In this document: positions 1 to 64,000 of the stretch, one piece after another
Numbering within the stretch: the first letter of the stretch is position 1
How the letters are laid out: the number at the start of each line of letters is the position of its first letter
Assembly: GCF_000150275.1 (NCBI RefSeq)
Contig: NW_002060948.1
Span: 3,609,183-3,673,182 of the forward strand
Source: Trichoplax adhaerens
Lineage: Eukaryota > Animalia > Placozoa
DNA length: 64,000 bases
Direction: 5' to 3'
Notes under the pieces: model-generated
Told to the model about the DNA's origin: nothing
The model's database searches: none
Seen by the model: only the letters and a program-made list of their open reading frames with translations
Program-made: the position numbers and the translations under genes

Positions 1-879
1 ACTAAAAACTTTAAAACTAGAATTGAAATGTTGTGACTGATAATGACCAGTCTTGTACAGTGGTGAAAAATAAATACCGATACAACACTATGATAAGAGA
101 GGAATCTCATATTCATCTTTGTTAAACTTCGCTTACAATCTTTATCATAACTTGCCTAGTAGTGTACGTGTAGCTACCGCAAACGAAAGAAATAGTAATA
201 AGTTCAAGCTATATTCAATGTGTTACATATTGTGTATACAATTGTTTCGATTAGGTGAAAATTCAGTCTGAAAATGAAAACTTCTATATCTATCTTAAGA
301 TATTAAAATTACATCATTAATGAAGTTAACAATTACGCAGTCTTGGATAACTCTTTCTACCCTGATTTAATTATTATTAAGGTTAGATTAGAAATGTTAA
401 TTTCGATATGTATAATCGTGTAATAAAAAAATTTCGTTGTTCGCACACATTAGACTTTGTCGACTAATAGAGATATTATCTTTAAACGAAGGAAGATAGT
501 TATTGCTTCGTTATACCAGATTAAAGGACATTGAACAACATTTATAATAATATTAAAGGCTTATGCAATGATATATTGCAAGCATAAGCTGTAAGAGGGC
601 TAATCCAAATTAGCAATAATCTATTTGTCTAAAAACTATATTTAAAAATATAAGAGTATAACATGTTCTTCAAACACCGCAGGTATCAAAAAACATTCTG
701 TACTCGTACAGCTTTATTTTTATCCGTAATAACATCTAGAGCATCTATTATTTTCTTGGCCTTTTAATTGCGAGATCACATCTCATAGACTTAAAAACTA
801 GGACAAGACTTTCCGATTTCCAACCGTTTCATGAATTAATTCTTAACTACCACTCGTATTAATTATAAAAAGTTTAATA

Positions 880-1700
880 AAGTAAGAATCACCGACCATG
901 AAAAATATATCAATTTCGATTATTATATTAATTTCTTCAATATAGTAATTAGAGATTACCCATAAGTTAAATGTATTTTAGCTAATATTCAACAGATACT
1001 ATTAAATCATCGCCGTATATCATAATCGTATTTGTCATACAATGTTCAATACGTAAAACATCAGCAAATCCATGAAAAATATTTCAATTTCGATTGTTAG
1101 CATGTAAAAATTGCAGATTACCAGTTAAATTTAAGTATTATGACTAGTATTTAATAAGATACAGCTGTATTAAAATTATTACTGTATATCATAATCGTAT
1201 TTGTCACAAAAAGCTCAGTAGTAGGAATCAATGATTATGAAAAATATTTTGATTTCGATTATTCGATTATTCTTAATGAGTAGTAATTACAGGTTACCCA
1301 TTCAGTTAAACATTATGGCGAGTATTCAACAAGATACTATTAAAAATTGAAATCGTTGCCGACATCATAATCGCATTTATCGCAAAAAAAGCTGAATAAT
1401 TAAGAATTAACGAACATGAAAAATATTTCAATTTCGATCGTTAATGTGTGGTAATAAGAGATGACTGGTTAAATTAAAATATTATGGCTAGTTATCAATA
1501 AGATCTATTAAAATTAAAATCGTTGCCAATATCATAATCGTATTTATCGCAAAAAAGCTGAATAATTATAAATCAATGACCGTGAAAAATATTTCAACCT
1601 CGATTGTTAAATGTGTAGTAATTAGAAATGGCTCGTTAAGTTAAGACATTATAGTTAGTAATCAATAAGATACTAGTACAATCATTACAGTATATCATAA
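880..1700. repeat. Degenerate tandem repeat, ~170-bp unit, ~5 copies
   Basis: Anchor motif (a/g)tgaaaaatatttcaatttcgat recurs, with variants, at ~898, 1072, 1237, 1416 and 1582 (spacings 165-179 bp). Most copies are followed by 'aagatactattaaa...atcataatcgtattt'. Confidence 0.85.
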
Positions 1701-4700
1701 CTATCTTTATGGTTATTTCTTTCAGGTTATACTTACTGTACTATTTGAAATTTAATGAACAAATTACCGTTTATTTATAGAATCTACTATCTTACAGCAG
1801 CTACTTTGTTAATACCGATTAATTAATAATAGTAGGATTCACGCCAGCACAACGTTGAAATTTTATAGCAGACTTTTTCCCTATCTAAAAAATGGTAATA
1901 GTTTTAAGCTAGTGCCCATTAATCACTTCATTACAATAACATGAAACTGGATAATGCAATCACAATACTACGATTTAGGATAAAATTCCATACAAAGATT
2001 TCTTGCTTAGTAATGAAACCATAACTATTCGAATAGCATTCTTCCATATGGATAGTTAACTCTGGAAAACTTTTAGACAGAATTATTTAAGGTAACACTG
2101 ACTTGCAATTTAAATTCAATACTAAATAATAAACTAAAATAAAGTTTTAGATTTCTGGGAGGTTATCTAGACAGGCAATCTACTGCTATCAGCTATGTCT
2201 ATATTCATCACATACCTATGATACAATAGATTTAATTATGAACAAAAATTTGCTATAATAACAAGAAATAAGCTACGGTACATCAAACAAATATTAAGAA
2301 TATGATAGTTGCTAACGATATCTCAGACTAGTGCCAAAGCACCGAGCCTAATAAGACCAAAGCTAGTAAATAATAAGCATAGATAAAGAGACTGGTAGAA
2401 TAGGCAATTTTATATCGTAAAGACTCTCAAATATCGGTCATTTATTAAATGATGTTCACGTTATCAATAGATAATACTATATATCCAATACTATAGCACT
2501 TGATCAATTTATAAGGATAAAATGGATCGATTAGATTCAGAAAAGATCTTCATGCTAAAGACTACTATGCCAATTGATGTAATATTTATAATACTTATGG
2601 ATCAGATAGTAGAGATAATTAATAAAGAAGATATCCTACTAAGACATGTATTCTATGATGAGTTAGTCAATTTGACGATAAAGATTAAAACTAAACAAAT
2701 TTGCGCAATTTCGAATGATTGAATAGTGAAGATAGCCAAAGAAAATGATCCGATTCAGACAGTCTCCTAAGAAGCGAGACGGAACCTTAGACGAACAGTT
2801 CTCTTCCTCTGGCAAACTACTAAGCTGGATGATATTGTACAGTATTCAATGATACGTTCATAACTACATTACAGCAGCTGCTCTTCAAAATATCTGCTAC
2901 ACATCAAAATTTCAATTGAATACACTTAGTTCGTCTTAAAATTTTAACCATTTTGTATCCTACTGGTTATTGCTTCTATCCTTAATTGAATAAGTATAAT
3001 ATGAATAATGATACAGGTGTAATCGATTGCCTAGAATTTACCACCGGCTTGAAAAATAATAAAGCCAAGATACAGTTAATTCTGACGATAAAGCCAGGTG
3101 ATAAATAAAGCTGCAGACATTATATAAAATCAACTTTCATTTTTATTTTGATAATTGTCTGATTACAAATAATTAAATGAAGATACGCATAATAGTAATT
3201 TTAAGTAATTATATTCGATCAAATAAGGTTACCAGATACGTCAAGTAGTTCCGTTATATTTTTTTATTTAAAACGAAATAGATTTAAACTATTCTTCAGG
3301 TAATAATAAAACCGTTGAAGAAAAGACTAATGTAGTATAACTTAAGGAACTGAATTCGATAAGAATTATCGAGTACAGTAGTAAAAAAATTAACTTATTC
3401 TAGTCTATATTGCATGATTAACCTTAGTAATTCGATTGTAAGATCTACGTAATAATCAATCCAAAAAATTACAGCTCATTTCCAGCCTCTACTAATCACC
3501 CCCATCGTATCAGAATGATTAGATGCTAAAAATAAAAGCTTACTCACCTATTTTTTAACCGCACTATCAATACAATTTTCAAGACATAAGCCTGTTAGAA
3601 ATTTTACTTTTAATTAAAGATAGAGTAGTAAAAGGCATTGATAATAATAACATGTGTCGCATTATCTTATATCGTTAAAAGTCAATTTCAATGCATTTAT
3701 TATTTATAATGTACCATTAATGAACCCACATATTCATTGATGTGTTATCAATAAGATATATTTACAAATATCTCTGCAATACACTCATATACTGAATGTT
3801 TTGGTCTGCAATAGCTATCGATATATATATGATATAACATAAGTAATATATATACAATCTCAAATATACCGGTACGAGATTGTATATATGTGTACACAAT
3901 CTTATACCGGTATATTTATTGAGATCGTGCAACGCAAACGAAATTTCCTTTCTGATAGCCAATACGTTGATCATGAAAACGAAAATAGAATTTGAAAAAA
4001 AAGTTTAGTTTTAGATAGATGATTACAACTTATCTGAATATGCCATTAGACTAGAGTATCATTCGATGGTAAAAATTATTCAATGTATGCATACGAAAGA
4101 GTCTTAAGTAAACATGAATTAATGTTGGAGTAAAACCTGCTCTAAAATTAGCATCCATTCTTAGCTAAAATCAGACCTTGTACCATTCTTTGTCACCATT
4201 AATAAATTATCTGGTAATTTCGGTCCATTCTAATTTTTCTTAACCTTTCTAAAGCTAACATGATCGAAGAAATAACAATAAGACTGGTATATTAAAAATA
4301 TTTGACTTCCACTATTACGAGTAATACAAAAGATTGTTAATACCCGTATTTAATGTGCATATTCGTATTACTCATATTTGTATTAAATCACTCTTTCCAT
4401 ATATTGTATATATATAAATCGAATTCTGACCGTAACAATTAATTCCATATTGAATCATATTTTCTTAGATTGCCTTTAGACGAGCATCGATTATGCTTAA
4501 TACTAGGAAATTAATTTAACATTACATCCAGATAAAATAACTAAATAAATGATCATCTCTTTGAATTGCTGTTTAGTTGATAAATTAGTCATTCCATCAG
4601 ATATAGAATAGCATCCGCCTATTGTAGAACGACTAGCTATTAAAGGTCCCTTATAATCGTACCATTCTAAAGGATAACTAATCAACAAATTATAATTGAT

Positions 4701-5259
4701 CAATTTATCCGATCAGAATGGTACCATAGCATATGCTTAAATAGAATAAGCCCCTTTAATACTTTGGTAAATCACGATGATAAATTTAACCTAAGTTCCT
4801 GATATATCTTATAATCAAACGTTCACTAGCGATTATCCAGTCAATCAAAAACAAAGAGTGCTACCAGTACAACTTCTCATTTACGCCACAATAAACCAAT
4901 TTTTGCCGAGGTAGAAATCAGAAATTTAATTCAGGGATTACTTTAATGCTCATGACAACAATTTTTCATATAGCCTTCCCTAGACAAAAATCATGGATTC
5001 ATTACCAATTACAGTCAAAATTAAATTGGGTTCCAACTTATTAATGACACCGTAATAGACCAATCTTCATCTCAGCATAACATAAGCTACTAGCAGTTAA
5101 TTTTTTATAAAATTGGAAAATGAATCCTGCCTGGCTTTTGATAGCTGTTGTTAACAATTTTTTATTCAAATTTCTCATTGTAACTTATAATCAAATGCGA
5201 TCAATTTCAATCAATAGAACACAGGAGTTTAACTTGATAACAAATAAATCCCAGCTTCA

Positions 5260-6010
5260 GCAATGATAATCGCAATCATCCTATTTTTGGCTTTATTACG
5301 TAAAATACCTTCATTTTAGTCGCAAAGTTAAAGCATTTTCTATTCATTTTGTACACATAAAAAATTTCCTATTCTTTTAATAACCAAGATCATCATACTT
5401 ATTTGCCTTGTAGCATAAAAACTGTCATTATAAAACTTAATAATTTGATTCATGTAATGATGATGTCTTATCATTTTCTCTTCCACCTCGAATGTGATAA
5501 ACTATCTATTCAAACCTTCCATACTTAAAATCGACTAAATCCTGGTTCTAATAATAACAATGGCAATCATTCTATTTTTGTATTACCCAAATCATTGTCG
5601 TTTTTTCCGCATAATTAAGATTCTTTATTATTTCTTCTATTCACTTTGTATATACGAAAAATTCTATTTCTATTGACGACCACAAATACCATATTTATTG
5701 CCTTGTAACGTAAAACTATTATTACAGAATATCATGATTTTAGCCCATGTTATTATTTCCTCTTTTCACCTCGAACCTGACAATTGTCTATTTTAAACTT
5801 TTCACGCTTAATACCGATTAAATCCTAGTTATATATATACGAAAAAAATCTAAATTCTAGTAACGATCACGATGATCATATTTATTTACCTTGTAAGACA
5901 AAACCATTATTGCAAAATAAGGTTTTATCCATGTAATCGAGGTATTTCATTATTTCATCTTTTCACTTCGAATCTGATAAATTGCCCATTCAAGTCTCTC
6001 TATGATTAAT
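5260..6010. repeat. Degenerate tandem repeat, ~290-bp unit, ~2.5 copies
   Basis: The blocks 'atttgccttgta...aaactgtcatta' and 'tttctcttccacctcgaatgtgataa' each recur three times with variation, from ~5400, ~5700 and ~5885. 'gcaatcat(c/t)ctattttt' occurs at ~5272 and ~5563. Confidence 0.75.
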
Positions 6011-6895
6011 AAAAGAGAGATAATGATTGAGTTAAGATATGATTTCAATGGCTTATATCAACAGGATACGAGATATTAATATCATCCTCCTTAAACAATC
6101 GTTAAACTATTATTATGATAGACTAATTGAAATAGATAAATGGTGTTATGCTAAGGTATTTCATGTGCGTATTCATTCTACCAAAGACAATCCATTTATG
6201 GAGAAATTGAAAGGAAGAAGTCGAGAAGAAATAGAAGTATCGACATTTTTTTCATCATAATCACCTCAGGAAGTCAATATTATCGCAGACAGTGTCAGGG
6301 TATTGCTATCAACTAAGAAAATGAAAAGTTAGACCTAATTGGTTTAAAAATATCGATCTTATGCGAGTATAATATCTATCAAGAAATTATCAATCTAAAC
6401 TATGATATGTCTTTGAAATTACATTAATTAGCAAATCAAGGAGAAGAAAGCTACTACAATTTTGGCATGAGAATCAAATTGCTGATAGTATAAGGAGCAT
6501 ATCAGTGATGATAATAGATCGGAACTATAATTAAGATCAACGATCTAATACATAACAATTATTATAGTAAAGGACAGACTCAATCTCCTTGTTTATTGTT
6601 AATTTTATTGCTTCTAATATATTATTTTACTTCTACAATAGTATTCCTTGTATCGGTAAGAATCCATTGACCGTTCTGAGTTGATCACATGAATAAGTGT
6701 GATCATCCAGTATGTATTTAAGTTAAATCCTGGGATCATATTAATGTATGGCTCCATTAAGATAGAGAACAATTATCGGTACCTATTATTATCAGTTACA
6801 TCTCTATCTTGTTGAATTTAACTGAAAATTAGATGAAGACTAAGGTATCGTTGCCAAATCGATAGATTTCTTGTCATAGCTAGTAAAGATGATAA

Positions 6896-6918
6896 GATTG
6901 ATTGATTGATTGATTGAT
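6896..6918. repeat. (GATT)n microsatellite
   Basis: gattgattgattgattgattgat. Confidence 0.8.
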
Positions 6919-9073
6919 CCAATCGATAAATATGCTAAGTTGTGATCGGCACGAATTATTATTGTCACAACACTATATCAGCAGGAAGATATACTTGTAG
7001 GATAATCTAGGATGATCAATGCAAAAGAAAAAAGTATTCTTATCGTCCTTACATAAATGTTCAGAAATTTGCAGCAAGTGTGAACATGAAAGGAATGAGT
7101 TAATTGGTAATAAACCTTAAAAACGATCAAGAATGACAGCTAAAAAAGAAGCTTAAAATCAGTTTTGTTGGCTATTCAATCTGATCGTCAAGATGATTGT
7201 GTTAATCTTTTTGTCCAACGTGCTATTTAGTAAAACATAAGATGACATCTTCAATAACAACAACATCATCAATAACAACATCAAAATCAAAGAATAGCAC
7301 CTATTTAATGCAGCCTAGCTCAATCAATCAATGACGATCTTATTCTATCACCAAAGATGAGCGATCATGGCTTATTTTGGGTTGATTACAAATTTATTAC
7401 TCTATCTTCTCTAAGCAGTCATTGTCTCTTTATCGAATGTTATCATGTAAATGATTTTACGATTTCATTAAAATGAGCCAATTATTAGGCTACAAGAACT
7501 ATGACTAAATTTCATTGCATTCTCCATGGTGGAATTTCTACATAACATAGCACTTGTTCTTGCACACAATGTCGACTAATTCCAAGCCTGATAGTCTGTG
7601 CTTGTTGTTAGCCTAAAGTAAATAAATATCAATAAAGTATAAATAAATAGCCCAAGATAGTAATTGTTATCTAATTTTGGAGATGTAAACCACAATTCTT
7701 CCCTTTTTTACTCCTGTATTGATTGCGATGACGACAATAGTAGGGGTGGTATTCTTTGAAACATGATCACAATATCAACATCAAAGCCTATCTTGTGATG
7801 TAAGCAATTCGATCATGACAATCCGAACAATTGCTTTATTTCACCACTCTTACGTCAAGTTGAGATTCCAAGTTTACTTCCTTTGTCACCATGATCAACT
7901 TGATGCATCCAAATAATGGTTTTATTCCATTATTTCAATACAGTTATTAACCATCTAATTCAGTCAATAAAGCAAATGTAGACTCCAATTCAATAGACGA
8001 TCTAATCTATTCTGGGCGATATGATTGAATAATACATCGATTGATAAATTAATTTTTTATGTCTGTTACTTCAGTAGTCACGATTTCACCATGCGTATAG
8101 AAATTAAAATATAAAAATTAAATTCAAACCCAAAGAATAGATAGATTTAGCCCCACCCGAGTTTATTATTCATTTTACTATTCTTTAGTTAAAACATTCA
8201 ATATTAACATTGTTTACTCTGCCACTCAATGTACAAACACATCAGTATCGATGATTATGCCATTAATAACTGGCACTATACATCACCTTATTCACAATAT
8301 TTGTCTATGTTATTTGCATTTTTGCCTGTGTCTTGCTTACTCTCTATTTTATACACTCTGTCCTTCTCTTTCTTAAGTGTATTATATTTCCATACGCATT
8401 TTCTACTCCCTAAAATCTCAAGACATCAATCGATTTCAAGCATTGATCAGCGTACGCCGTCAAGAATTGCATTAGCACTTTAATGACGTGACAAAAAATT
8501 GTCTTTCCTCTCCAATTCTATTTCCTATATTCCGGTAAATTTTGATCCCTCGTCAAATTAGTTTTAGCATTTTTGATCTATTTCTGATTTTTCCTATTCT
8601 TCCCCTGATTTTGCCATCAATCGTAATTGTAATTATCTTTAAGAGCTAATTAAAATTTAATCTCCTACTGTCCATAGCTTTCAATTACATCTAACATTTT
8701 ATTTACAAGGTATTTTTTTATCCTTCTTTTGCCATATTTACTAACAATAAATCATTCTTTCTCCATTTTCACTCTCTTATTACATTTTAAGATTGCTGTC
8801 TATTGTAAACGATCACTTATCCATCTTTTGGAAAAGAAGCTAGAGAAATTTAATCGATTTTTGTTGCTTCCTTCACGTCAATATTTTGTATCTGGTCTAT
8901 TTCCCTTCATTACAAATTCACCACAAGGAAGTGGATAATCAATTGCTATATTTATTGTCATTGATTCTATCATCAATTCCCTTAACCACAACAAAGCTTA
9001 GCTACTGTTTGGTCATTCTATTAATTACCTTGGTACTTCTGTCGATAAACTCAGATTCGCAAGTAAAGTCATC

Positions 9074-12000
9074 ATGGCTAAATTAATATTGGGCATTTTT
9101 GTACTTGTAGGTAAGTCGAAAGGCATTCTTGTTATCTTCTTCATTAACTATTTCAAGCACATCGATAGGTGTTAACTTCATGATAACTATGGGCGTCTTT
9201 AAATGTATGAAGAAATAATCTAAACCCATCATCATTTTTTTTTATAATATCTATTTTACTAATTTTCTTATTACTAATTCAATGTCGATCATCGTTCGAC
9301 GAAAATCAATCTCATCATCTTGAAAGTATCATCATGTTGCGATTAAATTGAGTCCGTTTGTAGCAGGATAATATACTATATTTATTCATGAATTGAATCT
9401 GGTGATTAGTAAGCTGTTGTTAGGCACGGATCCATTTTAAGTTTGTTTTCCTAATTTCCTATGTACTCTCCATATCCATAAGAAACGATTATCAAGAAAA
9501 AAGAAATTAGTTCTCAATGATTAATTGTTAGCCTCGCCTTACGGTCACCATTCTGTCAGTACTGTAAATTATTTCAATGTTATATTAGCAACACATGGCT
9601 ATTCTATCCTTCATGCTAGCTGACAAACCAGAGTGCCATGTTGATTAACAAAAACAACTTACACTTTACGCTTATTCTTACTCTATCACTATTTCGCATT
9701 GATAATCCATTTCATTTTCGTCATCTCGATCGATACGGATCGAGTAATCATGGCATATCGATTTTAAGTACTATTTCATTTAATAAGGGCTGATTTACCC
9801 TGCAGATTTAATTTTGGGGAGATTTTACGGAGAATACAGCAATAGCAAAAATTTTTCGCCATTCATAAACAGGAATACTGTCGAGATCTCCTTTCATGGT
9901 AGGACTAGATGGAATTTACTCCTAATTATGGGCATATACTACCTAAATCCCTTTGATTTCAATAGCTATAACCTACTACGTCCATTTGAGGTATATTCTA
10001 CCTTTACCCTCCTTTTTCGATTTAAATCGATAGACTATCTAAAACTCTATCTATAGATTGCTTTCATTACTTAACTTACTAGGTACAGAATAGTATCATG
10101 GTAAATGTCTTCTACTAGATTCAAATTAACTCAAACATGATTTAAGAGAATTAATCAATTATCTATAATTTTTTGCTTTCCTAAAAGAGAACTTTTCTTT
10201 GCTTTTAAATTATTCTAATTCGTTCCTTAAACTGTACGAAATTGAGCACCAGTAGTTAACTTAAGCACGTGTTTTGATAAAATGATAACGTAATGGGATG
10301 TTGCAATTTTAATTATTGCAATGGAATCGAGTTATAAATTCCAGGAATTTTCTTTGTAATTGTTTTGACATCTTGTTGTGTGCGTAGTACACCTTTCCAA
10401 ATAGAACGATGAATCACTGAAAGGTCTATTTTAAACTTGAATGCTGGCGATTGCTGGTTAGCTAAGAATGTAACATAAGATAGAGTAAATTTCAAGTTGT
10501 AGTTAGCTTAAAATAAATGACGATAATTGAACATACCTTTAGAGATAGAATGGAAATGTATTATTCTAACCCTACTCGTAAGTTCAAATTACTGGTAACT
10601 TTTCGAATTCCTGTCACCCGATTGCAATGAAAAGAAAATGACGATGATATAAGCCCTTAAAGACCAACACTTTTTGATAACCAATCAATCAATACATCTG
10701 CCTAGAAATTAGGCAATTCATGTTAACTTAACTTTTACTTAATTAGTAGAAAATTTACTCTCTATGGGAATCTTATGATTTCTTGGTTGAATAGGTTACA
10801 ATATATTAATCAAATTTTATCATTTTTTAAATTCGCTTTCTGTCAATTCCCTGAATTTATAATTCTTAGCTAAGTATGATCTGTTTATTAAATCCCGATC
10901 ATCAATCTTTCAAATATCATAAGCTTAAGATCAGCTTTCAATAATAACTCCATCACAGAAGAACAATTTCGTTTTTGCAATTAATCAATACTTTATGTAG
11001 TAACGTCAAATTAAGCAATTTTTATTTCATTTTCTCATCACCATCAATCTGAAACTCTTAACTACCGTACCTATGTAATAAGGCATTTTTCTCATTCATC
11101 TATTCATCATAAAGTATTGCCATAGTAAAGATAGTCTCTTTTAACAATTTTAATTATTTACAAAAATAACATGCCAATAGAAGCACCAGTCGTTAACGTT
11201 TATCTATCTTTTATACTTCCCTATTCTTACTACCTGGCTGGTGAGAATAAGAATTTTTCTTTTATTTATGATATGAGATATTTCACACGAGAGACGAAAC
11301 AAAAAGTAAACTAGATCCTTATTCATTTATCTACTCTGAATGGCAATATCAATGAAATATGGACGATGTATTTATCGCACATTCTTAACTGAAGTCTAAT
11401 TTATTGCCCTTAGCCCTTCCTCTGCCTATTTCTTTTTATGCCAACTCAATAAATGAGTATTTACTTGTTTTTTGCTTTATGACATTTATTGCCGGATACC
11501 CGAAATACTCGTACAGCTTGTTTAGGAAATAATTTCATCTTTGTTTACCTGGTCCAATCTGTAAAACATTACGATAATTTATCTTTTATAATTTTGGATT
11601 GACTGCAATCCAGTAACAATGTGGAATTCTTCTACTTTTTGCAGTTATTTAAATTATCACAATCAATAATGGAATAAGAAAAGATTTTCTTTCTTATCTT
11701 AGTTCCCTTTCCTAAATGAATCCACAAATACAAAGATCATTTTACGTCTTACTTTCACTGCTTCATACTAGCCTATTCCAATCAAGTATTAGTATTTAAT
11801 TCTTTCATAAATTTGTCATATTAACTATCCAAATAGTCGGAACAAAGATTGACAAGGAAAAGATGTTTTCTACGATTTCACTCACCCTTCAAATTAACTA
11901 TACAACATTGCGACTATCGCTTTTTATTTTATTATTGAATTCCTGATTATTTCAAAAAGAAACCTTAGTTTCTTTAATATTTAATACTTGTCAGCCAAGT

Positions 12001-15000
12001 GTTAAATAGAAGCTACCTAGAAAAATAGTCTTGTCCTCTTTTTGTGGCATAGTTATCTTTCGTCTCTGTTCAGTGTCGTAATTTTATGCCGGCTTTTGAT
12101 ATTAAAAAAATTTCTGTCCTTTACTATAGTGTCTAACTAGGAATATCTCGATTTTTCTTATTTTACTATGAATATATAAAATTAGCTGGCATTTTCCATA
12201 AACTAGTTGACTAACTTGATAACTCTGTATGCTATGGGTATTTTCTATTAATCAAAAACCGAAAAAGTTGCAAGTTGCATATCACAACTTCTTGTCTTTA
12301 TAATTATAAAGGATGAAGCAATTTAAATAATAAGATTATTTATCTTCTTTATTATCAACTAATCATTCAGAATATCCTAAACATTAATTTTTATACTCGT
12401 TACAACAAACTTTAAGACATTAAGGATTCAATTTCGGAAAAATTAACAATTCGTCTATACTCTAGCAATTATAACATAATTCCTACTTTACATGGTCAAT
12501 ATTTTCAAATTATGCAAATTGACCTAGATATTAACTAGTGGAATCTACCATTCTGTAATCATGATTCTAATAATCCATGCGCTATCGCAAATTTTAGAAT
12601 AAATCGATCTCCTATTGCTCAATTTTTCACCTTTCTTAATTAAAAATGATACTCGAAATCATCTTATCTCACTCGGTACAAAATAATTTAAGTCAAAGTA
12701 GAAATAAATTCCTACTGCTTATAATGATTGAAGAATATGAATTCTAAATTTCTTTCTTTTATTTACCTGATAAATTTATTTTAAGCGACCTACTATAAAG
12801 CTAATATTTAAAATGTGATCGATCTGATCTAAAATGCTATACTAAATTATACTTATTTAGGTCTTGTATATCTATCTTGCGGCCAACAATATGAATTTAC
12901 AGGAAATTCAGTCATGCGTTTAGCTATTTTAAATAGACCATGGATTTCAGCTTACGGAAACTTCTTTAGTGCAGCTAAAAAGAATTTAAGCAGAGATATT
13001 GGAGAGAGCGTAAGTTAAAATACAGTAGATTAATAATACCTATAACAAGGCAAGGATAGGGTGTCTAGAGACAATAAAAATCTCGGTTAATATCCACGCT
13101 AAGATATCATTAATTTCTCATAATTATTTTTTATCCGTTAAGATTACCAATACTGTACTGCTATTAGTAAAACAATCAGAGACATTCAGTACTTATTACT
13201 ATATCGCTTACTGAAAATTAGCAAGGATTAATTTATGGCTCATATAAAACTTAAATGAATCAATTCGTTTTTAGTTGACAACATTATTTCTTGGAGTTCC
13301 TGGAAATCATAAGGTTTCTACATGGGCGATCCGGTAAGTTGAGTCAATTTACTGTATTCTTGCTATACAATTTATTCTCGAATGAAATGACCTCTATCTA
13401 GCTGATAATGCATTCAAAAAGAAAAATCTAAGCAATTTTAATCATTAAGTAATCGTCATTTACCGATCTTTAGAGATAGACAGAATATAAAATATCACGG
13501 CATTATTGCCTTGCATATACATATAGCGCTACACTTTGTTTCTAATGAAACCGTAATCCAATAGGATATTGCCTACTACCAGTAGTGGATTATTTTCTCT
13601 CTGGTTAATTTTTACTATCAGTGCCGCATGAATAAATATGATAGGATAGAGACAAAGAATCATTCAATCCAACCAACATATAATAAAATTTACCAATAGT
13701 ATTTACGGCATAAACAAGAGAATATATACACAGATAAAGTGGTCATTACAAGTGATTACTACTAAACCTTGAAAGAAATAGAATTATAGATCAAATATCA
13801 TAACGATAGTATCAGTTCGATCATTTTTTTATTGAATTATCCTATTATAGAACTATAGAATATTGCTATTTGGTTCAAACACCGACTGGAATGAATGAAA
13901 CTTGCAGGTTAGAATCGAAATAAGCAAAAAAATATACAGATGTGTAACTTGAAATGTGTTGATTAGAATGTTACTATTAATTTAGAGGCACTCAATGATG
14001 TAGCTTATAATGAATTTTATCTTACTTCAAAACTAAAATTGATATTTTTAAATTACATTAGTTCAAAATTAAGCGCAAGAGATGTATGGATCGATAGTTC
14101 TATTAAAATAAAATGTTAATTAAATCTGTATGAGTGAAATAAATTCTATTCTATTGCTAGATTACTTCCACGGCAAATTGCTGTTTTATCCTATAAAGGC
14201 AATACCAGTGAAGGATTTTCTAAACAGAAATTAGTGAATACATGGAATCGAGCCATAGAATATGGTAAAATAGGGCCATTCGAAGTCTATCGTAATGGAT
14301 CTGAATTTGAGCTTAAAGTGGACGTAAGTAGCAATTTTATGGAAAAAAATTCTTGAAATTTGTCATTCGATAGGTACCGTATTTGAAAGAGTATGGTAAA
14401 CAATATAAAGTTTTATTTTTTCGTAGCGATGATACTCGTAAATTGAATAATTAAACCATTTGAAACTTGCGTTTATTCGAATAGTAGTAAACCATCTATC
14501 TCTAATGTCAATGTCAGGTCGATTAAATAATTATAGTCCATAAATTTCTTCGCAATATGCTTTAGAAACCGATTGGTTTTACCAGCCCATCACCAACTAA
14601 CGCTTCCGGAAATATTACTCTTCCTACGGTCAGACCATTTCAAAGTGCCATGAGAATTACATCTCAAGTTCTTGGAGGAATATCATTGGCCGGTTGTATT
14701 CTAACATTTATAACCTATATTATTTTTAGGTAGGTCTCATTTTACCTTTATTGGATGCTAAAAAATTTTTTATCTGGAGGCATTTCGTCCTTTTGTTAGA
14801 GAAGCCCAGCCTAGTATGAAAATACAGTACTTTACCAATCACCCTAAACTAAACATGACAAGCCTGTTTAAAGTATCTAATATTTTTGCAATATTCTTAA
14901 AGCCTTTGAGAGTTAAATATATGTAATAGTCTATTAGCACTTACTGCACATAATCTTATTTACTACTAGCTACGTTTAATTTATGTTAAACTTTGACTTT

Positions 15001-16471
15001 TATGCTATATGTATTTTGCAAGTACAATATAGACTATCGAAGCTAACTGATAAACTTATCCGTTTTTCCAACCTTCAAATAGATCTATCCGTCAAAAAAG
15101 AGCAAACCAAATAATTTGTTTCATCTGCATCTCTATTGCTATTTATCAAGTATTTAACTTTTTTGTCCAAACTTCAAATTCGAACGAACCACTTTGCAAA
15201 GCTATCGGAATCCTACTCCATTTTACCTTATTATCAGCTATAATGTGGATGACAATATTAGCTTTCCACTTCTACTTTGACTTGATTCGCGTCTATTCTG
15301 AAGTAAATCAAATTTCTAACTTCAAATTTATGCTATTTAGTTGTTCAGCTGGATTTGGTAAGTGAATCAATGGAGCCTAATGAAATCCATACCTTTGTGT
15401 TTATAGAAGCATTTAATGATGATAATAGTTGACTATACTTAGTAACCTTGTTGCGATCGCAGCTTGTTAGTCTATACTGCGACTTTCATAGAGTCTCTTA
15501 TCAATTATAATTATTGATTGAAAACTATAATAACTGTTGGTTGAGCATAGGAGATCGGCTAGTTATGAATAAAATAATAATGTAGCGTATATATAGATTT
15601 TACGAAAACGAATTTTCTTTTATAAAATTGCTTTTAAAAATTGACCACGGACTAAAAACTGTGATACTATCCTCTATTTTCCTATAGGCATTCCTGGAAC
15701 TTTGACCATGGTTGGAATAACTCTTGATAGTAGTAACGCATCAGTAATTTATCACACTGGTAGCTTGTAAGTCTCCTTAAGCTTAAATTAACTCTACAAT
15801 ATTCTAATTAACTTATATCGATCATGGAATTGAATAAACTCCATCCGAAAATGTTTCGTCGATGATTTTTTAATATCTTGTTGCCATTTTCTTTGTACAG
15901 TTGTTGGCTTACAGATGGCACTTGGGAAACAACCTTATTTCTTATGCCTGTTCTTGTCCTGTCTGGTATTAATTTGATCATCTTTCTAATAATATTTCAA
16001 TTAATTCGTCGATTATCACGAGAGCGCAATCAAGGCGTTACGTTTGCTCAAGTTATATCACTTATGGCGTTGGTTACAGCATTTGGTTTAGCATGGCTAT
16101 TCTCGGCAGTTGAATTAGCTAGCGAAGGTGAAGCCAAAGATGTTTTCGGTGGAATATTTATCGTCCTATCACAATTACAAGGTACACTACTGTTTTTCCT
16201 GTATTGTGTTGCTAAGAAAGAAGTTCGAAACAAATACTTGGAATTATTCGGTTACGGAAAAATCTCTACCTCCGCATCTGAATTTTCTGGCAAGCACACG
16301 ATTAAGACTAATATTGGATCTCAATCAGTTGCTCATACGTCGAAAATTACTGATCATAGTGTCGCCTATAATAGTTACTTTGAGTCAAGTAAAGAAATTG
16401 ACAACCCGGTACCAGCTCAACAAATTACTGCTGTACAAGACCTCGAAAGTCAAAATGCAGTCCAATTTTAA
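9074..16471 (+). CDS. Adhesion/secretin-class (7tm_2-like) GPCR with signal peptide and N-terminal SEA-like domain, 8 exons, ~500 aa
   Basis: Exons with GT-AG boundaries and consistent phases: 9074-9110, 12861-13009, 13275-13333, 14161-14323, 14566-14729, 15083-15357, 15688-15766, 15901-16471. The product begins with a signal peptide (MAKLILGIFVLVGLVYLSCG) and a SEA-like segment (MRLAILNRPWISAYGNFFSAAKKNLSRDIGESL...GKIGPFEV). It continues with TM1 (GGISLAGCILTFITYIIFR), the class-B TM3 motif CKAIGILLHFTLLSAIMWM, ECL2 FCWL, TM6 FGLAWLF and TM7 LSQLQGTLLFFLYCV..KEVR. Confidence 0.88.
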
Positions 16472-19400
16472 AATGATAGCTATAATAAGTTATGGTGTGT
16501 GTATGTCCAAATACTGTCCTGAGTGACTGCAGTTTTCATGATTGATATAAATTCGTGACGATTAAAGTCAATTCCCGATGGCGCACAATGTAGTGGTAGA
16601 TATAATAGCTCTCTGGTACTGTAACTACTCGAAAAATGGCGCTTTTAATATAATTCCTATCTTCTAATTCGATTCAATATTCTAAATAGATTCACCGCCT
16701 AACTGCGATAGTCTATCTATAGAATTATTTACAATTGAAAAATGATAACGATTCGCTATAACCTAAACTATTAAGTATATTAGCTCATCCAATATGATCC
16801 TCAAACTACTTATAATAAGTTGATTGAAATTTATGTCAGTAATAATAGAATTTTTGAAGCTTGTTTCTTCTAATATCATCGAGAACTTTCATGCTGGGCT
16901 GCTGATTTAAAAAAAAAATTTACATCATATCCGCGTAGTTCTTTATTAATAATCTTGTTATGTTATTGATGATGTAAAATATTTTTGCTCTGGATATTAT
17001 ATGATAGCGCGTATAAAGAAATCTTCGAAACGTATTTATCGATATTAAGAAACTATAAGAGCTTCCGTTTAAGCTAGCAATTCTTAATTTAGTTCAGAAG
17101 AATATCGCTCCTTTATAAATTCCGCATTAGATATATTGTAATAGAAGACTAACCTAAGTTTGCTACCAATCATACAGTAGATGATAGCTTTTGTCTTAAA
17201 GTAGTTTAAATAATATAGCGTTGATTATTGTGCTCAAACATACCTATAATATTCTACAATAATTACTTAAATATTTACGATTCAACTATCTTTGTCAATA
17301 CAAAGACAATTTTTCACTCGATGTTGCCGTGAAATGTACAAGTTATGAAACTTTGCTGCTTGACAGTCTATTTTACGTAATAATTAATTCTAAGTGAGCT
17401 TCTTTTCGCCCTTATCCCGTTTTATTATTAATGGTATGATAATAGTTACTTTATGCCATATCTGGCACTTTAATTAATATACAGTACATAACATCTACCC
17501 TATACCGTACTTCATAAGAATTATTTTTATTCTTTAGCATACCTTTTATTCATCTTAGCCAACTATACAAGTAAATTATAGAGGGAAATAAGTACTAGCA
17601 AAGCAGCTACTACTCGAAATTGTGTCATATAAGATTTTTGTTATCTTATTGACATTCTATCATTAGCATAGTTATATTTATTCCTTTCAACTAAATACTG
17701 TCAATTGTAATCAACTTCTCTATCTTGCTAGGTGTAGTAAACTATGATATATGAGTAGCTAATTTACAACTTGCTTCCGTTTAACGATCTTGTTGGTCGA
17801 ATGACTATAATAGTCACATTCCGTATTCGATCCAATGTAACTGTATATTTCCTTCTTTGATATAAGAGGTTCTATAATTTGTTTGATTTACTTTGACAAG
17901 CTTTTAACTTTGATCGCTACCTTCATTTTAATTATTATATGCTAACGTTAATATTATGCAATAAATCCTTGACTTGACTAGAAATGATCTAAAAGTTTTA
18001 GGAAATGCTGAACATTAAATATTTTCCCTACTTCATTGGTCTTATTCCTTTGAACGATATCGCTGTACATATCTTGTATGCAGTAGTACGCTTTCCTTCG
18101 TCAATTGGTTATCCACTTTATCATGCATTACTGCACTAACTATAAAAATATAATAGTATGCAGATATAATCTATGTGTATAGCAAATAACAATTTAGCAA
18201 ATTAAGGTGTTAGTAAAGATGTCATCGGCATAGTTATTGATGTAAATTTTTTCATAAGATTAAATTCTATACTTGCTTATTTGCATGCCTTATGTCATCT
18301 CAATAACATCAGAAGTGCTATTATGCGAATCAGCGAATTTGAAACACATCTAATTTGAATAACGGAAAGACTGATATTAACTAACAATCTGGCTCATGGT
18401 TTGCTGTTATTAAGGCTGTGAATTAGTTTTATCCTTTATAAAAACATAGCCTGAAGAGTATTCAGAATGCAGAAGTACTTTTAATTAAATATTGATAAAT
18501 CTCCTTTTATAACATTAACTTTAATAGATATCGAAGTATTAATTTCCCTTCAAGATAATATTGATGACTATAATAATTAGAGTTTAAAGGTTAGAGCATG
18601 CATATGGAATGATTGATACTAAAACTGCAATTTGCATGGCTAAAGTTTTATTTAATAATTGTTAATTACGAAATATTAATTGTTTCATAATGTGGATTCA
18701 CTGGTACAGTATCGAGTACAAAGTATGTTTCTCGTCACAAGTTATTACTATTGAATGCAATATCCAGTGTGCTATGGAGATATTCAATTAAGGAGAAATG
18801 TGGCTTGACTTGGACTGATTTCTTTTCTTTCCAATGTTACACCATGCTCGCCAAGAATAAATTAGAGGGATGGTCTCTCATCCAATGATGACATGATAAA
18901 TTTATGATAGCTTTGCATAATATCAATAGCCCGCCTAGTTAAATAAGTACTGCGTTATTCATAGAAGGAAGTCCATTTGTTAATCTATTCGTAATAATCA
19001 GTTCTGAGTTCTGTTTCTGGGAAAATAAGTAAATAATGAATCATGAATTTAAATTTTTGCATATTACGCTATGTATTAGTTAGTTGTATAGGTTATTAAT
19101 GAATTTTTTATTAATGCCCGTAAATCAAATGATCAGACACTAATTATATGTTACTTTTATAAATTCTGTAACAGAGATAGCTTTATTTATTCGGTTACAC
19201 AATGAATAGCTGGGACGTAGCTCACAATTTAGCAAAAGCAAGAGTGCTTTTGATAAGACAGGTACTAATATGATCGATTGAAAGCTATTATCTGCTTATG
19301 ATTTTGTCTAGAATTAACTTGGTGCAACTTAACAGAGGTTAGAGATTATATGGATTAACGGAAAAGGATACTCGACGTAGTAAGAAATTCAAGAAATTTT

Positions 19401-22166
19401 ACCGCTTATGCCATTTTAAAAATTTAATTATTCATGGGTTGAAATTTTAGGAAATTAATATCATAAATAATTAATTAATGAATAGCGATCAGTTGACAGG
19501 TTGAATAACACTTCGTTAGGCAAAATTGAATAAAATGCAATTTTTAGGAAATTTATTATAAATAATTAATGTTAGTGATAATTGGCACCCTGATTAGTGT
19601 TTCGTTAAGCCAAGTTCAAACATGGCACTCATACTGCCTCACAGGTCTCAGGATTTTAGTATGATTTTGCCCAATAATTATATATAATTGCATATGAGAC
19701 ATAAGATACAATTGATAGTGACCAAGACATTGTTAATTGTGTAGCAACTGATACATTTTATTCTACTAAGGTACAATAGCATATATTAAGGGAACGTTAT
19801 GTATTTTTGAATGACGTTTTAGCTTTACAGATGCACTTTGCTGCACCAATATTTGTTTTTATTTGCATACGCTAATGCAACTTTGCTATTATCAAAATGT
19901 TTATTAGCTTACCCCTGTACCTGACCTTGTTAGTTAAATAATACGATTTAATTTATTTATTAAAATCAATGATTCTATATAATTTAATTTCTACTGTGAT
20001 CGCGTCCATGAATTTTACGATTACTATAGGACGTTTGGATCATCAGATCTATAATTCAAGTAATTACACTATAGTTATTACTTTCCATTACTTTAGAATT
20101 ACCAACACTTAATATTAATTTTACGTTATCCATGGAAAATATTTAAATAAATTCTCCTTCTTTAATCTAATTTTCTTGACCTTTGAAGTTATCCTATTTG
20201 TATTAGTTAATGTTATGCCACTGTAAATTATAAATTGATTCATTACGATAGATTCAACCAGTAAAATTTTTGAAGTAACTTCCAAAATGTGGCCATTGAC
20301 ATAGAAAGACTTTCATAAATCTTTTCTCGTATTGGTGTTGGCATCTATAACACTTACCAAATCGTACTGATAGAATTAGAAACATGAGCTGATCACATTT
20401 GATCATAGTGTTTTCTCCACGTTTTATTTGTTCATGGAAGAATGTTCTCATGATTCAAAATAACGTCAAAATTTCTCGATTATTACGATATATTTTGTTT
20501 CGTATAAAAGAAACTACCATCAGTTGGGCCTGTAAAGATATCTATCACTTTAAGTAAGGTCTAGGTTGATGCTTAATTTATTTAAGGCGTATAAAGTTAA
20601 TCGTTCCCATCTGTAGCACTCAAAGCAAGATAGAATAAACGGCACGAGGTTAAAAAATGCAAAGTGGAAATTTCAGATCCTTACTTTAATTAATTTTATC
20701 GATTCAGTGAACGCCATAATTTATTTTTCAATAGAAAGAATTGGGTAAATTTGTATTCCGGTAAATCACTCGTTATAATTAGTTTTGTCATCATAACATG
20801 ACTGTACTATTCTCTTCTAACGACGAATTCATTATCTCTAATGATGTTTTCCTAGATTCTGGACGCTGTGAAAATCAATAAGTCTTTCAGTAATTGGTAC
20901 GGTATACATTCAATTCAATCTCTTTACTGCGGAATTTAACAATAACGCTAACAAACTAGCGTACATCTACCATGAACTAATCTCTGTTCTCTGATGAGAT
21001 TCTTTCTGTCTGCTTATCTACATCAGTGACGAATAGCAAGATAATTAATACATTTCATCGATACTCTCTTCCATTAATTACCCTCGAAATAATGTTGACG
21101 CTAAAAGCAAATAGTATTTACTTTTTGCCTTTAATATTATTATTTTATATTATCTACTTCTATGAATATTTATATTTTGTTATTGATATAATTTCTACCA
21201 TAGAACTTCCTGAGGCTACTCACCACTACGCATCATCGACGGCAACTACAATATATCTCTATGTCTAATTTCATCTTGATGACAGTGATTGCCTTCATCT
21301 ACCCGAAATGATGAAAGCATACCGATACTATATCGAATAATACTATTTTTGTAAACCGACTGGATTAGATTAGGGTTATCCAAAGAGTTAGGTGGAATTA
21401 AGAATGTCCCAATAATAACGTATGCAAGAAAATAGAAATTTTTTCTGCAAGAATAACACTTTGAAAGGAATAAAAATAGCACGTTGATATTAACAATGAT
21501 AATGCTGTATTATAAGGTTGAATAAGAATTGATCTGAACCCTTGATTTATTTATGATATTAAAATTTATGATTACGGTAAAAATTAGCCTACTAATTGTT
21601 ATTCTAACTTGCTATACATGTGATTTATTTACTTTTCTTCAATGTAGCATATTTACTAAATACCACACGGTAACATGCTGCCGTTTAGCATCTAACGTTA
21701 TTTAATATAAGTTTAATACAGTGACTTACAACGAAACAGCATCCTCTTATAATAGCACCAATCTTTTTCCGTACATAGATCATTTCTTGCAGTACGATGT
21801 AGAATTATTTTCGCTTAACCATTTGACAAAAGAAAAATTATTTTCTCCTTGGTTTAATCCATTTTTAGATTGTTAGTGAAATCTTGGCGAGATATTGATT
21901 AGCACCTGTTGTTACATCGCGAAACAACTTCAGAACTTTTGCATTAAAACTACATTATTTGGCAAAGAAACACTTTCAATACTGATAATTCGAAAGCATT
22001 AATGAATATCCATTAAAACTAACTTATATCTTGAAAAGTTGTTGAAATCGACTTTGGCTTTATCATAACTTATTTTTGGACGGAAAATAATATCTATCCA
22101 GGCTTTGATGATATCCATCTTATTAATTTATTAATTGTATCCAAAGGACTATCGTGTGATTAAAAA

Positions 22167-25100
22167 ATGCCGTTAAGTGCGTGTGAAATAGACGCGATTG
22201 ACAAGCACATAAATCATTTGACTATCAATTCATCATCACTCGATCTAGTACCATTACTCGTCGATAATCAAATTTTGACGTTACAAGATGTTGAACAAAT
22301 TCAAAAAGAAAAAGATGACAAGGCGAAGGTAACTGTTGTGTTTGATAAACTAAAAGAAAAGGATGCAGAGAAATTTTATAAATTCTGTGACCTTCTGCAA
22401 TCGTCAAATGATGAAACAGCTGCAAAATACGCTTCAATAATGTTACAAGATGCTTTGAAAGCGAACACTATTAGAGCTAGACGTTCAACTAAAAGAATTA
22501 GGAGTCGTGCCAAATCATCCAGTGGCGATGTGAAATCACTCTCTAGGTCTGTACATTTACTTTGTTCAATTCTTGTTTCATAACTATCCAATTAAAATAA
22601 TCCACTACCACTATTTTAAAATGCTCTAAAATATCATAAACTCTTCTACTGAGACTAGAACTTATGCTAAGATATGCAAAAGCCAGGACTGTAGCGTCTT
22701 TGCATGGGGAAATAATCAATCCTATCAACTAGGATCATGCCAATTTGAAAAATTGCGTGTACCAGCAATCAATAAAATATTATCGGATTATAAGCCGATA
22801 TCCATAGCTGGAGGAACGAGTAACTCCTACTTTGTTAGCTCATCTGGAAAAGTAAATCTTGTATTGGTTTAATGTGATCATTGGTTGATTGATGATAAAA
22901 ATATTCTCTATTTTAAACACAAGTATGTGAGATTGAACATCAGAAACTAGAAATTAATTCCAATGTTCTTATTCAATTTTATGGGTCGAGTAGCTTTATG
23001 AATTGGGCAAATCGATGATTACAAAGCCAGTCTTGAACGACGATTATAGTCATCATCAAAAAATATTAACAACACCACAACCAGTCTTTGGATTTTCCAA
23101 TGTATTTGTTACTCAAGTTATGGTCCATCATGATGGTGAATACGCCATGGCAATTACTTCCAATGGTCAGCTTTACACTTGGGGCTGTGGTCCATTAGGC
23201 AATAATACGTACGTACAACAGTATGTAAATGAATGGGTAAAATTGGCGTTCTATCGAGGATGATTGATTGCTATAGTCAGAATGGATCGATAGTTATTAC
23301 TTTATTTCGTTAGCAATCCTTCATAGTCTACAGATAGGAGATATTTGAGTCTAAAGAATCACTTTGATTTTTTTATTAACTGTAATTGGGATTGAATTAC
23401 TATCGATCCAATAATAATAGACGCGTAGTACTGGAAATAGTAGAATTGAGCAATAAAGGAAGGCAGTGCCAATCATAACAAAATATATTAATCGATCAAG
23501 CTATATTTTCGTTCGTGGATGATTGAATGCTACATTTGGGTTTGAGACATTGATTATTTTATTCCATTATCAGGACATGTTCAACAGCTCATCCAGTAAA
23601 AGCTTTATTAGGTAAAGAAATTATCCAAGCAAGCTGTAGTGTAACGCATTGTGCGGCAGTAACTTCTAAGGGTAAATTGTATACATGGGGAGAAGGCAAA
23701 TATGGAGGACTTGGTCATCCTGACTGCAAATGCCATATCAAGCCGAAAAAGGTGAAAGCTTTCAAGGACAAAAAAGTGAAGATGGTAGCCTGTGGTGGCA
23801 CTAATAACTACAATTTTGTAAGTCATTTTACTGTAACAACTTGCTTTTAAACTTTAGAATCGATGCAACAATCTTCTTCATGTCAACGTTACTTATAAAG
23901 TTGTCATCAACTCATTCGTCTAAAATATTCCCGAAATAGATACGTTAGCTGCAATATTCCTTGTAAAAGGTGGTTATACCTCCTTCCAGTATTGTATTTT
24001 AGCATCCTTTTAGAAATAGTATTCACTATTTCTAATTTTTATCCATGTAGTAGCATTACTTTTGAGTTTTCGATACCAAGAGAAACTTCTTTATAGCATG
24101 CTACGAGGTATCACTTGATTTCCCATTATTGAGAATATCATTGATTGTTATTATCGTCGTTATCACCGTTCTGATCAGACGTTATCGGAAATATTCACCA
24201 CTAAGATGGCACATGGACTGTTCGATGTACCGTTATATCTAGTAGTTTGATGGATGGCAGTTCAGCTACGGTTGTTATACAGTGGAACAGTTCTTCCTAT
24301 AAGGCGCCACTTGATTCAATCGTCAACGTTATAGTTATTAAATCATATCATCACTCATTATCAACAACATTCACCTCTAAGATTGATATCCAATGATACA
24401 AGGTATCGCTTGATTTCCCCTTGTTGAAGTTATCATCGATTGCTGTTATCATGGCTATCAGGAACATTTACTTCAGAGATTGTTCTTGAACATGGTTCAA
24501 TTAGAGTTGTTATATAATTAATTAATACTTGAAAAGCTCCTTCTACGATAAATCACTTAGGCAATATCCTACTAATAATACATTAATGGCTAAAAAATCC
24601 AATTAGAATATTAAAGACAGTATCATATAGTTACGGTCTGTCAAAAGTTAAAGCAGTTCTAGTTTGTTATATTAATGAAAAATAACAATAAGGCAGAATA
24701 TCACTCTACAGAAAATTTTCTGAAAATACGTCGTTTCTTGATTAAGATTAGGCACTTGCAATTTCCATATTTATGACTGTAGTGATTGATAGCGGATAGA
24801 AATATTTCCAATATCGATGGCTTTTCGGCATATTTCCATTGAAAGACTGACGTGTAAAGCAACAATTTGTAAAAGAAATTTTATAAGGAGATGCTTTACC
24901 TTCTAGACTGAAAAGTGTATATTTTCTACTTTAACTTCGCGATTATTGTGCTAGCGTAATTGATCAAATGCTTCCTTTACTGACAATTTCTAAGAATGTA
25001 TTCAACTTTAAGGATTTCTAAGTATCTTATTTTGATTTAGCAATTTCTGATACTAAATATATTCGGCCGACGATCTTCTATTTTTTGTAATAGACGGTAG

Positions 25101-25874
25101 CAATTACTACAGATGGCCAAGTCTGGACTTGGGGAGACTGTAAATGTGGTAAACTGGGTCGCGATAATGGTCAGTCGACCCATCTTCCAGCCGCCCTCGA
25201 TTCATTGAACGATAAAAATATCGTTAAAGTTTCATGTAGCTGTGAATGTACCCTTGCATTGAGCAACGATGGAGAATTATTTGCCTGGTAAATCGATATG
25301 CTTACTATATTCAAGTTAAAATACAGTAATAGCATGTAGTTATTTTTTTCGTAATATGTCCATCATTATTTTGTAATGATACAGTGTATGTAGCTTTTGA
25401 TGCTATCGATATTTATCTTCATCATCATGACCAAAGATATCGCCGTCTAAACATAATATATAGTAACATTCTCGTGCATTAAGTAATATTAATTATTATA
25501 TGTACAGAACTCGTCTGGTCTGTAGTTTACCATTTTAATATTCGTCGTATTTATTGCCATTTGATATTAGGGGCTACGGTGATTTCCTTCATCCAGGCTT
25601 CTTTAGAGACGATATCATTCCTTTCCCATATAAAGTGGAAATGTTTAATGATATTAAAGTAGCAGATTTCGCAGTTGGCAGTAGCAACGGCATCATTTGC
25701 ACAAAGGATGGTAAAGTTTATACTTGGGGTTACAACGATTATGGACAATTAGGTAATGGATTTCGGCAAGATTCTTTATCTCAGTTATGTCCTGTTACCG
25801 CTTTGCAGTATTTTAAACTCGATCGTGTGGCATGTGGCTTTTCTCATGTATTTGCTTGGCAACTAAAAGCATAA
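22167..25874 (+). CDS. CARD (death-fold) + RCC1-like repeat (RLD) protein, paralog A, 6 exons
   Basis: Exons 22167-22546, 22659-22851, 22994-23220, 23574-23817, 25094-25287, 25571-25874 (intron phases 2,0,2,0,2). Exon 1 is CARD-like (LVPLLVDNQILTLQDVEQI...VFDKLKEKDAEKFYKFCDLLQ). Exons 2-6 give RCC1 blades: VFAWGNNQSYQLG, GQLYTWG, GKLYTWGEGKYGGLGH, GQVWTWGDCKCGKLGR, GKVYTWGYNDYGQLG, VACGFSHVFAW. Confidence 0.85.
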
Positions 25875-27650
25875 ATGATGGGATCGCATTTAATAACTGT
25901 CATTACGTATTTTTAATTAAAAAACCAACGTCTAACAATAAATTACTGATATTGAATAAAGCTGTACCAAGTCAATTTAAAACTTGGATTAATAATGAAT
26001 ATTATTTCTACCTTCTGAAAAATCAAGGCTTTATCTAATTTAAATCAGCTCGAATGTTATTGCATTTAATAAGGATAAATTGATAATTGCAATCAATAGC
26101 AGATACAAAACCAAGTCATTTGGGATCATGATAAGCAGCTGAATTTTACCTACATAAGGAAATAATACATAACTCATCAATTTACCCTGAATATTTAACT
26201 TAACTGTACCTGCTATACCATCCTTGTAAATAGAGTATGATTATGAATTACTTTTGCATGGCAGTTATAGACTCGTACACTCTATATAGTATGTTAAACC
26301 ATTGCTTAGTAAAATTAGTATTATCTCAGAATTTACTAATGCTCTAATGTATTATATTTGCTGATGGCAGTTAAACGATAATAAAGCGACTATTATAGAT
26401 AATAAATGGAACTATCGTCGAATGTAAGATTTCCGATTTCATTCATCAACTTCGGCTTGCAAGTATAACGAATATTGTGCTATAAGAAGATAGAATGGGA
26501 GCAAATATCGGTTAATCCTTAAGCATTAAAAAATGATTTTTATCTATCGGATTGATAGAAACCGTTTAACTAATTATAATTATATTTAACTTCTGGTGAA
26601 ATGAAGGTATCAGCGGCATATTTACGTATACTGTTCAGTATCTTACAGAAATGAGATATCTATCAATGAAATTCACGGTAACTTTTTGTATTTGTATGCA
26701 ATAACGTACTATTATTTTACTGAAGATGTCATAGATCCCGAGGTAAATATTTATAAGCCTTTTAACAACTTCTAATAATATCAGTAAATCATAAACTAAC
26801 AAGCTGTACGTGGAATCGAACATTCCTACAACAACTCGGCTTCCCTAATCAAAATGAGAATGAAGCCTACCATCGATACGCAATTAAATTAACATATATT
26901 TACTTAAATACATCTAGGGCCATTAAATACTATGAGATAGCTATGTGCTACTGTATAGAAATAATGTTTAACTACAGATAATACTCAACATTAGTAGCCC
27001 ATGTGCATTTCAGTAACCAGAATGACATCACTAGTTTTATGTAATAGTTTAATACCTGTATTGTAATTAATTTCCTGACACTATCCGTATTTCTCTATAT
27101 ATAACGTATAAGTAATATCGACAAAACATCGATGTAAATGGAGGAAAACTCATTCGGTAATGAATCGATAGTCATCTAATATTTATCATAACAATTAACT
27201 ACTTATACAACGATATGAGAGAATAATCATCGAAAAAGGTCTTATTACATCAAGCCAATTGTACTTCTATAGGATAAAAAATTAAATTAGCTCAAATATC
27301 ATGATACTGTTAAATCCTCATCCTGTTGAAATGAATGGCGAGATTGTATCTCATATTAATATAGTATTTTATTTAAAAAATATATAAAAATAGCACCTAA
27401 TTTTATTAGGAAGGATAAATAAGTCTTCACTAAGTTATAATATTCAGACAGAACTGACATAATATTAACCATCGAAAATCTATAGCAAAGCAAGATTGAC
27501 TCGAAAAACTATTAAGTACTCGTAGTCCAATGGAAATAACGGAAATGTTGACGATATTAGCTTATCATTTCGATTTGAAGATTAAAAATTATTGGTGAAA
27601 GAAGGAACAACAATTGGGATAGTGATTTGTAGCTTCTATTAATTGATCTT

Positions 27651-30600
27651 TCATTCTTTAATTTGCAATAGTGATGATTTCCAAGCAAAACAGTGACTGA
27701 AGCCACAGGATACTTGATTAATATCCTCATCCATTAAAGTATCGACTTGAATTACGTCTGTTGAAGACTTGAGGGTTTTAACTCCTAGTTGTCCGGCGTC
27801 ATTATTTCCCCAGGCATAAATTTCACCATAAATAGTACATGCTAACCAGTGTAAACTACCAGCTGCAATCGCAATTACTCTTTTATCTTTAAGTACATCC
27901 ACTATTTTAGGTCTTTCAACAGAGCCTACGATGCCGTGTTGCGAGTGATAATGACTACCATGGCCCCTAATCGATAAATTATAATTATTCAATTTATACT
28001 CACAATATAAGTCTTAAGTTACTTTATTTGTAAGCCTACGGTATTCTATATAAAACTGAATATCGCACTTTATGTATATTTGATAATTAAAGTTTTACTC
28101 TTCGTAAATCATTAGTTATTTCTAATCATTTATCCAAAATTGAGGGCAAATAAAATACAAAAAAGACGGTCACAATCATCAAGTATTGCATAAGTCCTTA
28201 GTAGATTATTCCACTTTCTCTAAATTACCATGAATACAAAGAACCACTCGTAGTCAAAGCCAATGTGAACGCACTACCGCAGATAACTCTATGGACACTT
28301 TTATTTAGCAGTCCATCTATGACCCCTGGCAACGTGCAAGGCTTGGTACTATTAATAATTCTCCCTAATTTACCACCAGCGGGATCACCCCATGACCAAA
28401 CTTTATCATCACTTGTAACGGCAACAGTCTATAATATACGTAAATCAACGCAAATCTACAGTCACACATACGTATACATAAAAATAGCTTTTACTGCAGT
28501 ACATTGCTAATTGTTGTGTTTACGCTATGTCTTTGATTTGTAATGTTTTCATTAGAGGTTTTAAAGTTTTTTAATTTTACTTACATCGATCAGAATATCT
28601 ATCATCAAGTAAATTGTTTTAACTATTTTGATCGATCTTGAACAATAAAAACAGTTTAACCGTGCTCTTATATTGCATCTTTGTTATGTTAGAACTAGAT
28701 TAGCTATTATATACTCTGACTTAAAATTGATTTAAAGTTACGACCCATTCCTGTAAGGTTCAACGGCAAAAATGTCACGCTATACATCAATTATAATTGT
28801 GTTATAATTTTGGAGTAATGTAATTGTCTCAACTACCATTCTGTAACAGAGCAATCATACAATTAAGTAAATTAATACGTATAAGCTTGTGTCACCGTAG
28901 TCCTTTTTAATATATAAGTTATTGTAAATTAATTATGTTTGATCTTAAATAAGACAGAAAAATTGAAGGTAAAATTATAAAACTCACGTGATTTTGATTT
29001 GCAGAACCACAAGCGACGTCAATAACCACTTTATCCGCTAGTGCTTCAACTAAAGTTGGTTCCAAGCAAGTTTTACTATTGCCATGACCTAAGCAACCCA
29101 ATCCGCCATAACCCCATGTATACAATTTGCCCTGATTGGTTATAGCTGCTCGATGATCTCTACCACAACTAATATTAGTAAAAATTGCGTCTTTTACTGA
29201 TGTAATCTGCTGTGCCGGTGTTCTATACGTAGAAAATTGTTTAAAAATTCGCAGTTATGATGCATTTTTAAAAAACAATTCGATAGAATAATAACTAATT
29301 AATATTAAGATCGATAAATTTATTTATTTTTCCATTATTAACTTACTCTCCCCATGAGTATAACTCTCCTTTTATTGTGATTCCTAATGCAAAATGACCA
29401 TCAGGGTGAATATCAAGCTTAATTATTGTTAAATGTGATAACCCATTAATTAAGCGTGGCACGTGTAAGTTTTTACTATCATGTTCGTCTTCTTTAAGTT
29501 CCACTTGCCCAATTCCATAAACCTATAAATTAGTAGTTTATTATAAATAAATTTATAATGATGGGTAGTTGAAGTAAGGTTAGGTTGATTTCAGTATAAT
29601 GCGCTACCTTGCCTTCTTGTGATAAGATATAAGTCTTATCATGGCCACCTTTAATCATAATTGGCCTAAGCTTGCTGATAGCCTTGCAGCGAGCTGGAGC
29701 TGGATATTCTATATTCTTTGACAATGGTATACCTAATTCTCCAGAATGATTGTTACCCCAAGCAAATACATCAACCATAACATGGGCAAAGTCTGATCTA
29801 TATTTGTTCGGATATTATAACTAGTTATTGTAATTGTAATATTTAGACTATTTTACTTATCATATGAGTATATGCGAAGTATTAAGCGATAGCATCAATC
29901 GGGTTATTCTTTCATACATCAATACTAATTATCTCTTCCGTCGTGGTACGATTACTATATAATTAATATATTTAGGACTGATCTAATAGGCACATCTTTA
30001 ATGGAGATAAATTGCATGATTGCGCGAGTAGCCATTTATTGTACTAATAAACATCTATGTTTATCAATAAAGTTGACCAATAAACCATTAGGAAACATTA
30101 AGAAGTGTGTAATCAGTTATAATTAGCGAAAGATTAAAGATAAAATTCTCGTTTATATTCATTTCTGATGATGTATAAGGGTATAATATGAACAAATAAG
30201 TTAATAATTAAAGATTATCGTCAAAAGTGAGGATAAATTCTTATTATATGCCTTTTTGCAACGTGCAAAAGGTATATTTTAAAAGTAAAATCACTTATTT
30301 TATCATTACAGTATACTGTTATCACTAGGAGATTAGACGAATTATTCTCATAGGTAAAGATAACGTGTCAATTATTGCGATGGAAAATGGTCATGATTAT
30401 TCATCTTTTATAATTATAATTACTGCAATGTTGAAGAAGTGTTCTACATGGGTGAAAAATATTAGTGTTCGATATATATATATTTAACAGTACAGTACCA
30501 GTTTGAATTGATAGTAAACAACTAGAAGATATCTGATCAAATTTGATGACCCAAATTTATTGCCATCATTCATAAACCGTACAGTACTCATGATGAAAGC

Positions 30601-31464
30601 TGCAGAAAGTTTCCTCTTTGGTGTAAAAGGTAAGGGTAAACTATTATATTGATTAACTGGTTGGAATGGTAATGGATAGAAGAATTATATACAGTACAAA
30701 TTACACAATACTCAGTCAGCCAGAAATAATGTTTGTAGTTAATTCGCAAAGATTCGTAGAACAATAAAGAAATCAACCTTAAAAGTAAGAAAGGACTATG
30801 ATATGATATGGCTTTATGTTTAAAGTACTGATTTTAATTACCGATTCCTATACGATTTTCTCCTATACCCTACGATAAAGAGCATCTTTTATATTTTCGA
30901 AATAGATAAAACTGATTGATAGTTATAACTCGAGGAGTAATAATTTGTTTCGATAGGTTATGGTTGACATTGAGAGATTAACGAATAAAAGTAATTTCTA
31001 TGGGCTGATAGATAATAATGCTGATAAGTTATTTTTAATAAATTGTATAATGCTTACTCTGTATCTTCTAAAATGATTCCATTATTTGGAGGACTAGCCG
31101 CAATAACTTGATTCTTTTCATTGATTTCAGTAACTTGATTCTCTTCATTAATTTCAATATCTTGGCACTTATTTTCAGCTTCTTTGCGTAATGTTTGACC
31201 CAATGAGACTAAAATTTCTGTATCGCTTAATTCTAAAACTTTGCAAAATCTATAAAACTCTTCATTGCTTTTCTGTTGTAAAATTTGTAAAAATCTGATA
31301 TTTCTACGTTTCAGATTTCTTTCACGCCTAATCTGTCGCTGATCTATACCTTGCAAGACTTTCTCATTGAGCAGCTTATCTAATAAAGAGGTAATGGATA
31401 AATTTTTAATTAAACTTTCATAACTGTCTTCGATAGCTTCTCTTTCGTGATTGCCAATTGTCAT
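27651..31464 (-). CDS. CARD (death-fold) + RCC1-like repeat (RLD) protein, paralog B, 6 exons
   Basis: Exons 31464-31058, 29797-29608, 29522-29347, 29222-28988, 28428-28229, 27966-27651 (phases 2,0,2,0,2). Exon 1 is CARD-like (LLDKLLNEKVLQGIDQRQIR...FLQILQQKSNEEFYRFCKVLE). RCC1 blades: VFAWGNNHSGELG, HPDGHFALGITIKGELYSWG, GKLYTWGYGGLGCLGHG, GEIYAWGNNDAGQLG, VSCGFSHCFAW. Confidence 0.85.
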
Positions 31465-34339
31465 GATTCATGTCTTGATGTGTCGGACGGAAAGTTTTGA
31501 AAAATATTTAGTTGAATGAAATAAATAAATGACTTTGGTTGCGATCGGAAGCCGAGAACGTTTGCATGTAACACTATGAGACCAAAAGCTCCATGCGGTG
31601 TGAAAGACTTTCAAAAAATTGCTAGTATTTCAAATATTGAATCTATTTTTCTGAGTAAGGTGATTCTTTATGTTCTCTAATCTAGGATTACTATAAAAAT
31701 TAGTTTGAGTGGGTGTACCAAACGATCGTCGGAGAAAATGCTAATGATGCCGTTCCAATAGACTTTAATTAGACTTATCCAGAATAAAATAATAGCTAGT
31801 ATGAATCAGTTAACATGATTAATTGGCATTAATGCAAACACTGAAAGTCCAGAATAGCAATCTTGATGGATATAGAATGACTGGTGCAGTCGCTGAATCC
31901 GAACTAATGCGCCATGTAGGCGTAACCTATGAAATATCTGGTAAATATTTCATTAGCTATCATCGTAATTCAATAGCACGATTAAACTAATATTAATTAG
32001 GGTATTGTTCAGGAAATAATTATTATTAAGTCCGACATTAAATTAACATGACATAGTTGATATGTGGAGACAGTTTTAGATATTTCAACATAACATCGGG
32101 ACATATAGTATAATTAAGTTTCAGAAGATTGAAAGAAAATAGACGAGCTTTAAAATCAGATTATTCATTTTTTTAGACTATAGACCAAATGATGATTGAT
32201 AACGGTGATATATTTGATAGTGTGTAAAATTTGGAAGAGTGTACTATAACGAGTCTGCTGCCGTGTATAGATTATAGACATCGAGACAAGTTATCTATCA
32301 TAATGATCAGTATTCATAATATTAGGATAATAATATGAAGATGTGTCCATATTACATAAATTCGATTTATTTTAACTGTATATGGGTAAGTTCATAGGTA
32401 CTTTTTATCTTCATCTTATTTTAATGTAGAAATCATATTCCTACAGTAAGGAAAGCCACTATGCTTCTATCATGAGTTGAATAGTAAACATCTGGAAAAA
32501 AAGGAATGAACGGGAAGTGACGATTAGAATAGTTCGAGCGTGAGAAGAGTAACAACAGACTACGTTATTTCCATTATTTACAATAAATAACAGTCAATAA
32601 GAGAACGGCTTAATGCATTGATTATAATTATTATTAGAGCTAAATCGAGTAGAAAAATGTTGGATGGCTATAAACGATATAGTAGGTTACTGCGCTCAAT
32701 ATCAGTCATTTTATTCGAATTATTGCACTTGGGTTCATAAGCCTTCATAGTTTTAAATAGAGAAGTACTGTACATTTTTCAACGTTATCATCATAATTGT
32801 TATTTGAATTGCTGATTATATTTACTTATAAACTCAAGTTATATCATTACGGCAAAATTTTCGCCCTATTAAATAATTGTCACGGTACGAACTACCGTAA
32901 AGAAATAGCTATCTGAATTAGGTGAATATAATATAGTGATAATATATTACAACTAGTTACTTACAATAGGAATTACTCTAATTATAAATGTGTTACAGTA
33001 AATTTAATGTTGTGCTGTAACGTGCACTGAAATGATCTGTGAATGGACATGTTGTAGTCCGACTGTGAAAAATTAGTTAGTAGATGTTCTCACCTAAGTA
33101 TTTTTATAAGATGACTCATGAATGTTAGCTGCTGTAGATGGGTATATAAGCCCGTCAGATAGTTGAATAAAAGTAGTTCTCAATTGTCTAGTTGAGTTTA
33201 ACGTAGAATCAAAGGCGTCTAAATTCTTGTGAGGTAGTTAAGGGATACAGAATCCCGGAGATTATAGTAATTGAGAGATTTATTTTACGTTATCCTTGTC
33301 ACGAAGCTGGTTTGTGACAATAATCGTAATGGACAATCAATTTAATGGTATTATCCAGAAAGAACGAGGTTCCGACTGAATTTTATTGCTTTATTTGAAT
33401 ATTATATCATTCATGATAAGAATGAAGAATTTGATCCATACTTTCATGTTATCTAAATAGTCCTACTGCTTGCTGATGCAAATGTGCAGAGTCAATAAGT
33501 GAGGCTACTACTCTAGTCCTCTACCGTGTTGAAATCATAACAAGATTTCCATTCTTCAAAATTTATAACGGGAACATAGCACTAAATGAAATTCTTTGGA
33601 ACCATTACACGAGCCCGTATATTAATTATAAGGTTATATTTGTTAGTAGGAATTTCGAATAAGCAAATATCTTTTATTTGTTTAGTTACCATTTGAAATC
33701 ATGATGTATGAACTGTGATATATTATTTCAGTCAGCGAAATGACAGGACGTTAAGCTAGCTATTTATTCATTTCTTCGAATAATCTTTCCGACACAAGAA
33801 TTTGTGCAATGAGGAGTGCAAGAAGGCTAACGAAGATGATATCATGTACTAATCCATCAGACTGTTGTTATTTTTTGCAAATGAAGCATTGGCGATTATG
33901 TCAACACGTTACTTTATTAACTCAATTTGACAGTAGTACTTGGTGTATGTATTATGGTTAAAACTTGAATTTGGCCAATGCTAGGGTTGACTCAATGACC
34001 ATATTGAGGGTTCAATAGTCCCCATAACATTGGCCTTACTACGCTAAAGCACAGTACCGTATGAATATCATTAAATATAGTAGTAAAATAGGACGCAATC
34101 GCGAATTTTTCCAAACTGTATGGAAGCACCATCAAGTCTCCATTCTCTTTTGGTGATCAACAAGCAAAATATCAACATGCTCCAAATTTTACCCTGTCAG
34201 ATCAAAATTTTTTGCTGACATGGCAAGATGATGAACCAGGTGTCAAAAGCGGAAGTTGGATAAAGCAATCTCCGAGTAGCTCGCTAAATAAAATGCGTAT
34301 GAAAAGTAGTATTGTAGAAGCATAGTTGTGAATATACTG

Positions 34340-34459
34340 TACTGTAGTAGTGCCCGGCTATTACCGGGATATACTGTATACAGTATAATGTCTGTTAATT
34401 ATTAACAAATGGGCACATTATCGTAAACCGTCAGCAAAGCGACGCGAGTTTGTACTAGT
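34340..34459 (-). mobile_element. Putative ~120-bp non-autonomous element remnant (Helentron/HINE-like or MITE-like), palindrome rich
   Basis: Hairpin cccgg-ctatta-ccggg (34353-34368), palindrome tatactgtatacagtata (34370-34387), near-palindrome tgttaattattaaca, a ccgtc...gacg stem and an ACTAGT end. The last 53 bp recur inverted at 42217-42269. Confidence 0.4.
34407..34459 (+). repeat. Left arm of 53-bp inverted repeat (partner 42217-42269)
   Basis: aaatgggcacattatcgtaaaccgtcagcaaagcgacgcgagtttgtactagt; its reverse complement matches 42217-42269 at 49 of 53 positions. Confidence 0.9.
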
Positions 34460-34924
34460 CTATACTAATTTGTCCAAAATGGTTTAGGGCTACTGTACAT
34501 TCTATGATTCTACTATCAACAAGTCCTAAGTAGAGTGTACTTGATCTTGGAGAGGAAGGGTACAATATATAAATTAGTACTGGACTGCAGACCAACTGCA
34601 GGGTTTTAGCCAACGATTGCAAGTAAAAGTCAGCCATCACCTTTTGAAATACTGATCCAACGCCATTTTTAGAAATGACCCCAAAATGAAGTTGGATCAG
34701 TCATTTCAAAGAGGACTGGACTACTTTTAGTCACTAGAACTTTAATATCAAGAGACCGCCACAAATGGTCACTCAAGCTTGAATAGTAGTCTACAACCAA
34801 TGCAAGTATGGATTGGATCGTCTACATATCGAATTCTAATGTAGTTGTCCATCGCTGGCTGTAATCCGTTCCATTTCGATTTTGGATCGGTGTCTTTTTG
34901 AGCAGTGACGATCTTGTAGGCAGA

Positions 34925-35196
34925 CCATACAGTACACTACAGTATGCTGTGGAGAAAGAGTCTCTCTGTCCAGCTTGTCTGAGGTCATTGTAAAATGTAC
35001 AGTACTGTACCGACTGTACTGTGGAGAAAGAGTCTGTCTCTCTGTCTAGCTTGTCTGAGGTCATTGTAAAATGTAGAGTACTGTACTGTACAGTACATAG
35101 TTCCGTTAAGAATACTGTAGAGTGTACTGTAGAGTGGAGACTCTCCGTGGTCCCAGTGTCGTGGTAGACCGTCCCGGACCAGACCGTCCCGGACTA
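34925..35196. repeat. Two-copy ~75-bp direct repeat plus 15-bp tandem duplication
   Basis: 'ctgtggagaaagagtct...ctctgtc(c/t)agcttgtctgaggtcattgtaaaatgta' occurs at ~34946 and ~35018; 'agaccgtcccggac' occurs twice at ~35166-35195. Confidence 0.85.
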
Positions 35197-37465
35197 GATC
35201 ATGAGGATCGCTAGTGGTAAGGACAAGGGGAAAAAGAATAATAAAGGGAAAAAAGAAGAAGAATAATAGAGAAAATTAGAGTGCTATTCAACAGTTCATT
35301 GTAGTGGACGACCTTGCGTACGTAGGCATTTTGAACGCCCTTCTTTGGTGTTTACATTTTTGATCACCTTGCAAATTGGATAGCAATGATGGATTCTTGA
35401 AAGATTCAACACGCATGATTGCAAGCGATTATTGATGTACAGGGAAAGACTAAAGGAGAGCACGTATTATCCAAGTGGCAAGATTACTGACTGAATTGGT
35501 GTGGATAATTGATGATTTTCCTACTGGATGGCAAGCCATCGAACTTGATCTTGTTACCATTGTTGCAAAGCTTTCGGTTTATGGCAAGAGACTATACAGT
35601 AAGGTACAGTACGATCATCTTGCATGTTGGAAAAAGAAAATTTCTAAATGATCATGTCCAATGGATGTAACATAAGTCAGTCGTATGTCTACAACGTAGT
35701 ATTGAATCGTCTAGTTCACCTTGTTGATGCCATTTCTACATTTCTTGTCTGGAAATGGGTGTACATGGTCTTGGATGTCTTACTTGCTGATTGATCGTTG
35801 ATTATGGGTGAAGGGTAGTTTGAACAGGAGAGTTTTTTGGGACGAAAACCAACTGCAAATGACAATGTTGTTGTTTTGATCAGGCGCTGAGATCAAGATT
35901 GTAAATTCATACCGCCTTTTTCACGACTAATTTTATCATACAGTAAATGATAATACGGTAGATAGTTTCTTCATCCACTACTTCCTGGATTTTTCCACGC
36001 CTGGAAAAATTCATACTGATGTAGTCGATACGACTGAATAGAGTCGTTCACACGCAATCAATAGTGAACTCACAACATGAAATTTTACCACCCATTGGAT
36101 ACTAGCGTTGCGTACAATCATGTCAATTTATGATATCGGTAGCGGGATGGATAAATGTATTGCTTGTCTATCTAGCTATTAACCAGTCCACGAAGAATCC
36201 GAATAGACGTAGGCAATTGTTATGAGGTACACGCATTGATTGCGTTTACTATCTGTATACGACGAATACATATCCGCGCGGCACTGTAAAAAAGATCGTA
36301 TGGCGATGGAAAATGAATTAATTAATGAACCGCATCATGGTGTATAATATAGACAGTACGGATATAATTGTACTCTACAGTGTACAATATACACTATTAA
36401 TTCATTAATTATAGAATAAACTAGTAGAATATATATGCACTTTTCAAAATTGATATCACCCATCGCAGTTGAAGAGTAATGGAAGAGATCATGCCGTTGC
36501 AATTTCATTTTCTTGCCTACTACTGAAGAGAAGTGAAGCCTTTTCATACATTCTCCCTGCTATTTTCATGGACTCGTATAAGTTTTGAACTACACAAGTA
36601 GAGCATTCCTACGATATACCACGAGGCTGTTAGGAATTTCCTATGTTAAAGATTTACTACTAAGTTATTGGTAGTCCATACTGTGTTTGAACATTTGCCT
36701 ACTTCTGCGCTCAGGCTGCTAATGAGAGACCATTGAATACTTGTTTTACTTCACATTCAAACTGCAGTAACATTTTTGCTGACATTGATAGATGTTCAAT
36801 ATTTTGACTTATCAACCAACTAGCCCTTACTAGTTACAACTTTATTTGTATCCTATGGATATGGTATCGGTATAGCATCGTCCAATAGTTCTACAACTTC
36901 TACCCGTATCACTACTGCAGATCTTGATTTTTCGAATATACAGTAAATTGAAATACAGTACATCCATATCCAAGAATTGCTATATATGCGTAGTATATGT
37001 GCGTATACTCCAAGCCTATCGAGTATATTTTCGCAAAGCCTTTTCTGATAATACTGTCACAACTTATTAACAGAGTAAAAGTATTTGATATACTATGCTA
37101 CCTACGATCAACTACTGTACAACAACTTCACAGTATTGTCATACCGAGTATATATATACAGTATCTAACAGTAACGTGTTTATATCAACCTCCAGATATA
37201 TTGATGTACGTTAAAATGTGCCATAGCATATTGATGATTGATTACCTGAGTGTATTATAAGAAATTGAAATGGACAAATTGCCTTACTTAAATTAATAAA
37301 TTTATGTATTGTATTTTTATGACTACAGCTCTGTGGAAGCTTATGCTCCTGTAAATCAACTACGACGATATTTGAATCGCGATATTGGATCACGTTGAAA
37401 GGTTATTTCTACGTGATGTATATTTTTGTCCCTGCAATTCTACATACACGGTCAAGTTTGGGATA

Positions 37466-40400
37466 ATGCAATCTCGTAGTCAATCTGATAGTGCTAACGG
37501 AACAAATGCCAAGTTAGCTCACAAGGCCAATGTAACTGCTGCTTATGAAATCCAAAAAAATTTGAAATATGATTTCAAAGATTCGTCGTTGCTTCTTACT
37601 GCGCTTGGTAAAGACAACAAATTGGATACATCTATAGGATTGCCAGGTCGTTATGGAAATCAACAAATACTAGAGATGATCGGTGATGCCTGGTTGCGCT
37701 TTGTGGTTTTATATAAGCTATACGAAATGAAAGAACATACCGATGGATCTGCTAAATCGTTTAATGACGCTACTAAATGGTTGGTCTCTAATGATACTGT
37801 CTTACCGGAAATAGGTAAAAGATTAGGTTTAGAAAAATGTATTCGAAATATTACCGATAAAAAAAAATATTTGGCTAATTACACGGAAGCAATCCTCGGC
37901 GCTGCTGTTATTGACGATCGTAATTTACATCGATCCTTTCAAGTTGTCGACCGACTCTGGTCCCCATACATCAACACTTATAAGAACAACGATAATAATT
38001 GCGATGCAAGACCGCTCTTTGTTAGCCAAGAAATAACGAATCAAAATCAAGCTAATGATGAAAAAACTCATGGTAATGATTTTCATTTACCTGAGCTCAT
38101 TCCAAATGCCGACTACAATCAAACTGATCACGATTCACAATCAAGCAAGGAGAGCTTTGCAATAGGTAACGATGATAAAAAATGTCCATATACAGCCATG
38201 GTTAATCCCGACAACGTTACGGCTACAGTTAAACCGTCAACGGAAGCACATCATTCAAATGAAAGTAATCAATTTGATACGGCTGAGTCTAATACCGTTA
38301 TAAAAGTCAAGAAAGTTGCAATTAATACGACAGTTGATAGCCACGTTGACGGCCTATCTGTAGCTCAAAGCAAGTTAATTGTGCAGAAGGCATTTAGTAG
38401 TTTTTGCAATAGTTTGAGTGTATTCCAAAAGATGGTTTCACAACTCCCAGATATTAATTGTCGACACGGGAGTGCTGGCGATACAATATTAATGAAAATT
38501 GTTACGGCAAGTAAATTAAATAATTCTAAAAAACTGGAGAGGATACAATTTTTACTCGATCATGGTGCATCGTGGAACGTGAAAAATAACGAGGGTTTAG
38601 ACGCTCTCAGTATCTGTCAGAGCAAAAATCCTGATCTTATTCTGCAGTTAAAGCGAAAGGGATTGATTAGTAATGATGGACAAATAAATGATGCAGATAA
38701 GCTTAATGATAAAGAGCAAGATAACAAGATTATGCTCAATCGGCATATAGTTGATCCTGATGCTATTAAACATAGCAATCATGTCGCATCTAATGTAACA
38801 GTTAATAGCCACACTGAAGGAAAATCGACACCTCAAAGCGATTTAATGGAGCATAAAGCATTTAGCAGTTATTGTAGTAATTTTAATATGTTTAAAAATA
38901 TTATCACGCAAGTCTCAAATGTTAATTATCGACATGGTAAAGCTGGCGAAACTATATTGATGAAAATTATTACTACAAAAAATCTAGATAATTCTGATAA
39001 ACTGCAGAGGATACAGCTTTTACGCAATTGTGGTGCGTCGTGGAAATTGAAAAATTTTGAGGGATTAGACGCCCTCAGCATCTGTCAGAGAAAAAATCCT
39101 GATCTTATGTCGCTTTTAAAACTAAAAGGATTGATTGGTAATAACGTTCAAGAAGCTCCCACTGAAATCAATAAAAAAGAGGATGGTGTTGTCTCGCCAA
39201 CCTTCAATCGAAATCAAAAAAATAAAATATGTGAATTATCGGTGGTCAAAAATGACGATCGGGCTATCGATAAAGAGCAGGAAAACATCAATAATCTGTT
39301 TTCTAATCATTGCAATAGCTTCTCAAATCTCAAGATGGCAGTTAATCAGGTTAAAGATATTAATTGTAAAAAGAATGACGATGGAGGAGATAACATTTTG
39401 ATGACTATCCTGAAATGCACAAGGCTTGCTGATGAGAAAAAGATAGAAAGGATCAGATTTCTTCTATCTCGTGGTGCTTCCTGGAAAGCTACAAATAATT
39501 CTTCCGTGAATGCAGTGAATGTTGGTTTAAAATATTGTCCACAGTTAATGAATACGTTAATAGAGCAAGGACGAGTAGATCAACATGCGTTAAAGAAATG
39601 TAGCCGGCTATTACCTACAAGCTACTCAAATCAAAACACTGTTAAAGATACTAAATTGCCTAAAACTGCAATTGTAAATGATCATATTCAACTAGTCGAT
39701 CATGCTATTAACGACAACAATAAAGCCCTATTTCCAGAACTTTATCAAGATATTGATCAATTTAAAACTGCAGTCTTAAAATTACCAGATTTGAATTCCA
39801 CTTGGATTTCAGGTAATACTATATTAATGACAATATTACAAAGTCCCTTTTTAGATAGTCAAGAGAAAATAGAGAAGATAGAAATTCTTGTACAATTGGG
39901 AGCTTCTTGGTATGCCACTAATGAGCATGGCAAGAATGCTATCGATGTAGGTTTAAAAGCATGCCCAAAGATATTGGCTAAACTTATCAGAGCGGATTCT
40001 GTAAAACAAGATAATATCTTTCAATCGAAAGTTAAAGAAAGGGCAGAACTACTAACACGTACGGGAAAATTTCAAACAGAAAATGCTTTTGATATTAGTC
40101 AAAAGGACAATGTTGTAGAATTATCCTGTCGCAAAGATAATACAAACCGAAAACTGTTTACACATTATTGTAAAGGAATGGACCGGTTTAAGGAAATTAT
40201 AAAGGAATCTAGTAACTTAAATTGTAGAAATGATGGTAAAGTAGGTAACACTGTTCTTATACTAATACTGCTAAATGAAACGATGGACGACGGTGTGAAA
40301 GTGGACAGGATAAAATTACTTGTTTCATCCGGCGCGTCATGGTATACTGCCAATAATTGTGGAATGAATGCAATTGATATTGGTTTGCAATCGTGTCCCA

Positions 40401-41710
40401 AGTTTCTGGCCGACTTAATCGAACAAGGTTTAGTCGGAGAATTATCTGAACATGATACAGATTCCTTAATTGATCAGAGCAGTAATGGAATTACAGTCTC
40501 TACTAATCAATCTTACAGTACATCTGACAGTGATGCAAGTGCTAGTACGCCATTAGTGCAGGGTCAAGAAAAAGATGATGCTATGTTGAAGTTAAGTTAT
40601 TGCAATAGTATCGATAAATTCAGAGATTCTATCCAAAAATTATCTAATATCAATGTTAGAAACTCTGGTAAGTCGGGTGATACTATCCTAATGACCATTC
40701 TACAAATTAAAAGACTAGATGAACCATCTAAAATCGAAAGAATAAAGATTCTGCTATCGTCTAAAGCTTCATGGTATGCTACTAATAATCGTGGCCAGAA
40801 TGCTATTGATCTATGCTTACAGAAATATCCAGATTTGTTAGCGAAGCTAATAAGAATGAAACTCATCAAGCAAGATGACATATTTAAATCTGTTGCTCAA
40901 GAAAAAGCTACTATGATTCAGTCTATAATTGGATCTGATCGTAATGGTAAGAGATCCGCGAATATGAAAACATGTCAAAATAGCATCGGCAGGAATGGTA
41001 ATAGCAAATTTATAGAATTGATATCCAGTACAGAAACTTTGAACGATCCTATTATATTCACGTGTTATTGCGGTAACATGGATAAATTTAAAGATGTAGT
41101 GCAGGCAGCTAAGACCCTGGATTGTAGAAATTCAGGCAAGATAGGTAATACTTTACTAATGATGCTATTGCAAAGCAAGAGATTGGATAAAAATTCTAAA
41201 ATAGAAAGAATAAAGTTAGTGGTATCTTTTGGAGCTTCGTGGTATGCAGTCAATAAACAAGGTCAAAACGCTATTGATATTGGCTTACAGTTATGTCCTG
41301 ACTTATTAGCCAGTTTAGTCGAACAAGGTCTAGTAAAATACGATAAATCTTATTGTATTAAAGACCACCAAGGAGTAGCCATCGACAATTCTTCAGTTAT
41401 GCCAGCTTCAGTACCGGACAGAAAGATACCGCCCTATTCGTCTGCTTCTAATGCGCCTTCTATACCAACCTATGGTAGTAATGCTGCTTACCCTTATATC
41501 TTTCCATCGTCTACAACACCTGCATTCAATAACAGTTTAGCACCGATAAATCATAATTATATACACTCTGGACTATATCCAAGTCAGGGACTTGTTACAA
41601 GTTCCTACATACCTGGTCAGTGGCTTGGAAATAGTCCCTATCCAGATTTAATGCCATTATTTGCTCCGCCAGTACGAAGCAAGACTCAACACCCATCTAT
41701 ACGTCTATAG
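37466..41710 (+). CDS. RNase III domain (no dsRBD) + seven ankyrin-like modules + Pro/Tyr/Ser-rich tail, intronless, ~1414 aa
   Basis: The ORF is open from TTG 37385; the first ATG is at 37466. RNase III fold motifs: IQKNLKYDFKDSSLLLTAL, signature QILEMIGDAWL (cf. ERLEFLGD), LVSN, EIGKRLGL, LANYTEAILGAAVID (cf. LADxxEAxxGAxYLD). Seven modules with consensus G(D/N)TILMxI...KIERIxxLxxxGASWxxxNxxGxxA(I/L)DI..CPxL start at ~38384, 38852, 39290, 39722, 40148, 40583 and 41051. Confidence 0.9.
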   Translation: MQSRSQSDSANGTNAKLAHKANVTAAYEIQKNLKYDFKDSSLLLTALGKDNKLDTSIGLPGRYGNQQILEMIGDAWLRFVVLYKLYEMKEHTDGSAKSFNDATKWLVSNDTVLPEIGKRLGLEKCIRNITDKKKYLANYTEAILGAAVIDDRNLHRSFQVVDRLWSPYINTYKNNDNNCDARPLFVSQEITNQNQANDEKTHGNDFHLPELIPNADYNQTDHDSQSSKESFAIGNDDKKCPYTAMVNPDNVTATVKPSTEAHHSNESNQFDTAESNTVIKVKKVAINTTVDSHVDGLSVAQSKLIVQKAFSSFCNSLSVFQKMVSQLPDINCRHGSAGDTILMKIVTASKLNNSKKLERIQFLLDHGASWNVKNNEGLDALSICQSKNPDLILQLKRKGLISNDGQINDADKLNDKEQDNKIMLNRHIVDPDAIKHSNHVASNVTVNSHTEGKSTPQSDLMEHKAFSSYCSNFNMFKNIITQVSNVNYRHGKAGETILMKIITTKNLDNSDKLQRIQLLRNCGASWKLKNFEGLDALSICQRKNPDLMSLLKLKGLIGNNVQEAPTEINKKEDGVVSPTFNRNQKNKICELSVVKNDDRAIDKEQENINNLFSNHCNSFSNLKMAVNQVKDINCKKNDDGGDNILMTILKCTRLADEKKIERIRFLLSRGASWKATNNSSVNAVNVGLKYCPQLMNTLIEQGRVDQHALKKCSRLLPTSYSNQNTVKDTKLPKTAIVNDHIQLVDHAINDNNKALFPELYQDIDQFKTAVLKLPDLNSTWISGNTILMTILQSPFLDSQEKIEKIEILVQLGASWYATNEHGKNAIDVGLKACPKILAKLIRADSVKQDNIFQSKVKERAELLTRTGKFQTENAFDISQKDNVVELSCRKDNTNRKLFTHYCKGMDRFKEIIKESSNLNCRNDGKVGNTVLILILLNETMDDGVKVDRIKLLVSSGASWYTANNCGMNAIDIGLQSCPKFLADLIEQGLVGELSEHDTDSLIDQSSNGITVSTNQSYSTSDSDASASTPLVQGQEKDDAMLKLSYCNSIDKFRDSIQKLSNINVRNSGKSGDTILMTILQIKRLDEPSKIERIKILLSSKASWYATNNRGQNAIDLCLQKYPDLLAKLIRMKLIKQDDIFKSVAQEKATMIQSIIGSDRNGKRSANMKTCQNSIGRNGNSKFIELISSTETLNDPIIFTCYCGNMDKFKDVVQAAKTLDCRNSGKIGNTLLMMLLQSKRLDKNSKIERIKLVVSFGASWYAVNKQGQNAIDIGLQLCPDLLASLVEQGLVKYDKSYCIKDHQGVAIDNSSVMPASVPDRKIPPYSSASNAPSIPTYGSNAAYPYIFPSSTTPAFNNSLAPINHNYIHSGLYPSQGLVTSSYIPGQWLGNSPYPDLMPLFAPPVRSKTQHPSIRL

Positions 41711-42216
41711 AATTTGATAAATTGCTTCATAATTAATATTAAGTATCAGTAGATCCTATACATGAATATTATAGACAGTAATTTTTGTGTATAGTATACT
41801 GGATAGCAACGCCAATTTTGTGTATTGGGCTAGTAGTATCTTATTATCGATTGATCAGTGCTAACATTAAATATCTAAGAAACCAATTTCTAGGTATACA
41901 ATGCTCGCACCAAATATAAAGTATTTATCCCGGTCTTTATGTTAGTTTCAACGTTAAATACTGTTATAACTCAAGGCAATATACGTCGTACGTATGCTTT
42001 GAAGATATAGCTTTTGAAGTTAGTATGCTGGTGGCGTAATACCGTAGTTTATAATGATATATCAGTGAAAATAAAATGATAGGTATTGTTACATTTGATG
42101 TTTAACAGTTTGGGTGGTGGTTCGGTAATTGCGTGATATATTGATTGTCTATAAGGTAACAATAACATAGTTGATTTAAAGGTGAGGGTATTTAAAACAT
42201 TTCTTAAATTAAAGTA

Positions 42217-42269
42217 ACTAGTGCAAACTCCCGTCGCTTTACTGACGGTTTACGATAATGTGCTCATTT
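42217..42269 (-). repeat. Right arm of 53-bp inverted repeat (partner 34407-34459)
   Basis: actagtgcaaactcccgtcgctttactgacggtttacgataatgtgctcattt. Confidence 0.9.
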
Positions 42270-43658
42270 AACATCTTTTACGAGGTTCAGTAACTTTATA
42301 CCGTACCGTGTAGCAGTGATTATGTGTACTAAATTTGGCCATTGATTAACTTTTGTGTAAGATTGTCTACGATAATCATGTGTAAGAATAGCCATCCAAT
42401 GTGGTCATCATGTACTTGCAATGGATACTGTTTACAAGTTAGTTATCCTATAGTAATATCGTATTTATGGCTATCATCAGTGTTCCTAGTGTTATTCATG
42501 GTTACGTCTTAATTTATGATTATGAAAAATAAAAGAATATAGCCTCAATCAATTGAAAATTTGATGTTATTTCTGGTGCTCCTTATTGAAATAAGTTGTC
42601 ATTGCTTTGATATTTCCATCATTGGAGAGTGTTATAACGTTAAGCATTTCCTCAGTATCAAAATATGCTATGTACGCGTATGCACAATATTAAATTGCCT
42701 ATTTCACTCCATACGATAGAAATTGAAAATTCTTTATTTGATATTTTGTATCGAATTGTATAGTCAAGATATTTATTATTGAAATGGACATCTATTTCGG
42801 CACCATACGCATATATATATAAAGTACTGATGATAACATGGCTTGATGAGTTAGAATACTATCGGTGGTGCGAGTGTTGATGTGGTTTACAAAAATCATA
42901 ATTTGGAGTAATTGCAGACCAGTGATGGCGGTCAAAAAATGGTATAATATATTTGCGCAATTATGAACTACAACTGATTGGAACTGACGAAAGCATGACA
43001 ACATTGCCTTTCTGCAAAGAATTGAACTTAAATTGACTAAGTGGATTGAACATAACAAGAATATCATCACGTCCATTATTGTGTAGTGAGGTAAATTTAA
43101 TAATCAATCTACCTAGAATAATTTTACTGAAAAAAAGACACAAGAGAAAGTGGCTTTTAACAATATTTGTTATATACTCCCATACGATATATTACATAAC
43201 ATACAATACTGCAGAAGGATGAAAATCTACAATGTCACACAATGATATATAAATTAGTTTAAGTCAAAGGCAGTTTAATATAAAATTTTATTAGACCCTA
43301 ATTACTCATGATAACTCTACGATAATACCAATAAGAAAGTTTGTATCGGTGTCTTTATTTTACTCCAATTTCTTTTTGAGCAGTTGGTACCATTAAATAG
43401 TGTCGAAACAAAAGTTGGCATAGATGTATCATGCATCAAGAATGAAGTCATAGCACAGAATTTGTTGAGAAATGTCAAATAACAATCATAATTATTAGCT
43501 AGCTAGTACGTATAGATGATCAATTAGTCATTTTGGACAATTTTGAACGTCCAATACTCGAGCATCAGAGGAATCTTTAAGGAGTCTAGGAAAAATAATT
43601 TTCTACAAACTCTTTCAATAAAATTGTCAAGAATTGTGGTAAGAAAAAAGTTATAGCA

Positions 43659-45041
43659 TTACGTTAACCACGGAAATGATAACTTCATATCGTTGGTATT
43701 TTGAGGATAGTCAACACAAAACTTCTTTTCGTCGCCCCAAACTTTACTTAAATCTTGAATAATGTGTTTGGAAGCAGCTTGAACCCATTTCGGATCATGT
43801 AAATATTGGCAAAGATAACATAGTGATCCGTCACTATCCACTCTCACGACTTTATGCGAAGCCTTCCATTTAAAAAAACTATTATACAAGGTTTTATTCT
43901 TAGCCACTTTCTTAATATAAGCAACTAAATCTGGCATCGATTTAAAGTCGAGTGCATTGATGTATGAACCAGGAGGGCTGGTAGCTGGACTGCTATAATT
44001 AGCACCACCAATGACGATAGGAACTGTGCCCAGTTTTAAGCCGTTGTGGTAAAATTTTTCAGTGACATAGTCTTTACAGATAAAATTCTCGAAGCTTAAA
44101 TAAAACTTATGTTCGTGTGAAATTTTATCCCAGCAATCCTTATTTCTACCACAGTTGAATTTACCGCATTTGCCATAGGAATCAATGTCAATCTGTTGAG
44201 CCAGTTTTTGAACAAATTGTGTGCGACCTGGATAGCACTGGCTTGAAGCCCAAGCAATTAACTTGGTCTTGCCCTCACTATAATCTTTCTTTGGATCATA
44301 ATTTTGGGAAAAATTTCCTTGGACAATCTCTGCATAGGGTGCGTATGCCATGCCATCCTTGGCATAGCTGTTGACAACATTAAAGATGCCATTATGGATG
44401 GATTTTATAGGTGATCCGGATAATTTTCGCGTTAACACGGGATTTTCTAAATTATGATAAACCCATATTTGACGGGGGGGTTTCTTGCTTGACGGAATGA
44501 AGCCTTTGCTTTTCATACTGGGGGCAGAACCGTGAAATACTAAAGCAGCAGCTTGTGAATATTGGCTTTTATCTGAAGTAAAGATACAGGTGACATTGCC
44601 ACATTTTACTCGGCCATAACGATCATCGGGCCATCTGCCACCGAACCAACCAGTCCAATAAAGAATGATTGGTATTTTCTTGGTTGGTTTTGTAGTAGGT
44701 CTTTTGGTGGTTGGTTTTTTCGTCGTAGGTTTATTTGTCGTTGGTTTTTGTGTCGTCGATTTTTTGGCCGGAGGTTTGGGAGTGGTGACCACTTTCTTAG
44801 CAGACGATCCCATCGTCGTTGTCGGCTTGATTGTCGTAGTAGCATTTATAGGGCTGGTAGTCTGCGATAGTTTCTCCTTTCTCCCTTTATTACTATGATT
44901 ACTAAAGCTAGAAATCATTTTATATTCTACAATACCAATTCCTTGAATTTTTATAGCATATAACGTTGCTAAAATGACAATAGCCACTAGACCTAGTACA
45001 ATCCATAAGCGTTTCCTTGTCGTTGATGTAGTATTATTCAT
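43659..45041 (-). CDS. Alpha-1,3/1,4-fucosyltransferase (CAZy GT10), type II membrane protein, 460 aa
   Basis: N-terminal TM (LWIVLGLVAIVILATLYAI) and a Thr/Lys/Pro-rich stem. GT10 motifs: ILYWT, C..TSDKS...AAALVFH, PPRQIWVYHNLENP, IDSYGKC, KFYLSFENFICKDYVTEKF, VPIVIGG, PPGSYINALDF, YNSFFKWK. Confidence 0.95.
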   Translation of the reverse strand: MNNTTSTTRKRLWIVLGLVAIVILATLYAIKIQGIGIVEYKMISSFSNHSNKGRKEKLSQTTSPINATTTIKPTTTMGSSAKKVVTTPKPPAKKSTTQKPTTNKPTTKKPTTKRPTTKPTKKIPIILYWTGWFGGRWPDDRYGRVKCGNVTCIFTSDKSQYSQAAALVFHGSAPSMKSKGFIPSSKKPPRQIWVYHNLENPVLTRKLSGSPIKSIHNGIFNVVNSYAKDGMAYAPYAEIVQGNFSQNYDPKKDYSEGKTKLIAWASSQCYPGRTQFVQKLAQQIDIDSYGKCGKFNCGRNKDCWDKISHEHKFYLSFENFICKDYVTEKFYHNGLKLGTVPIVIGGANYSSPATSPPGSYINALDFKSMPDLVAYIKKVAKNKTLYNSFFKWKASHKVVRVDSDGSLCYLCQYLHDPKWVQAASKHIIQDLSKVWGDEKKFCVDYPQNTNDMKLSFPWLT

Positions 45042-46489
45042 CTTTCATTGAATTGATACAGCTTTGCCGCCGCCTTTACTTTTCAATCTTAATGTTGAAA
45101 TTGGACACAAACTGCATTGACCAATATGAAAAAAAGGAAGAAATTTGCAATTAAATCGGCTGTCAATTGATGCCACAACACGCAGTACAGCCGTCCAATA
45201 ACATGCACGCTAATCAACTCTCTCTCTACAGTCGATAATTTCAGCATATAAAAAAAAAAAAATGTTGAAGTTAATCCCTTCAGCGAGATGGATAGGAAGG
45301 ATCGCTGTTGATGATGGCAATTTCTTTCCAATCCTTTGCAGTTGGGCACCAACTTTGAATGCGGATGAAAATTCTTGCCAATTGTGCTGATCAATTCTCA
45401 CTAGCAACGTTTAATTACGTTGATTTCCTCTTAAAGACCACAATGGTAAAAAATACAACAAAATCTAGCAATTAATTTCCGCTTGAAGATGGATATACGC
45501 TTTTCGTCCAAAAGATAGCAACCCAATCAAGGAGTGATTTCCGCTTAAAGACATTTGTCCACCTGGGGCATCTTACTATACTATATTGTACATTACTGAG
45601 TCATTGAACGTGCCATGGATTGACAATCCTGGATCAGGGACATCAGTGAGACAGATGGAGTCCCTGACGCTGATTGGTGCCGTCCGTCCGATAACTTGTC
45701 GATTGATTAGGAGAATGAATTACTGATTTGCCACTACTTGGAATTATTATTAAGGAGCAAGGAATCATGTCTGATTTCCAACATGTTTTTCTTCTACGCT
45801 ATATTGCATGGTTAAATTGGCAGCGTGTATGCTGGCTGACTAGTATCTATGGAATACGCTAAGATCAAATTAGAAAATGTTCCAATTCTCAAGTATCCAA
45901 ATAGACAGTGTTGATCGAGTCGATGCGCCAATGCAATTAATCAAACCATCGACAGGTGTACCATCGATGGCGACTACACTATCAACATCGTCTGTCATCT
46001 GGGATGGACGATAAAGTTATGCAAGAATGTTTGATCATGGATGATGAATGCCTATTTTCTTTAGGATAGACCTTGGCCATACAATATACAGACTACAAAG
46101 AGATGTGTGTTTTCTCTCTATCTCCAGGATAGACGACGGCTGCATTTCTACTTTCACGAAGATTAGTACTATAAGAATTCGCATTTTACAAGTGAACACG
46201 TATATATTAGGTAGAGACGATGAACACTAAAAATGGAATACGAGTAGTTTCTGTGGCGGACACCCATAGGGAAGACTTGATTCTGGAAGAAAGCATAGCC
46301 TTGTTAATTACATGACGTGCTTTCATTTGGTGGAAAGGAATCATTTGATCGACAAAAGAAATCGATCGGTGTAATCCATTTCGTGAAAATGAATACGTAA
46401 TCATTCATTTTTCAATGTATTTGATCAATATTATTGTTTACAAGCCAGAAGTACAAATAGCCAATGAAGATTATGCAGAACACTGTGCA

Positions 46490-46966
46490 ATAGCTTTCTT
46501 GTCAAATGATCCATTTGTGACGACTATAATATAGGATACTAACTACAAATACACTCTTAACTATCGCAGTTATAAGTACAGTTTACTGCAGGATAATAAG
46601 CGTACAAAGACTCACTTAACTGCGTCGATAGTCATGAGTTTTCTTGTCCAATAATCCATTTGTGACAACCATCATATAGGATAATAACTACAAATACAGT
46701 CGAACTATGGCACTTATAAGTACAGTTTACTGCAGGATAATATCCGCACAAAGACTCATTTAACTACCTCGATAGTCATGAGTTTTCTTTCCAATAATCC
46801 AATTACGACGACTATAATATAGGATAATAACTACAAATACAGTCGAACTATGGCACTTATAAGTACAGTTTACTGCAGGATAATATCCGCACAAAGACTC
46901 ACTTAACTACCTCGATAGTCGTGATGAGTTGTCTTGTCAAATAATCCATTTATGACGACTATAGTA
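46490..46966. repeat. Tandem repeat, ~145-bp unit, ~3.3 copies
   Basis: 'tcttgtc(a/c)aataatccatt' (with variants) at ~46496, 46641, 46785 and 46931; the full copies contain 'ataagtacagtttactgcaggataat'. Confidence 0.9.
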
Positions 46967-47630
46967 CAATAGTCATGGAAAGCACAGTGTCGTTTTCTCA
47001 TCAACTAGTCGATTGGTGCGACTAGAGTACAAGATAATAACTATAACTACCGTTAAAAATTAATGGACTAGCATAGTCATTGATCTTGCTCAATTTGGGA
47101 CTATTACAATATAGTACAATTTACTTCAGGAGAATAACTACAAATACTCACTTATTCATTTATCACCGCCAATAGTCATGGAAAGCACATTGTCGTTTTC
47201 TCATCAACTAGTCGATTGGTGCGACTAGAGTACAAGATAATAACTATAACTACCGTTAAAAATTAATGGACTAGCATAGTCATTGATCTTGCTCAATTTG
47301 GGACTATTACAATATAGTACAATTTACTTCAGGAGAATAACTACAAATGCTCACTTATTCATTTATCACCGCCAATAGTCATGGAAAGCACATTGTCGTT
47401 TTCTCATCAACTAGTCGATTGGTGCGACTAGAGTACAAGATAATAACTATAACTACCGTTAAAAATTCATGGACTAGCATAGTCATTTTTCTTGTTCAAT
47501 TTGAGATTATAGTACAGTTTACTTCAGGAGAATAACTACAAATGCTCACTTATTCATTAATCACCGCCAATAGTCATGGAAAGCAAAATGTCGTTTTCTT
47601 GTCCAGTAGTCGATTGGTGCCGACTAGAGT
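46967..47630. repeat. Tandem repeat, ~203-bp unit, ~3.3 near-identical copies
   Basis: 'caatagtcatggaaagca' at 46967, 47170, 47373 and 47568; the copies are almost identical. Confidence 0.95.
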
Positions 47631-50600
47631 GGAGTTGACTCTAGGGCTCCAAACAAGTGATATTGTACAGTCTGTACTATGATGATCGTGCAAAAGTAGC
47701 GTTTTGTATAGGTACTGTCCAACCATCGTCGACAGTACCTATAGTGTCATTATCGACAGGTGTAGCCTCCATGGTCAATTGGTCAATGGTCATGTGGTTC
47801 ATGTCATGTGGTCTGGTAGACAGCAGCCTTTGAAAGGATTGACTAGCGGATCGTGTGGGTAAATTGCTAAATTAGCTGCAGACGAAGGCGGCAAAGGTGG
47901 AATCTTTCATCAAAAGGTACAGCAAATTATTTTATTCGACTAAAATTGTCTTTGAAAATCAGGACTACGACATGTGTTTTCAAGAAAATCACTAAGGTGT
48001 TTCAATGAAAATGGCCCCAACAGCATCTATTGGCACACTTTCAAGACGGGCAAGCCATTGTCACTGGTTCAATGTAGGGTAATAGGGGGTAGTCAAGCAA
48101 AAAAATTTCAACCAGTGGAAAACTATTCCAACAACGATTCATTCATATACCCTCTCTTGCATTCCATAACTAGCTTAGATTGATCGGAGAAAAGGAAATT
48201 CTAGCAAAGAAATAACTTTCTCTTACTCTCAACAGGATATCTGGACTAGCGTACAGCTGAACGACTACTTCCACAGTTCATTCAAGGATGTTGTTGAACC
48301 CTACTCCAAATACGCACTGTTGAGCTATGTTGACATGCAACGTTGCAATATGCAGTGTTGATCCACTTTTCTCTATCCTACTCATTAGACTATATAGACT
48401 GCAATTGCAGATTATCAGAAAGCAACTCTTTTACCCTCTTTGGATTCCCTGCTATTCTACTACAAATGATAGATCATGTCATCGCTGTCTGTTCAATAGC
48501 AATCACTTGGACAATCCATGATCGATGGACGAGTTTTGGCGCCAGTCTTGACTCCACTTTACTTGACTCTTCATCAGCCAAGACTAAATCACTTACAAAA
48601 TCCCATTTTGAATTCAAAAGATTATTCACACTATCACAAGCTGATGGCCATACATTCGTTTAGTTTTCAAGTGAGAAAATTACTTTGTACTGCTGTTTTC
48701 AATAGTATTCAACACCATATAGTATACTGTGCTTGCAGGACAGTACTGTAGTGAAATTCTCACTAGCTTATCGAGTCAACATTCATAGCTTTCCTAATAA
48801 TAATAAACTTCATGGCAGCGTGCGCTTGGATGTAGCTTTTAAATACGCGTAGATTAACAGTCAATCCTATCTGGAAAAATGCATCGAACAGCAGCAGTTA
48901 TACATTAAAGTCCTCAATCAATCGAGCAACCAATGATAGCATCATTTCCTTACCAAGCCAATATACTGTACGCATATCGAAAACTGAAAAGCATTCTACG
49001 GCAGTCGGTCAAGGTGTTCATTGCCTCTGTAATCACTACAACAAATCAACATTCGTCTAGCTAGACAATGATAGTACACTGCATAGATGCGTAGAATTGC
49101 TTTTCCAATCGTGTTAACGTTACAATGACTCTTACTTTCTTCATCAGTCCACAGTATCAAAGACGTAAGGATGCTAGTAGTAAAGACCATTCCAAACCGT
49201 CTTGACAAAGTGATTTTTTTGTTTTTTTTCTACAGGCAAATACACCTCCCCGTTGATTAAAAATGTTCAAATTAATTCGTTCATGTGAGTATTCCTATAT
49301 ATCTCAATATTCGTTGTACTATACTGTAGATGCATTTATACTAGTTAGCCAACGCAATTAGTGACTATTTTGAATGCTATTAATAATCCATTGCTTTTGC
49401 GCCTAATATACTTGTACCATCATATTGTTCCTTTCTTCTCAGTAGAATAACTCTGTAAATAAACACTTTGAACAATATTTTCTTAACAAATTTGGCATTA
49501 CGTCAAGCGTAGTAGACTTAATCATAATTTTTTTTTTTATTGAACATAACTCGCTTTATATCATATGAAGTACTCTAACTTTATGGTATATTGCTATGAG
49601 ATGGTTACAACATTGAAATCTCAACCGATATAGTTTACATATAGTTTACTTAACGGAAACTTTTAAAATTGACGTCAAACATTTATTTTTTCAATCTTTT
49701 TTGAAGTAGATAGTATCGTTAAATAACTAAAACTGATTTGTTAACGGATTTCATGTAGACTTTAATCCTTTTTATCAGTTGATGATCTATTCAATCGACT
49801 CTTAGGATCAATACGTATACAATAGAATATCCATTCGAAAGTAATCTCATATCTTTGTAATCTTCTTACCTCTTGATATAGTCTAAATAAAACGATTAGT
49901 AATTCTTTATCTTTAAGTGTTTATTTTACAATCTCACAATAAACAAAGATAAGGCTAGTTATCATTTAAGTATATAATTAAAAGAATTGATGATCAACTA
50001 TAGGATAAGAGAAATATCTTACACGTCTATTCATATAAAATTTGCTTATTCCTTACAGCTATTGGATGATATCGCCTTGAGTCAATTCTGATATTCTAAT
50101 ATCTGTGTGAACAATTATACTTTCGATTGGATCGTCACAAATTGTTGATCCATGGTTATTAATAATTATTAATTTACCATCAGTACGATCTTGACGTTAA
50201 ATATAGAATACATCCCCTTTGCGTAATACTAGATTTTTGAACGTTTTGAATGTCCCAAAATTAAATTTTTGGGTCTGCATTTTTCTTAATTTGCTTTATT
50301 TATAGATTACGTTCAACAAGTATCATGTTTAAATATTTTAATCGTGATTGGCCATAGTAAATACATACTGGTTTAACTATTGATACTACTGTAGTCATTA
50401 TAAAATGTAAAATTTTTTCTGAAAGGTATTTTATCCCTAAATAGACACTTTACTATAGATGTATTAAAATAGCATGAAGTAGTAAGAAGTTTTCATTTGC
50501 TAGCAAAGTAATGCATTAAATTATACTAAAGTGAAAATTTGATTTTTAATACAACCAGTTATACCATCGTCCTTGAAAACTTTTTTCGAAAGAAATGACC

Positions 50601-50799
50601 CGGTTAGTGACTAAGTTCAAATACGTATAATGATTCATACGTACATCAGCACCAGCATTAGCTATAGCCTATACGTGTAGATATACTGCAACTGCCATAG
50701 TAATGTCTCTGTGTAGATTTTATACTATATCGATTACAGATGATTAAGATTTAAAGATTAAGTTTACATTTCTAAACTGTATTTACGTACGAATAACAG

Positions 50800-53700
50800 A
50801 AAAGATTGGAAGAATGGAGAGATGCCGCTCGTCAAGGTGATATCAATACTGTTGAAAACTTAATTAAGCAGGGGATGATGAAAGATGTCAATGAAGATGT
50901 AAGGAAACCAAAAAGTATCGCGATACGACGTAATATCATACTATCTTATTCTCCTTATATTACTTAGAGTAGTGCACAAACCATTTTGCTGCAATCTGTA
51001 GTTAATAGTGCTATCACTTGCAAATATTAGCTACATCCATACGTATGGACACTAATCTAATGTTTCAATAAACCTATATTATATTTTAGCAAAATTAGGA
51101 ATTGCTTATATTGTAACTACTGTGTTAAACGTATTTTAATAGTAATTTCTTGCACTCTAGTTACACTTGTTCAAATTCATAATATTAGAGACATCATTAC
51201 TGATGTTGTATGACGTTACTATTTGTTGTAAGATATATTTATAGAAAACGTAATTATCTACCAACGATGACTTTATTTATTCTTCTCATTATAAATTTAA
51301 TCATTAAAATTTACCCTCATAACTTCCCGTAAAATAAAACCTTCAATACGTACTAACAATTTAATAATTTCCCAATAGTATGTACTGCAGGGACTTTTTA
51401 TTGCTTCACAAGAGGGCCATAAAGATATTGCTGGATTACTTATCAACAACAATTGTCCTGTAAATGGTGTTGGTGAGGTAATTTTAAAATCAAACTAGCC
51501 TATTCATTAGTAGTCAATGGAAATGTAGTATTGAATCAACCGAAATGTGTAACCCTTACCTAATTAAACTGTCCCGTTAATTCGTTTCTAGCATCAGAAA
51601 ACTGCAATTTTTCTTGCTGTAGAAGGAAACAAGAAAGACATGGTAGAATTTTTAATTGATCATGGAGCTTCCCTGAATCATCAAGATCAAGTAAGTCCAT
51701 TACTATGTACTTGCACGCATAATATAATGAATCAATGATGATTACAAAGTAAATCAAGTGAATTTATAGCACCTTAATTATTAACGCAGTAATACCAAGA
51801 TCAAAATATCAAATCGTAGTATCTACTTCTTACTTATGTATTTTTGGATAGTAATTCATTGCTGCCTTTATTTGATAGAACTCGCATAACGTATTGATGC
51901 TTGCTGCTCGGCTCGGTTTTCAAGAAATGGTAGACCTTTTAATACAAAAAGGTTGCCCCGTGGATTACAGAGACGTTGTAGGTTTAACACTGTAATAAGT
52001 GCTTTACAATCATACTGTAGACATTTTTGTACATTCCCACAATGTCAGTAAGCTAGCACGTAGCTTAAACATGAACGATAGCGTATGCTCTAAGTGGCTA
52101 CGGTGTTACAATATGTATAACTACTTATATACTCCTGTTTTATAAAATTTTTAATGCTAGGAGGGCAAAAGTGCGTTAATGCACGCTATTATTGTTGGTA
52201 ACTGTGAAATTGCAATACTATTACTTAATCGAGGTTCCAAAGTAAACGCTACAGATTTGGTAAGGACATACAGATACTAAGATGGCTGTAACGAGTTATT
52301 CTGAATTAGGTCTATTCAATATACTGTAAATGGTATACTTATTATGCTCCCCTCTTTTTGATGATTATACCAGAAAGGAACTAGTTGTTTACATTACGCT
52401 GTTATGCATCGTCGCACCGATATTATTCCCATTCTATTTCAGTTTAAAGCTTATAAAGATGCCACTGATAAGGTAATATAACAAGATATACATTTTTATC
52501 TTGGTTGAACACGCTAAAAAATGATAAATTTCTCTTTTTTGACTGCTATACCAGCAAAATTCTAATGCATTAATGCACGCCATTAGTATGGGAGAAGTAG
52601 AGATAGTTAGAATGCTATTGGAATACAAATGTAGCGTGGAAGCTGTTAAAAGAGTTAGTTCGAAGTGAATTGAGTTATATCAGAGTACTCGATCTCTAAT
52701 TGGTATCTACTGTGGTTGTTTTTAGCACAAACTTTGGATTGCTCTGCACCAAGCCGCATGGGAAGCTGATGAAGATATTACCAAACTGTTACTCGAATTT
52801 GGCTCTGACCCTAATAGTACCAATAGCGTATGTTAATATGCAGTGTTAATACCCCGAAGTTAGAAATTAATTTGTGCCAGCAATCGAATCATTTGCAGTT
52901 ACAGCCTTGCGGTTACGGAATTAGTGCTTTATATTTAACAAATTTCCTAAATCAATGATTGAAGCGTATGTTTTGATGATTTTAGGAAGGTATAACAGCG
53001 ATTATCAGCGCTATTCAAGGCGCGAAACATAAGTCTGTTCTGGATGCAGTTATCAGAGTTATTGGCGTTTTAGCTGGGTATGGCTGTAACGTTAATGCCG
53101 GCGATAAAGTAAGTTATTACTAAATAGCTAGCTATCGATAATCGCTCAGTATGTATACAGGATGACACATGAGATATTTAGTTGTATGCCCTTGAACTTT
53201 TATTAACTAATTGAGATTAATTACCGAAAAATTCTGTATACGCTAGTACAGTACAGTTGGGAAATTGTAGACTATTTCATAGGGCACCTACCAGCACTGT
53301 GTTATGACATTCCTACTGCAATGCATATTTACCATACACTTTACAAGTATTGTTTACGAGTTTGTCATTAATAATACACCATGAGTTGCTTGTCTTGTTA
53401 TAAACATAGAATTTTTCCTTGCGTATAATCAACTAATTTACAGCATTAGAAAATGCGTAACCAAATGTCATTTCCTGATTTTAGCGCTTTGGTGACTCGG
53501 CTATTATGTACGCAGCTCGGTTTGGCTTTCATGAAGTAATCGAAGCATTAGTACATCTTGGTGCCGATCCTAACTACCTAAACAAGGTTAATTGCTTAAA
53601 TAAGTTAAAAAAGTGACAAAATTAATCAGCTTAATGCTAGTTTTTGTACTATAAAATTTAAATAGATTGAAAATTTTAGTATAAACTATTGGATATCACA

Positions 53701-55942
53701 TCATAACTTTAATATTGTAGCGGTATTCTGTAGACATTTTCTAGTAGTCCTTGTATCTTGCCATGGTGACTAATTTATGCTACATAGTTAATCTTTAGGA
53801 ATACTCTTAAAATTCGTGTAGGAAAAATATCTTAAATTTGCCTCAAATTAGTAACTAAAATCTTAAATATTGATAATAAACTCTCTGTAATATCGAGGTT
53901 AATAATTTTTTCTACTTAGAATAATGAAACGCCTGTAATAACCTGTATCAAACATTATTATGGATCTAAAAAAGCCCTTTATCTTCAATCTATTGAGACT
54001 TTGGCCAAAAGTGGAGCAATCCTAGACTATTGTGCCGGAGTAAAAATTATTAATTTACTATCGACTAATGTTATACAGTACCTTTCTATAGATACTTGCT
54101 AATAAACTTGAAACAGTAAAGATGTTAGAGATTTTCGTAAATCTTATCTTAAAATGCCTGTACAGGTATCCATTTGTATAGCAATTCATGTCATTAACCT
54201 AGACTAAGGCATTCAAATTGTATAGGGACAAACGCCACTATTGTATGCGACGCGCCTAGCAAGAGATGAATGTGTGAACAAACTACTAAGTCTGGGTGCG
54301 AATCCTCATATAACAGATGAGGTGAGCGTTCGCTACTTTTAATAATACACAAGATGTTATCAACCGTTTATTATTCATGTTTTGCTTTATTATATTCTAC
54401 TGTCGTACCTTTTCTGTTAATACGTATGATTGCTATAAAGTATTTTATCAATATATTTCTTAAATTGTATAGTTATAATATGAATTTCAATTTATTAGAA
54501 TCAAGTGAATGCACTTATAGTAGCTACCCAGATTATTCCACGGAATCGTTTAGTTAGAGGCCATTACCAACGTATTTTGACTTACCTGCTTAAGACTGGC
54601 GTTAACGTTAATCATCAAGACGCGGTAATTAATTGAATAATTATAGTTAACATTATCGTACTGTAATACTGTATACAGTAATATCGTGAAGATGTAGTGT
54701 ATAGTACTGTGTAGGTATCACTGTCATAACATTGATATAAATAGAAAGCAAGAAAAGTCTGTCTAACCAAAACAAGTTATCTCCTCTACTAGGCTGGAAA
54801 TACCGCTATTATATTTGCGGTAAAAAACGAGCAAGATCGGTACATTAAAGTTCTTCTTAATAACGGTGCAAATCCTTATATTACTAACAAGGTATCTATC
54901 CAAAATGAAATGGACTTATAACCTATGGGGATAGTAGTGTTATTAAAGACTGTATTTGATTAATCTAGGAAGGGATATCCGCATTGCAAATATGTGAAGC
55001 AGTTAAAGATTCATATATTAAAGAGCAATTCCGGTACTTTCAAGAGATACGACGGGTAAAGTCACCAGAATTAGTAATGAAAATCTTTTTAGTTTTATCG
55101 TTAAATCATGTAGTATTAAAAAGTTTAAGACGAACAGTCGTATAGGTGTATAAGATCCAGTTCAATATTTATTGCAGCAGTTTTGTAATGCTATTCATAT
55201 TGCATTACGCTAAGCTAATTGCTCTATCCGTGGGAATAGTTATAATCTACTTTTTTGATACTTATGTTGATAACCCTCATATATCCAGTGGTTAGCTTTA
55301 TCCTTACGGATTCTTTATAACCTTCTCAAGGAGGTCTACGAAGGAGCCGCAGTTAGCGATACCGTTGATGGGAATCCCAGTAATCTGTACCAGAATAATT
55401 CCCCTATAGAAAGCACAGATGATAACACGTCAACTGATGCTGCTAAACCCATTAATCTACTCCCGAACAGTCCTTCTCTAGCAAGTACAGATGATAACAA
55501 GTCAACTGATGTTGCTAATTCCGTTAATCTACTCCCGAACAATCCTCCTGTAACAAGCACAGATAGTAACAAATCAACTGGTGAAACTGATGCGACAAAA
55601 GGTGCTAGCAATGATCGTATGATTGATCCTGCGATAACCCCAGCTGTATCAGATGACCAAAAGGAAACAAGTCTAGAAGTAGAGGCCCAAAAACGGTACG
55701 TCGTGATTGTAGCTGCTATAGTATGATGTGCAAGGTTTTCATTAACTGGCTATGACTCATTTTTCAATGTTAGCTAATGGAATAAACATTGTAGATGTGT
55801 TCAGTGTACTATATTTCCAGAAAGTCTTAAAATATTATTATCTAGCTAAGTATTCATAGACAATTATCTTTATTTCTTTCGTAGAGGGCAAGAAACTCAC
55901 CAAAATGAGCAAAGGCGTTCGAAACGATTACGATTAAAGTGA
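50800..55942 (+). CDS. Ankyrin-repeat protein (~14-15 repeats, about one per exon) with low-complexity tail; start exon unresolved
   Basis: Phase-0 exons of mostly ~90-125 bp start at ~50800, 51391, 51592, 51879, 52161, 52374, 52555, 52726, 52986, 53485, 53920, 54226, 54499, 54793 and 54969. Examples: GLFIASQEGHKDIAGLLI, EGKSALMHAIIVGNCEIAILLLNRGS, GQTPLLYATRLARDECVNKLLSLGANP. These are followed by an exon at ~55331-55695 and a last exon at 55886-55942 ending RRSKRLRLK*. Confidence 0.88.
55382..55585 (+). repeat. Coding 72-bp (24-aa) tandem repeat x3 within the ankyrin gene
   Basis: NLYQNNSPIESTDDNTSTDAAKPI / NLLPNSPSLASTDDNKSTDVANSV / NLLPNNPPVTSTDSNKSTG. Confidence 0.85.
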
Positions 55943-57458
55943 TTACATGTTCTGATGGTTAAACTATTTACCATTTTTCAGACAAGTTCAGTCATGAACA
56001 AATTCCTGATTTCTAGCTGCCACTATATTTCTAATTTGCCGAGAAACATTACTGTGCTTTTATATATTGTATAGTATACAAGAGAGAAAGTGTATAACCG
56101 AATTGTAAATGATGGTACTTGTATAAGTTATAATAATTATTATCTTCCTTTTACCAATACAGCCGTCACAAATGCGATGTATACGATAATACGCATTGGC
56201 AATGAAGGTACGTTAGTTAAGCCAATGACGTGAATTTTATATCATGAAGACAACACTACCATTTTATCCCCAATCTAGTCCATAAATTATAAAATTTAGC
56301 TTTATTGACTTATTAATTATATATTCTATTCACTGTATGTTAGCAATCTTGCTATCATACTTACACCTTGACTCGAAGATATCTTTCGTGTAACATACAG
56401 TTTTTAATAATATTTTATTGAACCCATCATTCGATCGACTGCAATTTTTAATAAAAATTTTTTTTAATTTAATAAAGTTGCACCTACTCTAAGGCTAGCA
56501 GATAATTTTATATTTGTATGTCACGTAAGCCGTAGTTGTAAGCTGTACTTATGAGTATACACTCAAAATGATCGACATACAGTAGTGATATTTGACATGT
56601 TAATATATGTTACACTATGACGGCATAGCTCTTTCAAAGCGAATAGATAAGCTGGATACACTATAGTCTATTTATCGCCATCTTTTACAAGAGCACGTAG
56701 AAACGGCGTATATATTTCACGGTATTCACCGTTGAGGCTTGGAACAAAGAGAGGACTACTAAGAAAGATAAGTACAAAGCTCGTTAGCAACTTATTAATG
56801 CATTTTTTGTAATATTTGAAGGCTTAATAACATTACTGATCAACTGGTAGGATATATGATGTTGATATATATAACGAAAGATATACTGTATGCAGACGAT
56901 TGTATTATTCAAATCGGCATTATAACAAACAACTGATGAATCATGTGTAAAAATGGGTTGTAACCTTAACGATAATAAGTTACCAAATTATCCTTAAACT
57001 TGCTAAAAAGTAGAGTTTACATTGTCTGCTAGGAATCAACGCTAATTTAATCCCCTTGGGATATCCGCTATTTTATACATTGTCTTTCAAGTTGGAGATG
57101 CTCTCCAACCGAGCCTATAGTGGATAGCATCTTTTGATTGGTTTTAGGGTTATTACATGTTTTGTTCCTTTATTCTGTTATGACATCATCATTTTTATTC
57201 TTTAATCATCAAGACTCCATGCTAAGGCCAGACTGGGATTAAAAAAACTAGTTGATCAAGTATAAACTCTTATTAGAGTATAATCCTATTTTTTAATCTG
57301 ACGCGCCTCTTTCCAACTGGATAGTTAACTCAATTTGGACTGCCTTGTTAAGGATGTATCGCTTATACTAGTTGTTGTAATCAATCCTTATTCAATAGCA
57401 CTGTCTTGATTAGCTTTTCATCTCATCCATTGGATAGTAAAAGAGAAAAAAATTAGCC

Positions 57459-58100
57459 ATGAATTTCTCTATGAATTTATCGATTTATCCATCAGTCATA
57501 CCAAACGAAATTCGTGTCGATATTGAAAACATGCAGAAAAGACTTGGTTATCATATTAAAAATATCAATTTACTTCTTCAAGCTTTAACAAGGCAAAGTG
57601 CAATTCGCCAAGGTATACACTATGCTAGTAAAAGCAACAATCAACGATTGCAATGGGTAGGTAGTAATATGTTTCACAGTGGGATCGTTTATAAATTGTA
57701 CGAAAAATACGCTAATAATAGTTACATTAGTACCGATTACTTAAACAAAGTAGCAATTAATATTACATCCAATATGGCGTTAGTTGCTGAAATTGGTAAA
57801 CGAATTGGTTTAGCAAGTTGTGTCTTTCGTGGATCAGATGAGGAAATTATCACTTCAGAAATATTAGCTCATACATTTTTGGCCATCTTAGGCTCGATAA
57901 CACTCGATGACGGCGGTCAAAAAGCAGTGCATGATGTTATTGAACGCCATTGGAAATGGTTTCTTGATAATCCTGAAGAGTCATTTAAAAGACGGCCCTC
58001 ATCATTTCATACCCGTATGCCACCTCGTTCAGCGACTATGCCTTCACGACAAAGAATTCGTAGTTCTGATTTCCCAAATCATGGCACTGAAGTCTTATAG
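57459..58100 (+). CDS. Stand-alone RNase III-like protein lacking catalytic residues (pseudo-nuclease), ~200 aa; true 5' end may be an upstream exon
   Basis: MQKRLGYHIKNINLLLQALT, NQRLQWVGS (signature with E->Q and D->S), YKLYE, EIGKRIGL, LAHTFLAILGSITLDD (D->H, E->L). It shares YKLYE, EIGKRxGL and AILG..DD with the 37466 protein. There is a possible acceptor 'ccatcag|' at ~57495. Confidence 0.8.
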   Translation: MNFSMNLSIYPSVIPNEIRVDIENMQKRLGYHIKNINLLLQALTRQSAIRQGIHYASKSNNQRLQWVGSNMFHSGIVYKLYEKYANNSYISTDYLNKVAINITSNMALVAEIGKRIGLASCVFRGSDEEIITSEILAHTFLAILGSITLDDGGQKAVHDVIERHWKWFLDNPEESFKRRPSSFHTRMPPRSATMPSRQRIRSSDFPNHGTEVL

Positions 58101-59038
58101 GTAAAAAAGAGACAAGGCTACTCAAAAGGGAAGCGATGATTTTATCCACTTGTAAATCTAACATCACCTATTTAATCACTTTATTGGTTTATTTTTTGAC
58201 TCTTGATTCAAGAGCTGTTAAATTGATAGCTTAATCGATTGAAGCAATGATAGACTATTTCTTGGTTGATGCGCTTATCGAGAGCAATAATTATACTAGG
58301 CATAAAGTGATGTATGTCAATATAATCGGCCGACAGTTATCAAGGATATACTACCATTAATTTATAATTCTATAATTTGTTTTCTGTGTACTGACTTCAT
58401 GATGTATAGCATAACAGCGAGTAACCTTTTAACTGTAACCATGACAATATTACTACATACATTAATCATTATTTGGTAGTATCGATCATCATACTAGAAT
58501 GATTTGACTAACAAAATAGAAAGGTTAGAGCAAATTGAACTAAATCTATCTCAACAGTTACAACATTGGTTTAACGCTATTGCCAGTGAGAGTGCTGTAA
58601 AAGTTATCGTGTAGCAGTGGATTATAATTAGCAGTCTACCTTTCTATTTGTATCGAATTCTTTACGACACTATTATTTGTTACCTTGCATGAAGATATAT
58701 TACAATAAAAGATAGAGTCAATAAAAGCAACGTTTATTGGATTAAAGTAATCCGAATTGTTATAAGCAACAGGTTACAGGATCTACTTGAAGTCAACAAG
58801 GTATACTAACCTATTTTAATAATAATCATAATGAATAATAAAACTTCAATTGAGTGCGGTACATGATCTATTGGCTAGCAGGTACGATATCGATTAAAGA
58901 TAGGCCATTAAATTATGAATTAGCTGATATCATTGCTATGAAAGGTTAGAATCATATCCTTTTACAACGGCATCTCTATATCCATTTTCAACAATCTGGT
59001 GGTTATTGATGGTATTGATGGAGAAAGTTGAACTAGTG

Positions 59039-62000
59039 TTAGCTTTCTTCATCAGTACTGTCCGAGTCGCGGTCGCTAAGATCATTTAGATCGAATTCCT
59101 CGGCAAGCTTTGGACAGAATCGATGCACCAAATCGACACCTGTTTCGTCATTAAAATTCCTTCTCTTCCATGATGCTCCATACTTTAGCAATAATTGAAT
59201 TCGTTCCACTTTGTCCGAAAAGGAAAGGCCTTTCGTTCTTATCAACAGATGTATTGGTAGATCGCCTTTACTCGATTGGGTATGGTAGTTAACGTTGTTA
59301 ATACCAAGGACAATTCCTTCGATATCCTCCAGTGTACTAGTTTGACTACATAGACAACTGGGTAATTTGTTATGATCTGCCACAGGTAGTGGTTTCTTGC
59401 CTTTTCTCATAGGATTTACAAAATACGATTCACGGTAGAACGTTCTACTCGTTGATTCCATATTTGTTTGATTCTGATTGATGGCGTTTCGTTTTGGCCT
59501 TTGCTTGTTTACTCTAGGCCATTTGTTCTTTCCACGTACTTTTGTTGAAGCTGCATTAGCATTATTTACATCGGTAGCATGCCATTTTGGATTAGAGCTC
59601 TTTTCCGCTGAATTGTTCATAACATGATCATCATTCGTTGGCTCAACTTTAACCTTAATGGTGGTTAATTTGTTGACATTCGGTTTGGTTTCTTGGAAAT
59701 GATTATTATGGTTATAAACAGTAGCAGAACTACCAGTAGTAGGTGTATCGACCTGAGTGTCAGTGGGTTCTAATTTTATAGTAGGCTTTGAACCAGCAAG
59801 CTTACCATACGATTGTTTTGACTGATTGATATTTTCATTTCGATCACGTAAATCATCCGTTAGATCCCTTTTGACGCTTTCTTTACAATCTTCAACTTGT
59901 TCAATAAAGTCGCTTGAAATATTTCCTGCTAAATCTCTACCACTCTCTCCACAATTATTCCTCTTATCCCAGTCAGCACCATATTTTAATAAAAATCGCA
60001 AACGGTGTATTTTTTCCCTTTGGGATAATGTACATGCTCTAATTAACGCCATGATTAAAGTATCGCCACGTCGATTAGGATAACGCCGATTGACATCAAT
60101 ACGACGCAATTTTAATGCTACTAGTCTGAGATTGCAATCGACGGTAATAATTTGTCGAAAAATCAATTTTAACGTTGTATCTTCATAGCCCAATTCTGTA
60201 TGATTTTGTTCCATGTATCGTTTTTGATCTTTATGTGATTCTCTATCACGAAGTGCTGCTCTGAATGCTTGTCCATAACTTGATTCTTCAATCCATTGAA
60301 CTAATTGTGGGCAGAATTGGTACAAGACATCGATAGCACTAATGTTGCCGCTATCTGTAGCATTCCAATCAGCATTGCAATCTAATAATAACTGAATTCG
60401 TTTCCATTTATCTTTATCACTTAAGCTACTAGCCACCAGTACCTTAATTAAAGGCGTATAACCATTTACAGTTGAGTCAGGCTCGTTGATGCAAGAACTT
60501 TCACGTTGGATAATCGACTGTAAAAGTTTAAAGTCGATATTGGGCTGATCGATTGCATGATATAGATCAGGAATAACGGACGTGTTATTTCCTTGAGCTG
60601 GACGTTTTTCCTTGACACTAGCGCTTGATGATGATGCTACCTTACAAGATATCGATTCTAGTACACTTTTAATTTCATTTTTGAATAATTTCTCAATCAC
60701 ATTACCGACATATAACAAGCTACCATCGCTATCTTTGTAGACTAGGCCAACCACAGCAAAGAGTAATCGATCGTAGGAGCTGCATTCACCATTATCCATT
60801 AATTCTGCCAAACCACTGCGTTTACCAACCTAGTGAATAAATTTCGAATCATTTAACCATGATATCAATCGCCGAGAAAGCTTAAGGTAATCAAAATACT
60901 CATTCTTATGGGCATCCTAGATGAAAAAAGATGATTTGACTTCTATTTGTAGTGGCAAGCAATCTATTGAACATTCATTGTAAAACATTGCTAATGTAGG
61001 CGACTTTGCGCATTTTCTCTATGGGGTGATGTCAACAAGACCAAGCATAACTCTAGGTTAAAAGAAGAAATATTTCTTCCTAGTGCTTTCTACTGCTTCC
61101 GATAAAGTGGTTTAAAGTTAGCCTACATTGGAGTATGTTTCCTGTCTGCATTCTTGTCAATGGGCCATTTGATCTCAGCAAAAGGAAATTCAAGATTGCT
61201 ACTGTAGACGACGATTACTTTGCCTATTTTTGTCCATGGCCATTGGCCAAGCTCGACTCGACCCTAAAGGAATTGCATTTCTTATTTTTATTGCTTTTTA
61301 CTGCTTATTCTATAATCATAATGTGAATTCAACGTAAACCTAGATTGTAGCCTATTTCCTGTCAGCATTCTTGTTTATTGGCTAATCATTCATATAATGA
61401 TAATGAATGCATGAATCGAAGCAAAAGGAAATTGAAGATTGCTATTCTAGGCGCCCATTATTGTGTGCATTTCTAGAGGGGCTTTGAAAAGGGATTTTTG
61501 TTGAAAAGTCCATGGCCAAAGCATATAACTCGACACTAAAGGGACTTATTTATTAATTTTTACTGCTGCTAATTCGATCATCATAAGGCGAGTTACAATT
61601 TAACCTAGATGGTAGCATGTTTCCTATTGGCATTCTTGTGGCTAACAAATAATTCAATGGTAATGGATGAATTCATCAGAGCAAAATGAAATTCAAGATT
61701 GCTCTTCTAGGCGCCCGACTATTTTGTCTATTTTTATAGGGGCTTTGAAGACAGCGCTAAAGCAATTATTTCTTATTATCGTTTTCCATTGCTGCCAATC
61801 ATGGAGACTAAAGGTGAATTGAAATTAAAGGCGTATTTGCATTCTTGTCGCCTACAAGTTTACTAGCAATAGATGCTTGCCTTCCATTTCATTAGCAATG
61901 GACATGGCAAAAAAGAGCATGGAAGAGTGGCAGTTTTTTTAACCCGACTCCAGACTTGATCCAGTCTATCGTCTATTGACATTTACTGTTGCAACATGTA

Positions 62001-62465
62001 GGAAGCAAGCCTAGAGAATTATGTTCAAGTCGGATGGATCATGACTGACGCCATGATGGTAATTTGGTGTTTGTGCTGCCTTTCGTTCATGCTCAAGGAA
62101 TAAAGATGGAACAATTTGTTGCAGCCATGATAGCACTTGCTTGTCGTCTACCATGCAATCTACCTCCTACTAAAACATGACTCCTATGTAGAATTTTCAT
62201 ACCTCGTTGACAACATCGCTCTCTAAAAGCCATCGAACGAAGTGGTGGGCTGAATCTTGACTGATAAAGCCTTGATTATGAGGTATAATCCTTCCCTCGA
62301 AATAAAGCTTAAGAAATCGCTTGCCTCGACCAATAGGATCTTCATCATTGGCCGACCAGACAGGGTAATCCACACTCCACATTGCATCTCTTAATAAGTT
62401 TGGATTTTGAATTTTATAACCCGTTTTCTCATGGAATATTTGCGCTCGGCGATTTTGCGAATCCT
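59039..62465 (-). CDS. Degenerate RNase III-like domain + three ankyrin-like modules; at least 2 exons, start exon upstream unresolved
   Basis: Exon 62465-62203 (acceptor ttcttcttgtcttgttag, donor GAG|GTATGA) encodes FHEKTGYKIQNPNLLRDAM...GKRFLKLYF...WLLESDVVNE. It splices in phase 0 (acceptor ttcactag) to exon 60829-59039, VGKRSGLAEL...DRLLFAVVGLVYKDS...VIEKLF, recreating the EIGKRLGL motif across the junction. Three modules follow: GYTPLI..KWKRIQLLLDCNADW, GDTLIM..KIHRLRFLLKYGADW and GDLPIH..KVERIQLLLKYGASW. Confidence 0.82.
61120..61860. repeat. Degenerate tandem repeat (~215-265-bp unit, 3+ copies) inside the intron of the 62465-59039 gene
   Basis: 'tttcct....gcattcttgt' at ~61138, 61355 and 61620, with a partial copy near 61836. 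The three full copies are followed by 'aaa(g/t)gaaatt(c/g)aagattgct'. Confidence 0.8.
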
Positions 62466-63730
62466 CTAACAAGACAAGAAGAAAGATATTTCAAGTTATT
62501 TTTCTTCTCGTCAAGATAATTATTATCTGAGAAAAAAAATGTCTGTTAGACGACAATAAGAAAGGCCAGGCCTTGGCAAGCCATGCCATGAGCAATTAAT
62601 AAGATTGAAAAAAATAAACTAAAATGCATTTTCCTCTAGTCTTGGAGACTACTCTTTTCTCAGCTCAACTCTCTAGCAACTTCTTGCTCCTATAGCGTAG
62701 TATAAATCCAAGATAGAAAAAGGAAAACGGCGAAAAATAACCAACTCAATCCATGCATCCAGCAGAAAGTATTTTCCTAATCTAGCCGATGCAATATTGC
62801 ATCGTCCAACTGGCTTCCATGACGATTGCAATGCAAAATTGTCATGACTACATCATGAGAGGACTCTTTAAGCAATTATTTACCATCATAAGTGTCCATT
62901 ATTGGCAGAAGATTGAGCTTTGACCACTAGTAAATCGATATAGCAAGACCAATGGGCCTGTTTCCTCTCCGTTGACAAGGTGGAAATGATGGCGGAAAAG
63001 GATCGAGCGCAGAGTATTTATTCTTTACCGCTGCTTTGATACCAATACCGAGAGGCATATGGTACTAGCGAGTAGTCAACACTATCTTATCCTATCATGG
63101 AATGCGTTCCTGTGTATGGCTGGCGGTTTCTACTGGGGAAATGCCATTTTTGTAGATTATCGATAGCCTTATTAGTAGCCAAGGCTTGGAGAACTAAGCC
63201 ATCCATGATCATTACTTGCTTTATCCTGTAGTATTGATCATGTTTGCTCGAACGGGAGAAACAAGATGGCTAAAAGGGAGTCGGTGGCGAGCCGAATTTG
63301 GCTCATGGCGTCAAAAAGCAGCAAGTCAACAGGATACAGGGGGTGCAGTGATGGATGATGGAGATTCCTTATTCGTTAGCATATCCAATACTCAGTCTCG
63401 AATCATTATGCAATTAGGGCAATTAAGTTCAAGACTAAGGACGCCTAGAAGAAATCGCAGCGTGCAAGGATGGCGCAACGGCTACAGAAAATTGGCGACT
63501 GCACACGAGATGAAATCAACGTTGCTCAATCAATTCATCACGTGCACGATCGGTCTAAATGAAAGCAATCAAAATGAATATGGCGATTCAAATCAAGTGA
63601 TAGCAAGTAATTTAATCATAATTCAAGTATGGTAGTAAATATTGAAAACGTTCCAGCAATAGAATCGGCGATATCAATCGAACGAGCTGAGACCGGCCAT
63701 GTACCAATTCGGTGCGCAACGACTAACGGT

Positions 63731-64000
63731 GCAATTTTGAGATCGATGTTAGTTACTCGATATGGAAAACATGGCGTAGAAGACCGCTTTCTGTGCTATA
63801 TTGCCCTTTCCTTTTTAATAGGGCTTGCAGCTTAGCCATCTTTCTGCATGTGTCAAGAATGATAGCGATGCAATTTTGGATCAATGTCCGCAACGCGATA
63901 TGGAAAAACACGCAGTAGAGGCTCCGCTTTCTGTGCCATTTTTCCATTTGCTTACAGCTTAGGCATCTTGCTGCTTTCTACAAGTGTCAAGAATGATAGC
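63731..64000. repeat. ~139-bp direct repeat x2, truncated by the window end
   Basis: 'gcaattttg..atc.atgt...cgatatggaaaa...ccgctttctgtgc...cagcttag.catct...gtgtcaagaatgatagc' at ~63731 and ~63870. Confidence 0.8.

Follow-up and report, generated by a model that had tools for sequence, protein, structure and literature searches.

RNase III-fold genes with ankyrin-like modules clustered in Trichoplax adhaerens: candidates for a domesticated, mostly non-cutting scaffold family of bacterial type

RNase III domains work as dimers. A single RNase III nuclease domain is found in class 1 RNase III (Rnc) and in Mini-III. Plant RTL4/NFD2 (PDB 9h4a), mitoribosomal mL44 and the KREPB partners of the trypanosome editosome have an RNase III fold without catalytic activity; in these proteins, none of which carries ankyrin modules, the degenerate fold has a structural role or brings about dimerisation. 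RNase L joins ankyrin repeats to a ribonuclease-type domain in a single chain and is comparable with the proteins described here by analogy only: its KEN nuclease is not an RNase III, its ankyrin repeats are N-terminal (the reverse order), and it has a pseudokinase, which is absent from the present proteins. The closest likeness is to proteins of approximately 300 aa that carry an RNase III domain followed by one ankyrin-like module and that are encoded, where checked, on bacterial contigs.

The window (the whole stretch of DNA that was analysed, 64,000 nucleotides) is part of Trichoplax adhaerens scaffold DS985246.1 and holds three paralogous RNase III-fold genes, designated g1, g2 and g3. 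The first, g1 (TRIADDRAFT_57519, 37466..41710, forward strand; ortholog TrispH2_004532), is an intronless open reading frame of 1414 aa in which an RNase III-like domain (37541..37990, forward strand, aa ~26-175) is followed by a disordered linker, by seven ankyrin-like modules of ~95 aa (38384..41338, forward strand; aa 307-401, 463-557, 609-704, 753-847, 895-990, 1040-1135 and 1195-1291) and by a Pro/Ser/Tyr-rich tail. The second, g2 (57459..58100, forward strand), is a single exon of 213 aa that is RNase III-like and has no modules, so that it resembles Mini-III in consisting of the nuclease domain alone. The third, g3 (TRIADDRAFT_57523, reverse strand), was modelled with three exons, in part on the basis of the model P0154 from Trichoplax sp. 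H2: exon 1 (62884..62899, reverse strand) provides the ATG and five codons and ends at a GT donor at 62883; exon 2 (62203..62465, reverse strand) encodes the N-terminal half of an RNase III-like domain that has degenerated strongly and has lost the signature-motif region; and exon 3 (59039..60829, reverse strand) encodes the second half of that domain, beginning at a VGKRSGL motif, together with a long disordered linker, in which a basic island is conserved, and three ankyrin-like modules (60559-60275, 60166-59876 and 59359-59075, reverse strand). The RNase III-like domain of g3 is interrupted by the GT..AG intron 62202-60830. In the original prediction, which had been made from the letters of the window, a third gene was placed at 62465 on the reverse strand; a gene does lie there, but 62465 is the splice acceptor of its second exon and is internal to the gene, with the ATG exon at 62899-62884.

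The RNase III regions of g1 and g2 were found to be 29% identical (E 1.8e-14, within the window). In Pfam, PF14622 matched g2 with 42.5 bits (above the cut-off of 35) and PF00636 matched g1 with 25.6 bits (slightly under the cut-off of 27); the exons of g3 gave no RNase III match in Pfam, its N-terminus being too diverged. This N-terminus was aligned by hhalign with a g1/g2 profile (77%, E 2e-5), and g3 with the profile of the full-length bacterial family (97.3%, E 2.7e-11); the membership of g3 in the family of RNase III plus module was seen only in the latter comparison, whereas the HMM of the bacterial family recovered g2 at E 2.5e-29 and g1 at E 1.6e-22. The motif E[IV]GKRxGL is common to g1, g2 and g3 and, among 159 proteins compared (including the best 150 of 1.84 billion), occurs only in placozoan proteins. 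The g1 domain was predicted by AF2 with pLDDT mostly >85, and its Foldseek matches were RTL4 9h4a (TM 0.82), which is its best PDB match in fold, and the RNase III of Aquifex and E. coli, target-normalised TM-scores against class 1 RNase III being 0.50-0.77. By sequence, the best PDB matches were plant NFD2/RTL4 9h4a for g2 (3.9e-8) and Drosophila Dicer-2 RNase IIIb for g1 (E 2e-6). The AF2 model of g3 matched ankyrin proteins and Aquifex RNase III in Foldseek.

Copies of the ~95-aa module were located by tblastn self-matches and with a module HMM (E 1e-34 to 1e-40 on the g1 copies): seven in g1, three in g3 and none in g2. Their assignment to the ankyrin superfamily follows from the Pfam scores with Ank_4 (61.5 bits for g1, 26.2 bits for g3); the first module of g1 was predicted with a pLDDT of 85-97, and the model of the g3 ortholog was matched by Foldseek to RFXANK, ANKRA2, tankyrase ARCs and DARPins. 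The presence of three related RNase III-fold genes in 25 kb, the motif common to them and the module counts thus agree with what had been predicted, as does the finding by Pfam that g1-g3 contain no helicase, PAZ, dsRBD or second RNase III domain.

On these grounds g1-g3, each with one RNase III domain only, were rejected as relatives of Dicer or Drosha, with which they share the fold. Class 1 Rnc differs from them in its dsRBD (no dsrm domain was found in them by Pfam) and in its catalytic residues, which they have lost in part or whole, and with TIGR02191 (Rnc), for which the cut-off is 166 bits, they scored 42 and 56. The likeness to RTL4/NFD2, mL44 and the KREPB proteins is one of similarity and not of orthology; an identity with mL44 was rejected, the corresponding model PF22935 reaching 20.2 bits with g2 (cut-off 27) and giving no match with g1.

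In the catalytic columns, the metal-ligand positions of g1 are occupied by E, D, N and E, that is, three of the four ligands are kept, and the third, which corresponds to D1810 of Dicer RNase IIIb (a Mg-binding hotspot residue), is Asn in place of Asp. The equivalent positions of g2 read Q, S, H and L, and in g3 the signature region itself has been lost. The intact E..D / D..E ligands of the ~300-aa relatives are found in none of the three. As read from the sequences, g2 and g3 keep essentially no metal ligands and are catalytically dead. The earlier claim of one probably active enzyme and two dead paralogs therefore stands for g2 and g3 and is weakened for g1, the activity of which is doubtful because only three of its four metal ligands remain. 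An Asn at a metal-ligand site may nevertheless permit some catalysis, so that g1 could be a real enzyme.

The mechanism offered with the original prediction was considered unlikely: g1 would be an active, ankyrin-regulated RNase III of a pathway that targets RNA or counters viruses, and g2 and g3 would heterodimerise with it to give a strand-specific nickase or would serve as its adaptors or inhibitors. It agrees with the retained E, D and E ligands, with the confidently predicted fold, with the dimeric state that is established for RNase III domains and seen in the PDB matches, and with the purifying selection that holds the adjoining dead paralogs. It is opposed by the Asn at the hotspot position, by the absence from the Pfam results of a dsRBD or any other RNA-recognition domain, and by an architecture that is a bacterial inheritance and not one put together to serve an animal pathway.

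The source of that architecture was sought with a profile search of 1.84 billion representative proteins. Among the best 150, the placozoan proteins were followed by RNase III-helicase fusions (E 1e-40 to 1e-23, up to 155 bits; on bacterial contigs where checked) and by ~300-aa metagenomic RNase III proteins, the rest being mostly proteins of 130-700 aa. The ~300-aa relatives (for example P0009, P0010, P0012, P0013 and the gene at L102:4187-5176) have an intact RNase III domain (E..D and D..E) and then one ankyrin-like module; an HMM of the placozoan module found exactly one C-terminal copy in a dozen of them (E 1e-12 to 1e-21). They share with the placozoan proteins the domain order, the closest RNase III domains by HMM (E 1e-22 to 1e-29), the ~95-aa module and the lack of a dsRBD; the placozoan proteins differ from them in the number of modules (0, 3 or 7), in their degraded active sites, in the introns of g3 and in carrying the derived GKRxGL motif. 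One protein record from a bdelloid rotifer belongs to the same family. The architecture is not an invention of this animal: proteins encoded on contigs whose gene content is bacterial, and the rotifer protein, show the same arrangement of two parts together with an active site that is intact.

Four contigs with members of the module family were examined; three looked bacterial and L008 was uninformative. Neighbouring genes were a HepT/MNT pair and SLT-LysM on L007 and uvrB, ispZ, tsaC, cmk-rpsA and lapB on L102, the gene order of which is of gammaproteobacterial type and constitutes the sole well-resolved bacterial context; L089 carries a tandem pair of RNase III genes. In scans of GTDB genomes and JGI metagenomes with the family alignment, a generic RNase III peptide pattern dominated the outcome, and nearly all matches were canonical rnc; one useful full-length member (that on L102) was obtained, and no donor taxon was identified. 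Plasmids searched by tblastn yielded canonical rnc only. The matches among IMG/VR viral contigs were weak and all without the module, and a giant-virus donor was accordingly set aside as unsupported. PADLOC gave no match for g1, g2, P0154 or the bacterial P0010, NCBIfam has no dedicated family, literature searches returned nothing on a family of RNase III plus ankyrin module, and neither RNase III nor ankyrin appears in a 2013 list of bacterial-like Trichoplax genes. No curated family or published paper covers this architecture, in accordance with its having been proposed as a candidate new system.

The explanation that we favour, with some reserve, is that a bacterial-type gene of RNase III plus module was acquired horizontally and now forms, in placozoans, a mostly non-catalytic, dimer-forming, ankyrin-bearing scaffold family. 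By comparison of the sequences, the most likely history of the cluster would start from an ancestor with an RNase III nuclease domain, one ~95-aa ankyrin-like module and no dsRBD, followed by its transfer into the placozoan lineage, tandem duplication to a three-gene, placozoan-restricted cluster, amplification of the module to seven copies in g1 (three being present in g3 and none in g2), gain of introns by g3 and decay of the active site in the placozoan copies. In the present proteins cutting would play little part: the RNase III fold is predicted to be a platform on which g1, g2 and g3 dimerise, each with itself or with one another, and probably bind dsRNA, the ankyrin arrays are predicted to recruit protein partners, and g1 would at best be a weakened Mg-dependent nuclease. 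A transfer running the other way, out of a eukaryote and into bacteria, might also account for the distribution, as might an old eukaryotic gene that other lineages have lost. In sum, g1-g3 have the look of RNase III genes that were domesticated as a scaffold family and for the most part no longer cut, and not that of a new Dicer-like enzyme. The horizontal reading would provide a clean natural case of a transferred nuclease retained while its catalysis was dismantled, drawn from an undescribed family (RNase III with a special ankyrin-like module, without dsRBD, on contigs whose genes look bacterial) that two animal lineages also possess, the placozoans and a bdelloid rotifer, the latter by a single protein record. 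Trichoplax has no Pasha and no miRNAs that can be recognised (PMC3563456), and any further protein of RNase III fold matters for its handling of dsRNA and of its obligate intracellular bacteria.

It is also conceivable, although improbable, that an effector-type RNase III-ankyrin gene, captured from bacteria by an early-branching animal, became an anti-effector decoy, in which the dead or near-dead host copies would bind, through the conserved dimer interface or the modules, to active proteins of the same type made by intracellular bacteria and poison or trap them, or would occupy the same host targets. If true, the host would have made a "dominant-negative decoy" defence, or a means of symbiont control, from the invader's own weapon. 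The two domains are found in host copies and bacterial enzymes alike; relatives with classical ankyrin repeats lie beside genes for Fic-Ank, TraG, integrase and transposase, and their ankyrin parts weakly resemble Dot/Icm Ank effectors; and placozoans are described in passages of PMC6784892 and PMC6879607 as always harbouring intracellular bacteria. Set against this, no member of the family was found in, or tied to, known placozoan symbionts, and the Rickettsiales symbiont of H2 has only 6 ANK genes (PMC6879607). Moreover, L102 points to a gammaproteobacterial-type context, secretion of the bacterial proteins would have to be supposed, and host and bacterial domains are only ~25-33% identical.

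A vertical eukaryotic origin, by which an offshoot of Dicer, mL44 or an RTL-type protein would have diverged and gained ankyrin repeats within placozoans, was regarded as no less improbable. The best PDB sequence matches of g1 (Dicer-2 RNase IIIb) and g2 (NFD2/RTL4) and a faint match with RM44_endonuclease are in its favour; however, the last is under its cut-off, the RNase III-helicase fusions and module-bearing metagenomic proteins were far ahead in the profile search, the identical module lies C-terminal to RNase III in proteins on bacterial contigs, and g1 and g2 have no introns.

The free maximum-likelihood tree of the RNase III domain had an unresolved backbone (a polytomy), with a g3 branch of 3-4 substitutions per site. 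A tree in which g1, g2 and g3 were constrained together had a log-likelihood 12.6 above that of the free tree (AU p 0.63), and the separate placement of the three genes in free trees was dropped because the constrained tree scored better. Monophyly of the three domains, and with it the view that they are each other's closest relatives, is thus not rejected and is compatible with the data, and the derived motif is common to them. Because this tree is unresolved and g3 is very long, nesting inside bacteria rests on similarity and shared architecture. In a tree of the modules, the seven of g1 formed one group (SH-aLRT 89), placozoan modules lay on one side of a branch and bacterial and rotifer modules on the other (SH-aLRT 91), and those of g3 paired one-to-one with orthologs in the second placozoan lineage (SH-aLRT 96-99).

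The cluster lies on a 5.98-Mb Trichoplax scaffold and is present too in the independent assembly of Trichoplax sp. H2; its neighbour genes are eukaryotic, its GC content is like that of the host, and g3 has introns. The three genes are encoded by the host and are not contamination. For g2, a dN/dS of 0.14 was obtained against the L001 ortholog of the second placozoan lineage; for the C-terminus of g3 it was ~0.2 against the same lineage, with dS near or past saturation. A pseudogene was rejected as an explanation, and that the genes are decaying relics of a transfer without present function, as lost catalytic residues, the extremely diverged g3 domain and the long disordered linkers might suggest, is very improbable in view of the intact 1414-aa reading frame, these dN/dS values, and the synteny and module-by-module orthology that have been kept. 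As judged from dN/dS of about 0.14-0.2, the family is still under selection and functional, and in the second placozoan lineage the g2-g3 synteny is kept at a protein identity of just 53-77%.

The first of the three RNase III-fold genes (g1; TRIADDRAFT_57519, 'RNase III domain-containing protein' in UniRef; Trichoplax sp. H2 counterpart TrispH2_004532) was found as a single open 1414-aa ORF at 37466–41710 (+), and the second (g2) as a one-exon gene encoding 213 aa at 57459–58100 (+), both where they had been predicted. The third (g3; TRIADDRAFT_57523/TrispH2_004536) had been placed at 62465 (−), a position that proved to be an internal acceptor, because the gene consists of three minus-strand exons at 62899–62884 (carrying the ATG), 62465–62203, and 60829–59039. 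Both g3 introns have GT..AG ends, and the second (62202–60830) interrupts the RNase III-like domain directly ahead of the motif shared by the three genes. The g3 exons were searched separately and unjoined, and the database protein P0154 (the H2 ortholog, 99% identical) was used in comparisons of the whole g3 protein. The window is AT-rich (GC about 0.28–0.41) with few long ORFs. The g2 protein was matched exactly on the T. adhaerens scaffold DS985246.1 (5.98 Mb, GCA_000150275.1) and on the Trichoplax sp. H2 contig NOWV01000030.1, which identifies the window as nuclear DNA of a placozoan, neither bacterial nor human. Eukaryotic genes lie nearby, namely a GT10 fucosyltransferase, a classical ankyrin gene of several exons, and, just outside the window, an NSUN-type methyltransferase.

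Within the window, g1 and g2 matched each other with 29% identity (E about 1e-14), and hhalign placed the g3 N-terminus on 131 columns of the g1/g2 profile (77%, E 2e-5). The whole g3 protein matched the full-length bacterial family profile (hhalign 97.3%, E 2.7e-11) over the RNase III part and one module. By Pfam, g2 was recognized by PF14622 above the cut-off, g1 by PF00636 slightly under the cut-off and clearly by Ank families, and g3 by Ank families only; no helicase, PAZ, dsRBD, or second RNase III domain was detected by Pfam in any of the three. Together with the presence of E[IV]GKRxGL in all three genes and of the ~95-aa ankyrin-like module in seven copies in g1 and three in g3, these results agree with the original prediction of a related gene set. 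Among 159 proteins compared, a set containing the top 150 from 1.84 billion, the motif was confined to the seven placozoan entries; relatives read (I/V)A-x-x-L-x-L at the aligned position, and on this comparison the motif is a shared derived character of the placozoan genes.

Four metal ligands, two in the signature motif (E and D) and two in the second motif (D and E), were read from an alignment with module-bearing relatives and Dicer-2 RNase IIIb. The module-bearing relatives, which are of bacterial type, carry E, D, D, and E at ligands 1–4 in 12 of 13 rows, P0028 having Q at ligand 3. The assignment of g2 and g3 as catalytically dead was upheld: g2 reads Q, S, H, and L, and in g3 the signature region with ligands 1 and 2 is not alignable, ligand 3 is tentatively D (hhalign), and ligand 4 is F. 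In g1, which reads E, D, N, and E, Asn occupies the place of Asp in the D-x-x-E motif. Alanine substitution of the equivalent E. coli residue, D114, is reported to reduce activity without abolishing it. In human Dicer RNase IIIb the residue at this position, D1810, is among the Mg-binding hotspot residues. Because of this Asn, the g1 nuclease is rated from its sequence as possibly weakly active, not as probably active as first proposed. A gated g1 nuclease with dead paralogs as regulators is a possible reading, but one that depends on the imperfect g1 active site.

In the AlphaFold2 model of g1 residues 1–420 (15-row alignment), confident blocks were predicted at residues ~10–175 and ~299–400 with a disordered linker between them. 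The first block was matched by Foldseek to plant RTL4 (9h4a, TM 0.82) and also to the RNase III nuclease domains of Aquifex, E. coli, Campylobacter, and Thermotoga. The P0154 model contains confident helical repeat modules, matching RFXANK, ANKRA2, tankyrase ARCs, and DARPins, and an N-terminal block matching Aquifex RNase III (TM 0.51). Because both models were built with homolog alignments, they are supportive, not independent, evidence.

Word-indexed searches returned placozoan proteins only. When 1.84 billion representatives were scanned in full by HMMER with the g1/g2 profile, 3871 hits resulted, of which the best outside placozoans fall into two classes. The best matches of all outside placozoans were helicase fusions of 1135–1277 aa (E 1e-40 to 1e-23; P0004–P0008, P0011, P0014), laid out as RNase III–Upf1/IGHMBP2/MkoA-like SF1 helicase–(CCCH zinc finger)–second RNase III. 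Of these, P0004 and P0008 (L004:10001–13831 and L005:10001–13834) were checked and lie on bacterial contigs with lptC, mlaE, rpoN, uvrC, serS, and ftsK. These fusions present a Dicer-like combination, a helicase with two RNase III domains, in bacteria. In proteins of the second class (~300 aa), the RNase III domain is N-terminal, and a low-complexity linker joins it to a single C-terminal module of placozoan type, which an HMM built from ten placozoan modules alone scored at 1e-12 to 1e-21. Of four contigs checked, L007, L102, and L089 look bacterial and L008 was uninformative: L007 carries a HepT/MNT toxin–antitoxin pair and an SLT-LysM transglycosylase, and L102 carries uvrB, ispZ, a ProP-like transporter gene, tsaC, cmk-rpsA, and lapB in what appears to be a gammaproteobacterial-type arrangement. 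Paired family genes occur on bacterial-type contigs too, two in tandem with intact motifs in both at L089:1642–4259, and two RNase III–ANK genes ~7 kb apart, close to a TraG-like gene and transposases, at L006:1–9698. Further relatives pair classical ANK repeats with an RNase III domain; their ANK parts resemble Legionella Dot/Icm Ank effectors only faintly, and they adjoin Fic-Ank, TraG, integrase, and transposase genes. Viral contigs gave weak matches alone, without the module.

Among 25 hits whose source names were looked up, the sole other named animal record was the bdelloid rotifer Didymodactylos carnosus, with a protein of RNase III, two special-type modules, and EF-hands (P0016/P0153; CAF1442757.1, CAF1284399.1). 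Its RNase III domain and modules group with bacterial ones in trees (the domain with bacterial P0009), and the protein stems either from assembly contamination or from a second acquisition by an animal, independent of the first.

The proposed novelty of RNase III with ANK repeats and no dsRBD stands insofar as no family dedicated to RNase III plus the special module was found in Pfam, NCBIfam, or PADLOC and no description of one in the literature searched; it fails insofar as contigs of bacterial gene content encode this two-part architecture with the active site intact. RNase III and ankyrin are not mentioned in a 2013 survey of bacterial-like Trichoplax genes. That the host copies are decoys against such bacterial RNase III–ankyrin proteins is improbable, no link to known placozoan symbionts having been found and PMC6879607 crediting the H2 Rickettsiales symbiont with only six ANK genes.

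In the Logan assembly of run SRR30664517, a g2 ortholog (77% protein identity) is followed by a g3 ortholog (53%), arranged as in the window, and on synteny alone the source is taken to be another placozoan lineage. Against these orthologs, dN/dS was 0.14 for g2 (dS 1.0), and the g3 C-terminus gave about 0.2 (dS 1.75, saturated); judged by these ratios, the 'dead' genes are functional. A short basic island of the otherwise divergent g3 linker is kept across both lineages and could be a nuclear localisation signal.

RNase III-domain trees were poorly resolved, and the g3 branch was too long for placement. In a 54-row tree, g1, g2, the module family, and the helicase fusions shared one polytomy, from which the clade of classical-ANK and rnc-like domains stood apart (97/92). 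A free 96-row tree separated the three placozoan domains, but the tree holding them together had a log-likelihood 12.6 higher (AU p 0.63). The data thus do not reject monophyly, which the unique motif favours. The 13 placozoan modules lie together on one side of a branch of the module tree (SH-aLRT 91). All seven modules of g1 group together there (SH-aLRT 89), and those of g3 pair one by one with their counterparts from the second lineage (SH-aLRT 96–99); amplification in g1 is therefore later than the separation of g1 from g3, and g3 has had its three modules for a long time.

The three genes are a host-encoded, paralogous family under selection, with an RNase III fold, ANK-type modules, and a degraded active site. 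The gene would have moved from bacteria into a placozoan before the two sampled lineages diverged, and would then have been duplicated, amplified its module, gained introns, and lost catalysis. The RNase III fold may have been kept for dimerisation and perhaps dsRNA binding, with the modules as protein-binding arrays and g2 as a partner without modules, a mechanism to which we give slightly less than an even chance. The proposed non-cutting role is analogous to that of the dead RNase III-fold proteins RTL4/NFD2 and mL44. Taken singly, the RNase III fold, ANK repeats, dead-enzyme paralogs, and horizontal transfer are all of familiar kinds.

The multi-exon classical ankyrin-repeat gene between g1 and g2 (49244–55939, +; 678-aa model in Trichoplax sp. 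H2) gave no significant match to the special module (best tblastn E 0.059) and therefore seems unrelated to the family; near its 3' end, a 72-bp tandem repeat (55403–55580, 2.5 copies) lies within a 91-aa minus-strand ORF (55336–55611). The one-exon GT10 (alpha-1,3-fucosyltransferase-type) gene at 43659–45041 (−) contains 30/45-nt tandem repeats at 44673–44777, and its N-terminal part matches the Pfam Mucin model weakly and below threshold. Two neighbouring intergenic tandem arrays (143 bp × 3.2 and 203 bp × 3.3, 89–94% matches) lie at 46495–47630. P0157 (TRIADDRAFT_62709, partial), a 303-aa fragment that shares at least 90% identity with g3 and lies on a separate 7.3-kb T. adhaerens scaffold, may be an allelic piece, a duplicated piece, or an assembly leftover. 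The second g3 intron holds three diverged direct copies of a ~250 bp unit at 61110–61750.
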